A stretch of 64,000 bases of DNA from the NCBI GenBank assembly GCA_963761305.1, contig CAVXGK010000001.1, forward strand, positions 1,024,001-1,088,000, in the 5' to 3' direction. The notes under the pieces are model-generated. The model was not told where the DNA came from, made no database searches, and saw only the letters and a program-made list of their open reading frames with translations. The stretch is from an uncultured Gemmatimonadaceae bacterium. Lineage in GTDB: Bacteria; Gemmatimonadota; Gemmatimonadetes; Gemmatimonadales; Gemmatimonadaceae. The position numbers and the translations under genes are program-made. Position 1 is the first letter of the stretch; every line of letters begins with the position of its first letter. Positions 1-64,000 of this stretch are shown here, one piece after another.

Positions 1-686
1 CTCTCACCGAGGAGCGCCAGCGACCGCGTGACGTGCTCCTCGTAGTCCGCGCGGCGCTTCACCGCGCGATCGTTCGTGCCGAGGTAGTCGTCGCGGTTGA
101 GCGACAACCCGCCCTGGTTCGCGGAAAGGATGATGATCTTGCTGTTTCGCGGATCGGTGCCTGGGCCAAGCGAGAAGGGCGCGATGCCCCCGCCGCCTCG
201 TCCACCGCCACCACCTCCGCCGCGACCGCCCGCGGTGCCGAACAGCTTCACGATGTCGTCGGTCGTCTTCGCCGCCGCGACGGCGTCGAGCGTCGGCTTG
301 ATCGGCTTGAACCCGGCCTTGTCGAGGGCGACGGTGTCCATGCAGGCGAGGTAGTACGTGCCGATCTTGTAGTCGTTCGATCCGGCTTTGGCTTCGCCGT
401 CGTTGACCAGGTTCGCGTCATCGACGACGATCTTCTCGACGACCTCCTGATTCTTGTCGCCGAGCATGCCGAAACTGCCGAGGTTGGTTTTCGTCGGCGG
501 GATGGTGTGAGTCTTGAGCCACGTGCCGTTGGCGAATTCATAGAAGTCGGTGCATGGCGCGCAGGTCGTGTCGAGATTGGCGCGGTCGAGCACGTGCGAC
601 GCGCCGGGTTTCTGAGCGACGGCGACGGATGACGCGACGGCTGCGAGCAGGATCGCGCCAAGGTGAAGGCGGGAACGAACGAGCAT
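1..686 (-). CDS. M13 family metallopeptidase (neprilysin/PepO-like), N-terminal part; runs off the window start
   Basis: Not in the ORF track. Manual translation from ATG at 686 gives a signal peptide, then LDRANLDTTCAPCTDFYEFANGTWL...KIGTYYLACMD...QGGLSL, typical of the M13 N-domain. HEXXH would lie outside the window. Confidence 0.9.
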   Translation of the reverse strand, partial: MLVRSRLHLGAILLAAVASSVAVAQKPGASHVLDRANLDTTCAPCTDFYEFANGTWLKTHTIPPTKTNLGSFGMLGDKNQEVVEKIVVDDANLVNDGEAKAGSNDYKIGTYYLACMDTVALDKAGFKPIKPTLDAVAAAKTTDDIVKLFGTAGGRGGGGGGGRGGGGIAPFSLGPGTDPRNSKIIILSANQGGLSLNRDDYLGTNDRAVKRRADYEEHVTRSLALLGE

Positions 687-879
687 GGAGTCCTCGGGAA
701 GGGCGGAACGAATCGATCTCTCTCTTTGAGCTTACGCGCCCGCACGCTCCGCTGCTGCGCGCCTCCCGGCGCCCTGCTTCGCCTTTGCGACCTGGATCCC
801 GGGATCGCCCCGCTGCTGCGTCCCCGCGGCGCGCCAGGGCCGCCTCGACACCGGCGCGGCGAGCGACGCATCCTAGTAG

Positions 880-2109
880 ATGCCCGCGCCCCAGACATCG
901 ACGGTCGCCGATCGAATCGCCGCGTACAACGCCGGCCGAAACCCGCGGCGGCTCGACCGAAAGTATCGCCTGATGCGCCTCGATCCGTTCATTTTCTATC
1001 GCGGCACGGCACACCTCTACTGGGAAGACTGGGGGCAGCGCGCGTCGCGATTGCCGAAGAGCCCCTCCACCTGGGCTTGCGGCGATCTTCACCTCGAGAA
1101 CTTCGGCAGCTACCTCGGCGACAACCGCCTCGTCTACTTCGATCTCAACGATTTCGACGAGGCGGCGCTCGCGCCGGCGACAGCCGACCTCACTCGTCTC
1201 TTGGCGAGCCTTCGGCTCGCCGCCGGCGCCCTGCACCTCGACGACCCCGAGGCTGCTGAGCTGAGCGAAGGGCTGCTCGTCGCGTACTGCGACGCGCTCG
1301 CGTCGGGGAAGGCACGCTGGGTCGAGCGGCCGACGGCACGCGGCATGGTGCGCGACCTTCTGCTGACCGCGCGCGAACGCGGGCCGACCTCGCTCCTAGA
1401 GCGCCGCACGATCGTCGAGGACGGCCGTCGCCGGCTGCGCATCGACGACGAACGCGCCGAAGCGCTGGCGCCGCGGGAGCGCGCGGCGGTGACGCAGCAT
1501 CTCGCCGAGTTCGTGGAGTCGATGGCCAAGACGCAGGACCAGGCGAAGTTCTACCGCCTCATCGACGTCGCCGCGCGCATCGCCGGCACGGGCAGTCTGG
1601 GTCTTCGCCGCTACGTGGCGCTCGTGCGTGGCCGCGGCGGAGAAGACGGCCGCGTGCTGCTCGACCTCAAACAGGTGCGTCCCTCCGTCATGGCGAAGTA
1701 CGTCGGCGTGCCGCAGCCGGCGTGGAAATCCGACGCGCACCGCGTGGTCGAGATCCAATGGCGGATGCAGGCCATCTCACCCGCGCTGCTCGCACCGGTG
1801 AGCTTCGGCAAGACCAACTACATCCTGCGCGAGCTTCAACCCACGGAGGACCGCCTCGCGCTCGCGCACTGGAATGGAAAACTCTCGCGGCTGCGAAAGG
1901 TGGTCGTGACGATGGGAGAGACGCTGGCGTGGGCGCAGCTGCGATCGGCCTCGCGGCAGGGCGCCGACGGCATCGACGCGCTCATCACGTTCGGCCGCGC
2001 GCACAACTGGCGCGAGTCGGTGCTCGAATACGCGAGGTTCTACGCCAACAGGACGGTCCGCTACTGGCGCGAATTCAAGCGCTCGAGCCTCGGCGCCGAG
2101 TCCGGTTGA
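880..2109 (+). CDS. DUF2252 family protein (kinase-like fold)
   Basis: Motifs PFIFYRGTA, CGDLHLENFG, FDLNDFDEA, GTGSLGLRRY, LDLKQ. Confidence 0.88.
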   Translation: MPAPQTSTVADRIAAYNAGRNPRRLDRKYRLMRLDPFIFYRGTAHLYWEDWGQRASRLPKSPSTWACGDLHLENFGSYLGDNRLVYFDLNDFDEAALAPATADLTRLLASLRLAAGALHLDDPEAAELSEGLLVAYCDALASGKARWVERPTARGMVRDLLLTARERGPTSLLERRTIVEDGRRRLRIDDERAEALAPRERAAVTQHLAEFVESMAKTQDQAKFYRLIDVAARIAGTGSLGLRRYVALVRGRGGEDGRVLLDLKQVRPSVMAKYVGVPQPAWKSDAHRVVEIQWRMQAISPALLAPVSFGKTNYILRELQPTEDRLALAHWNGKLSRLRKVVVTMGETLAWAQLRSASRQGADGIDALITFGRAHNWRESVLEYARFYANRTVRYWREFKRSSLGAESG

Positions 2110-2136
2110 CGTCCTGGCGGGCCCTATTGGCTCTCA

Positions 2137-2155
2137 CATCTTGACGTTCAAGATG
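2137..2155. promoter_or_regulatory. Palindrome CATCTTGA-cgt-TCAAGATG, putative PadR operator
   Basis: Perfect 8-bp arms about 40 bp upstream of the padR start; the role is inferred. Confidence 0.6.
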
Positions 2156-2196
2156 ACGACGGGCTATCGTGGAGGCACACGCCACCGGACGCGATC

Positions 2197-2535
2197 ATGG
2201 ATCAGCCGCCGAACACGGACGTCATCCAGGGCACGCTCGACCTGCTCATCCTGAAGACGCTGAGTCTCCAGCCGATGCACGGTTTCGGGATCGCGCGGCG
2301 CGTCGAGCAGATCTCGCGCGGCGTGTTCAAGGTGAATCCGGGTTCCTTGCTGGTCGCGCTGCAACGTCTCGAGCGACAGGGTTGGCTCGACACCGAGTGG
2401 CGGCAGACGGAGAACTCGCGACGCGCGAAGTTCTACGAGCTCACGCGCGCGGGCCGCAAACAGCTCGAGCTCGAGGCGGCGGATTGGCGCCGTCGCGCCA
2501 CCGCTGTCGCGCGTCTCCTCAACGCGGAGGGCTAG
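2197..2535 (+). CDS. PadR family transcriptional regulator (acidobacterial type)
   Basis: QGTLDLLILKTL...HGFGIA...GSLLVALQRLE...W...ENSRRAKFYELT..G. Confidence 0.95.
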   Translation: MDQPPNTDVIQGTLDLLILKTLSLQPMHGFGIARRVEQISRGVFKVNPGSLLVALQRLERQGWLDTEWRQTENSRRAKFYELTRAGRKQLELEAADWRRRATAVARLLNAEG

Positions 2536-2537
2536 CC

Positions 2538-5189
2538 ATGTCCCTCTGGCGACAACTGACCCGCGGACTGCGGGCGCTCGCGCACCGCCGGAAGACCGAC
2601 GCCGAGTTGAGCGACGAGGTGCGCGACTATCTCGACCGCGCCGCCGACGCGAACGTCGCGCGCGGCATGTCGCGCAGCGCCGCGTATCGCGCGGCGCGCG
2701 TCGAGGTGGGAAATCCGACCGTCGCGCGCGAGCGCGTGCGCGACGCCGGATGGGAACGCTCCGTCGAGACGTTGATGGCCGACCTGCGCTACGGCCTGCG
2801 GCGATTGCGCACGAACCCGGGCTTCACCGCCGTCAGCGCGATCACGCTCGCCCTCGGCATCGGCGCGACGACGGTCATCTTCAGCGCGATCAACCCGATC
2901 CTCTTCAAGTCGCTGCCGTATCCGAACGCCGAGCGCGTGCTCCTGGTGTCCGACGCGGCCAACAACGGCACGCCCGAGCCGATCACGTTCGGCACGTACC
3001 GCGAGATCTTGCTGCGCAACCACTCGTTCACCGCGCTCGCGCCGTTCAAGCCATGGCAACCAACGCTCGAAGGCGGCGCCGAACCGGAGCGACTCGTCGG
3101 GCAAGCCGTGGGCGCCGACTATTTCAAGACGCTCGGCGTGCTCCCGGTTCGTGGACGCGACTTCACCGCGGCGGACGATCGCGACGGCGGGCCGCGGCTC
3201 GCGATCATCAGCGACGCGCTCTGGCGTCGCCGGCTCGGCGCGGATCCGTCCATCGTCGGACGCACGGTCAGACTCGACGACGATCCGTATCTCGTGGTCG
3301 GCGTGATGCCGCCGAGGTTCGAGAACGTTCCGGACGCGAACGTCGAGATCTGGTGTCCGCTTCAATACAGAACGGCGTTCACGCCCGACTCGCGGGAGTG
3401 GGGACACCATTTGGCGCTCGTGGGAAGGGCGCGACCGGGCGTCGATCTCGCGGCGGCGCGGGCGGATCTCAGCGCCATCGCTCGCGCACCGCGAGCCGAC
3501 ATGCCACGGGTGCCGTGGGCGTCGCTCACGGCGGGGCTCCTCGTCACGTCGCTCCAGGACGGCGTCGCGCGCGACGTGCGGCCGGCGCTGCTCGCCGTGT
3601 TCGCGGCGGTGCTCGTGCTTCTCATCATCGCGTGCGTCAACGTGACGAATCTTCTCCTGGCCCGCGGCGCGCAACGGCGCGGCGAGTTCGCGCTGCGCGC
3701 CGCGCTCGGCGCCGAACGCTCGCGGCTGGTGCGACAGTTGATCACCGAGAGCATGATGCTGTCGCTCTTCGGCGGCGCGCTCGGCATGCTCGTGGCGGTC
3801 GTGGGATTGCGCGCGTTCGTCGCGTTGAGCCCCGTCGGGCTGCCTCGCCTGGCGACGATGCACGTCGACGCGACGGCGCTCCTGTTCGGCGTCGTCGTGA
3901 CGAGCGTCATCGGCCTCGTGGTCGGTGTGTTGCCGGCCATCCACGCGTCGCGCGAGGATCTGCACGCCGGGATTCAGGAGACGTCGCGTCGTTCCGTCGG
4001 TGATCACCACGTGACACGTCGAGTGCTCGTCGTGGCCGAGGTGGCGCTGTCGCTCGTGCTGCTCGTGAGCGCGGGGCTGCTGCTGCGAAGTCTCGAGCGC
4101 GTGTTCGCGGTGAACGTCGGCTTCGATGCGTCCCACATCGTCACGATGCAGGTGCAGCTCACCGGCCATCGATTCGACGACGACGCGGCCAGAATGCGGT
4201 TCCTCGACGATGCGCTCGCCGCCGTTCGCCGCGTGCCCGGCGTGAGCGCCGCGGGCTTCACGCAACAGCTGCCGCTGAGCGGCGACATGGACGTCTACGG
4301 TGTGCATCTCGAACGCACCGCCGACCCCAAGGATGACGGCGCTGCTCTTCGCTACGGCGTGACGCCAGACTATTTCGCGACGATGCGCATTCCGCTCGTG
4401 CGCGGCCGCTTGCTCGACGCGCACGATATTGCCGGAGCGCCGCGCGCGGTGGTGATCAACGAGAGCTTCGCGCGCGCGGAGTTCGGCAAGGACGACCCCA
4501 TCGGGCAGCGCATGCAGATCGGCCCGAAGGAAGGTCAGCCTTATACGATCGTCGGTATCGTGGGGGACGTGAAGCAGCAGATCGACGCGCTCGACAATCG
4601 CTACGCCGTGTACACGACGCCGTCGCAGTGGCATTGGGTGGACAACCTCGTGTCGCTCGTCGTGCGCACGCAAAGTACGAACGACGCGGCGACGCTGGCG
4701 ACCTCGGTGCGCGGCGCGATCTGGTCTGTTGATGGGAATCAGGCGGTCGCGCGCGTAGCCACCATGTCGGCGCTCGTGTCGACGGCCACCGCGGGACGCC
4801 GGTTCGCGCTCGTGCTGTTCGAGGTGTTCGGCGTCGCCGCGCTCGTGCTGGCGGCGGTGGGGATCTATGGCGTGCTCTCCGGCAGCGTGACCGAACGCAT
4901 TCGCGAGATCGGCGTGCGGGCCGCGATGGGCGCGTCGCCGCGCGACATCGTCTCGCTCATCGTCGGCCAAGGTCTGCGGTTGACGTTGGTCGGTGTCGCG
5001 ATCGGATTAGCCGGAGCCGCGGTGGCGACGCGGGGACTCGTCACGATGTTGTTCGGTGTCACCCGCCTCGATCCGGCGACATACGGCGCCGTCATTGTCT
5101 TGCTGGTCGCGGTCTCGGCAGTCGCGTGCTCGGTGCCCGCGTGGCGAGCCGCCCGCATCGATCCGTCGATCACACTCCGCTCCGAGTAA
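2538..5189 (+). CDS. ADOP-family duplicated ABC permease (MacB-PCD/FtsX x2) with N-terminal prefix domain
   Basis: ATG 2 bp after the padR stop; TLALGIGATTVIFS, IACVNVTNLLL, EFALRAALGA, EIGVRAAMGA, PAWRAARIDP. Confidence 0.93.
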   Translation: MSLWRQLTRGLRALAHRRKTDAELSDEVRDYLDRAADANVARGMSRSAAYRAARVEVGNPTVARERVRDAGWERSVETLMADLRYGLRRLRTNPGFTAVSAITLALGIGATTVIFSAINPILFKSLPYPNAERVLLVSDAANNGTPEPITFGTYREILLRNHSFTALAPFKPWQPTLEGGAEPERLVGQAVGADYFKTLGVLPVRGRDFTAADDRDGGPRLAIISDALWRRRLGADPSIVGRTVRLDDDPYLVVGVMPPRFENVPDANVEIWCPLQYRTAFTPDSREWGHHLALVGRARPGVDLAAARADLSAIARAPRADMPRVPWASLTAGLLVTSLQDGVARDVRPALLAVFAAVLVLLIIACVNVTNLLLARGAQRRGEFALRAALGAERSRLVRQLITESMMLSLFGGALGMLVAVVGLRAFVALSPVGLPRLATMHVDATALLFGVVVTSVIGLVVGVLPAIHASREDLHAGIQETSRRSVGDHHVTRRVLVVAEVALSLVLLVSAGLLLRSLERVFAVNVGFDASHIVTMQVQLTGHRFDDDAARMRFLDDALAAVRRVPGVSAAGFTQQLPLSGDMDVYGVHLERTADPKDDGAALRYGVTPDYFATMRIPLVRGRLLDAHDIAGAPRAVVINESFARAEFGKDDPIGQRMQIGPKEGQPYTIVGIVGDVKQQIDALDNRYAVYTTPSQWHWVDNLVSLVVRTQSTNDAATLATSVRGAIWSVDGNQAVARVATMSALVSTATAGRRFALVLFEVFGVAALVLAAVGIYGVLSGSVTERIREIGVRAAMGASPRDIVSLIVGQGLRLTLVGVAIGLAGAAVATRGLVTMLFGVTRLDPATYGAVIVLLVAVSAVACSVPAWRAARIDPSITLRSE

Positions 5190-5207
5190 CTGCACCAAGA
5201 CTGTAGG

Positions 5208-5396
5208 AACTGCAACTGGTTCGACGCAGAGACGCAGAGGATGCAGAGAACTGCGAAGGGCCTTTTTGAGGAACGCCCTCGGGACGCCACTACGTAGCAG
5301 GCCCGAGGTCTTTCCCAAGAGTCTTTTGCCGTTGGCAGTTGGGTTTTCTCTGCGTCTCTGGGGTCTCTGCGCCTCTGCGTCGAGCAGTTCCAGTTG
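5208..5396. repeat. Long imperfect palindromic intergenic element, copy 1
   Basis: Left arm AACTGCAACTGGTTCGACGCAGAGACGCAGAG pairs with right arm CTCTGCGCCTCTGCGTCGAGCAGTTCCAGTT; inner CTCGGG...CCCGAG stem. Confidence 0.85.
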
Positions 5397-5588
5397 CCAA
5401 TCGAAGAGCGCGGCACGCTCCTAAGGGAACCCGTATGAGTTCTCTCGGGCTGTTTGTGTCGCCGGCAACCTCCGCGCGAGTCGGCGTGTCCAACCGTCCA
5501 ATCTGAAACAAGAACGCGTCTCGCACGGTATGGCCGGTGTGAGTCTGGCGCGGTCCGCTGGCGACGCAACCCTCACTCGTCCCCTCAA

Positions 5589-8500
5589 ATGCCCCTCTGG
5601 ACCGCAGTGCGGCGAATGTTCGCCTCTGCTACGCTCGTGCTGGCCGCAATTGCGCCGTCGGTCGCCGCCCAGCAGCAGACGGAGACGCTGACGGGAACGG
5701 TTCGCAGCGACAGCGGGGGCGTCATCGGAAATGCGGTCGTCACGGCTACGCCGGCGGGCGCCGGTGCCACGGCATCGGTCACCACGAGATCGAACACCGT
5801 TGGCCGCTGGACGATCGTGATGCCGGCCCGCGCCACCGACTACTACGTGACGGTGAGCGCGATCGGTTGGATCCAGCAGCGCCTCGACCTGAAGTCGAAT
5901 GGGGGGACTTCGCCGATCGTCGCCGACGTTTCGCTCAAGCGCGCGCCGGTCCGCCTCAATCCTGTTCAGGTCACTGCGGCGAAACGGCCTCCCGCGCAGC
6001 GTGAGTTTCTGATTGGAGCCGACGTTGCCGGCACGGAGAAAGGAGTGCTCGCCTCCTCCGAGGTGTTCGCCGTTGCGGATCAGGGCGATCTCATGGCGAT
6101 GATCTCGCAGGTGCCGGGCATCACGGTCACTTCCGACCCGAGCACCGGACTCCCGACGTTCTCCGCGCTCGGGTTGTCGGGGTCGCAGAACAACATCGTG
6201 CTGAACGGACTGTCGTACGGCGGCAGCGACATTCCACGAGACATCAACGGCGCCGTTCGCGTGACGGCCACGCCGTACGACGTGTCGCGCGGCGGATTCA
6301 GCGGCGCGCAGCTCTCGGTCACCCAAGCGCCGGGCAGCAACTTCTCACAGCGCCTCGCGCACGTCACGCTCGACGGTCCGGAGATGCAGTTCACCGACCA
6401 CGTCGGGCAGCAGCTTGGCCAGCAATACTCCAACGTGCAGCTGAGCGGCAACGTCACCGGTCCGATCGTGTATGATCGCGTCTTCTACAACGTGTCGTTT
6501 CAGGGCGGCCGGCGATCGAGCGACCTCGCGTCATTGCTGAGCAGCGACCCATCGACATTGCTCCGACTCGGACTCGCGCAGGACTCCGTGCGCGAGGTGG
6601 TAGCCGGCGCGCAGGACGCCGGCATTCCCATATCGAACGGCGGCATTCCCGACCATCGGCAGACGGAGAACGGATCCGTCCTCGCGCGATTCGACTGGAC
6701 TCCGTCCGATGCCGCGCAGGGCAGCCTCGTCACGTCGCTGCGCACGAACCGAACGGTTGCGAATTTCGTCGGGCCGACCGCGGTGCCGGGACACGGCGGC
6801 GACCAGACTCGAAACGGCGGCGACGTCACCGGCGAATTCTCGGCGCTGATTCACTCGGCGATCCTGAACGACACGCGCTTCGGGGCGCACGCCGACGTCA
6901 CCAATGCGACGCCGTACACGAACTTGCCCGACGCGCAGGTGCTCGTGACCTCGCAGCTGGCCGACGGGACGACCGGACTCACGTCGCTGCTCGTGGGCGG
7001 AAACTCGTCGTTGCCGCGCGACACGCGCGTCTCGGGCGGCGAATTCTTCAATCAGACGTCGTGGAATTCCATCGACGGCGCGCACCATTGGCGCGCGACG
7101 GTGAACGGCCGGCTGGATCACCTGTTTCAGAATTCCGGATTCGACACGCGCGGCAGCTTCCAGTACAACTCGATCGCCGATCTCGACGCGAATCACCCCG
7201 CCGCGTTCTCGCGCGCCTTCGTCTCGCACGGCATCGGCGCCGACGTTCAGACCGGCGCGCTCGCCTTGGGCGATCAGTGGACGGCGCTCGATCGATTGCG
7301 CCTGACGTACGGCCTGCGCCTCGACGCGAATCGCATTCCGACGTCGCTGCCGTACAACGGCGCGGTGGACAGCGTCTTCCACGTTCGCACCGACTTCGCG
7401 CCCAGCGGGGCGGCGGTGAGTCCGCGCGCGAGTTTTCAGTGGGGGTTCGGTAACAACGGCACGACCGGCATCCCCGGCTACGGAGCACCCTGGGGACTTC
7501 TCACCGGCGGCTTCGGCGAATTTCGTAACGATCTGCGTCCCGGCCTGATCACTCCGGTTCTCGCCAACGACGGTCTCGCCGACGGCACGAGTCAGTTGCT
7601 CTGCATCGGCGCCGCGGTGCCGACACCGAACTACGCCGCCTACATGCAGGATCCGTCGTCCATTCCCACGTCGTGCGCGGCCGGAACGAATCCGTCGTTC
7701 GTGAGCAGTCAACCGAACGTCTGGCTCATCGATCCGAGTTTCCAGTCGCAGCGAAGCTGGCGCGGCAACCTGGGCTTGCGCGGTCCGTTCATCACGAAAC
7801 TCTTCCGCTTTTCCGCCGACGTGACCTACTCGCTCAACGTGCACCAGCAGTCGGCCGTCGATCTGAACTTCGTGCCGGCGGTCCGCGGGGTGCTGGCATC
7901 CGAAGGAGACCGGCCGGTCTTTGCGTCGTCGTCCAGCATCGTGACCGCGACCGGGCAGGTGACCAACGTAGACTCTCGGTTCTCGCCGCAGTTCGGCAGC
8001 GTGAACGCGCTGCGTTCGGATCTCCAGTCGCACAGCACGCAGTACACGTTCGCCATCAACCCGATCGGGTTGAGCACGCAGCGCGTGCGGTGGTCGGCGT
8101 CATACACGTACGCGGACAATCGCGAGCAGACCCGCGGCTTCAGCAGCACGACCGCCGGCAATCCGTTGACGGTGGAGTGGTCTCCGAACGGAACGCAGCC
8201 GCGGCACGCCGTCAACATCAATCTCTACACGCGGATCCACGATCTCTTTTCGATCGCCGTCACGGGACGCGCCGTGTCCGGCACGCTGTTCACACCCGTC
8301 GTCGCCGGCGACATCAACGGCGACGGCCTGTCGAACGACCGCGCGTTCATCTTCAATCCGGCGACGGCGTCGCCGAGCCTCGCGGCGGGAATGAATTCAC
8401 TGTTGGCGAACGCGTCGCCGCGCGTGCGGTCGTGTCTCACGCGGCAGTACGGCGCGGTCGCCGGCCGCAACAGCTGCGCGGGACCATGGACCGCGACGGC

Positions 8501-9266
8501 CGCCGCGTCGCTCGTGCTCAATCCGGAGAGGCTCGGCTGGGAGAACCGCACGAGCATCTCGCTGAACGTTTCGAATCCGCTCGCCGGCGTCGACGAACTC
8601 CTCCATGGCGCGTCGCACATGCAGGGGTGGGGGCAGCCGGCGAGTCCCGATCCGACGCTGCTTCGCGTGAAGGGCTACGACCCGACGACGGCGTCGTACA
8701 TCTACGACGTGAACCAGCGCTTCGGCGACACGCGGCTTTCGACGTCCAGCATCCGGCTTCCGTTCATCATCAGCCTCGAGGCGCGCGTGCTCCTCATGGC
8801 GGATCAGGACCACCAGGGCGTGGACCAGATCGTCGGCGCGGGACGCGTTCACAAGGGCACCAAGCTCACCGGCCCGCAGCTGCGCGCCCGGCTTGGGAAC
8901 ACGGTGTTCAATCCGCTGCGGGGCATCCTCCAGGTGAAGGACTCGCTCAGCGTGTTGAGCCAGGCGCAGATCGATCGACTCACGCTCCTGCAGCGACGGC
9001 TTCAGGCCCGGCAGGACACGATCTGGGCACCGATCGTCGCATGGATCGATTCACTGCCCGAGGTCTACGACCGTGAGGCCGTGGTCGTCCGCGTGCGAGA
9101 CGGCCGCATCGCCGCGTACGACGTCATGGTCGACGCGATGGTCGAGGTTTCGAAGATTCTCACGCCCGAACAGATCGACGATTTCCCGCCGGCGCTGCGA
9201 TCGTCATTCGACCTCGAAGCGCTCAAAGCGAACCGACCGACGAAAGGGTTTTTCCCGAACTACTAG
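5589..9266 (+). CDS. Oar-like TonB-dependent outer-membrane receptor with carboxypeptidase-regulatory domain and C-terminal helical extension
   Basis: Signal peptide; TLTGTVRS..G..I.NA.V; plug-like NNIVLNG...YDVSRGGFSG; barrel strands LTYGLRLD and GDINGDG.SND. Start codon uncertain (5589 or 5616). Confidence 0.8.
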   Translation: MPLWTAVRRMFASATLVLAAIAPSVAAQQQTETLTGTVRSDSGGVIGNAVVTATPAGAGATASVTTRSNTVGRWTIVMPARATDYYVTVSAIGWIQQRLDLKSNGGTSPIVADVSLKRAPVRLNPVQVTAAKRPPAQREFLIGADVAGTEKGVLASSEVFAVADQGDLMAMISQVPGITVTSDPSTGLPTFSALGLSGSQNNIVLNGLSYGGSDIPRDINGAVRVTATPYDVSRGGFSGAQLSVTQAPGSNFSQRLAHVTLDGPEMQFTDHVGQQLGQQYSNVQLSGNVTGPIVYDRVFYNVSFQGGRRSSDLASLLSSDPSTLLRLGLAQDSVREVVAGAQDAGIPISNGGIPDHRQTENGSVLARFDWTPSDAAQGSLVTSLRTNRTVANFVGPTAVPGHGGDQTRNGGDVTGEFSALIHSAILNDTRFGAHADVTNATPYTNLPDAQVLVTSQLADGTTGLTSLLVGGNSSLPRDTRVSGGEFFNQTSWNSIDGAHHWRATVNGRLDHLFQNSGFDTRGSFQYNSIADLDANHPAAFSRAFVSHGIGADVQTGALALGDQWTALDRLRLTYGLRLDANRIPTSLPYNGAVDSVFHVRTDFAPSGAAVSPRASFQWGFGNNGTTGIPGYGAPWGLLTGGFGEFRNDLRPGLITPVLANDGLADGTSQLLCIGAAVPTPNYAAYMQDPSSIPTSCAAGTNPSFVSSQPNVWLIDPSFQSQRSWRGNLGLRGPFITKLFRFSADVTYSLNVHQQSAVDLNFVPAVRGVLASEGDRPVFASSSSIVTATGQVTNVDSRFSPQFGSVNALRSDLQSHSTQYTFAINPIGLSTQRVRWSASYTYADNREQTRGFSSTTAGNPLTVEWSPNGTQPRHAVNINLYTRIHDLFSIAVTGRAVSGTLFTPVVAGDINGDGLSNDRAFIFNPATASPSLAAGMNSLLANASPRVRSCLTRQYGAVAGRNSCAGPWTATAAASLVLNPERLGWENRTSISLNVSNPLAGVDELLHGASHMQGWGQPASPDPTLLRVKGYDPTTASYIYDVNQRFGDTRLSTSSIRLPFIISLEARVLLMADQDHQGVDQIVGAGRVHKGTKLTGPQLRARLGNTVFNPLRGILQVKDSLSVLSQAQIDRLTLLQRRLQARQDTIWAPIVAWIDSLPEVYDREAVVVRVRDGRIAAYDVMVDAMVEVSKILTPEQIDDFPPALRSSFDLEALKANRPTKGFFPNY

Positions 9267-9277
9267 GACTCTTAAGA

Positions 9278-9547
9278 AACTGCAACTGCATTGACGCAGA
9301 GACGCAGAGGACAACCACAAGCTGTCGCGCAACGAGCCGGGATGTTTTTGTGAACAGCCGCTCAGGAAGCTACGACGGGCCGGCAAAGCCCGCTTGCTTC
9401 GTGATGCACCCCGACCGGCAGTTCCCCCAAGAATCCCGGCTCGTGGTGCAATGGACCCCTCTCCGTTGTTGTTCTCTGCGTTCTCTGCGTTCTCTGCGTT
9501 CTCTGCGTCTGCGTTGAGCGGTTGCAGTTGTAGTTGCCGTTGCGGTT
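9278..9547. repeat. Long imperfect palindromic intergenic element, copy 2
   Basis: AACTGCAACTGCATTGACGCAGAGACGCAGAG left arm; (TTCTCTGCG)x4 in the right arm; inner CGAGCCGGGAT...ATCCCGGCTCG stem; lies between convergent genes. Confidence 0.85.
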
Positions 9548-9563
9548 GTGAGCGGAGTCGTCC

Positions 9564-12242
9564 TCAGGTGTCCTCGTTGAGCGCGACGCGCGGATCGACA
9601 CTCGCGGCGCGGCGGGCGGGGAGAAACGCGGCGACGGCGCTCGTCGCGGTGAGCACGAGGATCGCCGCGCCGTACGACATCGGGTCGCGAGCCGTGACTC
9701 CTACCAGCAGCGTCGACAACAGGCGCGACGAAAGCAGAGCGGCGGGCACGCCGATGACGATGCCGATCGCGGCGAGCGTGAGTCCTTGCCGCACCACGAG
9801 CCGCAGCACGCGCGAACGTTGCGCGCCAAGCGCCATGCGAATGCCGATCTCGTGGCGGCGACGGCCGACGACGTACGAGAGCACCGAATAGATGCCGCCG
9901 ACGGCGAGGGCGAGCGCGATCGCGGCGAACGCCGACAGCGCGAGCGCGATCGTCTTCGCCGAGACGAACGACTGCTCGATCGCCATCTCGGCCGTCCTCA
10001 GGTCGGCGACCGGCACCTCCGGGTCGAGCGCGTGCACGGCGGTGCGAATCTCGGGGAACAGCGACGTCGGTTCGGCCTTGCCGTGGACGACGAACGCGAA
10101 CGTGTCGAACTCCGACGAGCTGTCGATGCGCGTCGTCGGGAAGTAGAGACCGGGAATCATCTCACGGCCGAGTCCATAGTGCTTCACGTCGTGCACGACG
10201 CCGACGACGGTCGACCAGTTCGCCGACGTGTCGCCCTCCGACGCGAGACGCTTGCCGGTGGGATCGGAGATCGTCGGCCAGAGCCGGCGAGCGAGCTGCT
10301 CATTGATCACGACGGGACGATATCCGCTTCGAACGCTCCCTTCGTGTTCGGCGTACGGCCGCCCGTGCACGAAGTGAACTCCCATCGTCGCGAAGTAGCC
10401 CGCCGACGCGTAGCGCGTGAGCGTCACGGGATTCTGTTCGTTGGGACGGAGCGCGCGAGCGCCTTCGGCTTTGTAGAAGTTGCCCCAATGGCACCCGAGC
10501 GGTGGACAGGTGATGAGCGCGACGTGGTCCACACCCGGCTGCGTCTCGAGCCTGCCCAGGAGCGCGTCGTAGAACGCCATCTGCTCCGTCCCGTTGCGGT
10601 ACGTGGCGCTCGGCAGCGAAACGCGAAACATCGCCACGCCGGCAGGATTGAATCCCGGATCGGTGTTGCGGAGCGAGCGATACGCGCGAAGCAGGAGACC
10701 GCCGCCCGTGAGTAACACGATCGCTAGCGCGACCTCGATGACGACCAGCCCGTCGAGCAGTCGGCGGTCGCGATGCGCCGTCGTCGTGCGAGTCACGGCG
10801 GCGGAGATCGTGGCGTGGACGTCGTCACGGCGCAGTTGTAGAACCGGAACGAGCCCGAACAGCAACGCCATCGCGATGACCACGCCGGCCGCGAAGAGCA
10901 TCGTACGCGGTCCGGCCGTCGCCAGCGCCCATGTCGGCACGAACGCAGAATCCATCGCCAGGAACGCTCTCAAACCGATCGCGCCGGCGACGGCACCGAC
11001 AACGCCCGCCACGCTGGCGAGGACGATGCTCTCGGTGAGCAACTGACGAGCGACGCGCCGCGTGCCGGCGCCGAGCGCCAGGCGGATCGCGATCTCTCGG
11101 CGGCGAAATACCGATCGCGCGAGCATCGCGCCAGCCACGTTCGCGCACGCGATCAACACGACGAGCACCGCGCCGAGCGTCAGCGCACGCGCCAGTCCCC
11201 TGAAATCTTCGACGTAGCGGTCGCGCAGCGGCATCACCAGCGGCGACACGGTGTGGGTCGAGTCGCTCGCCAGCCACACGGGCACGTGCGCTTCGTTCAG
11301 GTCCTTCGCCGCCGTGGCGAGCGACACGCCCGGCTTGAGCCGCGCGATTCCGTCGAGATAGTACGAGTGATCCGTCGACTTGGGATTCTCGTCGAGCGGA
11401 AGCCAGAGTCTGGCGCCGTCGGGGAACTCGGCCTCGCGCGGCAACACGCCGACAATCTCGTAGGCCGCGCTGTTGATTCGCAGCGTCTTGCCGAGCACGT
11501 CCTTCGTTCCGCCAAAGCGAGTCTGCCAGAGATCGTATCCGATCGCGACGACGTTGGGTCCCTTCGGCTTGTCCTCGTCGGCGCGGAAAAACCGGCCGAT
11601 CACCGGACGAATTCCCAACACGTCGCCGAGGTCGTAACTGACAGTGGCGCCTTGAACACGCACGGCCGTGCCTTCGGACGCCAGGTTCACGTGCGACATG
11701 CTCCACACCGCCATGCCGGCGAACGAATGCGCGCGGCCGCGCCAGGTGAGGTAGTCGCGGTAGTCGATTCCGGTGTACGTGAGATTCCAGCGCGGCGCTT
11801 TCTCGTTCAAGTACACGAGGCGACTCGACTCCGGAAACGGAAACGGCCGCAGGAAGATCGCGTCGAGCAGCGAGAAGACCGCCGTGTTCGCGGCCACGGC
11901 GAGCGCGAGGGTGCAGACGACGAGCGCCGTCGATCCAGGCTGGCGAGCGAATGACCGAACCGCAAACCGTACGTCCGAAGTCAGTGATGACATGCGCTCA
12001 CCTCGCTGCTGCTTTGGTTGTTGAACTCCGCGACGGTGTTCACGCCACCGTTCGTACGAGATTCGGCGTGCGAGATCGAGCAGCGCCGCCGAACACACGC
12101 GAGCGGACGCGACGAGACCCTGGCGCCGCGCTTCGGCAAGCTCTTCGTCGAACGCGGACTCCATGGCATCGCCGTAGCGCGCGTCGATCGAGCCGGGCAT
12201 GAGGCGGCGCAGCAAACGGAACGCGGGGAGGCCGAGTCGCAT
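9564..12242 (-). CDS. ADOP-family duplicated ABC permease with a second type of N-terminal prefix
   Basis: ATG overlaps the padR stop (TGATG); DVRFAVRS, IACANVAG, EIAIRLALGA, EIGIRMALGA, PARRAASVDP. Confidence 0.92.
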   Translation of the reverse strand: MRLGLPAFRLLRRLMPGSIDARYGDAMESAFDEELAEARRQGLVASARVCSAALLDLARRISYERWREHRRGVQQPKQQRGERMSSLTSDVRFAVRSFARQPGSTALVVCTLALAVAANTAVFSLLDAIFLRPFPFPESSRLVYLNEKAPRWNLTYTGIDYRDYLTWRGRAHSFAGMAVWSMSHVNLASEGTAVRVQGATVSYDLGDVLGIRPVIGRFFRADEDKPKGPNVVAIGYDLWQTRFGGTKDVLGKTLRINSAAYEIVGVLPREAEFPDGARLWLPLDENPKSTDHSYYLDGIARLKPGVSLATAAKDLNEAHVPVWLASDSTHTVSPLVMPLRDRYVEDFRGLARALTLGAVLVVLIACANVAGAMLARSVFRRREIAIRLALGAGTRRVARQLLTESIVLASVAGVVGAVAGAIGLRAFLAMDSAFVPTWALATAGPRTMLFAAGVVIAMALLFGLVPVLQLRRDDVHATISAAVTRTTTAHRDRRLLDGLVVIEVALAIVLLTGGGLLLRAYRSLRNTDPGFNPAGVAMFRVSLPSATYRNGTEQMAFYDALLGRLETQPGVDHVALITCPPLGCHWGNFYKAEGARALRPNEQNPVTLTRYASAGYFATMGVHFVHGRPYAEHEGSVRSGYRPVVINEQLARRLWPTISDPTGKRLASEGDTSANWSTVVGVVHDVKHYGLGREMIPGLYFPTTRIDSSSEFDTFAFVVHGKAEPTSLFPEIRTAVHALDPEVPVADLRTAEMAIEQSFVSAKTIALALSAFAAIALALAVGGIYSVLSYVVGRRRHEIGIRMALGAQRSRVLRLVVRQGLTLAAIGIVIGVPAALLSSRLLSTLLVGVTARDPMSYGAAILVLTATSAVAAFLPARRAASVDPRVALNEDT

Positions 12243-12568
12243 CACGCGTCTCCCGATCGCGCGAGGCGCGTCGCGACGGTTCGCGCCGTGGCGTGAAGAC
12301 GCTCGCCCTCCGCCGCGAGAGCGCGCCGACCAGCCGCCGTGACATGGAACCATCGTTCGTGCGAGCTCGCGGGCGCCTCGTCGGCAGGGCGCTTGTCGAG
12401 CGTTCGAATCCAGCCGTGCTCCTCGAGCTCGTCGAGTGAGCCGTAGAGCGTCGCCGGCCAAAGCTTGAGCTCGCCCTCGGTGAGCTCGAGGACGTCGCGC
12501 ATGATGCCGGAACCGTGGCGGTCTCGTCCGGCAAGGGAAATCAGGATGTACAGCCAGTTTCGTTTCAT
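12242..12568 (-). CDS. PadR family transcriptional regulator
   Basis: ILISLAGRDRHGSGIM...LWPATLYGSLDELEEHGWI...VTAAGRRALAAE. Confidence 0.92.
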   Translation of the reverse strand: MKRNWLYILISLAGRDRHGSGIMRDVLELTEGELKLWPATLYGSLDELEEHGWIRTLDKRPADEAPASSHERWFHVTAAGRRALAAEGERLHATARTVATRLARSGDA

Positions 12569-12590
12569 AGGGCCGAGGATCGGAGGCGAT

Positions 12591-12614
12591 CCATTATAGT
12601 CGACAGTATAATGG
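12591..12614. promoter_or_regulatory. Palindrome CCATTATA-N8-TATAATGG; putative PadR operator overlapping -10 boxes on both strands
   Basis: Perfect 8-bp arms, each containing TATAAT, 23 bp upstream of the padR ATG. Confidence 0.65.
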
Positions 12615-12627
12615 TGCGAAAGGTTGG

Positions 12628-12869
12628 AACGGCACCAGCAAAATGCTCGACGCAGAGACGCCGAGAACGCAGACGAACACTTGAAGTCCGTCCCACCACG
12701 AGCCGGAATTCTTTGGGAACTGCCCCGGGATGCTTCGTGGCATTTCAACTGCACCGGGGCGTCCCGAGCGGTGGTTCCACAGAAAAATCCCGGCTCGTCG
12801 CGGGACGGACTTCTCAAGAGCCTCTGCGTCTCTGATTTCTCTGCGTCCCTGCGTCGAGCAGTTGCCGTT
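12628..12869. repeat. Long imperfect palindromic intergenic element, copy 3 (inverted relative to copy 2)
   Basis: TGCTCGACGCAGAGACG / CGTCCCTGCGTCGAGCA arms; GAAGTCCGTCCC..CGAGCCGG / CCGGCTCG..GGGACGGACTTC inner stem. Confidence 0.88.
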
Positions 12870-12940
12870 AGCCTGCGCACCGCGGAAACTCCGTGGCCTG
12901 GCTAGTTTCCAACTCGACTCGCGCTCTGGAGAACGCTCCG

Positions 12941-13276
12941 ATGGGACTCTTTGACGGCGTATTGGGTGGCATCGTCGGCGCCGGGATGGTGTCGGTCGTC
13001 GGCGACATCCTCGAGAAACACGGCGGAGTGAGTGGCGTCGTGAACCAGTTTCAGAGGCAGGGATTCGGCGACACCGTCAAATCCTGGGTCGGCACGGGAC
13101 AGAACATGCCGATCGCGCCCGACGATCTTCATAGGGCCCTCGGTCCCGACACGATGAATCAGCTCGCGGCCAAGCTCGGCATGACGCCGCAGGAATTGGC
13201 AGCCAAGCTCTCCACCGTGCTGCCGCAGGCGATCGACAAGCTCACGCCGCAGGGCGTCGTCCCGCCCGGACAGTAG
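12941..13276 (+). CDS. YidB/DUF937 family protein
   Basis: MGLFDGVLG...GG.SG.V..F...G.GD.VKSWVGTG.N.PI...LP..IDKLTP.G. Confidence 0.9.
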   Translation: MGLFDGVLGGIVGAGMVSVVGDILEKHGGVSGVVNQFQRQGFGDTVKSWVGTGQNMPIAPDDLHRALGPDTMNQLAAKLGMTPQELAAKLSTVLPQAIDKLTPQGVVPPGQ

Positions 13277-13392
13277 AACAAAGGGAACAGCCACTGCTGG
13301 CCTTTTCGCAGTTGGTTTGCTCCGCGAAATCCGTCCCGTCCGCAAGATCGTTGCCGTACAGTTGTTCGACTGTCAGCCGACGGCGCGAGAAG

Positions 13393-16053
13393 TCAGAGAC
13401 GGCGCAGCGCCTCGACCGGATCGGCGCGCATCGCGCGGCGCGCCGGGACGAGGCTGGCGAGAATCGCGACACACATTAGCGCGAGCGCCGCGAGGGCGAA
13501 TGTGGTCGGGTCTGTGGCCGACACACCGAAGAGCAGCGACCGAATGCCGCGCGTCGCGATGAGCGCCAACACACAGCCGACGGCGGCGCCAGCAGCGGCG
13601 ACCGTCGCCGCGCGGCCCAGCACATCTCGAGCGATATCGGCGGACGTCGCACCCAACGCAGCGCGCACGCCCATCTCGTGCGCGCGCTGGCTGACGACGT
13701 AGCTCATCACGCCGAAGATTCCGATCGCGCCGAGCAAGAGCGTGATCAGAGCAAAACCGCCGACGATGAGTGTCGTGAACCGCGGCTTGGCGACCGACTG
13801 GGAGATGACGTCGTCCATCGGCCGCACGGCGCTCACCGGCACGGATCGATCGATGGACGAGACGATCTCGCGCAGCTCTCGTCCGATCGCCGACGGATCA
13901 GCGCTCGTGCGAACGACGACCGACATCTCGGCCGGCGCGAAGGCGGTGCGCTGGCTGAACGGGATGTAGACCGCCATCGCCGACGTGTCGCGCAGACTGT
14001 CGAGCCGCACGTCGGGCACGACGCCGACGATCGTGATCCACGGACTCGCCCATGGATAGCCGATGCGTTTGCCGACGGCACTCTCGTTGGGCCAGAACCG
14101 GTGCGCCAGCGAGCGTGAGACGAGTGCGACCGGCGGCGCGCCGTCGCGGTCGTCGCCGGTGAACGTGCGCCCGTCCACGATCGGAATGCCGAGCGATGGG
14201 AAGTAGCCGGGCGTCACGGCTTGCACGTGATTGGCCGTCGGCAGTTCGTGCGTCGCGTCCTCGAACTGCCCCTGCACTCGCACGCCCATACCATAGACCG
14301 GTGCGGCGATCGGCAATCGATTGGCCAGTCCGACGCTGCTCACGCCAGGCGTCGCGGCGAGTCGGTCGAGCACCGTCGAGTAGAGCGCCGACGTGCGCGC
14401 TCGGTCGCCGTAGCTCGCCGCCGGCGGACTCACCCTCGCCGTCACCACTCGCTCGGCCCGGAATCCCGGCGAGAGATCACTCAGGTGTTGGAACGACCGC
14501 GTGAGCAATCCGGCCGTGATGGCGAGCAGCACCGCGAGCGCGACCTCACCGGCGACGAGCGTCGACGCCAATCGATGGTGAGCCACTCCGGTGCGAGTCA
14601 GATGCGCCGCGTCGATCGCCGTGCCCCCGCCTGGAGCGCCGCGCGCCGCTCGCAGCGCGGGCAGCAACCCGAACGCGATTCCGGTCGCGATCGCGAGGCT
14701 CGCCGTGAAGGCGAACACGCCGGCGTCCATTCGAATGTCGGTGGTGCGCGGCAAATTCTGCGGCAACGCGGCGATCACCCAACGTGTGCCGGCGACGGCG
14801 AGCGCGAGGCCGAGCGTCGCACCGGCGAGCGAGATGATCACGCTCTCCGTGAGCAGCTGACGCACGAGTCGCCCGCGCCCGCCACCGAGCGCGGCGCGCA
14901 CGGTGAACTCGCGCTCGCGGGCCGTGACACGCGCCAGCATCAGGTTCGCGAGATTGACGCACGCCACGAGCAGCACCACGCCGACGCACGCGAACAGGAG
15001 CAGCAGGGCCGGCCGCCCTTCGCCGACGAGACTCTGCTGGAGAAGATGCGCGCCGACCGTTCGCCCGTAGTCGGCGCCGGGATCCCACAGCGGATTCAAG
15101 CGACGGAACGAGGGAAGAACGCCGGCGAGCATGGTCGCCGCGCGCGCCGATGACACGCCGGGCGCGAGGCGCGCGATCCACCGGCCATTTCCTACGGCCC
15201 ACATCTGCCCCTGATTCGTCGCGTCGTACGTGAGCGGCGTCCAGAATCGCGCGCTCGTGGACGGAAACGCGAACGACGCCGGCATCACGCCCACGACCAT
15301 CGACTGCACTCCGTCGACGAGCACGTATCGGCCTACGATGCGCGAGTCGCCGCCGTAACGCTCCATCCAGAGCGAATGCGAGAGGAGAATCGCGCCGCGG
15401 GCGCCGGGACGGTTCGCGTCGGCGTCGAACGCGTGACCGATCTCGGGTGCGACGCCGAGCATCGAGACGAGATTCGGCGTGATGAAGAATCCGTCGAGCC
15501 GGGCGGCCTCGCGATCGTCGCTGTACGTGACGCTGCGCGGACGAATCATCGCGAGGTCCGACAGCCCGACGTTTCTCTGTCGCAGCGCGAGCATCTCGCC
15601 GATCGATCCGACGACGTTGGCGTCGATCGTCACCAGGTTCTGCGGCTCGCGGTACGGGAGCGGCTCGATCAGCAGCGCGTTGACGAACGAGAAGATCGTC
15701 GCGTTCGCCGCGATCGCCACCGCCATCGTGGCCAGCGCCGTGACGGCGAAGCTCGGCGCCCGGCGCAACGAGCGAAGGGCGAAGCGTGCGTCCTGCCCAA
15801 CGTCGGAGAGCCATTCGCCGCGAACCCGCCGGCGTTCGCGAGTTCGGTCGATCGCGCGCAGCTCGGCGACGACGCCCTCGACGTCACCGAATCGTTCGCG
15901 CGCTGTGTCGCGCGCGAGGTTCGGGTCGAGTCCGGCGCGCAGCGCCTCCTGCTCGCGCATCTGCAGGTGGTGGCGGACTTCGTCCTGAACGTCCTCGGTG
16001 GATCGGCGGCGCACGAGATCGCGGTAGCGGCGCCACATCGGTTCCCTGCTCAT
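13393..16053 (-). CDS. ADOP-family duplicated ABC permease with N-terminal prefix domain
   Basis: ATGA overlap with the padR stop; QDARFALRSLRR.P, VACVNLANL, EMGVRAALGA, PARRAMRADP. Confidence 0.93.
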   Translation of the reverse strand: MSREPMWRRYRDLVRRRSTEDVQDEVRHHLQMREQEALRAGLDPNLARDTARERFGDVEGVVAELRAIDRTRERRRVRGEWLSDVGQDARFALRSLRRAPSFAVTALATMAVAIAANATIFSFVNALLIEPLPYREPQNLVTIDANVVGSIGEMLALRQRNVGLSDLAMIRPRSVTYSDDREAARLDGFFITPNLVSMLGVAPEIGHAFDADANRPGARGAILLSHSLWMERYGGDSRIVGRYVLVDGVQSMVVGVMPASFAFPSTSARFWTPLTYDATNQGQMWAVGNGRWIARLAPGVSSARAATMLAGVLPSFRRLNPLWDPGADYGRTVGAHLLQQSLVGEGRPALLLLFACVGVVLLVACVNLANLMLARVTAREREFTVRAALGGGRGRLVRQLLTESVIISLAGATLGLALAVAGTRWVIAALPQNLPRTTDIRMDAGVFAFTASLAIATGIAFGLLPALRAARGAPGGGTAIDAAHLTRTGVAHHRLASTLVAGEVALAVLLAITAGLLTRSFQHLSDLSPGFRAERVVTARVSPPAASYGDRARTSALYSTVLDRLAATPGVSSVGLANRLPIAAPVYGMGVRVQGQFEDATHELPTANHVQAVTPGYFPSLGIPIVDGRTFTGDDRDGAPPVALVSRSLAHRFWPNESAVGKRIGYPWASPWITIVGVVPDVRLDSLRDTSAMAVYIPFSQRTAFAPAEMSVVVRTSADPSAIGRELREIVSSIDRSVPVSAVRPMDDVISQSVAKPRFTTLIVGGFALITLLLGAIGIFGVMSYVVSQRAHEMGVRAALGATSADIARDVLGRAATVAAAGAAVGCVLALIATRGIRSLLFGVSATDPTTFALAALALMCVAILASLVPARRAMRADPVEALRRL

Positions 16054-16397
16054 ACGGCCACCGGCCGAGTCGTCGACTTGAGCACCTTGCCGACGGCAGC
16101 CGCGTAGCGCCACCAATCACGAGCGTCGGTTGCGAGCTGTTCGCGCCCCTTGGCGGTGAGCTGATAGAACTTGGCGCGGCGATTGTTCTCGGAGGCCCCC
16201 CACGTCGCCTTGACCCATCCTTTGTCCTCCATCCGATGCAGCGCCGGATAGAGCGACCCTTCCTCGAGACGCAGGACGTCGTCGGCCGCATCCTGGATCC
16301 AGCGGGCAATGGAGAATCCGTGTTGCGGTCCCCACGAAAGTGCCTTGAGCAGGAGGAGCTCGACCGCTCCGTGGCGGAACTCGATCGTCGTCGGCAT
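16050..16397 (-). CDS. PadR family transcriptional regulator (acidobacterial type)
   Basis: GAVELLLLKALSWGPQHG...EEGSLYPALHRME..W..SENNRRAKFY; purine-rich RBS upstream. Confidence 0.95.
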   Translation of the reverse strand: MPTTIEFRHGAVELLLLKALSWGPQHGFSIARWIQDAADDVLRLEEGSLYPALHRMEDKGWVKATWGASENNRRAKFYQLTAKGREQLATDARDWWRYAAAVGKVLKSTTRPVAV

Positions 16398-16442
16398 TCG
16401 GCGGCCTCTCCTTGGCATGTCTATGGGAATCGACGTGCTGGT

Positions 16443-16462
16443 TCCCTAGAGTTGACTAGTGA
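16443..16462. promoter_or_regulatory. Imperfect palindrome TCCCTAG-N6-CTAGTGA, putative PadR operator
   Basis: 7-bp arms with one mismatch upstream of padR; a weaker similar site lies at about 16409-16428. Confidence 0.45.
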
Positions 16463-16498
16463 GACACCGGCTGCCGGCGAATGGTTGGGTCGCTACGG

Positions 16499-18805
16499 CT
16501 ACCGGCGACGCCGAAACACGAACGCGACGTCCTGATGTCCGTGCTCGGCGCACGGACCGTCGATCGTTCCCCCGCCCTCGAGCAGGGTCCCGGCGTTCCA
16601 GAGCTCGAGGTCGAGGGCGATGGTCGCCGTGCAGTTGTTCTTCGGCGGGTATACGATCGGGAACGCGATGTGAACCGCGCGCCCGTTGCGCGTCGCGGTC
16701 ACGGGACCGGCAACTCGAAGCGAGTCGATGCTCAGCGTGGCCGACGGCTTCGTCGCCACGTTGCGGAGCGTGACGGCCATGCCGAAATGAGCACCGCCGA
16801 TTCGCGCCTCACCCGCCCAATTTCCGTCGAGCGTTCCTGCGGTCGTGTCCGGCACGGGCGCGCCCCTGCCTGGGAGCGTGAACGCGAGAACGTAGTCGCC
16901 CGACGTCGTGTGCAGCCGATCGTGTCCGCCCGCGGCGATCACGACGTACTGGCGCCCGTTTGCGACGTACGTCATCGGCAGCGCGTTCCCGGCGGCGGGA
17001 AGCGGCGCGCCCCACAGTTCCTTCCCGTTCTCGACGTCGAACGCGCGCAAATGCTGGTCGTAGGTGCCGGCGATGAACGCGAGGCCACTCGACGTCAGCA
17101 GCGCGCCGCCAAGATTGAACGAGCCCAGTCCATGCGGCTCGCTCGAGCCGCGAACGCGGAGTTCCGAAATCGTCCTGCCTTGCCCGGGAAGCGGTGGCAA
17201 ACTGCCAAGCGGCACCCACCACTTCACGCGCCCGGCGTTCAGGTCGATGGCGGTGAGCGCGCCCCACGGCGGCGGTGTACAAATTCTCAAATCCTCACGG
17301 ACCATCGCGTAGGGCGTCCCGGTTTGACGCCCATATTCGACTTCCGGCCGGGCGCTGGCGATGGCATGCAGACTGTCGCGCGGAAACAGGCGCACGACCA
17401 TCGCCAGGCGATTCGTTGGCGCGATGAGCAGGCCGCGGCGTTCGTCGATCGACACGCCCGACCAATTCACGCCACCGAGGTTCCCCGGCCAGATGATCGT
17501 CCCCTGTTGCGACGGCGGTGTGAAGACTCCGTGATAGCGGAGCGACGCGATTCGCCGACGGCAATCGGCAGCGGCGGAATCAGTCACGCCGAATGCGTCT
17601 TTGGCAGAAAGGCTCTCCGGCACGAGTCGAAACGCGGGCGGCGGAAACGGCTGCGTCGGCGACGCTTTCTCTCCCGGCACGTCGCTCGGCGGCACCGGTA
17701 GCTCTTCGACCGGGAACAGCGGCTTGCCGTCGCGACGGTCGAGCACGAACACGTGGCCCATCTTCGTGCCGATCGCGACGGCGGGAATCGACGCGCCGCC
17801 GCGGTGCAGCGTGAACAACACCGGCTGCGCCGGCACGTCGTAGTCCCACAAATCGTGGTGCACGACCTGGAACGACCACAGGAGCGCTCCGGTCGAGGCA
17901 CGCAGCGCGACCACCGAGTTCGCGTACCGATTGTCGCCGAGCCGCTCACCGCCGTAGAAGTCGGGGCTCGCGCTGCCGACCGGTATGAAAACGAGATCGC
18001 GCGCCGAATCCGCGGAGAAAATACTCCAGGCGTTCGCGGCGCCGGTATCGTGCGCCTTCGGTCCGATCCACGTCGCGTAGGCCGGATCGCGTGCGTCGCG
18101 CGGAACGGGATCGAACGACCAACGCAGCGCGCCGGTGCGCACGTCGAAGGCGCGAATCACGCCGTCAGGTGCGTCGATTCTGTGATTGTCCGGCACCGCC
18201 GAGCCGACGATCACCAGATTGCCGACGATCGTCGGCGGCGACGTGACGCCGTACTCCCAGTGAAACTCCGGCTTGTGGCGGAGCCCGACGGTGAGATCGA
18301 CGACGCCCTTGTCGCCGAAGTCGGTGCACGGCGCGCCGGTCTTGCCGTCGAGCGCGATGAGCTGAGCGCTGACCGTCGCGACGAAAATGCGCACGGCACA
18401 ACGCTCGTTCGTACGACCGCCCGTCCAGGCGCCGACGCCGCGGTTGGCGAAATCGCCGAAATCGCCTCCGAAATCCACCGGCCCATCGTACTTCCACCGC
18501 TCGGCGCCCGTCGCGGGGTCGAGGGCCAGCACACTGCCAAGCGGAGTCGACACGTAAAGCGTACCGCGCACGAGCAGCGGCGTGGCCTCGAAACGGCCGC
18601 GTTCACCGAGAAAATCTCCGGTGCGCATGACCCACGCGAGCCGAAGGTCTTTGACGTTCGCGGACGTGATCTCAGCCGCCGGCGAGTAACGTGTTCCGCC
18701 TGCGTCGTTGCCGTACGCGGGCCACTCGGTGGCGCGCGGCGATTGCGCGCCAACCGCGCTGCCCGCCACGAGAAGAGCGACGACGACGCAGATCGCGCGG
18801 TTCAC
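16499..18805 (-). CDS. PQQ-dependent dehydrogenase (glucose/quinate dehydrogenase-like) with extra C-terminal domain
   Basis: W..YG.D.GGTRYSP, EATPL, FQVVHHDLWDYD, GG.NW.G, PMTY..NGRQYV; GTG start right after the upstream stop. Confidence 0.92.
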   Translation of the reverse strand: MNRAICVVVALLVAGSAVGAQSPRATEWPAYGNDAGGTRYSPAAEITSANVKDLRLAWVMRTGDFLGERGRFEATPLLVRGTLYVSTPLGSVLALDPATGAERWKYDGPVDFGGDFGDFANRGVGAWTGGRTNERCAVRIFVATVSAQLIALDGKTGAPCTDFGDKGVVDLTVGLRHKPEFHWEYGVTSPPTIVGNLVIVGSAVPDNHRIDAPDGVIRAFDVRTGALRWSFDPVPRDARDPAYATWIGPKAHDTGAANAWSIFSADSARDLVFIPVGSASPDFYGGERLGDNRYANSVVALRASTGALLWSFQVVHHDLWDYDVPAQPVLFTLHRGGASIPAVAIGTKMGHVFVLDRRDGKPLFPVEELPVPPSDVPGEKASPTQPFPPPAFRLVPESLSAKDAFGVTDSAAADCRRRIASLRYHGVFTPPSQQGTIIWPGNLGGVNWSGVSIDERRGLLIAPTNRLAMVVRLFPRDSLHAIASARPEVEYGRQTGTPYAMVREDLRICTPPPWGALTAIDLNAGRVKWWVPLGSLPPLPGQGRTISELRVRGSSEPHGLGSFNLGGALLTSSGLAFIAGTYDQHLRAFDVENGKELWGAPLPAAGNALPMTYVANGRQYVVIAAGGHDRLHTTSGDYVLAFTLPGRGAPVPDTTAGTLDGNWAGEARIGGAHFGMAVTLRNVATKPSATLSIDSLRVAGPVTATRNGRAVHIAFPIVYPPKNNCTATIALDLELWNAGTLLEGGGTIDGPCAEHGHQDVAFVFRRRR

Positions 18806-18806
18806 A

Positions 18807-19721
18807 CTACGGCTGGTTGCCCGCGACCACCGGCAGTTTGCGCCGAGCCCAATCTTCATAGGATCCGTCGTACAACTTGGCGGTGTAGCCGAGCGAGCGG
18901 GCGACGAGATACGTCATGCTCGCGCGCAAGCCGATCCAGCAGTATGTGACGACCGTGTCGCTCTTCGCGGCTCGCGCGCCATACACCGACGCCAGGGTGC
19001 TTGCATCCTTGAAGATCCCAGCGTCGGGGTCCTGAAAGAATTCCTGCCACTGGAGCTGGCGCGCTCCGGCGACGTGCCCGGCGCTCGGCATTCCATGATG
19101 ATCTCCGCTGCCCGTGTACTCGCCGTCCGTGCGCGTGTCGATGAGCCGGACATTCGGTGACTTGGCGTGCGCCATGATCCAATCCGCGTCGGCGACAAGC
19201 TCCGGGTGCGGGTGCACGACGAGATGTCCTGGTGCGACTGTCGCGACGGCGTCGGAGAGTTGATGTCCCGCGGCGAGCCACGCCGCCGCGCCGCCGTCGA
19301 GCACGGAGACGCGATCGAGTCCCGCGTAGTCGAGCGTGAAGAACGCGCGCGACGCGAGGAGCGGCGTCGCGCCGTAGATCACTACGCGACTGCCGTTGGA
19401 GATTCCCACGCGCGCCAGCACCGTCTGCAACGCATCGGGGCTCGGCAGCTCGGCGTTGTTGCCGTCGCGTTGAATGGCGATGTCGTCGTAGCGCAGGTAT
19501 CGCGCGCCGGGAATGTGGGCGCGGCGGAACGCTGTGTCCGAACGGTCGACGTCGAGGACGACGAGGGAGGGATCGGATGTACGTGCCGCGAGCCACTTCG
19601 CCGAGACGATGATCGAGTCGCGCGGCGGGTGTTGGGCGGCGACGGTCGATGCCGACGCGAACACGATCAGTGCGCTGCTGATCGACTGGACGACACCACG
19701 AAGCGACGGCTCGACGCGCAT
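18807..19721 (-). CDS. Two-domain rhodanese/sulfurtransferase with signal peptide
   Basis: HIPGA, VLDGG..AW, IDTR...EY.G, GHVAGA, active loop YCWIGLRA, LYDGSYEDW. Confidence 0.92.
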   Translation of the reverse strand: MRVEPSLRGVVQSISSALIVFASASTVAAQHPPRDSIIVSAKWLAARTSDPSLVVLDVDRSDTAFRRAHIPGARYLRYDDIAIQRDGNNAELPSPDALQTVLARVGISNGSRVVIYGATPLLASRAFFTLDYAGLDRVSVLDGGAAAWLAAGHQLSDAVATVAPGHLVVHPHPELVADADWIMAHAKSPNVRLIDTRTDGEYTGSGDHHGMPSAGHVAGARQLQWQEFFQDPDAGIFKDASTLASVYGARAAKSDTVVTYCWIGLRASMTYLVARSLGYTAKLYDGSYEDWARRKLPVVAGNQP

Positions 19722-19815
19722 CCATTCATCCTGTTGGCGAATGCCAACGAAGATGCGGCGCGGCGGGCGGCCCGTCGAGTGGCCGAAACCGTGGGCGAGT
19801 CGTCAATTCATCGCC

Positions 19816-20469
19816 ATGACCGAGTACAAGCCGACGCTGTTCGACCGCCAGGGACCCGACGCGACCCACTTCCTCGAGGCCTGGGGATACGGGGTGCTGA
19901 TTTTCGGGCTGGTGACCGGCGTCTTGATGGCTCGGATCGGGTTTCACTGGTGGGAGCCGCTGGTCGGCGCCGGCTTTGGAGCAATGGGCGGCGGAGCTGG
20001 CTGGTTCATCGGGAATGGATTCGGAGTCGCGTGGAAGGCCGTCGCCGTAGACGGGTCGAGCACGCCGTACGAACGACAGTTCTCATACGAGCAAGCGCTC
20101 GTGATGCAGGGACGCGTCGACGATGCGCTGACGTCGTTCGAGGCGGTGATCGCGGCCGAGCCGGCGCTGGTCGGCGCGCGCATCAAGGCGGCGGAGCTCT
20201 ACGTCAAGGAACGGGCGAACTACGTCCGCGCAGCCGAACTGTTCCGCGAGGTGTCGCGCCTGCCGTCGCTCACGAGCGGCGACGACGTCTACGTCACGAA
20301 TCGGCTCGTGGACCTCTACCTCGGGCCGCTGAACGATCCGGGCCGAGCGATGGTCGAGCTGGCCCGTCTCATCGACCGGCGGCCGGGATCGGCTGCCGCC
20401 GACCACGCCCGGCGGAGTCTTGCCGATCTCAAGTCGCGTCTGAAAGTTGAGTCGGGCAAGGAGACGTAA
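19816..20469 (+). CDS. Hypothetical membrane protein with TPR-like C-terminus
   Basis: Two N-terminal hydrophobic helices followed by helical TPR-like segments. Confidence 0.7.
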   Translation: MTEYKPTLFDRQGPDATHFLEAWGYGVLIFGLVTGVLMARIGFHWWEPLVGAGFGAMGGGAGWFIGNGFGVAWKAVAVDGSSTPYERQFSYEQALVMQGRVDDALTSFEAVIAAEPALVGARIKAAELYVKERANYVRAAELFREVSRLPSLTSGDDVYVTNRLVDLYLGPLNDPGRAMVELARLIDRRPGSAAADHARRSLADLKSRLKVESGKET

Positions 20470-21494
20470 TGCACAGAATTCGAATCGCGATCGGAGCCGC
20501 GACGGTTGTCGGGTTTCTCGCCGCGTGCGCGGCGGTGGCCCAGACGCCGGGACGCGTCGTGCGAGGCACGGTGCGCGATTCGTCGTCGGGACAGCTCTTG
20601 AGCGGAGCAATCGTCGAGTTGGTCGGAGCCGCGACGCGCGCGACGACGCGCAGCGACCAGCAGGGCGAGTTCCAGTTTGCGCGTCTGCAGGGTGGCCAAT
20701 ACCGTCTGACGGTGCGCCAGATCGGCTTCGTCGAGACGAGCCGCGATCTCGACGTTTCGACGCGAGACGCCTCGGTCTCGATCTCGCTGAACCCGACGTC
20801 GCAAAGACTCGACACGGTGCGAGTGCGGGCGCACGTCACCGCGGTGTACGGTGTCGTCGGTGCGACAGCCGGGCTGCGCCTCATTCCTGACGCGACCGTT
20901 CAGATCATCGGCGCGCAGCAGAAAGCGACCACCGACACTGCGGGACGATTCTTCGTTGCGCTCAAGAAGGGCGGTTCCTACTTCGTGCGCGTTCGCCACG
21001 CGGGGTTCGCCGATCAATTCATCCCGGTCGAGGTGCCGAACGATCACGCCGTCGAAACGTTCGTCTTGCTCGACTCCGGCACGGTCGCCACCGGCGCCGA
21101 CGCGCTATGGGACGAGTTCGACGAGCGGCTGCGCTGGGAAGGACAGCACGGTGCGCTCGTTCCCGGCGAGCAAATCACGCGATGGGGCGGCTCGGCGTCC
21201 GACGCGATCCGGGGCTCGCAGGCGTTCGTAAGAAAGGGACTTCAGCTGACTTCAAACGTCTGCTTGTTCGTGAATGGCGTGCCAAAGCCGGGCTGGCCGT
21301 TGGACGCCATTCCGCCCGAGCAGATCGCGACGGTCGAGCTCTACACTGCAACCGGTGACGAAACGAACACGCTCTTTTCGAGATGGCCCCCACACGCGCA
21401 GTGCGGCATCAGCTCTGGGGGCGCGTCCTCGCCGCTCAGCCCGTTCGAGCGGAAATCAGTCATCCGATACGCCGTGATCTGGCTGAAGCAGTAG
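20469..21494 (+). CDS. Secreted protein with two carboxypeptidase-regulatory-like domains and a plug-like C-terminus
   Basis: VRGTVRDS.SG..L.GA.V and TD.AGRF repeats; C-terminal CLFVNG...IPPEQIATVELY; ATG overlaps the upstream stop. Confidence 0.75.
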   Translation: MHRIRIAIGAATVVGFLAACAAVAQTPGRVVRGTVRDSSSGQLLSGAIVELVGAATRATTRSDQQGEFQFARLQGGQYRLTVRQIGFVETSRDLDVSTRDASVSISLNPTSQRLDTVRVRAHVTAVYGVVGATAGLRLIPDATVQIIGAQQKATTDTAGRFFVALKKGGSYFVRVRHAGFADQFIPVEVPNDHAVETFVLLDSGTVATGADALWDEFDERLRWEGQHGALVPGEQITRWGGSASDAIRGSQAFVRKGLQLTSNVCLFVNGVPKPGWPLDAIPPEQIATVELYTATGDETNTLFSRWPPHAQCGISSGGASSPLSPFERKSVIRYAVIWLKQ

Positions 21495-21519
21495 AGCGCC
21501 TCAGCCTCCGCCCGACGAG

Positions 21520-22662
21520 CTATTTGCCGATCAAGAGAATCGTGAACGACCCCGGGATCGCCGGGGCCTGACCTCCCCGCCCGCCGCCCGGCGGAGGCGG
21601 CGGAGCCGCTCCGCGCTCGACGCTCATCGTCAGGATGTGATTCGTCTTGGAGTCGAACGCGATCGTCCGTGCGCCGAGCATCGTCGGCAGGTTCTCTTCG
21701 ACCACGAAGTCCGTCGGCGAATTCTCCTTCACGACGGTGAGCGTGCCGTTGCCGTTGGTGCTGAACGCCTCCATCGTCGCCGAGTTGAACGTCGCGCCGT
21801 CGGAGCCGCCGGCAAGCGGCAGCGTCGCGAGAATCTTGCCGTCCGTCGCGCTCATCACGACGAACTTGGGTGCGGCCGGCTGCGCCGGCGGATTCCCCGA
21901 CGACGCGCACGCGGCGAACAGCACGTGGTTCTTGGCGTCCAAGGCGAGACCATTGCAGCTGCCGATGTCCGGGAACGGGTAGAACGCCGTCTTCTTCATC
22001 GTCTTGACGTCCACGACGGTGACGCCGCCTGCCGGCCGCTCCTGCATCACGACATACATCGTCCCCTTCCCGTCCGCCACGGCCTGTTCAGGCGTGCCGC
22101 CGAGGTCGATTCGACCGAGTACGGTGCCGTCCTTGGAGTCGATGACGGTGGCGTCCTTCGTCGGATGGCTGAAGATGTAGACGCGATCGTTGAACGAGTC
22201 GAAGAGGATGCCGTCGGGGCCGACGCCGGAGTCGATCGGGATGCTCTTGAGCACCGCCAACGATTTCGTGTCGAACATCGTGATTTGCGGCCGGCTGCTC
22301 GAGAAGCCGTGTCCCGATTTCGGATCGACCGCGACGCCTTGCCCCTGCGTGTTCGGCGCCGTCGGGATCTCGCCGACCAGCGTCAGCCGATCGAGGTCGA
22401 ATACGCTGATGCGCGCCACGACCGCGGGACGCTCGGGGCTCGAGTCGGTCGCCGGCACCGCGCGCACGGCACCGCGTGGGATGTAGAGACGGCGCCCCAC
22501 CGCGTCGGCGAAGATGTAGTCGGTGCCGCCTTCACCGCCGACCCGCGCCCTCGTGAGCACCTTGTACGGACCGTCGGTCGACGGCGCTTGCGCCGTAGCG
22601 GAGGCGACGGCGCAAATCGCGAGCGGCGCGGCGATCGCGAAGGCGAATACGACGTGTTTCAT
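21520..22662 (-). CDS. YncE-like beta-propeller secreted protein
   Basis: Signal peptide; GGEGG.DY, RRLY, PDGILFD, GTPEQAVADG.G, GARTIAFD. Confidence 0.82.
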   Translation of the reverse strand: MKHVVFAFAIAAPLAICAVASATAQAPSTDGPYKVLTRARVGGEGGTDYIFADAVGRRLYIPRGAVRAVPATDSSPERPAVVARISVFDLDRLTLVGEIPTAPNTQGQGVAVDPKSGHGFSSSRPQITMFDTKSLAVLKSIPIDSGVGPDGILFDSFNDRVYIFSHPTKDATVIDSKDGTVLGRIDLGGTPEQAVADGKGTMYVVMQERPAGGVTVVDVKTMKKTAFYPFPDIGSCNGLALDAKNHVLFAACASSGNPPAQPAAPKFVVMSATDGKILATLPLAGGSDGATFNSATMEAFSTNGNGTLTVVKENSPTDFVVEENLPTMLGARTIAFDSKTNHILTMSVERGAAPPPPPGGGRGGQAPAIPGSFTILLIGK

Positions 22663-22786
22663 CGGCGAATTCCCGGACGGGGAGGCAGAAGCGCGAGCGC
22701 AGGCATCCGGGCACGGTGCGGCGGCGGCGCCCCGCTGTCAAGCACGCGCGGTGGCGCCGGACAGATTGTCAGGTGGAGGACAGCCG

Positions 22787-23668
22787 CTAACCGACGCTGC
22801 GTCGCACCAGTTCGTAGTACTCGCGATCCGCGCCGACGTCACGACGCACAGATACGACGCGATAGTCGTTCGCCAGCGCCCACTGAAAGTGCTCGCGCAC
22901 CGCGAGGCGCCATCGCCGCGCCGTCGCCGGCGACAGTCGAGTCAACCCAAGAATGTCCGAGGGGACTTCGATCAACACCGCGTCCGGGTGGCGATCGCCG
23001 GGCGCAATCACGTCATCGCCCTCGCGCGGGAACGGGGAGAGGAGCGGCAGCGCGCCGTCGCCGGCCGGATGTCGCTCGACGCCGATCGGAGACGTGGGCG
23101 TGGTTACGACGAGACGATCCGTCGGCAGACCGAGGTGCAGCGGGCTCGCGGTCGTGCCGTACATGTCGGGGACGTACTCCACCACTGACGCGCCGAGCCG
23201 GTCGAAGTTGAAGTACGCGTTCTTGGCCATGAGTGGGTCGAACGACCACGAGAGGCGTCGAATCCCGAGCTTGGCCAGGGCGGACCGCTGGTACTCCTTG
23301 AGCATCCGCCCCAGCCCGAGGTTCCGAGCCGACTCGCGCACGGCGAGCATGTGCGACCAATGCGCGAGCTCACCATCGCGGACGCCGCTCACGCCGAACA
23401 CGAATCCGACGAGCGTGCCGGAGGCGTCGAACGCGCCCGCCGCGAGTCCGCCGACGTGGTCGACCACGTGCAGCAGCGTGGCCGGCACGACGTCGGCCTC
23501 GCCGAACCCCCACACCTGGCGCTGCAACTCGACGCAGTCGGCACACTCCGACATCGTGCGCAGCGGACGGATGTCGACGACCGGGCGTGCCGTCGCGTTG
23601 AGCGACGACGTCTCCGCCCCGGTGGACGATCCGGCGACGGGCACCGACAACGGCGATGAGCGGGTCAT
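22787..23668 (-). CDS. GNAT acyltransferase, COG3375 type (candidate D-amino-acid N-succinyltransferase)
   Basis: LQRQVWG, HWSHMLAV...RNLGLG..LK..Q, WSFDPL..KNA.FN..LGA....Y.PDMYG, TDRL; ATGA overlap with the S9 stop. Confidence 0.88.
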   Translation of the reverse strand: MTRSSPLSVPVAGSSTGAETSSLNATARPVVDIRPLRTMSECADCVELQRQVWGFGEADVVPATLLHVVDHVGGLAAGAFDASGTLVGFVFGVSGVRDGELAHWSHMLAVRESARNLGLGRMLKEYQRSALAKLGIRRLSWSFDPLMAKNAYFNFDRLGASVVEYVPDMYGTTASPLHLGLPTDRLVVTTPTSPIGVERHPAGDGALPLLSPFPREGDDVIAPGDRHPDAVLIEVPSDILGLTRLSPATARRWRLAVREHFQWALANDYRVVSVRRDVGADREYYELVRRSVG

Positions 23669-25920
23669 TGACTGCTCACCGCTTCGTTGCGAAGGAAGCG
23701 GCGGAAGAACGTGTCCATGCGGCCGAAGACGTAGAGCCAGCGGCTGTGCACGAGCGTCTCGTGCGTGTCGTCCGGATTCACGATCAGCTCGTAGTACACG
23801 TTGCGCGCGCGCAGCAGGTCGACGAGACCGATCGTCTGCGAGAACTCGACGTTGCGGTCGTCGTCGTTGTGCCAGATGAGCACGGGCGACTTCCATGAAT
23901 CGATCGCCGCGATCGTCGACGACTTGAACGACACGTCGGCCGTGTCGAGCGAGTTGCCCCACAGGTGCACGCCGGCCATGTCGACGCCCGCCGCGAACAC
24001 GTCGGAGTTGCGCGCCAGCGCTTGCGACGTGAGCACGCCGCCGTACGAGAGGCCCCAGATCCCGACGTGCGAGGCGTCAACGTCGGCCCGCGTCTGCAAG
24101 TATTTTCCCGCCGCGATCACGTCGCGATACTCGGCGTTGCCGCGGCCGCCAACATTCGGCGCGGTGCGGAACGACTTCCCGTAGCCGATACCGGACCGGT
24201 AGTTCACCGACATCACGACGTAGCCCTGGCTCGCCAGCCACTCGTTCACCGCGTACGCCGTGGCGTAGAAATCCATGTAGTGGTAGCCCAGCAGCATCTG
24301 ACGGACCGGACCGCCGTGCACGAAGATGATCGCCGGCCGCTTCTCACCCGGTTTGAGATCCTTCGGCAGGAAAAGCTGGTTGTGGAACTCGAAACCGTCG
24401 TCGGCCTTGAGCACGACGGCCGTCGGCGCGACTTGCGCCGCCGTCGGGAACTCGGCGGGCAGCGTCGGGAAGATCACGCGGCGTGGGCTCGTGCCGCTCG
24501 AAGTACCGACGTCGGTCGACACGATGCCGACTCCCAGCGGCCTTGTGCCGGCCGACGTCAGTACCGCGACCTGCTTGCCCGACGAGAGCGGCGCCGGATA
24601 CATCTCGATCTCGTCGCCGGTGGTGATCTGCACGGCCGGACCGCCCGCGGTCGGCACCTTCCATAGATGTCGGCGATCGATGTCGCCGGCGTTGGTCGCG
24701 TAAAAGAGCGTGCCGCCATCGCGCGACAGCGCGGTGGTCTCGACGGCGCCTTCGCCCGGCGTGAGCTCGACCGGCGTCGTCGTGTTCCCGTCGACGGCGA
24801 CCGAGTACCAGCGGATCCACTCTTCCGGCTCCTGCTGGAAGATGACGTGCGTGCCCGCCCAGGCGATGCCGGCGATGTTCGGGAATCCCTTGTCGTTCGG
24901 CTGGTTGTGCCAGAACTCGTGCGCTTCGCAGCCGCCGGCCGGCGTCGGACACCCGGCGATGTCGGCGACCATGAGAGAAATCGTATATCCACCCGTGAAC
25001 GCGGCGCGGTACATGCCGTCGGCGCGACCTTCTCCGCCGCCTGCACCACCGGCACCGCGACCGCCGCGCCCGGCACCGCGTCCGCCGCGACCCGCTGCGC
25101 CGGGACCGCCCGGGTTGCCGAGGCTTCCGTCGCCTATTTGCGCCTGCTGACCGAACGGCAGACCCGGGCGTCGCACGAAGGCGAGGCGCTTGCCGTCCGC
25201 CGACCACGTCGGGCTCGCATCGATGTCGACGCTCGGCGCGACGTAGTGGAGCTTGCGACTCCGCACGTCGTACACGCCGATGAGGGCGTGATTGTCGCGC
25301 GCGCTGACGAACGCGAGCTTGGATCCGTCGGGCGACCAGCGGGGGTTCGCGTTGCGCCCCCATTCCTTTATATAGGGCTGCTGGTCTTTCTCGGCCGGCG
25401 CCGTGGTGCGCGGAACGACCTGATACCTATATATCTCGCCGTCGCGCGAGAACACGACCGCGTGACCATCCGGCGAGAGCGCGGGACCCGCGCCGGAGCC
25501 CAACCGCCACGTGCCGCTTCCGTTCGTGTACGCCGCCCAGATCGCGCGATCCGGTCCTTGCGGGTCGCTGCTCGGATTGGCGAGCCAGCCGACGCGATTC
25601 GGTTCGCTGCCGCGCACGAAGGTGACGAGCGATCCGTCGTCAGAAATCTCAAGCTCGGAGAGAATGACGCCGTCGTCGTCGGTGAATTTGGTGAGACGCA
25701 CCGGCTTGAAGTCCGGCGCCGCGGCCGTGTAGATGTTGCGGAGTCCCTTCTCGTACGAGATCCAGGCGATGCGGTCGGCCTTCTTCGCCGATACGAGCTC
25801 GGACGGATACGCGGGCGACAGAAACTGCCCGATCGTCGGCTTGGCTTGCGCGCCGAGCGAAACCAGCGGCGCGACGACGAGTGTCGTCGCGAACCAAGCG
25901 CGAATGTGGGACCGCCGCAT
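23665..25920 (-). CDS. S9 family prolyl oligopeptidase/dipeptidyl peptidase
   Basis: Signal peptide; PD40 repeats; HGGP, GIWGLSYGG nucleophile, DDRNV, H. Confidence 0.93.
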   Translation of the reverse strand: MRRSHIRAWFATTLVVAPLVSLGAQAKPTIGQFLSPAYPSELVSAKKADRIAWISYEKGLRNIYTAAAPDFKPVRLTKFTDDDGVILSELEISDDGSLVTFVRGSEPNRVGWLANPSSDPQGPDRAIWAAYTNGSGTWRLGSGAGPALSPDGHAVVFSRDGEIYRYQVVPRTTAPAEKDQQPYIKEWGRNANPRWSPDGSKLAFVSARDNHALIGVYDVRSRKLHYVAPSVDIDASPTWSADGKRLAFVRRPGLPFGQQAQIGDGSLGNPGGPGAAGRGGRGAGRGGRGAGGAGGGEGRADGMYRAAFTGGYTISLMVADIAGCPTPAGGCEAHEFWHNQPNDKGFPNIAGIAWAGTHVIFQQEPEEWIRWYSVAVDGNTTTPVELTPGEGAVETTALSRDGGTLFYATNAGDIDRRHLWKVPTAGGPAVQITTGDEIEMYPAPLSSGKQVAVLTSAGTRPLGVGIVSTDVGTSSGTSPRRVIFPTLPAEFPTAAQVAPTAVVLKADDGFEFHNQLFLPKDLKPGEKRPAIIFVHGGPVRQMLLGYHYMDFYATAYAVNEWLASQGYVVMSVNYRSGIGYGKSFRTAPNVGGRGNAEYRDVIAAGKYLQTRADVDASHVGIWGLSYGGVLTSQALARNSDVFAAGVDMAGVHLWGNSLDTADVSFKSSTIAAIDSWKSPVLIWHNDDDRNVEFSQTIGLVDLLRARNVYYELIVNPDDTHETLVHSRWLYVFGRMDTFFRRFLRNEAVSSQ

Positions 25921-25933
25921 CTACCCTCCCCCG

Positions 25934-27124
25934 TTAGGGAACGCGAATCAACTCGTTCTGTAATGGAACGCCGCCCTTGACCGCGACGGGCGGTGTGTGT
26001 GCGCATTTGATGACGGCCTGACCGCTGTTCGCGGAGATGCCGCACCGGCCGACGACGTCGAAGTTCATCGCGTAGGGAATGCCCTCCGACGAAAGAAACG
26101 TCGGACCGTCTGCAATCTGAAAATGGACGTGCGGCTCCGTGGAGTTCCCGGAGTTGCCGAGCAGCGCGATGACCTGCCCGCGCTTGACGTGGTCGCCGAC
26201 CTTCACGCGCAGCGATCCGGGCTGGAGGTGCGCGTACAACGCGTAGCGCCCATTCCCGATGTCGATCGCCACGTAATTTCCGCCGACGGTGACCATCGTG
26301 ATCGGCACGGCACGCGAGTTGGCGCCCGGTACGTTCTGCGGAATGCTGTCCTTGGTCGCGGCGATCACGCCGTCGGCCACGGCCATCAACTGCGTGCCGT
26401 AGGCGTAGTAATTCTCGTTCTTGGCCGGATCGCCGTGGTGCGAACTTCCCGTCGAATCGAGTTGCAGGAAGTCGATCGCGAAGCGCTGGCCGATCGCCGT
26501 GTGTCCGTCGAGGCCGAGCACGAGCCGCCGGTGGCCCGACGAGTTCGACGGTCCGTTGAACGCCGCCCACTCACCGTGAAACGGCGCCGAGATCTGCGCC
26601 AGCCCGGTGAAAACGGGAATCGTGGTGCCCTCGAGGACAACGTCACTCGAATCGGCGCCGACTCGACGCAGGGTGAGCCGGTGGCTCAGCGTCTCCGGCG
26701 GACGATTCGCATGGACGGGCATCCATATGTAGACGTACGCGCGAACGCCGGCCGGGAGCTGCAAGCGCTCCGACGTCGGCAGGCATTCGACGGCCGGCCG
26801 GTCTGTTTGCTCCTTGCGACACGTCGGCGGTGCGACGCGCCCGAACGCCGGCACGAGCGCGCTGTCGGCGATGCTGAACATGACTGCGTGACTGCTCGCG
26901 TCGAGAACGTCCACGCGACGCAAGTACATCGCCGTCGGCGTGAGATTCGTGACGTGCAGCTCGTACGACAGGAACGCGCCCGAGTCGCTCATCGCGACCG
27001 TCGGCGGCTTGGGCACGCTGAACTCGATCGACGGCGGGATCTGCGTCTGTGCCGCGGCGAGTGCCGGCGCGACGGCGCCGGCGACGACGAGCACCAACGC
27101 CGAACCGAGCCCGGCTCGGCTCAC
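25934..27124 (-). CDS. M23 family metallopeptidase, secreted
   Basis: QRFAID, AVADG, GNYV.I, YAHLQ.GS..VK.GD.VKRGQ, GNSGNS..PHVHF; GTGA overlap. Confidence 0.88.
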   Translation of the reverse strand: MSRAGLGSALVLVVAGAVAPALAAAQTQIPPSIEFSVPKPPTVAMSDSGAFLSYELHVTNLTPTAMYLRRVDVLDASSHAVMFSIADSALVPAFGRVAPPTCRKEQTDRPAVECLPTSERLQLPAGVRAYVYIWMPVHANRPPETLSHRLTLRRVGADSSDVVLEGTTIPVFTGLAQISAPFHGEWAAFNGPSNSSGHRRLVLGLDGHTAIGQRFAIDFLQLDSTGSSHHGDPAKNENYYAYGTQLMAVADGVIAATKDSIPQNVPGANSRAVPITMVTVGGNYVAIDIGNGRYALYAHLQPGSLRVKVGDHVKRGQVIALLGNSGNSTEPHVHFQIADGPTFLSSEGIPYAMNFDVVGRCGISANSGQAVIKCAHTPPVAVKGGVPLQNELIRVP

Positions 27125-28725
27125 GGTGTGCCGCCTCGACCGCCACGCCCTGCTCCGCCCCGACCGGCGCTCTTGCGATTGAGCAACGTCACGTCGCCGC
27201 CGATGCCGAACCACAGGCCGGTGACCGTGTTGTCGGGCGCAATCTCGAACTTGATGTTGATCTGTCCCGCCGGTGAGCCGGGCGGCAGCAGCCAGCGGAA
27301 GTTGTTGGCGTTCCAGAATTGAAGCGGCCCGTGCCACTCGCCTCGCGTCAGCTCGAGCTGGCCTTCGATGAGCGACACCGTCGCGTCACCGTACAAGCTG
27401 TCCGTGTACGTGCCGACGAACGCGTTGATCGGGAGCGGCGGCTTGGCGTCCTTGGGATGCTCGGTGGCCTGGGCGGCCGCGACCGAATCGGCGCGTTTCC
27501 GCTGCACGGCGTAGCGCGCGTACGATTCGGCGCTGAGATCCTTGTTCGGCAAGCCGAGCGCGCGGTCGAAGATGTAGTGCATGACGATCGCCGGCAGTTG
27601 CGCGCTTTGCATGTTGCTCAACACCGCGACGCCGACGTGCTGCTCCGGCAGCATCCCGACCGCGGCCGTCATGCCGGTTGTGTTCCCGCCGTGCTGCCAC
27701 ATGAGCTGCCCGTGATAGTCCTCGACGAACCAACCCATGCCGTACGAGCTGAAGTGCGTCACCGGAATCGTGTCGCGCGCGGCCGCGGGATCGCCGCCTC
27801 CACCACGCCCGGCCGGCGGAGCGCCAGACACGGCGAGGATTTGCGGTGAGTGTATCTCACGAAGCGCCGTGGAATTGACGAGACGCTTTCCGTTGACGAC
27901 GCCGTCGTTCAACTGAAAGCGCAGCCACTGCGCCATGTCTTTCGCATTGGAGAGAATCGCGCCAGCCGGTCCGATGTTGTCGCCGTCGAACATCGGTTCG
28001 ACGAGCGCCGTGTCGTGATCCAGCGTGTGCGGCCGGGCCACGTTCGTCGTGGCGAGGCCCTTCGACGTCGTGACCGACGACGTCATGCCGAGCGGACCGA
28101 AGATGCGCTGCGGGATGAGCGCGTCCCACGTACTGCCGGCCGCCTTTCCGGCCGCTTGGCCGGCCGCCAGGAACATCATGTTCTGATACGAATACTTGGA
28201 TCGGAACGGCGACTCCGGCTTCAGGAACCGGATCCGGTGCAGAATCTCGTCGCGATTGAAGCCCGAGCCGAGCCAGACCAGCTCACCACGCGCGATGCCG
28301 CTGCGATGCGTGAGCGCGTCGCGAAGCGTCACCTCGGCGTTCGCCTCCGGGTCGTACAGCCTGAAGCCCGGCAAGTAGTCGGCGAGATGGGTGTCCCAAT
28401 TCATCTTGCCGTCGGTGACCATCATCGCGACCAGCGTCGCGGTGAACGCCTTGGAGCTCGACCCGATCTCGAACAGCGTCTGGTCGTTCACCGGCGTGTG
28501 GTTCTGGGCCGACAGCGTGCCGAATCCCTTGGTGTAGATGACGGTGTCGTTGCGCACGATCGCCACGCTCATCCCCGGGATCTTCCAGGTCTGCACGGCT
28601 TTCGCGATGTACGCGTCGAGTCCCGCGTACGGCTCCTGTGCTCGGGCGAACGACGCCGCCCCGAGCGTGACGAACGCCGCGGCGAGAGTCGCTCTCGCCG
28701 GGCGCATGGATGGAAACGTGGTCAC
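27121..28725 (-). CDS. Beta-lactamase-fold serine hydrolase (S12/AmpC-like) with DUF3471 domain
   Basis: FEIGSSSK (SxxK), LTHRSG, YQN (YxN), HGG; GTGA overlap with the susD stop (alternative ATG at 28707). Confidence 0.92.
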   Translation of the reverse strand: MTTFPSMRPARATLAAAFVTLGAASFARAQEPYAGLDAYIAKAVQTWKIPGMSVAIVRNDTVIYTKGFGTLSAQNHTPVNDQTLFEIGSSSKAFTATLVAMMVTDGKMNWDTHLADYLPGFRLYDPEANAEVTLRDALTHRSGIARGELVWLGSGFNRDEILHRIRFLKPESPFRSKYSYQNMMFLAAGQAAGKAAGSTWDALIPQRIFGPLGMTSSVTTSKGLATTNVARPHTLDHDTALVEPMFDGDNIGPAGAILSNAKDMAQWLRFQLNDGVVNGKRLVNSTALREIHSPQILAVSGAPPAGRGGGGDPAAARDTIPVTHFSSYGMGWFVEDYHGQLMWQHGGNTTGMTAAVGMLPEQHVGVAVLSNMQSAQLPAIVMHYIFDRALGLPNKDLSAESYARYAVQRKRADSVAAAQATEHPKDAKPPLPINAFVGTYTDSLYGDATVSLIEGQLELTRGEWHGPLQFWNANNFRWLLPPGSPAGQINIKFEIAPDNTVTGLWFGIGGDVTLLNRKSAGRGGAGRGGRGGTP

Positions 28726-29999
28726 GGGGTTTTCGAGATGTTCGGGTTGTTGATACGCTCGACGTCGGGAAGCGGGAAGCAGGTCTCCGTTCCATACGTC
28801 GCGCCACCGGGATACGCCGTACCGGTGGCCGGGGTGAACGCCAGGTTGTATCGCCGCAGATCGCCGAGGCGATATCCCTCGAGGAAGAGCTCGCGTCGGC
28901 GCTCTTCGATGATTTGGGTCTTGAGCGTCGCGGCCGTCTGACCAGTTCCGTCGAACGCGGGAAGCCCGGTGTGCGTCGCGCGCGCCGCGTTGATCGCCGC
29001 CACCGATCCCGTGAGATCGTTCGCCGCCGCCTTTGCCTCGGCGACGATCAACTGCGCTTCGGCGTAGCGCGCGATCGGCATGACCGTTGTCAACGCCGGA
29101 TACTTGTCGGGCGTGAAGATCGGCGAGCTCGGGGCCGTGCCGGTCTTGCCTGTGTTCGTGACGGCCACGCGAGGATCCGGAGCGCCATTCACCGTGAGGC
29201 CGCGGAAGCTCGCGTCGACGGTGGCGAAGTTGCTGTTGTTGATCGTGAAGAACGAAAAGTTCTCGCGACGGATGTTGATGCCGTCGGTGGACATGTTGAC
29301 GACGAATCCGGGTTGAATCGTCGCGGCGTCTGTTCCGGCCGCGGCGACATTGCCGAGGTCGAGTTGGGCGCGCGCCCGGCCGAGCGTGGCGAAACTGACG
29401 GTCGTCGGATCCGATGCGCTCGTCGCGGCGACGATCGCCGAGTCGAAACGGGACTTGGCTTCGGCGAAGACCTGCGCCGGCTGAAGCTCCGGGCCCAGGT
29501 TGATTGCGGCGGTGCACATGCCTTCGCCCATCAGCACGAGGCTGTAGCCGGCGTACGCATAAGACTGCCCGATCAGCTTCGTCCGGTTCACGCCGGTGGG
29601 CATCTGGGCATCGGTCCAGCCCTTCAGATACCCGATCGCGGTGTCAGCCGAGCGGCGCGCCACGGAGAGTGGTGTGTAGATCGCCGGCTGTTGGTTCGCG
29701 GCGCAGGTGCCGGTCCCGTAGGACGCGCCGGTCGTCAGTGTGCGGCGGTCGTAGTCGAAGTTGGCGGCGTTGGAGATGGCGTCGGCCAACTCGTCCGTCA
29801 GGATGCCGGAGCCGACGACGTACCGAGAGAAGGCGCATTCGAAATCGCTGATCGCGCCATTGACGACGAGCTGGGCGTTGAGGGGCGTGTAGACGGTCGC
29901 CGTCGACAACGCGCCGGGGTTGGACTGTGTGAGCGTGGTGAGATCGCTGCAGGCGGCGACCGCCACCAGCGTGATGCCGAAGGCCAGTGTTCGTCGCAT
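28722..29999 (-). CDS. RagB/SusD family lipoprotein
   Basis: Lipobox VAAC; DPR; RYAEAQLI.AEA; ERRRELFLEG.RLGDLRR; follows susC. Confidence 0.92.
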   Translation of the reverse strand: MRRTLAFGITLVAVAACSDLTTLTQSNPGALSTATVYTPLNAQLVVNGAISDFECAFSRYVVGSGILTDELADAISNAANFDYDRRTLTTGASYGTGTCAANQQPAIYTPLSVARRSADTAIGYLKGWTDAQMPTGVNRTKLIGQSYAYAGYSLVLMGEGMCTAAINLGPELQPAQVFAEAKSRFDSAIVAATSASDPTTVSFATLGRARAQLDLGNVAAAGTDAATIQPGFVVNMSTDGINIRRENFSFFTINNSNFATVDASFRGLTVNGAPDPRVAVTNTGKTGTAPSSPIFTPDKYPALTTVMPIARYAEAQLIVAEAKAAANDLTGSVAAINAARATHTGLPAFDGTGQTAATLKTQIIEERRRELFLEGYRLGDLRRYNLAFTPATGTAYPGGATYGTETCFPLPDVERINNPNISKTP

Positions 30000-30002
30000 G
30001 GG

Positions 30003-33000
30003 TCACCAGGAGAAGTTGAAGGTCACGAGGAAACGCGTCAGCGGCGGAATCACGCCCTGATCGATCGCGGTGGGGCCGCCGTTCGTAGCCGCCGATTGCG
30101 CCGCGGCTTCGGGATCGATCCCGCCGTAGTTCGTCCACGTGTGGAGCTCGCGCGCGGCGAAGGTGATCGACGGGTTCGTGACCCGGAGGAAATGGGTCGG
30201 AATGAAGTATGTGGCCGAGAGCTCGCGCAGCTTCACGAACGACGCGTCCTCCATGAACTGGTCGACGTAGTTCCCGACCGCCGCGTTGAGCGAGGCGGCA
30301 GCGAGATACGTCGGCGAGTACTCGAGCGGGTAGTAGTTCGCGCGGCAGAGCGGCGCACCGGCCAGACCGTCGCAGCGAATCTCCTCGTTCTGATTCCACA
30401 GCTTGTTGCCCCGCCGTCCGTCGACCAGCGCGTACAGGCGCAGCGACTTGCCGATCATGAACGTGTTGCCGAGCGAAAACGTGGTCTTCGGCGTCGGCGT
30501 TCCGATGAAGACGAACGGCGCCGACGCGCAGGCGATGGCCGGCTTTCCGGCGCCTCCATCGCACAGCACGTTGGTCGCCAGGTTGGTGGTCGGATCGCGA
30601 TCGGCCGAGACGACGCGGCGCGACCAGAGCCCCCCGATCGGATAGCCCACGATGTTGTATTGTCCCGCGGCCGTGATCACGCTGGTGATGTTGCTCTTGA
30701 CCACGTCGTTGACGGTCGTGAGGTTGCCGTCGATCTCCCAATTGAAATTGCGCCGCGTGACGGCTTGCAGCCTGGCCTGCAACTCGATGCCGTCGTTGGT
30801 GACCTTGCCGAGGTTGATCAGCTGGCTTCCGGAAAACCCGGTCGACGGCGCGACCGGCTGGCTCACGATCTCGTTCTGGGTCGTCTTGTTATAGTACGTG
30901 AAATCGAGGCTCAAGCGATTGAACAGGCCGGCCTCGAACCCGAGCTCGGTCTCCGCCCCGCGTTCCGGTCGCAGATCCGGGTTGCCGAGACCGCCCGGCG
31001 TCACCGCGTTGGTGCCGTTGGGGCCGACCACCGGCGTGAACGTTTGTAGCGCCGAAAAGGCCGACGGCTGTCGCCCGGCCGCGCCGTACGCCGCGCGGAG
31101 ACGGAGCGTGTTGAATCGGTCGCTCCACTTCCAGAACGGCTCCTCGCTCACCACCCACGAGGCGCTGGCCTTGGGGTAGGTCACCCATTTGAAATCCTGG
31201 CCGAACGCGCTGTTGTTGTCTACGCGCACCGCGCCGGTGAGGAACAACCGATCGCGCCACGCGAATTCCTCCTGCGCGTAGCCGCCGATCGTCGTGTTGA
31301 TCGTCTGCGTTTGCGTCGCGGCAACCTGCGTCGCGGCAGCCGACACCGTTTCGACGCCCGACGCGGGGAAGCCCTGGCCGCCGAGGAAGCTCTGGTCGGC
31401 CTCCGAGTTGTTGTATTGACCACCGACCGACGTCGACGCAACCAGCGCGGATGTCAGTTGGGCTTTGGCGGTTCCTGAATAGTCCGCCGTAAACATCGTC
31501 GTGCGTCGCAACGTTTGACCGATGCTGCCGCCGGCCGCGGCGGGCGACAGGATCGCGGCCAACTGCGGCGGCGCGAAATGTTCGATCGCGCGGTCGTCCT
31601 GGTCGGTGTAGTCGATTCCCAACACGCCGCGCTGCGTGAACCAGCGCGTGAGCTGGTTGTTGACCGTCGTGCTCCCCGTGAACCGGTTGAGCCCCGTCGC
31701 GTTGTCGTAGAGCGTCTGGGGCACCGTGGCGGGAAAACCCGGGTAGAAACCCAGCGCCGCGCCGGGGAAGAGCAAAGAGTGTCCCGCCATGGCACCGAGC
31801 AAGGCGGAAGCACCGACATCCGCGCCCAGGTGCGTCGACATGTCGATGTAGTTGAGGCTCGTCGACACGTCGGTCGTCGTGCCGATCGGCGCGCTCAGGT
31901 TCACGTGCGCGTTGAGGTCGCGCTGCAGGTTGTTCGGCTCGACGCCGTAGTCGTTCTCGTAGCCGAGCGACGCGTAATAGCGGAGCTGATCGCCGCCACC
32001 GGTGACCGCCGTCGAGTAGTGGCGCTCGAGACCCGTCTTGAAGATCGGCGTCCCGCTGTCCGACATCGCCTGCACGCCGTTCCATGCGACGATGTTGCCC
32101 GACTTGTCTTTGTCGTAGTTGGTCGGGACGCGACTCGAGGCGTCGCGGAAGTCCATCGGACCTTCCGTGATGTCCGTGCGAATCTGTGAACCGCCCGATG
32201 AACCCTTCTTCGTGATGATCTGGATCACGCCGTTCGCCGCTTCCGTTCCATAGATCGTCGCCGCGGCCGGACCCTTGATGATCTCGATGCTCTCGATGTC
32301 CTCGGGGTTGATGTCGTTCATCCGGCTTTCGACGGGGTTACCTTGCGAGCCGAGACGGCCCGAGAGGCCGGTCGGCCCGAGGTTCGTCGTGTTGTTCACG
32401 CGCACGCCGTCGATGTAGATCAGCGGATTGTTCGTCAGACCGATGCTGCTCGGTCCGCGAATCTGGATCGTCGGGCCCGCCCCGATGCGACCGCTGATGG
32501 GCTGGATGTCGACGCCGGGCGCCCGCGATCGAAGAAGATTCGCGAGGTCAGGTGGCGACGCCTTGCTCATCTCGTCCGACGCGTCGATCGTCGACACGGC
32601 GTTGCCGATCGAGCGGCGTTCGCTCTCACCCGCCGTGCCCGTGACCACGACCTGATCGAGCGACACGGCGCTCGGCTGCAGCCCGACCTCGTGCGTCAGC
32701 GTCGTGCCCGCGGCGATCGTCACCGATTGCCGGTTCGACGCGAAGCCGAGGCGCAGCACCACGATCGTCCGCACACCCGACGGCACGCCGCCGAGTCGGA
32801 AGCGGCCATCGTCGCCGGTGATGGCGCCGAGCCGTGTGCCCTCGATTTGAACGCTCGCGCCGGGAACCACGCTACCTGACCGCGCGTCGGTTATGCGACC
32901 GACGATGGTGCCGGTTTGCACCTGCGCACTTGCGACGACCGGCGCCGCGACGAATCGCGCGACGGCGATCGCCAACGACGCCAGGATCAAGAGCCTGCGA

Positions 33001-33029
33001 CGCAGGCACTGATCAACGAGAGCTCGCAT
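30003..33029 (-). CDS. SusC/RagA family TonB-dependent transporter
   Basis: GGAGG RBS; LDQVVVTG TonB box; PLIYIDGV; DINPEDIESIEIIKGPAAATIYGTEAANGVI.I.TK; GNPDLRPE; terminal FSW. Confidence 0.95.
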   Translation of the reverse strand: MRALVDQCLRRRLLILASLAIAVARFVAAPVVASAQVQTGTIVGRITDARSGSVVPGASVQIEGTRLGAITGDDGRFRLGGVPSGVRTIVVLRLGFASNRQSVTIAAGTTLTHEVGLQPSAVSLDQVVVTGTAGESERRSIGNAVSTIDASDEMSKASPPDLANLLRSRAPGVDIQPISGRIGAGPTIQIRGPSSIGLTNNPLIYIDGVRVNNTTNLGPTGLSGRLGSQGNPVESRMNDINPEDIESIEIIKGPAAATIYGTEAANGVIQIITKKGSSGGSQIRTDITEGPMDFRDASSRVPTNYDKDKSGNIVAWNGVQAMSDSGTPIFKTGLERHYSTAVTGGGDQLRYYASLGYENDYGVEPNNLQRDLNAHVNLSAPIGTTTDVSTSLNYIDMSTHLGADVGASALLGAMAGHSLLFPGAALGFYPGFPATVPQTLYDNATGLNRFTGSTTVNNQLTRWFTQRGVLGIDYTDQDDRAIEHFAPPQLAAILSPAAAGGSIGQTLRRTTMFTADYSGTAKAQLTSALVASTSVGGQYNNSEADQSFLGGQGFPASGVETVSAAATQVAATQTQTINTTIGGYAQEEFAWRDRLFLTGAVRVDNNSAFGQDFKWVTYPKASASWVVSEEPFWKWSDRFNTLRLRAAYGAAGRQPSAFSALQTFTPVVGPNGTNAVTPGGLGNPDLRPERGAETELGFEAGLFNRLSLDFTYYNKTTQNEIVSQPVAPSTGFSGSQLINLGKVTNDGIELQARLQAVTRRNFNWEIDGNLTTVNDVVKSNITSVITAAGQYNIVGYPIGGLWSRRVVSADRDPTTNLATNVLCDGGAGKPAIACASAPFVFIGTPTPKTTFSLGNTFMIGKSLRLYALVDGRRGNKLWNQNEEIRCDGLAGAPLCRANYYPLEYSPTYLAAASLNAAVGNYVDQFMEDASFVKLRELSATYFIPTHFLRVTNPSITFAARELHTWTNYGGIDPEAAAQSAATNGGPTAIDQGVIPPLTRFLVTFNFSW

Positions 33030-33115
33030 CCGTTCCTCCGGTGATGGTAAGCACGACGACATCGATCTCATGACGAACCTCATGACGAACCTCACAACCA
33101 CACTTACGACGACAC

Positions 33116-34474
33116 TCATGACGAGAACGCCGGCTCCGCTCCGCGGCGGCGCGACCGCGCGCGCCACAGGTAGTAGACCGGCGTTCCCAGCAACACGACG
33201 GCGAGCCCGATCGCCGCCTGGCGCGTCTGCTCGTACAGCGTATTCGCGACGAGCAGCGCGGCGGCGAGCGCGAAGAGAATCGGTGTGACCGGATATCCGG
33301 GCGTGCGGAACGGCCGCACGGCGTTCGGCGCGTTGCGTCGCGACGCGAACACGGCGAGCGCGCCGAGCCCGTAGAAGATCCAGCCGGCGAACACGACGTA
33401 GGTGAGCAGCTGCTCGAACGTGCCGGTGAGCGCGAGGAGCACGGACCAGCAGGACAGCATCACGATCGCCGCCGCCGGCGTGCCGAATCGCTGGTTGACG
33501 GTCGCCAAACGCGCGAAGAAAAGACCGTCGCGCGCCATCGCGAAGTAAAGACGCGGCGCCGTCATCACCAGACCGTTCGTCGCGCTGAAGATCGACACCA
33601 GCGCGAGCACGCTGAGCAGCTTGCCCGACAGCGGGCCGAACGTCGCGGCGGTGGCGTCGGCGGCGACGTGTCCACTCTGCGCGGCCGCCGCTGGACCGAT
33701 CGCCGACACGTACCCCACGTTCGCCAGCAGGTACAGCACGATGAGCGCGAACGTCGCGACGCCGATGGCCCGCGGGAACACGCGCTGGGGATCGCGCGTC
33801 TCGCCGGCCGAGAAGGTCACGTACTGCCACCCTTCGTAGGCCCACAGCACGCCGATCATCGCCGCGCCGAACCCGGACATCACGCCGGTCGTGAGCGACG
33901 CCGGCCAGAGCGTCGAGCGCGCGGGCCACGCGTGACCCGCGACCGCGAGCGCGATCCCGATCAGCAGCAGCGCGCCGACCTTGATCGTCGTCGCCGAATT
34001 CTCGACTGTCGCGCTCTGGCGCGTGCCGCGCACGTTCAGGAACGTGATGACGACGATCATCAGCGTCGACGCGATCTTCGCGCTCGTAGGACCGAGCGGC
34101 ACCAGTTGACCGAGGTACGCCGAAAACGCGACGGCGAGCGTCGCCACCGAACCGCTGGCGATGACGAGGAAGCTCGCCCACCCATAAAGGAAGGCCGGCA
34201 GCTGGCCGAACGCGTCGCGAATGTAGGCGTACAGCCCGCCCGCTTCAGGCGTCACGGCGCCGAGCTCCGCGTACGTGAGCGCGCCGAGAAACGACACTAC
34301 GCCGCCGACGATCCACACGAGGAGGGCCACGCCGAGATGACCGCCGGTCTGCTTGAGCACGACGCCGGGCACGATGAAGATGCCCGACCCGATCACCGTG
34401 CCGAGCGTGAGCAGCAGCAGGTCGGTGAACCCGAGAGTGCGCCGCAGTCCGGCGTCGCTCGCCACGTCGCTCAC
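33116..34474 (-). CDS. APC family amino acid permease (LAT/SteT-like)
   Basis: GTVIGSGIF, YAELG...PEAGG.Y.Y, WAYEGW, PR.YFAMARDG; many TM helices; GTGA overlap. Confidence 0.93.
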   Translation of the reverse strand: MSDVASDAGLRRTLGFTDLLLLTLGTVIGSGIFIVPGVVLKQTGGHLGVALLVWIVGGVVSFLGALTYAELGAVTPEAGGLYAYIRDAFGQLPAFLYGWASFLVIASGSVATLAVAFSAYLGQLVPLGPTSAKIASTLMIVVITFLNVRGTRQSATVENSATTIKVGALLLIGIALAVAGHAWPARSTLWPASLTTGVMSGFGAAMIGVLWAYEGWQYVTFSAGETRDPQRVFPRAIGVATFALIVLYLLANVGYVSAIGPAAAAQSGHVAADATAATFGPLSGKLLSVLALVSIFSATNGLVMTAPRLYFAMARDGLFFARLATVNQRFGTPAAAIVMLSCWSVLLALTGTFEQLLTYVVFAGWIFYGLGALAVFASRRNAPNAVRPFRTPGYPVTPILFALAAALLVANTLYEQTRQAAIGLAVVLLGTPVYYLWRARSRRRGAEPAFSS

Positions 34475-35616
34475 ACCACCGCCAGGGTCGGGTCGCCGCG
34501 CACGACTTCGGCGCGCACGGTGAGCGATTCGATCATCGCGACGTCGACGTCGACACCGAGTCCGGCGCGGTCGCGCGGGACGGTGACCATGCCGTTCGCG
34601 TCCATCGTCCATTCGGGACTGACGATGTCGCGCGCCCAGTATCGCGCGCTCGGACTCAGATCGCCGGGGAGCGAGAAGTTCGGCAGCGACGCGAGCGCCA
34701 CGTTGTACGCCCGGCCGATGCCGCTCTCCAACATGCCGCCACACCACACCGGAACATTCGCGTCGCGGCACACGTCGTGGATGGCGATCGACGCCGCGAA
34801 CCCGCCGACGCGTCCCGGCTTGATGTTGATGATGCGCCCGCTGCCCAGTGCGATCATGTCGTGGGCGCGCGTGACGTCGATGATCGATTCATCCAGGCAG
34901 AGGGGCGTCTTCATGCGCCGCTGCAGCTCGGCCAGTTGCAGCAGCGCGTCGGCGCCGAGCGGCTGCTCGAGCATCAGGAGGTCGAAGGCGTCGAGCTCCG
35001 CGAGATGTTCCGCGTCGGCGATCGTGTAGGCCGCGTTCGCGTCGGCCATCAGCTCGACGTCGGGGCCGAGCGCCGCGCGCACCGCGTCGACGTACGCGAC
35101 GTCCTGTCCGGGTTGGATCTTGAGTTTGATCTTGCGATAGCCGTTGGCGACGGCGATCACGGCGCGTTCGACGAGAAGCTCCGGCGTCGGCTGGATGCCG
35201 AGCGAGATGCCGGTCGGCACCGCGTCGCGCGTCCCGCCCAGCAGGCTCGAGAGCGGCGTCCGCTCGAGCTCGGCGGCGAGTCCCCAGCACCCCATCTCGA
35301 GCGCGGCCTTGGCCATGTTGTGGCCGCGGATGTCGCGCGCGAGAATGTCGTGCACGGCGGATGGATGCGCCACGTCGCGTCCAATGAGGCGCGGCGCGAG
35401 CCACTCACGAATGGCCAGCCACGCCGTGTCGATCGTCTCGGGCGTGTAGTTCGGCCGGTCGAAGGCGACGCACTCGGACCACGTGCTGGCGCCGCTCTCG
35501 TCTTCCAGCTCGAGGAGCAGAATCCGCCGCGTCGAGGCGACGCCCGACGAGATGCGGAACGGCTCCTTGAGCGCGAGCTGGATTTCGCGAAGCGTCACGC
35601 GGGCGAGACGAAGCAT
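34471..35616 (-). CDS. menC: o-succinylbenzoate synthase / N-succinylamino acid racemase (NSAR/OSBS, enolase superfamily)
   Basis: KLK, DAN, EQP, DES, NIKPGRVGG, WCGGMLESG.GR, PGDLS.S motifs of the NSAR/OSBS subfamily. Confidence 0.92.
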   Translation of the reverse strand: MLRLARVTLREIQLALKEPFRISSGVASTRRILLLELEDESGASTWSECVAFDRPNYTPETIDTAWLAIREWLAPRLIGRDVAHPSAVHDILARDIRGHNMAKAALEMGCWGLAAELERTPLSSLLGGTRDAVPTGISLGIQPTPELLVERAVIAVANGYRKIKLKIQPGQDVAYVDAVRAALGPDVELMADANAAYTIADAEHLAELDAFDLLMLEQPLGADALLQLAELQRRMKTPLCLDESIIDVTRAHDMIALGSGRIINIKPGRVGGFAASIAIHDVCRDANVPVWCGGMLESGIGRAYNVALASLPNFSLPGDLSPSARYWARDIVSPEWTMDANGMVTVPRDRAGLGVDVDVAMIESLTVRAEVVRGDPTLAVV

Positions 35617-35692
35617 GCGCGGGGGGACGAGGACGGGGGTACGAGGAGGGGCGGCGCGAAACGCGAAAGGTGCGCCAATTGGATCGACCATC

Positions 35693-35704
35693 TTGGTATA
35701 CCAA
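35693..35704. promoter_or_regulatory. Perfect palindrome TTGGTATACCAA, putative GntR/FadR operator within the leftward promoter
   Basis: Minus strand reads TTGACG-17 bp-CAAGAT, with the palindrome in the spacer and -10 region; divergent from gntR. Confidence 0.75.
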
Positions 35705-35771
35705 CCCGCGAGCGTCAAGAGTCGTCACCGACGTCTTGCTCCTTCCCGCGGCCGCGCCTTACCATTCCAAT

Positions 35772-36569
35772 GTGCCTTCCCCCAAACCGCGCCGCGCCAA
35801 ACCGCGCGCAACCGCCGCCGCCGTCCCCCGCGAAGCGCCCGACAACGTCACGCGCGTTTACACCGAGCTCCGCTCCCTGATCATTTCCGGACAACTGCCG
35901 CCCGGCGCGCGCGTCGCCGAGCGAGCCGTCGTCGCCAGGATGGGGTTGAGCCGCACGCCCGTGCGGAGCGCCCTGCACCGTCTCCAACAGGAAGGATTCG
36001 TCGCGTCGGTCGGCCGAGCCGGCGACCAGCGGCTGATCGTCACCCCGCTGACGCGCGGCGACGGGCGCGAGGTCTTCCTCGTCGTCGGCCACCTCGAGGG
36101 ACTCGCGGCAAGCGAAGCGGCCTCGTTGCCGACCGACCAGCGGCGGCAGCTCGTGGGCCGGCTGCGCGAGGTGAATCGCGCGCTCTCGCTCGCCGCCAAA
36201 CGGAAAGCGTCGCCGGCGCGGCTGTTCGACCTCGACCTCCAGTTCCACGCCACGTACGTCGAGGGCGTCGCCGGCCCGCGCGTCGTCGCGCTCCATCGCG
36301 CGATCAAACCACAGAGCGAGCGGTACGCGCGTCTCTACGTGAACGTGCTGCTCGACGAGCTCCCGACGTCGGTCAAGGAGCACGAGGCGATCGCCACCGC
36401 GATCGCCAAGGGAGATCGGCGCGGCGCGCAGAACGCCGTCGAAACGAACTGGCAGAACGCCGCGCTGCGCCTCGCGGACGTCATCGCCGAGCACGGCGAA
36501 CGCGGTAGCTGGCACCTCTGGGACGGCAGCGCGCAGGGCAACGGCGCTCGTCTCTCCGAACGTCGCTAA
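35772..36569 (+). CDS. GntR family (FadR/FCD) transcriptional regulator
   Basis: I.SG.L.PG..V.E......GLSRTPVRSAL..L..EG; FH and EH..I..AI..GD; start codon uncertain. Confidence 0.93.
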   Translation: MPSPKPRRAKPRATAAAVPREAPDNVTRVYTELRSLIISGQLPPGARVAERAVVARMGLSRTPVRSALHRLQQEGFVASVGRAGDQRLIVTPLTRGDGREVFLVVGHLEGLAASEAASLPTDQRRQLVGRLREVNRALSLAAKRKASPARLFDLDLQFHATYVEGVAGPRVVALHRAIKPQSERYARLYVNVLLDELPTSVKEHEAIATAIAKGDRRGAQNAVETNWQNAALRLADVIAEHGERGSWHLWDGSAQGNGARLSERR

Positions 36570-36586
36570 TCAGCCCAGGAGATCGC

Positions 36587-39500
36587 ATGTCCCGTCGTCT
36601 CGTTCCGCTCCTCGCGGCGCTCGCCCTGCCCGCCATCGCGACGACGGCCGTCGCCCAGGGCACACGCCTGCTTCGCCATCCGGCGATCAACGGCAATTCG
36701 ATCGCCTTCGAGTACGGGGGCGACCTCTGGGTGGCGACGCGCGCCGGCGGCCAGGCTCGGCGTCTCACCGCCACGCCCGACGTCGAGACCGATCCGCACT
36801 TCTCGCCCGACGGATCGCAAATCGCCTTCACGCGCACGTCGAACGGCAACACCGACGTGTACGTCGTGCCGACGGCCGGCGGCGAGCCGGTTCGCCTCAC
36901 CTTCCATCCGGGCCCCGACCGCGCCATCGGCTGGACGCCCGACGGAAAACGCGTCGTCTTCGCCAGCGAGCGCGTGAGCGAGCCGCAGTCGTCGTACATG
37001 CGGATGTTCACCGTGCCCGCGACCGGCGGTTTCGAGGAGCCGATGCCGATGCCGCGCGCGTTCAGCGGCACGTACTCCCCCGACGGAAAACAGTTCGCCT
37101 ACGAAGAGATCTCGACGGCGTTCGTTCCGGAGTGGTACGAGATGAGCATGTGGCGCCATTACCGCGGCGGCCGCACGCATCCGATCAGCGTCATGGACCT
37201 CGCGTCGAACGCCGTGCAGAAGCTGCCGTGGCAGAACAGCAACGACACCGATCCGATGTGGGTCGGCAACACGGTCTACTTCCTCTCCGACCGCAACTAC
37301 ACGCGCAATCTCTTCTCGTACGACGTGGCGTCGAAGCAGGTCAAGCAGCTCACCCACCACGACGATGCCGACGTCATGACGGCGTCGGCCGGATCGGACG
37401 CGATCGTCTACGAGCAGAACGGCGTCATCCACCTGTTCGACATCAAGACGGGCCAGGCCAAACCGCTGACAATCGACGTCGTCGGCGACTTCCCGTGGGC
37501 GCGGCCGCAGTTCAAGCGCGTCGCGGCGATGATTCGCGACGCCAGCCTCTCGCCGACCGGCGTGCGCGCGGCGTTCGAAGCGCGCGGCGACATCTTCACC
37601 GTCCCCGCCGACAAGGGCGACTGGCGCAATCTGACGAAAACGCCCGGCGCGCACGATCGCGATCCGGTCTGGTCGCCCGACGGCGCGCAGCTCGCCTGGC
37701 TCTCCGACGCCAAGGGCAACGACGAGCTGATGATCGCCGAGCAGTCGGGGCTCACCGCTGCGCGCGCGGTCGCGCTTCCGGGCCCGGGATACTTCTCCGA
37801 TCTCGCCTGGTCGCCGAACGGCAAGACGCTGCTCGTCGACGACAACCATCTGAATCTCTGGACCATCGACGTCGCCACCGGCAAAGCGACGAAGCTCGAC
37901 GCGGATCTCTTCTACACGCCGGGACGCAACTTCGAAGCGGTGTGGTCGCCCGACTCGCGCTGGGTCGCCTACACAAAGAGTCTCGACAGCCATCTGCGCG
38001 CCGTGTTCGTGCGTTCGCTCGCCGAAGCGCAATCGCGCCAGCTCACCGACGCACTCGCCGACGCGATATCGCCGAGTTTCGACGCCAACGGCAAGTATCT
38101 CTACTTCCTCGCCAGCACCGACTACGGCCCGCGCTCGGCGTGGCTCGAGATGAGCGCCGTCGATCGGCCGTCGCGCCGCTCGGTGTATCTCGCGGTGCTC
38201 AACGCGAACGAGCCGTCGCCGCTGCTCCCCGAGGCCGGCGACGAGCCGGCCGGCGGCCCCGCGCCGACGCTCGCCGGTCACGCGAAGGCGGATTCGGTGC
38301 AGATCGACTTCGCGAACATCAACCAGCGCGTTTTGAGTCTCGACGTGCCCGCGGGCGACTACGACGGTCTCGCCGCCGGTCCGGCGGGCACGATCTTCTA
38401 TTCGGAAACGATCAACGAGGGCGGCAGCCGCACGAACGTCCGGTTGCAGCGCTATCAGCTTCGCTCCGCCGGCGCCGCCGCCCCGGCCGGCGCGTCGACG
38501 TTCCTCGAGAGTATTCGGTCGTTCACGCTCTCGGCCGACCGCAAGAAGTTGCTCTACTCGTCGGGACTCGGCCCGGGAGCGCGGTGGGGCATCGTGGCGA
38601 CGGACCGGCCCGCCAAGGTCGGCGACGGCGCGATCAACGTCGCGCAGCTCGAGAGCTGGGTCGATCCCCGCGCCGAGTGGGCCGAGATCTTCCGCGAAGC
38701 GCTGCAACAGCAGCACGAGTTCTTCTACGACGCCAAGCTGCACGGCGCTGACTGGAAGGCCGTCGCGGCGAAGTACGCGCCGCTCGTCCCCTTCGTGAAT
38801 CATCGCGCCGATCTCAGCTATCTGATGGCGCAGACCGGCGGCGAGCTGGTCGTCGGACACTCGTACATCTCGGGTCCGGGCGACATGCCCGGCGACGCGC
38901 CGGTGAGCGTCGGGCTTCTCGGTGCGGACTACGCGGTGGAGAACGGCCACTATCGCATCAAGCGCATCTTCAGCGGCGAGAACTGGAATCCCGACCTGCG
39001 CGCGCCGCTCAGCGCGCCGGGCATTCAGGTGAAGGACGGCGACTATCTGCTCGAGGTGAACGGCCGCCCAGTGGCTCCGCCGACGAACGTCTACTCGGTG
39101 TTCGAGGGCACGGCGGGCCACCAGATCGTAATTCGTGTCAACGACGCGCCGACGATGGAAGGATCGCACGTCGTGACGGTCGTTCCAGTGGCGAGCGAGG
39201 ATGGGTTGCGCACGCGCGCGTGGATCGAGGACAACCGCCGCAAGGTCGACGAGATGTCGCATGGGCGGCTGGCCTACGTGTGGCTCCCGAACACGTCGAT
39301 CCCCGGCTACAACGCGTTCACGCGCTACTTCTACTCGCAGCAGGGCAAGGAAGGCGCGGTGATCGACGAGCGTTACAACCACGGCGGGCTCGTCGCCGAC
39401 TACATCGTGAACGAGCTGGATCGCGTGCCGATGGGCTACTTCGCGATGCGCGACGGGCAGACGTGGTCGTCGCCGGCAGCCGGCATCTACGGTCCGAAGG

Positions 39501-39880
39501 TGATGATCGTCAACGAGTCGGCCGGGTCGGGCGGCGACGCGTTGCCGTACTACTTCCAACTGCGCCACATCGGCCCGCTCGTCGGCACGCGCACGTGGGG
39601 CGCGCTCGTCGGCACCCTCGGCGTGCCGCCGACGATGGACGGCGGCGGCATGACCGCGCCGGCGTTAGCGTTTTATGATCTGAACGGCCGGTGGGCGGTG
39701 GAGAACGAGGGCGTGACGCCGGAGGTCACGGTCGAGTACTCGGCCGACGCGGTGAACAAGGGCCACGACCCGCAGCTCGAGCGCGCGGTGCAGGAGGCGC
39801 TCAAGCTTCTCGAACAGCATCCGGTCAAACACATGCCGCGCCCCACGCCGATCGATCGCGTCAAGCCGCCGCAGCACTAG
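36587..39880 (+). CDS. S41 family tricorn protease (beta-propellers, PDZ, catalytic domain)
   Basis: RLLRHP, YRGG, GEL..GHSY, GLLGAD, IDERYNHGG, AGSGGD, GTRTWG, VENEGV.P, DPQLE. Confidence 0.95.
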   Translation: MSRRLVPLLAALALPAIATTAVAQGTRLLRHPAINGNSIAFEYGGDLWVATRAGGQARRLTATPDVETDPHFSPDGSQIAFTRTSNGNTDVYVVPTAGGEPVRLTFHPGPDRAIGWTPDGKRVVFASERVSEPQSSYMRMFTVPATGGFEEPMPMPRAFSGTYSPDGKQFAYEEISTAFVPEWYEMSMWRHYRGGRTHPISVMDLASNAVQKLPWQNSNDTDPMWVGNTVYFLSDRNYTRNLFSYDVASKQVKQLTHHDDADVMTASAGSDAIVYEQNGVIHLFDIKTGQAKPLTIDVVGDFPWARPQFKRVAAMIRDASLSPTGVRAAFEARGDIFTVPADKGDWRNLTKTPGAHDRDPVWSPDGAQLAWLSDAKGNDELMIAEQSGLTAARAVALPGPGYFSDLAWSPNGKTLLVDDNHLNLWTIDVATGKATKLDADLFYTPGRNFEAVWSPDSRWVAYTKSLDSHLRAVFVRSLAEAQSRQLTDALADAISPSFDANGKYLYFLASTDYGPRSAWLEMSAVDRPSRRSVYLAVLNANEPSPLLPEAGDEPAGGPAPTLAGHAKADSVQIDFANINQRVLSLDVPAGDYDGLAAGPAGTIFYSETINEGGSRTNVRLQRYQLRSAGAAAPAGASTFLESIRSFTLSADRKKLLYSSGLGPGARWGIVATDRPAKVGDGAINVAQLESWVDPRAEWAEIFREALQQQHEFFYDAKLHGADWKAVAAKYAPLVPFVNHRADLSYLMAQTGGELVVGHSYISGPGDMPGDAPVSVGLLGADYAVENGHYRIKRIFSGENWNPDLRAPLSAPGIQVKDGDYLLEVNGRPVAPPTNVYSVFEGTAGHQIVIRVNDAPTMEGSHVVTVVPVASEDGLRTRAWIEDNRRKVDEMSHGRLAYVWLPNTSIPGYNAFTRYFYSQQGKEGAVIDERYNHGGLVADYIVNELDRVPMGYFAMRDGQTWSSPAAGIYGPKVMIVNESAGSGGDALPYYFQLRHIGPLVGTRTWGALVGTLGVPPTMDGGGMTAPALAFYDLNGRWAVENEGVTPEVTVEYSADAVNKGHDPQLERAVQEALKLLEQHPVKHMPRPTPIDRVKPPQH

Positions 39881-39935
39881 GCTCGGTCTGCGCGAACAGC
39901 CGCTCGGGAAGCCATAACGATTTTGAAACTGAAAA

Positions 39936-40056
39936 AAACGGACTGAAACGGAAACCAACAGAAAAAAAGGACTTTGGTGGAACTGCGATCGAGCGGGCTT
40001 CGTATCGCAGTTCCACCAATTCTTTTTCTTCCCGTTTGTTTCCGTTCAATCCGTTT
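39936..40056. repeat. Palindromic intergenic element, copy 4 (different outer arms, related core)
   Basis: Perfect 16-bp stem TTGGTGGAACTGCGAT / ATCGCAGTTCCACCAA extended by AAACGGA..AACGGAAAC arms; lies between convergent genes. Confidence 0.85.
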
Positions 40057-40126
40057 GTGTCTTGTTCCCCCTGGTCATCCCGCCCGCGCCACGCCGATCC
40101 AAAACGCCCACGCGAGACCGGCAGAC

Positions 40127-41854
40127 TCAGTTCTTGACCGACTTCCCCGGCCCCCAGAGCACCTTGCCGGCCTTCGCGCCGGTATGCCTGCCGTGGTCGA
40201 TCGTCACGACGCCGTTGACGAGCACCCATTCGATGCCGGTCGGGAATTCCATCGGCTTCTCGTACGTCGCTTTGTCTTCGATCGTGTCGTAGTCGAAGAT
40301 CGTCACGTCGGCCCAGTTGCCGACTTCGATCGTGCCGCGGTTGGCGAGTCGCATGCGCGCGGCGGGCCAGCCGGTCATCTTGCGGATGGCTTCGGTCAGC
40401 GTGAGCACGTGACGCTGCTTGACGTATTTCGCGATTACCCGCGGGAAGTTGCCGAAGCTCCGCGGGTGCGGGAGGCCCGTCGCGTCGGGCACGCCGATTT
40501 GCGCCACGGCGCCCGCGTCGCTGCCGATGGACGTCCACGGAAAGCGCAGCGCGGTCTCGATGTCGGGCTCGCCCATCATATGGTAGATCGCCATCACGCG
40601 ACCGTTGCCCTGCGCGACGAGGTCCCACGCCGCGTCAGCCGGATCCTTGTTTTGCGCGCGCGCGATCTGCGCGATCGTCTGCTGCTCGTACTTCGCGTTG
40701 TCCTGATTGCGCGCGTTGACGAGGACGATGCCGTTCCATCCGCCGGCCGACTCGATGATGTTCCACCACCCTTCCGAGCCCGTGGTCACTTCCCGCTTGA
40801 GCCGCGCGCGAATCTGAGGATTCGCTAAACGCGCCTTGAGCGAATCCGTGCCGCCCTCCTGCGCCCAGCTGGGAATCGTCGCCTCGAGGCCCGTGCCGCC
40901 GGCCGTGTAGACGTACATGTCGGCCGCGATGTCGTCGCCGCGTGCGCGCGCCGCGTCGACGACCAGACGCACCGAATCCATCAGCACGCCCCACCCCGGC
41001 TGGTACGCGACCTTGAGATGGAAGATCTCGGCGGGCAGTCCGGCCTTCTCGCTGATCGTCACCAGCTCGTTGATGGCGCCGATGATTCCCTGCCCTTCGT
41101 CCCGCATGTGGCTGGCGTACGTGCCGCCGTACTTCGCCGCCGACTTCGCGACCTCGACCAGCTCGTCGGTCGTCGAGTAGCTCGACGGCGGATAGATGAG
41201 CGCCGTCGTCATCCCCATCGCGCCGCCGCGCATCGCCGTGTCCATGATCGCGCGCATCCGATCCAGCTCGGCGGCGTCCGGCTTTCGTGCCGACATGCCG
41301 AGTACTGCGACGCGCGCCTGCGTCTCGCTGAAGTAGCTCCCGAAGTTGATGCTGATGCCCTGTCGCTCGAGATTCGTGAAGTATTCGGCGACGCGGCCCG
41401 CGGGCACCGGCGTTCCGCCTTCGCCGCCGATCGCCGTCGTCACGCCTTCGCGCAGTTTGTTCTCGGCGAGGCCGTTGCGCGGCAGCACGCCGCCCGACTG
41501 ATCCATCATGTCGATCCAGCCCGGACTCACGAACTTGCCGGCGGCGTCGATCTCCCTGCGGCCGCGTGCGGTGATTTTGCCGATCCTGGCGAACCGGCCG
41601 TCCTTGATCGCCACGTCGGCGAAGATGACCGGATTCCCTTGCCCGTCGATGACGCAACCGTTGCGGATGACGACGTCGTAGAGCGTATCGGTCGACGTCG
41701 GCGGTGCCGCGCGGCGCGATGGACAGGACGCCGCACTCGCCATCGCGGTCGACGCGACCGCGGGCGTCGGCGCGCCGGCCGGTGTGCGCGACGATCCACC
41801 GCACGCGGCCGAGCCGGCGAGAAGCATCCACGCGCCGCGCGGCCGAGACATCAT
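40127..41854 (-). CDS. N-acyl-D-amino-acid deacylase (D-aminoacylase) family amidohydrolase, probable lipoprotein
   Basis: DVVIRNG.VIDG, PGWID, GVTT..GG, ALIYPP, HMRDE, HLK, GSD, PHPRSFGNFP; N-terminal AAC. Confidence 0.9.
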   Translation of the reverse strand: MMSRPRGAWMLLAGSAACGGSSRTPAGAPTPAVASTAMASAASCPSRRAAPPTSTDTLYDVVIRNGCVIDGQGNPVIFADVAIKDGRFARIGKITARGRREIDAAGKFVSPGWIDMMDQSGGVLPRNGLAENKLREGVTTAIGGEGGTPVPAGRVAEYFTNLERQGISINFGSYFSETQARVAVLGMSARKPDAAELDRMRAIMDTAMRGGAMGMTTALIYPPSSYSTTDELVEVAKSAAKYGGTYASHMRDEGQGIIGAINELVTISEKAGLPAEIFHLKVAYQPGWGVLMDSVRLVVDAARARGDDIAADMYVYTAGGTGLEATIPSWAQEGGTDSLKARLANPQIRARLKREVTTGSEGWWNIIESAGGWNGIVLVNARNQDNAKYEQQTIAQIARAQNKDPADAAWDLVAQGNGRVMAIYHMMGEPDIETALRFPWTSIGSDAGAVAQIGVPDATGLPHPRSFGNFPRVIAKYVKQRHVLTLTEAIRKMTGWPAARMRLANRGTIEVGNWADVTIFDYDTIEDKATYEKPMEFPTGIEWVLVNGVVTIDHGRHTGAKAGKVLWGPGKSVKN

Positions 41855-43350
41855 CGGCGGACGCGCGCGAAGGTGATTCCCGAAATGCGCACGCCCGACA
41901 CGCCGCCGGTGCCGTCCGGAGTAAAGGTCAGCGCGACCTGCTCGCGCGGATTCGCGGCGTGCGTCCGGAACGAGTCGATGTCCCAGTGATCCAACTCGAC
42001 TTCGGGATCGGTGACGACGCGCGCCCGCAACTTTCCGTTCGCGTTCGTCACGGTGACGGTTCCGTACGCCGAATCGACGAACGTGCCGGCGTACTTCTCG
42101 ATCGCGACCGACGCCGGACGCTCTACGTGCTGCGCCGCTTGTACCACCGGACCGGCGCTCTGCCTCATGCGCGCGAATAGCGCGCTGACCTCCGCGCTCC
42201 AGTCTCGCGACGGGCCGCCGTTGTAGAGATCGAACGCGCGGTACATGAGCGCGTGTCGCAGCTCCGCGTGATCGAGGTTCTCCAGGACGTAGACGCCGAG
42301 GTGCTCGTTCGGCATGAGGCCGATGATGGCGCACTGGCCGTCGATGCTGCCGGTGTGCATCCACACCTGCTGGCCCGCGTAGTCCTGGATGAACCAGCCG
42401 AACCCGTAGCTGAAGAAGTCGGGCCGCGACAGTTGAAGCGCCGGGTACTCTTCCATCGGCGCTTGAATTTGCGGCGTGATCAACTCGCGGAACGTCGACG
42501 CCTTGATGAGGCGCTTGTCGCCGACTCGGCCGCTGTCGAGGATGAAGCGCATCCACTTCGACATGTCGCTCACGCTCGACCAAACCGACCCGGCGGGCGC
42601 AATGAGGTCCGTCGAGCGCATCGGAACGGCGCGAACGCTGTCGCCCGCCAGGACGTGCGGTACCGAGACGTTCGCTTTGCCGCCAATTTCCGACACGAGC
42701 GCTTCGGTCTCGTTCATCCCAAGCGGTCCGAAGATGTGCGAACGGACGAACGCCTCCCACGACATCCCCGACGCGCGCTCGACGATCGTTCCGCTCAAGG
42801 CGTACATCACGTTCTGATACGACCAGTTCGACCGGAAGGACGACTCGGGTTTGATGTAGCGCAGCCCGTGAATGATCTCCGGCAGTGTGTAGTGCCACCG
42901 CGCCCAGAAGAGGTCCGTACCCGGCAAGCCGCTGCGATGCGTGAGCAGGTCACGAATGGTCAACTCGCGCGTCGCGTAGGGATCGTACAGCTGGAGCTCG
43001 GGGATGTAGTCCGTGACGTGGTCGTCCCAATGGATCTTCCCTTCGTCGACGAGCATGGCGAGCGACGCGGACGTCATCGCCTTCGTCGTCGACCCGATCG
43101 CGAAGCGCGTGTGCTCGTCGGCCTTCTGACTCTTGCCGATCTCGAGCACGCCATAGCCCTTGGCGAAGACGAGCGAGTCGTCCTTCACGACGGCGATCGC
43201 GAGCGCCGGCACCTTCCAATCGCGGGCCGCTTGGGCGACATAGCGGTCGAACGCCGCCCAGTCAGGAGCGGTTGCCTTTTGAGCGCTCGCCGGCGCGACC
43301 GCGGCGAGCGCCGCGACGGCCATGGCAGTCAAACGCAAATTGCTTCGCAT
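41851..43350 (-). CDS. Beta-lactamase-fold serine hydrolase with DUF3471 domain
   Basis: FAIGSTTK, LLTHRSG, YQN, HTG; signal peptide. Confidence 0.92.
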   Translation of the reverse strand: MRSNLRLTAMAVAALAAVAPASAQKATAPDWAAFDRYVAQAARDWKVPALAIAVVKDDSLVFAKGYGVLEIGKSQKADEHTRFAIGSTTKAMTSASLAMLVDEGKIHWDDHVTDYIPELQLYDPYATRELTIRDLLTHRSGLPGTDLFWARWHYTLPEIIHGLRYIKPESSFRSNWSYQNVMYALSGTIVERASGMSWEAFVRSHIFGPLGMNETEALVSEIGGKANVSVPHVLAGDSVRAVPMRSTDLIAPAGSVWSSVSDMSKWMRFILDSGRVGDKRLIKASTFRELITPQIQAPMEEYPALQLSRPDFFSYGFGWFIQDYAGQQVWMHTGSIDGQCAIIGLMPNEHLGVYVLENLDHAELRHALMYRAFDLYNGGPSRDWSAEVSALFARMRQSAGPVVQAAQHVERPASVAIEKYAGTFVDSAYGTVTVTNANGKLRARVVTDPEVELDHWDIDSFRTHAANPREQVALTFTPDGTGGVSGVRISGITFARVRR

Positions 43351-43402
43351 GGATCCTCGAAATGTCTTGTTGACGGTCTGCCGGTCCACCGGTCCACTTC
43401 TC

Positions 43403-45277
43403 TCAACGGGCGTTCACCACGGACACCTGCACGTAACTCGCCGCGTCGCGCGACCGGAAGATGCGATGCGTCTGCGCCTTGAAATCGGAATCTTTGGCCT
43501 CGAAGATGTTGGCCACGTAGGTCTGCGGGTTGCGGTCGATCAGCGGGAACCAACTGCTCTGCACTTCGACCATGATGCGGTGTCCCTTGCGGAACTTGTA
43601 ATCCTGCGTGTGGAGATCGATCACGTATTCGTCGACGTGGTTCGGCGTGATCGCCTCGGGATGCTCGAAGCTCTTGCGAAACCGGCCGCGGAAAACATCG
43701 TTGGCGACCATGAGCTGGTAGCCGCCGAGCTTCGCGTCGCCCTGGCTCGAATCCGGATACACATCGATGAGCTTCACGACCCAATCGGCGTCGGAACCCG
43801 TGGTCGACGCGAACAGATGCGCCGTGATGTCGCCGGCGATCACGACGTCGTCGGAGAGCGGTTCCGTCTCCCAGTTGATGACGTCGGGGCGTCCGGCGAG
43901 GAATCGCTGATCGTCGGCGAGCCAGCGCGACCACGTCGAACCCTCGCCGTACGTCGGCAGGATCGGCCGCGGACGATAGGGCACTGGGTTCGCCGGATCG
44001 GACACGTACGAATCGGCCGCCTTCGGCGTACGGTCGGCCGACGCGGTGAACGACAGCTTGTGATCGGCCTGCGTGTAGAGACGCCGCGGCGTGACGTCGG
44101 CTTTCGGCGGCCAGCTCGCGTGCTGCTCCCACTTGTTCGTTCCCGCTTCGAACGTCGTCGCCTCGGCGAGGTTCATCTGGCCGACGCCCTTGAGCCAGTA
44201 CGCGAAGAACGGCGCCTGGATGTCGCGTCGATAGTCCGGCGACGTGGCCGACCCGAAGTCGAGATTGCCGAGCGTCCTGCCGCTGGGCCCACTCCACCCA
44301 CCGTGATTCCACGGGCCGACGACGAGGAAGTTGAGGTGGTTTGTGTCGTGCTTCTCGAGCAGCTCATAGATGGTGATCGGTCCGTAGAAGTCCTCCTGGT
44401 CCCACCAGCCCGCGACGCTGAGCGTCGGCACGGTCACGCGATCCACGTACGGAGCGACAGCCTGTTTCTGCCAGAACGCGTCGTAGCTCGGATGGTTCGC
44501 GAAGTTGTTCCAGCTCGGAATGTTGCCGTGCAGGTATTTCTCGTTGACGTGGGCGAGCGATCCGAGCTTGAGGTACCAGTCGTACGTGTCGGAGTCGTTG
44601 AACGCGAACGGCGCGCGTTCCTTGTTCGTCTCCATCATCACCGCGTACTCGAACCCATAGCTCAACCGGAACGCGCCGTTGTGGTGAAAGTCGTCGCCGA
44701 TGAACATGTCGGCGGGCGACGCCTGCGGCGACACCGCCTTGAGCGCCGGGTGCGGATCGAGCATCGCGACCACGGTGAGCCATCCCGGATACGACACGCC
44801 CATCATCCCGACGCGCCCGTTGTTGTGCGGCACGTTCTTGATCAGCCAGTCGATCGTGTCGTACGTGTCGGTGCTTTCGTCGATCGCTTTCGGATCCTTC
44901 TTGTTCCGCATTTGGCGCAGCATCACGAACTGTCCTTCCGACTTGTAGCGTCCGCGAATGTCCTGATGGACGAAGATGTACCCCTCGCGCGCCAGCTCCG
45001 CGTACGCGCCGCGGAACGTCGCCTCGCCGCCTTCGATGCCGTACGGCGTGCGGATCATGATGATCGGCAGATTCCCGGCGAATCCGCGCGGCACGAAGAT
45101 GTTGGTGTGCAGCTTCACCCCGTCGCGCATCGGGACCATCGTCTCCGTCTTGTCGAACGTCGGAATCGGCGGCGCGCCTTCACTCCCCGGCTCCTGCGCC
45201 CGCGCGAGCGCCGAGACGAGGATGGCCGCGGCGATGACGAGGCGGGGCACGGATAGAACCACTGGACGCACGCGCAT
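43403..45277 (-). CDS. CocE/NonD family hydrolase (alpha-amino acid ester hydrolase / GL-7-ACA acylase-like, S15)
   Basis: MRDGVKL, RTPY, QDIRGRY.SEG, GVSYPG, WDQED, GPWNHG, SWFP..DRNPQ. Confidence 0.93.
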   Translation of the reverse strand: MRVRPVVLSVPRLVIAAAILVSALARAQEPGSEGAPPIPTFDKTETMVPMRDGVKLHTNIFVPRGFAGNLPIIMIRTPYGIEGGEATFRGAYAELAREGYIFVHQDIRGRYKSEGQFVMLRQMRNKKDPKAIDESTDTYDTIDWLIKNVPHNNGRVGMMGVSYPGWLTVVAMLDPHPALKAVSPQASPADMFIGDDFHHNGAFRLSYGFEYAVMMETNKERAPFAFNDSDTYDWYLKLGSLAHVNEKYLHGNIPSWNNFANHPSYDAFWQKQAVAPYVDRVTVPTLSVAGWWDQEDFYGPITIYELLEKHDTNHLNFLVVGPWNHGGWSGPSGRTLGNLDFGSATSPDYRRDIQAPFFAYWLKGVGQMNLAEATTFEAGTNKWEQHASWPPKADVTPRRLYTQADHKLSFTASADRTPKAADSYVSDPANPVPYRPRPILPTYGEGSTWSRWLADDQRFLAGRPDVINWETEPLSDDVVIAGDITAHLFASTTGSDADWVVKLIDVYPDSSQGDAKLGGYQLMVANDVFRGRFRKSFEHPEAITPNHVDEYVIDLHTQDYKFRKGHRIMVEVQSSWFPLIDRNPQTYVANIFEAKDSDFKAQTHRIFRSRDAASYVQVSVVNAR

Positions 45278-45358
45278 GTGAGGGCTCCGGACGGTCGAGG
45301 CGGGTAGTCCCGCCGATTGTACACCAGAGTGGTAGACCATGCAACACCGGAGGGCGAA

Positions 45359-45421
45359 ACTAACGAACAGCGGAGGTGACAAACGGCGAAGGTGACGAAC
45401 CGCGATGCTAACGAACGGCGA
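45359..45421. repeat. Degenerate 15-16 bp tandem repeat (about 4 units)
   Basis: Units like GGTGACGAACCGCGA / GCTAACGAACGGCGA in a divergent intergenic region. Confidence 0.55.
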
Positions 45422-45550
45422 GAACGACGCCGGACCACATCACGATTTCCATCGCGTAACGCCTTCGGTGGCATCGGAGGTGCGTTTCTCATCCGCGGAA
45501 ATTGGACCTTCGTCTAGCGCGGCGAGCTCCGCCGCGATGGGAGGTAGGTG

Positions 45551-46216
45551 ATGAGTAACTCAATGATCATGGGAATTATCGTCATCGCGCTCGCCGTGAC
45601 GGTTGTCGTCGTCTGGTACGCGATTGACTTGCGTCAACGCAGTAGCGCCCTTCGAGCGCAGTACGGCAGCGAGTACGACCGTACAGTCCGCCACTCCAGC
45701 AGCCGACGGGCCGCGGAGGCCGAGCTCGCCAAGCGTCAGGACCGCGTCGACCATTTCGAAATCCGGCCACTGCTCGCCGAACAGCGCGAGTTGTTCGACC
45801 AGCAATGGCGCGACGTCCAGGAAATGTTCGTCGACGATCCCGCCCGCGCGATCAATCGTGCCGACGCGCTCGTCGTCGAAGCGATGCGGACGCGCGGCTA
45901 TCCGGTCGCCAACTTCGAACAGCGCGCCGCGGACTTGTCGGTCCGGCATTCGGCATTCGTGCGAAACTATCGCGCGGCGCGCGACGTCGCCGAGCGCCAT
46001 CGACGCGGCGCCGCGACGACGGAAGAGCTTCGACGCGCGATGCTCTACTACCACGAGATGTTCGACGATCTGCTGGGCCCCGAGCCGGCGATGACGGATC
46101 GCCCCGTCGAGATGATCGTTGGGCGAGACGTTGCGCCGCCGCCGGTGATCGACGATCTCCAACGCCCGCAACCGAGGCGGACGTTCGATTCACACCCGGA
46201 CGACGAGGTTCGCTAA
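45551..46216 (+). CDS. Conserved hypothetical membrane-anchored protein
   Basis: GGGAGG RBS; one TM helix; LR..YG.EYDR, W..VQ..FVDDP..A...AD, M..RGYP, TEELRRAM..Y...F..L. Confidence 0.8.
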   Translation: MSNSMIMGIIVIALAVTVVVVWYAIDLRQRSSALRAQYGSEYDRTVRHSSSRRAAEAELAKRQDRVDHFEIRPLLAEQRELFDQQWRDVQEMFVDDPARAINRADALVVEAMRTRGYPVANFEQRAADLSVRHSAFVRNYRAARDVAERHRRGAATTEELRRAMLYYHEMFDDLLGPEPAMTDRPVEMIVGRDVAPPPVIDDLQRPQPRRTFDSHPDDEVR

Positions 46217-46229
46217 TCAAGTTCCGGCT

Positions 46230-46262
46230 GCACGGCTGACGGCGGCACGCCGTCAGCCGTGC
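46230..46262. terminator. Perfect 15-bp hairpin between convergent genes
   Basis: GCACGGCTGACGGCG-gca-CGCCGTCAGCCGTGC; no U tract. Confidence 0.6.
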
Positions 46263-46269
46263 GACCGGT

Positions 46270-48684
46270 CTACTCGAACCTGAGCGCTTCGACCGGATCG
46301 ACGTTCGCCGCGCGTCGTGCGGGGATGTAGCTCGCCACGAGTGCGATCGTCGTCAGCAGCACCGCCACGCCGACGAAGCTCAGCGGATCGAACGGCGATA
46401 CGCCGTAGAGCAGTGTGCGCAGGAACCGAGTGACCGCGAGGCCGCCGGCCAGCCCGATCAAGACGCCGAGTCCGCCGAGAGACGCGCCATGGCCGACGAC
46501 CAATCGCAGCACGTCGCCGCGCTGTGCACCGAGCGCCACGCGCACGCCGATCTCCTGCGTCCGCTGCGAGACCGCGTACGAGATCACGCCATAGACGCCG
46601 ATCGCCGCCAGCACCACCGCGATCGCCGCGAACACACCGAACAGTTTTCCATAGAGCGCCTGCTGCCAGTACGAGCGCGTGATGCTCGCGTCCATGCTCA
46701 TCACGCGGTACGCCGGCAGTTGCGGATCCGCCTGCTTGAGCGCGCCGAGTACCGTGTTCGTGATGTTCGCCGGATCGCCCTGCGCTCGCACGACAATCGA
46801 TGCCGTGTTCCAGCCGCCCTGACGGTACGGCATGTAGCCCTGCAAATCCGGCGTCGACGTGAGCTGCTTGTGTTTGATGTCGGCAGCGACGCCGATGATC
46901 GTGATCCAGCGAACTGCTGTGTCCGTGGCCGCGCCGAACTTGAAGCGCTTGCCGATCGCGTCGCCCTTCGGCCAGAATTTGTTGGCCAGGTACTCGTTGA
47001 CCACGGCGACGCGACCGGCCACGCCGGAGTCCGCCCACTCCTGCTGGTTGAACATCCGCCCGCGCTTCAGCGGGATGTGCATCGTCTCCAGATACCTTGG
47101 CGACACCCAACGAATCTCGAGCAACGGCTCCTCGCCGAGCAACGTGGGCCGATCTTCGAGCGTGAAGAAGCTGTTGTTGTTGCCCCCACTCAAAGGGATG
47201 TTGTTCGTGATCGCCGCCGAAACGACGCCGGGGCGCCGATTCAGATCCGTGAGGAAGCGATCCCAGAACGCGAATCGCTTGAACGTCGAGTCGTAGTGCG
47301 GACCGGTGAGCGTGACGCGCATGGTGAGCAGGCCGTCGGCGTCGAACCCGGGCTTGATGCTCTGCAGCCCGAGGAAGCTGCGAATGAGGAGCGCCGCTCC
47401 AACCAGCAGCACGAGCGACAGCGCGACCTCGCCGACGACGAGGCTGCTGCGTAGACGCTGACGGGAGCGCCCCGCGCTCGCGCCGCGCGTGCCCGAGTCG
47501 CGCAGCGTTTCGTTCAGGTTCGGGTTCGACGATTGGAGCGCCGGCACGAGTCCGAACAGGATCCCAGTCACCACGGCGACCGCCACGGTGAACAGCAGCA
47601 CCTGGCCGTCGATCGTAAAGCGCATCCAGAACGGAATCCCGTTGAGAAGGCTGGTCTTGATCCATTGCAGCAGTCCAAACGCGAACGCGATGCCCAGCGT
47701 CGCGCCCGCCAGCGCGACGAGCACGCTCTCCGTGAGCAGTTGCCGCATCACCCGCCAGCTTTCGGCCCCGAGTGCGACGCGCACCGCCATCTCTTTGGAC
47801 CGCGCCGTCGCACGGGCGAGCAGGAGATTCGCGACGTTGGCGCACGCGATGAGCAGCACGAACGCCACCGACGCCATCATGATGAGCAGAACCGGACGAA
47901 TGTTGCCGACCTGCGAATCACGCAGCGTCTGCACGTCCACGCCCCAGCCCGTGTTCGACTGCGGATATTGCGCCTCGATCGTCGCGGCGATGCGCCGCAG
48001 GTCCGTTTGCGCTTGATCGATCGTGACGCCTGGCTTGAGCCGCCCGATGACTTGCCACGAGTGATTGCCGCGGTTCTTCATCGGGTCCAGCTGCATCGTC
48101 GTCCACGCCTGCGCCGAGCTCGGGAACTCGAAGTCCGGCGGCATCACGCCGATGACCGTGTTCTTCACGCCGTCGACGAGGATCTCCTGCCCGAGGATGT
48201 CTCGGCGACCCGCGAACCGGTCGTGCCAGAGACGGTCGCCGAGAATGATCACGTTCGGCGCGCCCACTCGGTCTTCGTCTTCCTTGAAATCCCGGCCGAG
48301 CGCCGGCGAAACGCCGAGCGTGCGAAACGTCGTCCACGACACGTTGCCGCCGGGCACGTATTCCGCGCCGCCGTTCGCGGCCAGGTTGTAGGACGTCCCG
48401 GTGTAGATGCCGACGTTCGCCAGCGAGCGATTGTCCGCCTGCCAGCTGCGAAAGTTCGGATACGACACGCTGTTCATGTGCCAGCCGCGCTTCGCGTTCG
48501 CCTCGCCGATCGCCACCAGCGCGTCGGGATCGCGATACGGGAACGGCCGCAGCAGCATCGCCCGGATGCAACTGAAAATCGTCGCGTTGACGCCGATGCC
48601 CAGCGCCAGGCAGAGCACGGCGGTGACGGTGAACGCCGGACTCTTGACTAGCGTGCGAAACGCGAAGCGAATGTCCTGGAGCAT
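46270..48684 (-). CDS. ADOP-family duplicated ABC permease without prefix domain
   Basis: [58 protein letters not shown]. Confidence 0.94.
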   Translation of the reverse strand: MLQDIRFAFRTLVKSPAFTVTAVLCLALGIGVNATIFSCIRAMLLRPFPYRDPDALVAIGEANAKRGWHMNSVSYPNFRSWQADNRSLANVGIYTGTSYNLAANGGAEYVPGGNVSWTTFRTLGVSPALGRDFKEDEDRVGAPNVIILGDRLWHDRFAGRRDILGQEILVDGVKNTVIGVMPPDFEFPSSAQAWTTMQLDPMKNRGNHSWQVIGRLKPGVTIDQAQTDLRRIAATIEAQYPQSNTGWGVDVQTLRDSQVGNIRPVLLIMMASVAFVLLIACANVANLLLARATARSKEMAVRVALGAESWRVMRQLLTESVLVALAGATLGIAFAFGLLQWIKTSLLNGIPFWMRFTIDGQVLLFTVAVAVVTGILFGLVPALQSSNPNLNETLRDSGTRGASAGRSRQRLRSSLVVGEVALSLVLLVGAALLIRSFLGLQSIKPGFDADGLLTMRVTLTGPHYDSTFKRFAFWDRFLTDLNRRPGVVSAAITNNIPLSGGNNNSFFTLEDRPTLLGEEPLLEIRWVSPRYLETMHIPLKRGRMFNQQEWADSGVAGRVAVVNEYLANKFWPKGDAIGKRFKFGAATDTAVRWITIIGVAADIKHKQLTSTPDLQGYMPYRQGGWNTASIVVRAQGDPANITNTVLGALKQADPQLPAYRVMSMDASITRSYWQQALYGKLFGVFAAIAVVLAAIGVYGVISYAVSQRTQEIGVRVALGAQRGDVLRLVVGHGASLGGLGVLIGLAGGLAVTRFLRTLLYGVSPFDPLSFVGVAVLLTTIALVASYIPARRAANVDPVEALRFE

Positions 48685-48903
48685 GTGCAAGGGGTAGGGG
48701 CCGCTCGGTCAGACAGTCGGCCCAGGGCTTTGGTTGAAGTGGACTCCCCTTTCTGTTTCGTCGATCCTGGCCCGGCGAGCGCTGGTCTGAAGTCCGATGT
48801 CTGAGGTCAGTCGTCCGACTTCGAGCGAACCACGCGGCCAGCCAAGCCACACGGAAGGCAGACTGGCCGCGATCCCTGCGGTTACGGCGACAACCCTTCT
48901 ACT

Positions 48904-48938
48904 CTTCCTGCTGTCTACCCTTAGACACTAGGAGGAAG
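48904..48938. promoter_or_regulatory. Nested palindrome TGTCTA-ccct-TAGACA within CTTCCT...AGGAAG, overlapping the padR RBS
   Basis: Inverted repeats directly upstream of the padR ATG; the role is inferred. Confidence 0.45.
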
Positions 48939-48943
48939 CCCGC

Positions 48944-49270
48944 ATGCCCCTGCTCAAAGGGACGCTCGACCCGCTGGTCCTCAAGACGCTGTCCTGGACC
49001 CCGATGCACGCCTTCGAGATCACATCGTGGATCGAAGACCGCTCGGCCGGCCGCGTCGCCGTCGACGACGCCGCGCTGCTCCAGGCGCTGCACCGCATGG
49101 AGGAACGCCGGCTGATCGAAGCCGAGTGGGGCGTGACGAAGAACGGACGCCGGGCCAGATACTACAAGATCACGCCGGCCGGCCGTGCGCATCTGCGCGC
49201 CGAGTCGGCGCGGCTCGTCGACCACTTCGACGCCGTCGTCTCCGTCCTTGGCGCCAAGTCGGCGAAATAG
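48944..49270 (+). CDS. PadR family transcriptional regulator (acidobacterial type)
   Basis: LLKGTLD.LVLKTL, ALHRMEE...I.AEWG...NGRRARYY.IT..G. Confidence 0.95.
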   Translation: MPLLKGTLDPLVLKTLSWTPMHAFEITSWIEDRSAGRVAVDDAALLQALHRMEERRLIEAEWGVTKNGRRARYYKITPAGRAHLRAESARLVDHFDAVVSVLGAKSAK

Positions 49271-49272
49271 CC

Positions 49273-51993
49273 GTGTGGTTCGATCTTCGTCCCGGAGTGC
49301 GCCGGTGGTTCCGGCTGCCGCTGTTCTCACGCACCGCGGCTCGCCGCGACGTCGACGACGAGCTCGACTCGCTCATCGCGAGCCGCGTCGATCATCTGGT
49401 CGCGCAGGGCATGTCGCCGCTCGATGCGCGCGCCGAAGCGCTCCGCCGACTCGGCGCGTCGCTCGACGACGCGCGACTTCAACTCCAATCCTCCGCCGAA
49501 CATCGGGAGCGCCGAATGCGATTCACCGAATGGCTCGAAAGCGTGATGCAGGACGTGCACTACGCGGCCCGCGGGTTGATTCGGCGCCCGGCGTTCACCG
49601 CCGTCGCCGTGCTCACGCTCGCCATCGGCGTCGGCGCGACGACCGCCATCTTCAGCGCCGTGAACGTGCTGTTGCTTCGGCCGCTGCCCTATGCCCGCCC
49701 TGACGAACTGATGCGGGTGTCGCTCACCGTGCCGCCGCGCGACGGTCAGCCGGGGCGCGACAACATGGTGTGGTCGTACCCGAAGTTCGCCGTGTTCCGA
49801 GACGCCCAGCAGGTGTTCGGCGATCTCGCGCTCTACACCGAGTCGCAGGTCACGCTGACCGGCGGGGCCGACGACGTCGAGCGCGTCACGGGCGAATACG
49901 TCGGCGCGAGCTATCTTCGCGTGCTGGGACTCGCGCCGTCGCGCGGGCGTGATTTCGATCGCGCAATCGACGCGCACGCCGGCGCTCCTCGCCAAGCGAT
50001 CATCTCGTACGCGCTCTGGCAGCGCAGATACAACGCCGATCCGTCGGCCATCGGTCGCACGATCGACATCGACCGCGACGTGTGGACGATCATCGGCGTC
50101 GGTCCGCGTGACTTCCGCGGATTGTCCGGCGACGCTGATCTTCTGTTGCCGCTGACGACGCAGCCCGCCGAGGAATTGCAGCAACCGCAGTCGCACTGGC
50201 TCGCGCTCGTCGGGCGTCGCGCACCGGGCGTCAGCGAAGCGCAAGCGGAAGCCGCGGTCACGATGCTCGGCTCGCGTGTGAACGACGCGTTTCCCAATCC
50301 CGTGGACAAGTTGAAGTGGGGCGCCAAGGCGTCGCCGCTCAACGATGCGCGTCTCGCCCCATCGATCAGGCGTTCGTTGCTCGTGCTGTTCGGCGCGGTG
50401 GGACTGGTGCTGCTCATCGCCTGCGTCAACGTCGCCAACTTGTTGCTCGGCCGAGCGAGCGCGCGGAAGCGCGAGATCGCGGTGCGCGTCGCCATCGGCG
50501 CCGGGCGCGCGCGTCTCATCCGACTGCTCCTCACCGAGAGCCTGCTGCTGGCGGGCGTCGGTGCGGTGGCGAGCGTCGCGGTCGCGTGGATCGGCGTTCG
50601 CGCGCTCGGCACGGTCGATCCCGCCACGACGCTGCGCCTGCCGCGCGGGGATAGTGCCATCGGCGCCGTCGCGTTTTCGTCCATCTCGCTCGACTGGCAC
50701 GCGCTCGCGTTCACGTTCGTCGTATCGCTGCTCGTCGGCGTGCTGTTCGGGCTGGCGCCCGCGCTCGGTGCCGCGCGCGAGTCGTTCGCCGGTGCGCTCA
50801 AGGGCGATCGCATTCTGGGCGCCGGCGCCGGTCGACGCACGTTGGTCGTCGCCGAAGTCGCGCTCGCGCTCGTGCTGCTCGCCGGCTCCGGGCTCATGAT
50901 CCGCAGCTTGGCCAATCTGCTCGCCATCAATTCCGGGTTCGACGGGAGCGGCGTGCTCACGTTCCGTCTCACACTGCCGCCCGGCAGCGTGCCGCGCGAT
51001 TCGATGCCCGGTTTCTATTCGCAGCTGATCGATCGCGTGCGCGCGGTCCCTGGCGTGACCGACGTCGCGCTCGACAACTGTGCACCGACGGGCGGTTGGT
51101 GCAGCCGGACGGGCCTCGAGCGGATCGGTGTCCCCGGCTCGGACATGATGCACTCGTCGATGATTGGTGCCGACTTGGTCACGCCCAACTGGTTCTCCGT
51201 CATGCGAGTCCCTGTGAAGCGCGGCCGCGTGTACACAGCGGCGGACCGCATCGGAGCGCCCAAAGTCATCGTCCTCAACGAAGCGGCGGTGAAAACGTTC
51301 TTCGGCGCCGACGATCCCATCGGCAAGCGTATCAGCATCGGCATGGGTGGCATGGACAGCGCCGAGGTGATCGGTGTCGTCGGCGATGTGCGTCAACAAC
51401 CCGACTCCGCCCCGGGACCGGATGCTTACATATCGTACCTCCAGTCTCCGCGGCCGGGGTCGATCGTGTTCGTCCGTACGGCGCGCGACCCCGCGACGAT
51501 CGGCCAGGAAGTTCGGCGCGCCGTGCACGACGTCGCACCGCAGCTACCGGTGTACGACATGTTGACGATGCGTGAGCGCGCGTCCGCCGCGACCGCGCAA
51601 GCTCGCTTCCGCGCCGTGTTGCTCGCGCTGTTCGCCATCACTGCGCTTTCGCTCGCGGTCGTCGGGATCTACGGCGTCATGTCGCTCGCCGTCACCGCGC
51701 GCACGCGCGAGATGGGCATTCGCATCGCGCTCGGTGCCGAGAGCGGACGCGTGCAGCGGCTCGTCATCGGCGAAGGGATCGGACTGGTGAGCGTCGGCGC
51801 GGTGATCGGAATTGCCGGCGCGCTCGCGGCGACGCGCCTGCTGCGCACCTTCCTGTTCGATCTCTCGTCGAGCGACCCGCTGACGTACGCGGCGATCGTC
51901 GTCGTGCTCGGCGGGGCGGCGATCGCGGCGAGCTGGATCCCGGCGCGACGTGCGTCGAAGGTCGATCCGGTGGTGGCGCTGCGAGCCGAGTAG
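49273..51993 (+). CDS. ADOP-family duplicated ABC permease with N-terminal prefix domain
   Basis: GTG 2 bp after the padR stop; DVDDELD...GMS..AR.EA.RRLG prefix; IACVNVANLLL; PARRASKVDP. Confidence 0.93.
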   Translation: MWFDLRPGVRRWFRLPLFSRTAARRDVDDELDSLIASRVDHLVAQGMSPLDARAEALRRLGASLDDARLQLQSSAEHRERRMRFTEWLESVMQDVHYAARGLIRRPAFTAVAVLTLAIGVGATTAIFSAVNVLLLRPLPYARPDELMRVSLTVPPRDGQPGRDNMVWSYPKFAVFRDAQQVFGDLALYTESQVTLTGGADDVERVTGEYVGASYLRVLGLAPSRGRDFDRAIDAHAGAPRQAIISYALWQRRYNADPSAIGRTIDIDRDVWTIIGVGPRDFRGLSGDADLLLPLTTQPAEELQQPQSHWLALVGRRAPGVSEAQAEAAVTMLGSRVNDAFPNPVDKLKWGAKASPLNDARLAPSIRRSLLVLFGAVGLVLLIACVNVANLLLGRASARKREIAVRVAIGAGRARLIRLLLTESLLLAGVGAVASVAVAWIGVRALGTVDPATTLRLPRGDSAIGAVAFSSISLDWHALAFTFVVSLLVGVLFGLAPALGAARESFAGALKGDRILGAGAGRRTLVVAEVALALVLLAGSGLMIRSLANLLAINSGFDGSGVLTFRLTLPPGSVPRDSMPGFYSQLIDRVRAVPGVTDVALDNCAPTGGWCSRTGLERIGVPGSDMMHSSMIGADLVTPNWFSVMRVPVKRGRVYTAADRIGAPKVIVLNEAAVKTFFGADDPIGKRISIGMGGMDSAEVIGVVGDVRQQPDSAPGPDAYISYLQSPRPGSIVFVRTARDPATIGQEVRRAVHDVAPQLPVYDMLTMRERASAATAQARFRAVLLALFAITALSLAVVGIYGVMSLAVTARTREMGIRIALGAESGRVQRLVIGEGIGLVSVGAVIGIAGALAATRLLRTFLFDLSSSDPLTYAAIVVVLGGAAIAASWIPARRASKVDPVVALRAE

Positions 51994-52014
51994 CGCGGCG
52001 CTGCCACGGCGTCT

Positions 52015-52530
52015 CTACGCGCTCGCGTACGTGAGCGCGCCGCCGACGATTCGCGCCGGCGGCGCCAATCGGTGAAGCTCCGCGGCTCCCTCGTCGCGAA
52101 TGTGTTCGACGCGCACGCCAAGCGAAGTGAGCACGTCGGCGATGATCCGGCGATGACAGCGCCACCACAGCAGCTCGGCGCACATGATCGCCGTGCGCGC
52201 GCCGGCGGCGATCATCAAGAGCTCGAACAGTCCGTCGGCGAATTCCGGAGTTGCGACGTGGTCCGCGTAGCCGCGAAACGCCGGATGTCTCCATCCGGTG
52301 TTCGGTGAGTCGGCACTCGTCCGACGCCGCCCCCCGAGCGCCGGGATCCAGCAGTAGTCGATGTCGTGGGTCGCGAGACGACGCGCCAGACGAGACGGGT
52401 TGAACTGCGGCGCACGTCGCGATCCGGGGAATCGGCGCACGTCGACGAGCGTCTCGATCCCATGCGCCTCCAGCACGGCGATGAGCTCATCCGACTTGCG
52501 CGTCGAATGGCCTAGGGTCCAGATCGTCAT
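52015..52530 (-). CDS. DUF488 family protein
   Basis: IWTLGHS.R, LVDVRRFP.SR, LGG.R, FRGYADH, MCAE..WWRCHR. Confidence 0.92.
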   Translation of the reverse strand: MTIWTLGHSTRKSDELIAVLEAHGIETLVDVRRFPGSRRAPQFNPSRLARRLATHDIDYCWIPALGGRRRTSADSPNTGWRHPAFRGYADHVATPEFADGLFELLMIAAGARTAIMCAELLWWRCHRRIIADVLTSLGVRVEHIRDEGAAELHRLAPPARIVGGALTYASA

Positions 52531-52635
52531 GTGCCGCCAAGCTGAGACGCGTAGCAGTTGGCGTCGGACTGGCGCGGCGCGTCGATGGGTCGTACTTCCC
52601 ATAGGAAGCGTTCCAATCCAACTCGAGGGATTTTC

Positions 52636-53496
52636 ATGGCTCGCCGCACGCTACCGAGGCCGATCGTCCTGTTCGCCATGCTCGCCACGCTTATCACGGC
52701 GTGTGCGACGAAGACGCCGTCGTCGCCGGCGCCGGTCCAGGCCGGATCGCACGACATGGCATCGATGCCTGGCCACGACATGTCCGCGATGGGGTCGCAC
52801 TCCGCCGCCGAGCAGGCGTTCCTCTTCCCTGACGGCGACGACAAAGGCTGGTCGAAGATCGAGAACGGCACGCAGCACAACATGGCGCCGGAGATTCCAC
52901 TCGCCAAACTGGCGCCGGCGACGCGCGTTGAGCTGCTGCGCCAACTCGCGCTCACCATGGACGTCATCAGGAAGTATCCGACCGTCAAGGACGCCGAAGC
53001 CGCGGGCTATCGTCGCGCCGGTCCGTTCATCCCGGGGCTCGGCACACACTACGTCGGCGGGCGCACGAGCCGGGGGACCGCGCTGACCGACGACGACATC
53101 CTGCATCCGTCGACGATCATCTACAACGGGAACAAGCCGGCCTCGCCGATCGTCGGGTTCATGTACATCTCGAGCGTGATGGCGGGCGCGCCGGAACCGG
53201 AGGGATTCGCCGGACCGAACGATCATTGGCACTATCACATGGGCATCTGTCTCGTGCGCGGCGCGAACGGCGCGCAGGAGGCGCTCGGTTTCGACGGCAG
53301 CATCACGCAGGACGGCTGCAAGACGAAGAGCGGCAACTGGGTGGCGACGACGCAGTACCTGTTGCACGTCTGGACGGTGCCGGGCTACTCGAATCCGCTG
53401 GGCGTGTTCGCGCACGCGAATCCGGCGCTCACGTGCGGCGACGCCACGTACTACACCGACGAGCACGACATCACCAATCAGTGCAAGGCGCCGTAA
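52636..53496 (+). CDS. Hypothetical lipoprotein with His/Met-rich linker
   Basis: Lipobox ITAC; HDMASMPGHDMSAMGSH; GLGTHY, WHYH..IC, LHVW, NPLGVFA..NP. Confidence 0.78.
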   Translation: MARRTLPRPIVLFAMLATLITACATKTPSSPAPVQAGSHDMASMPGHDMSAMGSHSAAEQAFLFPDGDDKGWSKIENGTQHNMAPEIPLAKLAPATRVELLRQLALTMDVIRKYPTVKDAEAAGYRRAGPFIPGLGTHYVGGRTSRGTALTDDDILHPSTIIYNGNKPASPIVGFMYISSVMAGAPEPEGFAGPNDHWHYHMGICLVRGANGAQEALGFDGSITQDGCKTKSGNWVATTQYLLHVWTVPGYSNPLGVFAHANPALTCGDATYYTDEHDITNQCKAP

Positions 53497-53850
53497 CGGC
53501 CGAGCAAACATTTATTGTAGGACTCGTATGACGGCCGGCGCTCGAAGGGAGCCCGGCCAGCCGATCTCGGCGCCGTCGGTCGCCCCTCGCGGGCGCGGAT
53601 TGTCGGCGAACGCGTGAAACGGGGCTTGCCCCCGGGGGTTGCCACAGTCTGAACCATTCCCGCCGGGCCGAGTCCCGGACCGTCGAGCGGCGCGGCGGTC
53701 AATCGATTACCTTGTAGGATGCTGGCGAGCGGCTGTGAGCCGCTCCTTTCTCCAGTCGCCTGGCGTGCGCGGCCAGCCGGCTCCCGAGAGTCGCCCGGAT
53801 CCAGCGTTCTTCGTCCTCGAGGACGCCGTGCAACCGCCGCGACGACAGGA

Positions 53851-54792
53851 ATGACGACTTTCGCGCACGATCTCGCGATCTCCGCCGTCCCGTACGACAC
53901 GATTCTCGTCGGGGAGCTGGCCGACAGACTCGCGCCGCGCTTGAAGACCACGCCCGTGTGGGCCGGGCATTCGACGTCGGTGCCCTCGGACGCGACGTCG
54001 ACACTGCTGGCTGATTCGGCGCGCGTCGCGCTCGTGTTGCACCAGCGCCTCTGGTGTCACGACCTCGCGACGCAATCCGACGATGCGGCGCTCCGCGTCC
54101 GCCTCCGCGACAATCCGGAATCCGTTCGCGTCGTCACGCTCGACCATTCGCCGCTGCCCGACCTGTTGGCGTCGGCCGAGCGATGCGACTTCGCCACCGC
54201 CGGATTGGATGGAGTCGCGCAGTTCGCGCTCGACGCGATCACGGCATCGGGCGGCACCGTGCGGCGCGCAATGCCGGAGCCGGTAGCACCCGGCGAGGTG
54301 AAACACGGATGGTCCCAGGCTCCGCCGCCCTACCTGGCGCAGCCGCGTGCGTTTTCATCGCTGCGCCGCGAGCTCGACGCGATCGCCACCGAGTCGGAGT
54401 CTCACTTGCAAGACGCGCGAGGGCATTTGAGCGATCGCATCATCGAGATGCACAACATTCCGAATCGCATGCACGCGCGCATCGGCGACATGGCGATCAG
54501 CTTCTCATGGGTATCGGGCGGTCTCCGCGCGGTGTCCGATGGGCGCCTACTCGTCATCGAGTGGGGAGGCATTGCCCCGCACATCAAGGGCATCAAGGCG
54601 CTCAATGCGGCGACGGCGATTCGAGAGCGCGTGTACCAGGCCGAGAGCACCGGCCCCGACAACTGGCGTTGGCGCGGAGACGAGCCGAACGGCCGCGCGT
54701 GTTCCACGACAAACCTCGTCGCCGAGTGGTTTGCCGCTGCCTCGATCGCCATGTCCGACGTGACCGCTGCATCGGCCTCGGCGGTGGCTTAA
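53851..54792 (+). CDS. Hypothetical protein with degenerate TIR-like N-terminal domain
   Basis: HDLAIS...D..LV.ELADRL...ARVALVL....W......DDAAL...VRVVTLD resembles a TIR alpha/beta pattern. Confidence 0.55.
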   Translation: MTTFAHDLAISAVPYDTILVGELADRLAPRLKTTPVWAGHSTSVPSDATSTLLADSARVALVLHQRLWCHDLATQSDDAALRVRLRDNPESVRVVTLDHSPLPDLLASAERCDFATAGLDGVAQFALDAITASGGTVRRAMPEPVAPGEVKHGWSQAPPPYLAQPRAFSSLRRELDAIATESESHLQDARGHLSDRIIEMHNIPNRMHARIGDMAISFSWVSGGLRAVSDGRLLVIEWGGIAPHIKGIKALNAATAIRERVYQAESTGPDNWRWRGDEPNGRACSTTNLVAEWFAAASIAMSDVTAASASAVA

Positions 54793-54845
54793 GAAGATGC
54801 TAACGCGTTTCGGCGGACCCAGTCGCGCCGGCGCGCGTTCGCGGT

Positions 54846-55053
54846 TATATTTCATTCAAGCGACACAAGCGCCTTGCGTTTTCGAATGGTCCCCCGGGGT
54901 CTGCCGATGTGCGAGCAGATCCCTTTTTCATTGTGTCGCGAGCAGTTCGCCGTCGGCGGACTCCCCATCGTGAGGGGCTGATCACGAGCACGTTGTGTCG
55001 GTCGGTACGGCAGCTCCGCACTCCCTACACAGCACATCACCAGGAGCAAGACA
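54846..55053 (+). promoter_or_regulatory. Candidate -10 box (TATATT) and long structured 5' leader of the cold-shock operon
   Basis: About 200 nt non-coding leader; GCGACACAA/TTGTGTCGC pairing; GGGGTCTGC/GCAGATCCC hairpin followed by T5. Confidence 0.55.
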
Positions 55054-55266
55054 ATGCGTTCGACTGGCACCGTAAAGTGGTTCAACGACGACAAGGGCTT
55101 CGGCTTCATTACGCCGGAGAACGGAACGAAGGATCTCTTCGTCCATCACTCCGCCATCCAGGGCAGCGGCTTCAAGTCGCTCGCCGAAGGTGAGCGCGTC
55201 GAGTTCGACGTTGTGCAAGGACAGAAGGGCCCGGCGGCCGAGAATGTGACCAAGTTGGCTCGTTGA
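55054..55266 (+). CDS. cspA: Cold-shock protein
   Basis: [42 protein letters not shown]. Confidence 0.97.
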
Positions 55267-56282
55267 GCCAACCCCTCGCATCCCCCGCCTCGGCGGACTG
55301 GCGCCGCGCGGTCGAGCCGTACGTCGGCCCGAATGCGCGGCGCGCGTCGCTCCAACTGGCGACGACGCTCATCCCACTCGCACTGTCGATGTGGGCGATC
55401 CATGCGCTGGTGAATTGGTCGTTGCTCGCCGCGCTGCTCCTCGCTCTCCCGACGGCCGGCCTGTTGGTGCGCACGTTCATTCTCATGCACGACTGCGCCC
55501 ACAGCTCCTTCTTCGCCTCACGCCGGGTCAACGACACGGTCGGCTTCATCACCGGCGTGCTGACCCTGACGCCGTTCGCCCAGTGGCGGCGCGATCACGC
55601 GCTGCACCACGCGTCGTCGGGCGACCTCGACCGGCGCGGGCATGGTGACGTCCCGACGCTCACGGTGCGCGAGTATCTCGCCAAGTCACCGCGCGCACAG
55701 CTCGGCTATCGGGTCATTCGCCACCCGGCGCTGCTGCTGCTCGGCGGGCCGTTTCACCTCGCGATCAACCAGCGGCGGCCGGCCACCGGCACGTCGGCGA
55801 GCGTGAGCCAACCCGCCGCCGTCTGGAAGACGAACATCGTCTTGCTGGTGCTGTTCGCCGTCGCGTTCGTGACGGTGGGATGGAAGAGCGTCGTCTTCGC
55901 GTATCTGATCCCGTATTACATCGCGGCGATGGCGGGCGTGTGGCTCTTCTACATCCAGCACCAGTTCGAGGACGCGTACTGGGCGCCGCACAACCGGTGG
56001 GACTACGTGGAGGCGGCGCTCCGCGGGAGCTCGCATCTGCGGTTGCCCTACGTGCTGCGGTGGTTCACCGGGAGCATCGGGCTGCACCACGTCCACCACG
56101 TCGCGCCGCGGATCCCGAACTATCGGTTGCAGTCGTGTCACGACTCCAACGCGATGTTTGCGAAATCGCCGGTGGTGACGGTTCGTTCGGGCACGGCCGC
56201 GCTGCGGCTGGCGCTCTGGGACGAGGACAGGCAACGCTTGATTCGGTTTGCCGATCTCACGCCTCGCCCCCAGGAGGCGTGA
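55263..56282 (+). CDS. Membrane fatty acid desaturase (Bacillus Des-like)
   Basis: His boxes [28 protein letters not shown] overlaps the csp stop. Confidence 0.93.
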
Positions 56283-56488
56283 TGCCGGAGATCATTCTGA
56301 GCGAAACGGATCGCATCGATTGGGCGCTCAAGACGTTCAAGCGCCAGGTGCAGAAGTCAGGCGTGCTGCGCGAGCTGCGGAAGCGGCGGCACTACGTGAA
56401 GCCGAGCGCGGCCCGACAACTCAAGTCGAAAGCGGCGCAGCGTGCGCGGAACAAGGCCGCCAAAAAGTCCGCGCGACCCTCGCGTTGA
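56282..56488 (+). CDS. rpsU: 30S ribosomal protein bS21
   Basis: ID.ALK.FKRQVQKSGVL.ELRKRRHYVKPS; ATG overlaps the desaturase stop. Confidence 0.93.
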   Translation: MPEIILSETDRIDWALKTFKRQVQKSGVLRELRKRRHYVKPSAARQLKSKAAQRARNKAAKKSARPSR

Positions 56489-56535
56489 CGATCGGATCGC
56501 CGCGCCACCAGCGCGCGTCTCTCATAGAGGCTTGA

Positions 56536-56754
56536 ATGAAGGAAGAAGCAATCGAGATCGAGGGTGTCGTGTCGGAAGTTTTGCCGAGCGCGATGTTCCG
56601 CGTGGACCTCGCCAACGGCCACCGGCTGCTCGCGACCGCCGCCGGCAAGATGCGGAAATTCCGCATCCGGATTCTCGCCGGCGATCGCGTCACCGTTGCC
56701 GTCTCGCCGTACGACCTGGACCGCGGCCGCATCACCTTTCGCCACAAAGTTTGA
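56536..56754 (+). CDS. infA: Translation initiation factor IF-1
   Basis: [22 protein letters not shown]...GKMRK.RIRIL.GD.V.V..SPYDL.RGRI.FR. Confidence 0.97.
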
Positions 56755-56764
56755 CGAGGACACC

Positions 56765-57007
56765 ATGAAGATTCCCGATCACGTGAACGCACGATGGGTT
56801 GCCACGCTCGCCGACGATCAGCTCCTCGCGGCCGAATCCAAGTTGCACGCCGATTTCCGAAAGCACGAAACGGTGGAGAAAACGCGGAGCGGAGCGCGGT
56901 ATATCCTGCTCCAGGGACCACCGCAGCTCGTCAGCGCGTGGCACCGGTGGCTGCTCGTCAGCAACGAGACCCGTACGCGCGGCCTGAACGTTCGGCACGC
57001 GCGCTGA
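56765..57007 (+). CDS. Small hypothetical protein (80 aa)
   Basis: GAGGA RBS 10 bp after the infA stop; plausible helical sequence. Confidence 0.7.
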   Translation: MKIPDHVNARWVATLADDQLLAAESKLHADFRKHETVEKTRSGARYILLQGPPQLVSAWHRWLLVSNETRTRGLNVRHAR

Positions 57008-57098
57008 GCGCGCGAGGGTCGGTCTAGTTCCTGGCCGACTCGCCGCCCTTCGACGTGTCTTGGGGGTCGCGCCGCATAGCGTGCGTCCCGCAAGGCGT

Positions 57099-57797
57099 CT
57101 AGGCCAGGATGTTCACCGCCCGCGCCGCGACCAGCGCCAGCGTCAGAAGCGAGACAGTCGCTTCGAGCATCATCAATAGCTTCATCCGGCGCGACAGCGG
57201 CAGCGTATCGGTCGGTGAGAACGCCGTCGAGGTGTTGAACGAGAGAAAGAGATAGTCGACATAGCCGGGCTTTGCATCAGCGCCGATGGTCCCCGCCGGG
57301 AGCATCGTCTGCGGAAAGATGAACTCGGATCGTCCCCGGTGGTCGCGCAGGTCGAGCCACGGGCCGCCACGATCCAGCACCCAGTACCAGATCGAGAACA
57401 CGATGACGTTCGTGGCCCAGATGTTCAGCGCGTCCAGCAGCAGCGCGCGGCCATTGTGAGTCCTTCCGCCAAGCAGGGCCGCCACCAGCAACAGCAGCGC
57501 CCGAGAGTTGGCGAAACTGATGACCACGATGAGCGCCAGCCCGAACGCACGGTTGAATCGGCGGTACGAGTTCGCCGATTCCCACTGCTGGCTCGTGTGC
57601 GCGCGCCATGCGAGCCGTTCCGCGCGAAGCGTCGCCGTGGTCAGCGGCACCAACAGGATGATCTCGAGCACGGGCGCCAGCCAGCGGCTGCCGTATCCAA
57701 AATCATTGATGAGCGAGAACTGCAACGTCACGACGACCGCGGCGGCCCCGCGCACCAGCCAACGGTCGAGCGTCTCTGGGTGAACGTCGTCGGACAT
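57099..57797 (-). CDS. DUF1345-like membrane protein
   Basis: IWATNVI.F..WYW.LDRGGP, F.FPQ, DYL.LSF.TSTAFSPTD.LPLS, ARAVNIL. Confidence 0.85.
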   Translation of the reverse strand: MSDDVHPETLDRWLVRGAAAVVVTLQFSLINDFGYGSRWLAPVLEIILLVPLTTATLRAERLAWRAHTSQQWESANSYRRFNRAFGLALIVVISFANSRALLLLVAALLGGRTHNGRALLLDALNIWATNVIVFSIWYWVLDRGGPWLDLRDHRGRSEFIFPQTMLPAGTIGADAKPGYVDYLFLSFNTSTAFSPTDTLPLSRRMKLLMMLEATVSLLTLALVAARAVNILA

Positions 57798-57817
57798 GTC
57801 GCCCGAATCGACGCTCC

Positions 57818-57856
57818 GACGACGCGTCCCTGGCTATGGCACGATGGGCGTAGCGC
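57818..57856. repeat. Direct repeat copy A (39 bp) flanking tonB
   Basis: GACGACGCGTCCCTGGCTATGGCACGATGGGCGTAGCGC, matches 58794-58831. Confidence 0.85.
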
Positions 57857-57879
57857 GGCGCCGCGATCGGCCCCGAGGT

Positions 57880-58692
57880 TTATGGCCGCTCGCGAATCTC
57901 GAAACGAAAGTTCTGTTGCACGAGCTGGGGCACGACGGTGCCGGCGAGCCTGGCTGGGAAAAAGCGGGCCCGCCGCAGCGACGCGCGGATTGCATCCATG
58001 AACAGTTGGTGAACGTGCGACCTGAACTCGATGCTCGGCTCGTTGACTTTGCCCGTGCTATCGACGACGAACTGCACGTTGACCTCGGCCTCGATCCCCG
58101 CGGCACGGAGCGACTCGGGGTAGCGCGGCTTCGGGTTACCGGGCCGCGGCGTGACCTGCTCGTCGACCAGGTCCGGCGTGTAGATCCCGTTCTTCGCCAC
58201 CGGCACGATCGGGGCGAGGTCGCTCAAGCGCGCCGCTCCCTTATTGAAATCGGAATCGGCGACTGCCGTCGGTGCGGTGGTGTCGGCTTCCACTGCGCGC
58301 ATCACCTCGGCGATATCGAACGCCGGGTGAATGTCGGCCAGGCCATGTGTAACGGCGTCGAGCGTTGCTTTGAACGCCGCCGAGTGCGTCCGCACGTCCT
58401 CGTGTCCGCCGCCCGGTGAACCTCTCCGCGCCTCCTTCGCCGATCGTGCAGACGCATGCAGCTCCCGGGTCGCCGCCGGAGCCATGTCGGTTGGCGCCGG
58501 TGTGAGGTATCTCAATTGGATCACGAGCGGAGCCGCTTGTCGCACTCGGATCCACCCGTGCGAATTCGAATCGGTGCCGCGTGTCGCCATGACCACGGCG
58601 GCGATCACAACGGCGTGAGCGACCACACTGGCGGCCACCGGCACTGATCGAATGCGCCGTGCCGGACGCGAGCCGAAGAGTTCTCGAAGCAT
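57880..58692 (-). CDS. tonB: Energy transducer TonB family protein
   Basis: N-terminal anchor SVVAH; C-terminal PRYPE.LR.AG.E.EV.VQFVVD.TG.V...RF.PA...G..V. Confidence 0.88.
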   Translation of the reverse strand: MLRELFGSRPARRIRSVPVAASVVAHAVVIAAVVMATRGTDSNSHGWIRVRQAAPLVIQLRYLTPAPTDMAPAATRELHASARSAKEARRGSPGGGHEDVRTHSAAFKATLDAVTHGLADIHPAFDIAEVMRAVEADTTAPTAVADSDFNKGAARLSDLAPIVPVAKNGIYTPDLVDEQVTPRPGNPKPRYPESLRAAGIEAEVNVQFVVDSTGKVNEPSIEFRSHVHQLFMDAIRASLRRARFFPARLAGTVVPQLVQQNFRFEIRERP

Positions 58693-58793
58693 GCTGCCAA
58701 TCCTTCACGTCATTATTCGCCGAGAGGGATGGCACAGCGCACGCCGGACCGACGTCGATTCCCAGAATTCCTCGTCGAGCCGCGGATCGTGCG

Positions 58794-58831
58794 GACGACG
58801 CGCCCTGGCTATGGCCCTATGGGCGTAGCGC
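58794..58831. repeat. Direct repeat copy B (38 bp), overlapping the sigma factor stop codon
   Basis: GACGACGCGCCCTGGCTATGGCCCTATGGGCGTAGCGC. Confidence 0.85.
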
Positions 58832-59350
58832 TGACGCGCGCCGAGGCCTGGCGGCCCATGCCGGAGACGCCGGTTTTTGGGAGGGGGACGTTGGCTCCTT
58901 CTTCTTGCCCGCCTTTTCGCGCGGTACGTCAAAGCCAGCCTCGAGCAGCGCGCCGCGGAAGACGCGATGCGCGTGGGTCATGTGTTTGGCGACCATCTTG
59001 ACCGAGATGCCCAGGTGTTGGGCCGCTTCGGCGTAGGACCGTCCGTCCTCCCGCACGGCCACGAATGCCGCGGCGCACGGCGGCGGCAGCAACGCCAATG
59101 TGTTGTCGTACAGTGCCGTGCACTCGCGCTCCATCCACTGCGCCTCCGGGTCCATCCACGTGTGCACGCTCGCCTCGCGTTCACGCATGTACTCGGCGTC
59201 GCGTTCGGCGGCGCGCCGCTCGCGCCGCCGGAGATCGATCATCGTTCGCTTCACGAGCACGGCGACGTAGGCCTCGAGCTCCGATTTGTCTCGCGGCTTT
59301 CGTCCAACCCTCCTGTCCTGCGGTTCAGTCAATGCATCCTCCCTTGTCAA
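58817..59350 (-). CDS. ECF sigma-70 factor-like protein with intact region 4 and truncated region 2 (possible pseudogene)
   Basis: LPP.C..AF..VREDG.SY.E.A..LGISVKMV.KH..RA region 4; only the end of region 2 (Y...V....ID.RR). Likely TTG start at 59332 after GGGAGG. Confidence 0.7.
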   Translation of the reverse strand: MTREDALTEPQDRRVGRKPRDKSELEAYVAVLVKRTMIDLRRRERRAAERDAEYMREREASVHTWMDPEAQWMERECTALYDNTLALLPPPCAAAFVAVREDGRSYAEAAQHLGISVKMVAKHMTHAHRVFRGALLEAGFDVPREKAGKKKEPTSPSQKPASPAWAARPRRASALRP

Positions 59351-59402
59351 TGAGTGCGTGTATTTCGCGTGGGCGGCGCCCGCGCGGAGCCGGCGACGCC
59401 GA

Positions 59403-59585
59403 CCCCCCTACTTATGAATCGCCACGGGTCGCGATTCACTACCGCAACAAAACGTTGCAGTCGGCGAAAAACGCCCATTCGGGCGGTAAAGTGGGATGCG
59501 AGCGTCATGCGGGCGTCATGTGTGGTCGCCCAACGAAGATTCTTGGTAGTAAATCGCTGACCGCGGCGATTAATAAGTAGGGGGG
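59403..59585. repeat. 183-bp element bounded by 41-bp imperfect inverted repeats
   Basis: CCCCCCTACTTATGAATCGCC...CACTACC at 59403-59443 versus GGTAGT...GGCGATTAATAAGTAGGGGGG at 59545-59585. Confidence 0.85.
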
Positions 59586-59905
59586 CGCGAGACGGCGACA
59601 TTGCGTCGCGCCGGTCGCCGAAACCCTTCGCGCACTCGACGGCGCACATGCCGCTGGCGGACGTGAATTCGGTCGCGTCTCGCGCGCATCTCCGCCAACC
59701 GCGATTCAATTCGGCATAAGCCCTGAGCAAATCGCGTTCGCCCCGGGGGCACGCAGGTCCGGACCGCTAAGCGCGCGCCGCAGCCGACGTTTCAACCCGA
59801 TGAACGCGGCCATGGCTCAGCGAGTCGAGAATCACACGCGCGCCGCCCGACTTCACATCTCTCAAAGCGCTGTTCACTCGTGGCGCGACCGCGAATTACT
59901 CGGCC

Positions 59906-60178
59906 TTGTCCGCGGTTCACTTCGCGTTGTCCGCGGTTCACTTCGCATTGTCCGCGATTCATTTCGCAACATCCGCGATTCACTGCGCACGATCCCGCCA
60001 TCACCTGACCACGGACCGGATGGTGACGATCGCGGACCGCATCAGGATTGCCACGGACCGAATTACGACGATCGCAGACCGCATCGCGATTGCAACGGAC
60101 CGGATGATGACGATGGCGGACCGCAGTGCGATTGCAACGGACCGGACGATGGCGATCGCGGACCGCATCGCGGTCGCC
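59906..60178. repeat. Two adjacent tandem arrays: 21-bp units (about 4) then 42-bp units (4)
   Basis: TTGTCCGCGGTTCACTTCGCG repeats from 59906; ACGGACCGGATGGTGACGATCGCGGACCGCATCAGGATTGCC-like units from 60011. Confidence 0.9.
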
Positions 60179-60375
60179 GGTCCCCGGATGAAATTGCGTT
60201 CGACCCGCGCGCAGTTCGCTTCAGACCGACTGACTTCCGTTTCACCCGACTCAAACGGGACTCGAGACCTCTCGCCGTCCCGCACGACGTTCGGCGCGAC
60301 ACCTCGCGCCGAACTTGCGCCCGGCACATCCCGTGTCACGGGCGCTCTTCCCTCTCTCCCAAAGGAGAAACCGCA

Positions 60376-61164
60376 GTGAAAGCTTCCCATGCATCGACCC
60401 TGAACACGCTGTCCCGAGTGCAGCGGTTCCTGGACCTCAACGGCTCGTCACTCGGCGACATCAACGCGTCGGGCTATCGCAAGATTCTCGACGACGTCAT
60501 CGACAAGTTGAGCGCCCACGCCGCCGACCAGACGACGACCAAGCGGGCGGCGGCCGCGGAGGCGGCGAAGGAGCGCGTGCTTCGGAACGCGCTCAAGCTG
60601 AATCACATGCGGCCGATCGCGACGGTCGCTGGCGCGCAGTTGCGTCAGGTCCCCGACTTTGCGGCACTCAAGATGCCGCCGAAGAATGCGACGTCGCGAA
60701 CGCTCATCACGTACGCGGCGGCGATGAAAACGGCGGCCAGCGAGTACGCGGGCGCGTTCGTCGGCGCCGGTCTGCCGGCGGACTTCATCGATGAGCTGCA
60801 AGCAGCCGCCGACGCGCTGAGCAACTCGTTGACGAGCCGCACCTCGAACGGCGCCGCGCAACGCGGCGCGACCGTCGGCCTCGACGCCGAGGCGACGCGT
60901 GGCCGGCAGGCGGTGAAGGTGCTCGACTCGCTGGTCGAGCCGCTCATTCAGGGCAACCTAGCGTTGCTCGGCCAATGGACCGCGGCGAAGCGGTTCGGTG
61001 GCAGGGTGAGTTCGCCCACGAGCACGTCGATCGATGCCGCAGCGAGAGGGCCGGCGACGGCGGTGTCGGGTCCGAGTGGCGAGTCGGCTCAGCTAACGAC
61101 CGCGACGGCCGAGCCGGCGCCTGGCCCGGTCGGTTCCAGCGTGGCCGCTAGTCCGGCTGCGTAG
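60376..61164 (+). CDS. Hypothetical all-helical protein with low-complexity tail
   Basis: AAGGAG RBS and GTG start; L..LSRVQRFLD.N, HMRPI..VA, FVGAGLPADF..EL..A, LD.LV, W..A. Confidence 0.8.
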   Translation: MKASHASTLNTLSRVQRFLDLNGSSLGDINASGYRKILDDVIDKLSAHAADQTTTKRAAAAEAAKERVLRNALKLNHMRPIATVAGAQLRQVPDFAALKMPPKNATSRTLITYAAAMKTAASEYAGAFVGAGLPADFIDELQAAADALSNSLTSRTSNGAAQRGATVGLDAEATRGRQAVKVLDSLVEPLIQGNLALLGQWTAAKRFGGRVSSPTSTSIDAAARGPATAVSGPSGESAQLTTATAEPAPGPVGSSVAASPAA

Positions 61165-61172
61165 ACCCTATC

Positions 61173-61200
61173 GGCGAGGAGCCGCTTCCGGCTCCTCGCC
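61173..61200 (+). terminator. 12-bp hairpin after the hypothetical gene
   Basis: GGCGAGGAGCCG-cttc-CGGCTCCTCGCC, 8 bp after the stop; no U tract. Confidence 0.55.
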
Positions 61201-61391
61201 AGCCATTCGGGCCTCTGTATCGGGTTCTAAACTGACGGTCCGCACCAGCACAAGAGTTGGCCCCGGAATAGCGGGTCGTGCCAGATTCTTCCGCCGCGCG
61301 TCTTGAACCGGATCCCTGGCAGGATGTGGCTCGCCGACCCGAATTCAGTAACAAATCGTTCTGCGAAACCGCTACTCCGGAGGAAGCCGAG

Positions 61392-61823
61392 ATGAAGAGT
61401 TCATATTGGATGGCAATGGGTGCGGCGCTGTCTGGCCTCGTGGCGTTCGCCAACCCGAAGGCCGCCAGAAACGCCGACAGCCCGTGCTACGCGTCCGACT
61501 CTTACTCTGACGACCAGATCGCGGAACTGCGGACGATTGTCGCCGGTCCTGATTCCACAAGCAATCGGTGGCGGCAGATTGTTCATTTGCCGGCGGTAGC
61601 GCCGTCAGCCGTGGCCCTGGTTTCAGAGTCTGCGAGTTGCGCGAGTGCGTTGACCACATTCAACAGCGCAACGCAGTACGACAACGGACCGGCGGTGAAG
61701 CTTTACTTGTTCAGTGTTGGCAACGTGTACGTAGGCGCGAATCCGCATTTCCCCTCAGGCGAGTCGGTCCAGCACGTTGTCATGGACAGCACCTTCGCGT
61801 TTCTCGGCAACTACCTCAAGTAA
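61392..61823 (+). CDS. Small secreted hypothetical protein with two cysteines
   Basis: GGAGG RBS; signal-peptide-like N-terminus; visibly more A/T-ending codons than neighbouring genes. Confidence 0.65.
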   Translation: MKSSYWMAMGAALSGLVAFANPKAARNADSPCYASDSYSDDQIAELRTIVAGPDSTSNRWRQIVHLPAVAPSAVALVSESASCASALTTFNSATQYDNGPAVKLYLFSVGNVYVGANPHFPSGESVQHVVMDSTFAFLGNYLK

Positions 61824-62039
61824 GTGGGGGATATGCGGTCGGGGCGTCGATGCCACAATCGGATGCCGGCGAGCGCGCCGGCGACGTCGGTGTCGAACCC
61901 GAGTGGCGAGTTAGCTACTCAGCCGGGACGGAGCCAGGGCCTGGCTCAGGCAGTCCAGGCGCGGCCGGTAGTCCGGTTTCGTAGGCGTGTGGCGGGGAAG
62001 CCGCCTCCGCTCCTCGCCGCCACGCAGTTGTCGATCGGC

Positions 62040-62191
62040 AGGCGTTGAACCGGCACGCCGTTCACCATGTTGAAGATCGCGGTGGCGGCGCCGATGCCGA
62101 TCGCGAGGGTGACGATCGCCGTGAGAGAGAACGCGGACGACTTGGCGAGGGTGCACACAGTGTACGCATCTTGGATCAGGTTCACGGACAT
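62040..62191 (-). pseudogene. Remnant of an ADOP permease 5' end
   Basis: LIQDA...TLAKSSAFSLTAIVTLAIGIGAATAIFNMVNGV...LP matches the ADOP N-terminus, then similarity ends. Confidence 0.8.
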
Positions 62192-62523
62192 ATTTACGCA
62201 CGCGGAACGCGCCCCCGTCCCCACACCTGTGGGCAGGAAGACGCTAAAGCCCCGAGCCGGCTCTACGGAATGATGTCTCGGCTGATGGCGCGGTCGATCG
62301 CATACGCCGCTACTGGGTAGTCGTACAAGGCGTGCTAACACCCTCTCGCTTGTCCGATTCTGGAACAAGAATCCCACGAGCGGGCAGCGGTTCTCGCGGC
62401 GAGAAGTCACATGGCGTGCCCAAACGCCTTGCGATACGTATGGTTGACGTGCGGTCGCGAGCGGCACGCTTCTTACCCATGTCGCGCGCGACTCCAACTG
62501 ATCGCGCAACCTCGAGACGTCTC

Positions 62524-64000
62524 ATGCTGGACGACCTCCGACTCGCCGCCCGCAGTCTCCTCCGCGCCCGAGGCCTCGCCACGGCCGCGGTGCTCTGTCT
62601 CGCCCTCGGCATCGGCGGCACGACGATCGTCTACAGCGTCACCTCCGCCCTCGTGCTCCACCCGGTGCCGGCGACGGATCCAACGGGCCTCGTCATGGTC
62701 GGCGAAGTGCCGCCATCGCGCCCGGGTCCCGACGACGCCGAGATGGCGCCCGCGAACTACGTCGACCTCGCGACGCGGAATCGCAGCTTCAGCGAGCTCG
62801 CGGCGTTCAACAACCTCGACGCAAACCTCACCGGCATCGATGAGCCCGAGCGCGTCGCCGGGTTTCGCGTCACGCCGAGCTACTTCCATCTGCTCGGCGT
62901 CCGTCCCACGATGGGCCGCCCGTTCACCGACGCCGACGCGCGCTACACGGAGTCGCCCAACGTCATCATCATCAGCAACGGACTCTGGCACCGCCGCTTC
63001 GGCGCCGACACCGGAGTCGTCGGGCGCGTCGTGCGAATCAACGACGTGCCGCGCACGATCGTCGGCGTGATGCCCGCCGGCTTCGTCTTCCCGCCCGGCG
63101 CCGAGCTGTGGTCGCCGCTGTCGCTCGCCGGCGACTACGGGCGCGAGCGCGACGGGCGGTTCCTGCGCGGCGTGCTGGCCCGGCTCAAACCGGGGGTGTC
63201 GCTCGCGCGCGCCAGTGCCGACGTCCACGGGATCATGCAACAACTGCAACGCGAGTATCCTCAGGACGACGGCAAGTGGGACATGCGCGTCGAAGACGCG
63301 AACGCGTTTTACGGACAGCATACGCGCCCCTTCATGCTCGCCCAGCTCGCCGCGGTGGCGCTCGTCCTCCTCATCGCCTGCGCGAACGTCGCCAACCTGC
63401 TCCTCGCTCGCGCCACGACCCGCACCCGTGAAGTCGCCGTCCGCGTCGCGCTCGGCGCGTCACGCGGACGCGTCGTGCGCCTGCAGCTCGCCGAATCGCT
63501 GATGCTCGCGCTCGCGGGCGGAGTGCTCGGTACCCTGATGGCCGTCTGGGGAATCGAGGCGGTGCGCGCCATGCTCCCCGCCGAACAGGCGAGATTCAAT
63601 CCCGGTTGGACCGCCATGGAACTGAGCGCCGGTGCGCTTGCCTTCACCGCCGCCATCTCATTTGTCACGGCGATGCTCGTCGGGCTGGCGCCGGCGTTCG
63701 TCGCCAGCGGCACGGATCCGCGGCAAGCGCTCGCCGAAGGTGGACGCAGCGCGTCGCAGGGCCGCTCGCGTCACCGGCTTCGCGGACTGCTCGTCAGCGG
63801 CGAGATGGCCTTGGCACTCACGATGCTCGCCGGCACGATCGTGACCGTCCGCGGTTTCGTCGCGCTCGCCGACGAAGCGCCGGGCTACCGCGTGGACCAC
63901 GCGCTCACGATGCAACTCACCGCGCCCATCGCGCGATACCGGTCGACGGCCGACGCCGAGGCCATGTACGCAGGTGTGCTCGCCGCCGTGCGGGCCGAGC
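62524..64000 (+). CDS. ADOP-family ABC permease without prefix domain; runs off the window end
   Basis: Not in the ORF track. Manual translation gives [17 protein letters not shown]...[11 protein letters not shown]...[26 protein letters not shown]. Confidence 0.92.

Follow-up and report, generated by a model that had tools for sequence, protein, structure and literature searches.

Results

Organization of the gene block

We analyzed a 64,000-nt stretch of DNA from a Gemmatimonadota bacterium (the window), in which the genes of interest occupy positions 21520..45277. An earlier note had described a packed leftward operon, NSAR/OSBS > APC > SusC > SusD > SxxK hydrolase > M23 > S9 > GNAT, divergent from a gntR > tricorn pair and followed by CocE/NonD > SxxK hydrolase > D-aminoacylase genes, and our analysis confirmed this order for the operon and its neighbors. 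The operon opens with NSAR and an APC-family amino-acid permease of 452 residues, predicted to lie in the inner membrane (33116..34474, minus strand; PF13520), whose best NCBIfam model is an L-type amino-acid transporter, below cut-off; this permease occurs in 30 of 48 related loci. Next come a SusC/RagA TonB-dependent transporter of ~1008 residues (30003..33029, minus strand; TIGR04056 at 440 bits, cut-off 368), with an alternative start at 33119 that overlaps the upstream gene, and, after a 3-bp gap, a SusD/RagB lid lipoprotein of 425 residues with an invariant Cys17 (28722..29999, minus strand). Peptide and glycan ligands cannot be told apart from the SusD fold: the top matches are uncharacterized, RagB and BT2263 score no higher than glycan binders, and the protein is only 10–19% identical to solved SusDs. 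A YncE-like beta-propeller gene 124 bp downstream of the operon (21520..22662, minus strand; weak NCBIfam matches) is found in 6/48 related loci and is probably a bystander.

The putative inversion module

NSAR (34471..35616, minus strand) is a 381-residue member of the NSAR/OSBS subfamily (TIGR01928 over cut-off) without a signal peptide, and its best PDB matches are the Amycolatopsis and Deinococcus NSARs (E = 1e-89). Residues K164, K166, D192, E217, D242, K266 and R269 are invariant in 96/96 aligned sequences; in NSAR residue numbering these are K161, K163, D189, E214, D239, K263 and R266, so that the catalytic K163/K263, the metal ligands D189/E214/D239 and the second-shell R266 required in this subfamily are all present.

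The GNAT-fold acyltransferase that ends the operon (22787..23668, minus strand) is a predicted D-amino-acid N-succinyltransferase. It belongs to an NSAR-linked family, a placement given by gene context in other phyla rather than by alignment to the Geobacillus enzyme: NSAR is present in 66 of the 80 loci of the nearest GNATs, and relatives outside Gemmatimonadota are NSAR-flanked in 9/9 plasmid records examined. Only 20 of these 80 GNATs have SusC nearby, so that the putative inversion module often works without SusC. GNAT and NSAR each occur in duplicate in the genome. The earlier note had invoked a GNAT + NSAR + M20 pathway, and the first two enzymes have predicted counterparts in the window; the M20 desuccinylase, whose absence from the window had been missed, lies on another contig behind the GNAT paralog (G000:C2:299089-300273). 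Among related loci, M20 is inside 17/48 and missing from 31/48 (windows of at most 20 kb).

Predicted exported hydrolases

Downstream of susD lies an S12 serine peptidase with DUF3471, predicted to be exported (27121..28707, minus strand; PF00144 and PF11954), with its SxxK, YxN and HxG motifs intact. Its family profile best matches Pab87 in the PDB (E = 7e-50), with the esterase IS11 second (E = 7e-45), and a single-sequence search places IS11 first; the family also includes esterases and beta-lactamases. Because the matches to D-stereospecific peptidases are distant, their specificity is not transferable. The next two genes encode a predicted exported M23 metallopeptidase (25934..27124, minus strand; PF01551), with H198, D218, H332 and H334 invariant in 17/17 sequences, and a predicted exported S9 peptidase of the dipeptidyl- or acylaminoacyl-peptidase type (23665..25920, minus strand; PF00326), with GLSYGG, Asp and His motifs and dipeptidyl aminopeptidase IV as best PDB match (E = 5e-25). 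On the other side of the regulator, a predicted exported tricorn-type S41 protease was recognized by Pfam and by its catalytic Ser and His motifs (36587..39880, plus strand); it occurs in 17/48 related loci.

Beyond it, a CocE/NonD hydrolase of the alpha-amino-acid ester hydrolase (AEH; aminopeptidase) branch (43403..45277, minus strand) matches PDB 4pf1 (E = 2e-156), AEH (E = 4e-148) and cocaine esterase (E = 1e-54), and its Ser-Tyr, Asp and His positions and acidic cluster are conserved. The tricorn, S9 and AEH-branch families are not D-specific. A second S12 peptidase with DUF3471 (41851..43350, minus strand; Pfam, motifs intact) precedes a D-aminoacylase-like amidohydrolase, predicted to be exported or a lipoprotein (40127..41851, minus strand), whose best PDB match is D-aminoacylase (E = 7e-67). 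Its metal site is altered: H248, H278 and D445 are invariant in 38/38 sequences, but other residues stand in place of the HxH and Cys ligands. Compared with the Alcaligenes-type N-acyl-D-amino-acid deacylase ligands (H67, H69, C96, H220, H250 and D366), three canonical metal ligands are missing and the last three are kept.

Export was predicted solely from hydrophobic N-termini, which are found in 82–100% of SusC, SusD and hydrolase sequences and in 0/86 NSAR, 3/60 GNAT and 1/40 M20 sequences. The predicted signals divide the enzymes as a model with periplasmic and cytoplasmic steps needs.

A predicted GntR operator

The GntR/FCD regulator (35772..36569, plus strand; PF00392 and PF07729) occurs in 34/48 related loci. 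The conserved palindrome TGGTATACCA (35694..35703) lies upstream of the NSAR operon and overlaps a weak sigma-70-like promoter (TTGACG, 35718–35713; −10-like CAAGAT, 35695–35690) that falls below the threshold of a consensus scan. The palindrome resembles the FadR consensus. It is conserved upstream of putatively regulated genes, as expected of a FadR/FCD-type GntR regulon, and is likely the GntR operator. A matrix built from loci L053 and later and scanned over 5.2 Mb placed first a site between a distant S12 gene (best model D-aminopeptidase, below cut-off) and an S9 gene, and second the site at this locus. All 10 held-out GntR-bearing loci had a site, versus 3/12 loci without GntR; among the other GntR-bearing loci, 19/46 had none. 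Two weak, degenerate palindrome copies lie upstream of the CocE operon (45317..45339; 1 and 2 mismatches, 12.8 bits); in eight relatives with this operon, no site with at most one mismatch was found upstream of CocE, and the M20 gene at C2:299089 had no operator scoring at least 11 bits.

Conservation across genomes

The locus was found in 20 genomes of a 400-genome draw, and the synteny check proposed in the earlier note showed the gene set to be conserved across four Gemmatimonadota families. GNAT, NSAR, APC, GntR, one SusC/SusD clade, S12 and other hydrolases, and often M20, recur in shuffled order, with 29 core gene orders among 46 loci, some of them due to truncation. The cultured strain Gemmatirosa kalamazoonensis KBS708 carries a copy on its plasmid 2 (NZ_CP007130.1), at about 661–682 kb. 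GNAT lies within 15 kb of SusD in 14/20 close, 6/39 intermediate and 0/41 distant relatives (chance ~1%); the linkage is specific to this SusD clade, and of the 13 SusD matches in the genome only one has NSAR or GNAT nearby. The interchangeable neighbors in the 48 loci (S12 in 34, D-aminoacylase-like in 19, M23 in 12, S13 in 5, class-A-like in 2) are mostly from D-recognizing families.

Discussion

Our results support a model in which an importer and exported peptide-cutting enzymes are joined to relatives of D-to-L enzymes, so that the bacterium likely feeds on mirror-image peptides. We consider it probable, from sequence and gene context, that the conserved SusC/SusD locus imports D-amino-acid peptides, cuts them in the periplasm and inverts D- to L-residues in the cytoplasm. 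SusD and SusC would carry oligopeptides over the outer membrane; the proteins belong to this transporter class, and their neighbors point to the ligand. The S12 and D-aminoacylase-like enzymes may then cleave peptides at D-residues or beside them and take off acyl caps, while the tricorn, S9, M23 and AEH-type enzymes would trim the remaining peptide. For these enzymes the family, an intact active site and a hydrophobic N-terminus are seen in the sequence, and the specificities are putative. The APC permease would take in the amino acids. By analogy with the Geobacillus chemistry, and consistent with homology and context, GNAT would succinylate a D-amino acid, NSAR would racemize it and M20, from the other contig, would free the L-amino acid. 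GntR may repress both the locus and the distant S12/S9 pair via TGGTATACCA, as the conservation of the site suggests. This reading gains support from the shared predicted operator and from the recurrence of the same enzymes in other phyla. The diet is likely broad, with hydrophobic D-residues abundant in it, as in nonribosomal peptides and lipopeptides, and may include wall peptides that end in D-Ala.

The earlier note had proposed a PUL-like machine for D-peptide capture and chiral inversion with an emphasis on peptidoglycan. The proposal withstood two of the note's four refuting conditions: synteny is conserved, and the racemase is not menC. The emphasis on peptidoglycan is not supported. 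A locus specialized for peptidoglycan debris would import stem peptides and cross-bridges, cut them with M23, S13 and S12 enzymes and invert D-Ala. The intact M23 active site, the S13 DD-peptidases in 5/48 loci and a closest SusCD paralog in the genome that also adjoins S13 and APC genes are consistent with such a role, as is the removal of D-Ala from muropeptides by Pab87 (PMC2651629). However, NagZ, amidase, NlpC/P60, LdcA, AnmK and MurQ are found in 0/67 flanking representatives of the 48 loci (windows of at most 20 kb), murQ, anmK, NlpC/P60 and a dipeptide-epimerase-like gene are located elsewhere in the genome, and M23 is in only 12/48 loci. Moreover, the substrates of characterized NSARs are mainly hydrophobic, not D-Glu or diaminopimelate (PMC12006748). 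We therefore regard this specialization as unlikely; with recycling enzymes absent from the flanks and murQ and anmK elsewhere, a broad D-peptide diet fits better than peptidoglycan alone.

It is quite unlikely that the locus is a RagAB-like system for general oligopeptide uptake, in which GNAT and NSAR merely clear the small D-residue share of ordinary protein debris. Such a reading is consistent with the presence of general peptidases (tricorn, S9 and AEH-type enzymes), with numerous paralogs in the genome (27 SusC-like, 17 S9-like and 13 tricorn-like matches) and with the absence of the locus-type GNAT from half of the genus genomes searched. Yet the constant partners of the SusD clade are GNAT, NSAR, S12, GntR and APC, with tricorn and S9 in about a third of loci, and the operator's best distant site adjoins S12. 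A defensive role, with destruction of nonribosomal peptide antibiotics or beta-lactam-like compounds and inversion of the freed D-amino acids as detoxification, seems very improbable. S12 D-peptidases do cut lipopeptides and peptide antibiotics (PMC12903863), and the loci include AEH-type and class-A-like hydrolases, but no efflux gene is conserved among the flanking genes, the NCBIfam beta-lactamase models all score far below cut-off, and a dedicated importer and amino-acid permease that bring the substrate in fit feeding rather than defence. Finally, NCBIfam names the enolase-family gene o-succinylbenzoate synthase, and the earlier note had listed its being the sole menC of a men pathway as a refuting condition; on such a reading the neighborhood would be accidental. 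At 93% completeness, men genes could be missing from the genome; however, menB, menD and menE were all below cut-off while control genes were detected, mqnC, which scores over cut-off, and two PF02621 genes indicate the futalosine route, and the GNAT/SusD-clade linkage is conserved. OSBS is not required for menaquinone in this host, the enzyme is not menC, and this reading is effectively refuted. The absence of a men pathway also serves in 10.1101/2022.03.03.481873 as the criterion for NSAR function.

A D-peptide locus would name a soil recycling route for D-residue peptides such as peptide antibiotics and wall debris. NSAR is widely used in biocatalysis, and very few SusCD ligands are known outside Bacteroidota. 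Because the locus is conserved, apparently co-regulated and also present in a cultured strain, the questions of natural NSAR substrate supply, SusCD ligand and Gemmatimonadota diet become testable. More tentatively, the locus could be a prototype in which the SusCD clade selects D-residue peptides, D-peptidases are produced as part of a GntR regulon and their products are assimilated through the NSAR pathway, a possibility to which we give rather less than even weight. If so, it would supply the natural substrate of NSAR across phyla, and these abundant soil and sediment bacteria would specialize in feeding on D-rich necromass, nonribosomal peptides and lipopeptide antibiotics.

Comparison with known systems

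The locus S12 enzymes share the SxxK, YxN and HxG motifs of D-stereospecific members of the family (Pab87, PMC2651629; ClbP, alkaline D-peptidase, Lip3/Lip7 and BogQ/TriF, PMC12903863). The mlrCADBEF cluster of Sphingomonadales, which degrades microcystin, a D-residue nonribosomal peptide, and other peptides, likewise combines MlrB, an SxxK serine peptidase, and MlrF, a D-aminoacylase, with a transporter, but no NSAR/GNAT or SusCD is described for it (PMC6256522 and the available part of PMC10467064). At the level of families, Pfam found no MlrA/MlrC-type members (M81, CAAX) in the window block, and one CAAX protease family occurs in two flanking genes of related loci.

Annotated records from Bacillus sp. 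F19, Deinococcus spp., Streptomyces sp., Arthrobacter sp. and Lysinibacillus contain NSAR-GNAT clusters with proteins 41–47% (NSAR), 28–37% (GNAT), 25–30% (S12) and 26–38% (D-aminoacylase) identical to those of the window, in which inner-membrane ABC or MFS peptide importers and RpiR or other regulators replace SusCD, APC and GntR. No paper on such clusters was found in the literature searched. Like Bacteroidota PULs and the peptide-type SusCD pairs RagAB, BT2261-64 and ButCD, the locus has adjacent susC and susD, predicted exported depolymerases, an inner-membrane transporter and a regulator. It differs in lying in Gemmatimonadota, in being joined to a stereo-inversion module and in having no glycoside hydrolases: carbohydrate-active enzymes, which define a strict polysaccharide utilization locus, are absent from the block by Pfam and not recurrent among the 67 flanking representatives.

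A close precedent is the Geobacillus D-to-L pathway (2006), as described in 10.1101/2022.03.03.481873 and PMC12006748. Shared with it are an NSAR-subfamily enzyme with every catalytic residue, a GNAT of the NSAR-flanking family and an M20 that adjoins the GNAT paralog in the genome and lies inside some related loci. The operon lacks the M20 L-desuccinylase that the Geobacillus type includes; here M20 is encoded in trans, GNAT and NSAR are duplicated, and the module is built into an outer-membrane SusCD locus that also encodes predicted exported hydrolases, a permease and GntR. The earlier note knew of no description of the combination, and no SusCD-fed NSAR/GNAT locus was found in the literature searched, although earlier NSAR genome-context figures may already show hydrolases. 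Also new are the conserved palindrome TGGTATACCA, the ABC/MFS-importer versions in Bacillus, Deinococcus and Streptomyces (Bacillota, Deinococcota and Actinomycetota) and the Gemmatirosa kalamazoonensis copy. In summary, the locus is probably a SusCD-fed form of the known D-to-L pathway, and the combination is new with respect to the literature searched.

Conservation of the locus in Gemmatimonadota

Comparative sequence analysis indicates that the SusCD-racemase locus is real and conserved. Pfam and NCBIfam scans confirmed every gene named in the earlier note, with its order and strand. Among the operon's junctions, the gaps of 3 and 13 bp and three overlaps of 4 bp are firm; the remaining two are overlaps, or gaps of 86 and 14 bp, depending on start choice. 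GC content is uniform over the whole window and so gives no sign of foreign origin for the block. At 2197-5189, 9564-16397, 46270-51993 and 62524-64000, several PadR-like genes of small size pair with long permeases of the MacB/FtsX type; Pfam backs two permeases adjoining the locus. Elsewhere in the source genome, a pair of long reading frames of 1345 and 1597 aa (C1:716888-722610) carry adenylation-type domains and possibly form a small NRPS/PKS cluster.

The locus-type GNAT occurs in 12 of 24 genus genomes searched, nine with the complete NSAR-to-GNAT run and three with part of it at a contig end. The CocE-S12-deacylase operon is convergent with tricorn in eight of nine extended regions; in the ninth, S13, deacylase and S12 genes and a second SusCD take its place. 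For the phylum, GNAT and SusD positions were compared in a 400-genome draw among the matches listed (60 GNAT and 24 SusD matches fell outside these), with three GNATs added from fetched loci. Among the matches listed, a GNAT lay within 15 kb of 14/20 close SusD matches (E up to 1e-100), 6/39 in the middle band and 0/41 distant ones, against a chance expectation of ~1%, in counts that take in only genomes with a located GNAT, include non-independent related genomes and are depressed by fragmented contigs. The gene set is kept in 20 genomes of the draw, which span four families. Two unpublished genomes (G127, G184) enter the denominators only. Synteny is conserved in Gemmatimonadota. In Acidobacteriota, five genomes having GNAT-NSAR gave no match to the SusD profile.

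We collected 48 loci with GNAT or NSAR plus SusC or SusD, each at least 35% identical, in windows of up to 20 kb and incompletely de-replicated. The counts of SusC (47), GNAT (47), SusD (43) and NSAR (40) therefore follow by construction; the others were S12 34, GntR 34, APC 30, deacylase 19, tricorn 17, M20 17, S9 16, CocE 16, M23 12 and S13 5. After removal of two duplicates, 46 loci showed 29 core gene orders, with truncation part of the cause. Occasional extras (L077, L078, L085, L056) are a threonine-dehydratase-like PLP enzyme, an S51 peptidase, a CAAX protease and an alpha/beta hydrolase. Frameshifts are numerous in all genes of three loci (L002, L005, L010), most likely from assembly errors rather than decay. 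Only 1 of 13 SusD hits in the source genome has NSAR or GNAT close by; the closest SusCD paralog (SusD 44%; C2:343162-350725) has as divergent neighbours genes for an S13 DD-peptidase-like protein and an APC permease.

The racemase and the inversion module

The enolase-family gene could in principle encode menC, the OSBS of menaquinone synthesis, as the earlier note allowed. However, profile models for menD, menB and menE (positive in 7, 7 and 4 of 14 control genomes) gave nothing above cut-off in the 5.2-Mb, 93% complete genome, which has mqnC above cut-off and two PF02621 genes. The nearest solved structures for the protein are the Amycolatopsis and Deinococcus NSARs. The residues described in the available parts of PMC12006748 and 10.1101/2022.03.03.481873, namely the metal ligands, R266 and the two catalytic lysines, are invariant in 96/96 aligned homologues. 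By the rule in the same parts of these sources, NSAR is the expected function in a host without need of OSBS. From its sequence and genomic setting, then, the racemase is not menC, a role we regard as vanishingly improbable. A second NSAR (C1:96649-97785), 72% identical to the locus copy and in the same tree clade, has neither GNAT nor M20 alongside.

The Geobacillus pathway consists of GNAT, NSAR and M20 (PMC12006748 and 10.1101/2022.03.03.481873, available parts). The window GNAT protein has a GNAT fold, and its 80 nearest loci include NSAR in 66 and M20 in 32, with GNAT itself called in 77 by the simple gene caller. The window has no M20; the gene is found at C2:299089, immediately behind a GNAT paralog with no NSAR between (C2:298218-300273, or L001:10219-12274), where other genus members have GNAT-NSAR-M20. 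Five close relatives share the GNAT-M20 pair, four of them with a second NSAR elsewhere, as in the source genome.

A predicted operator

The palindrome TGGTATACCA (35694-35703), absent from the earlier note, sits between NSAR and gntR; in many loci it recurs 5' of GNAT, NSAR, gntR, tricorn, S12 or SusC. With a matrix trained on 38 sites (loci L053 onward), a site was predicted in 10/10 held-out loci bearing GntR versus 3/12 without it, and in 27/46 versus 10/65 in the training group; it is missing from 19 GntR-bearing loci. The locus is probably co-regulated, with this palindrome as the predicted operator. The CocE operon has weak predicted sites that were not found again in relatives, and the M20 gene has no predicted site. 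Of 33 genome sites of at least 11 bits, the locus site ranks second, behind C1:50729, between a divergent S12 (470 aa) and S9 (698 aa). This distant pair (C1:49239-52971, or L196:7240-10972) is a candidate addition to the regulon; the best model for its S12 is a D-aminopeptidase, below cut-off.

Hydrolases and likely substrates

Catalytic motifs are intact in M23, S9, tricorn and both S12 enzymes (SxxK, YxN, HxG), and the CocE protein falls in the alpha-amino-acid ester hydrolase/aminopeptidase branch. Against solved structures, the S12 profile matched Pab87 first, then esterase IS11, Flp and ClbP. According to the accessible parts of the respective sources, Pab87 prefers D-Ala-pNA and removes D-Ala from muropeptides (PMC2651629), and lipopeptides are substrates for other S12 enzymes, which cleave them at D-L bonds (PMC12903863). 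The deacylase (40127-41851) keeps three of six canonical metal ligands, leaving its activity uncertain. In its D-aminoacylase-like subfamily the HxH and Cys ligands are replaced and a nearby Glu is conserved in 33/38, possibly reflecting a different metal site or reaction. Hydrophobic N-termini occur in 82-100% of homologues of SusC, SusD and the hydrolases but are rare or absent in NSAR (0 of 86), GNAT (3 of 60) and M20 (1 of 40). By this crude measure (cut 1.8; the window deacylase, at 1.55, falls below it), the predicted export split would keep the D-deacylase from cytoplasmic N-succinyl-D-amino acids. The SusD model is confident, and its fold neighbours fail to tell peptide from glycan binders.

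The earlier note emphasized peptidoglycan. M23 and S13 leave space for wall peptides, but the 67 proteins chosen to represent the 91 unassigned ones in the flanks include no NagZ, amidase, NlpC/P60, LdcA, AnmK or MurQ. The genome carries murQ-anmK, three NlpC/P60 genes and a dipeptide-epimerase-like gene at other sites. In addition, characterized NSARs primarily use hydrophobic substrates, according to the available part of PMC12006748. Together these points lead us to lean towards a broad range of D-residue peptides, possibly with wall peptides among them, and make a locus for peptidoglycan alone unlikely. A locus for general peptides is somewhat more doubtful again, and one for defence improbable.

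Relation to known systems

Taken singly, the inversion pathway, the SusCD loci and the D-peptidases are already known. No paper joining SusCD to NSAR, or describing the wider cluster, was found in the open literature, although subscription work (Sakai 2006, Odokonyero 2018, supplements) may show part; the available parts of PMC7431475 and PMC12516957 add nothing further on natural context.

The GNAT matched 48 plasmid records, and we examined ten: nine from outside Gemmatimonadota and Gemmatirosa kalamazoonensis KBS708. In the nine, NSAR is adjacent to or near GNAT in all, with an ABC/MFS importer in eight, S12 in five, M20 in five (by annotation) and deacylase in four. Bacillus sp. F19 has a single cluster of dipeptide ABC, NSAR, GNAT, M20, S9, S12, class-A-like hydrolase and D-aminoacylase. 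Record CP031730.1 carries the label of a Stenotrophomonas rhizophila plasmid; it has the gene order of a Lysinibacillus record, plus comX, and is probably mislabelled Bacillota DNA. On KBS708 plasmid 2, which possibly overlaps the 400-genome draw and was left out as an independent case, GNAT-NSAR is divergent from SusC, SusD (69% identical), S9, S12, CocE, two further S12s, GntR and tricorn, and a copy of the palindrome with one mismatch lies between the gene sets. Judged by the records from other phyla, the enzyme set is widespread, and the SusCD-APC-GntR frame is its Gemmatimonadota version. A comparable known system is the mlr cluster for a D-residue peptide, in which a transporter stands together with an SxxK peptidase and a D-aminoacylase (PMC6256522, PMC10467064).
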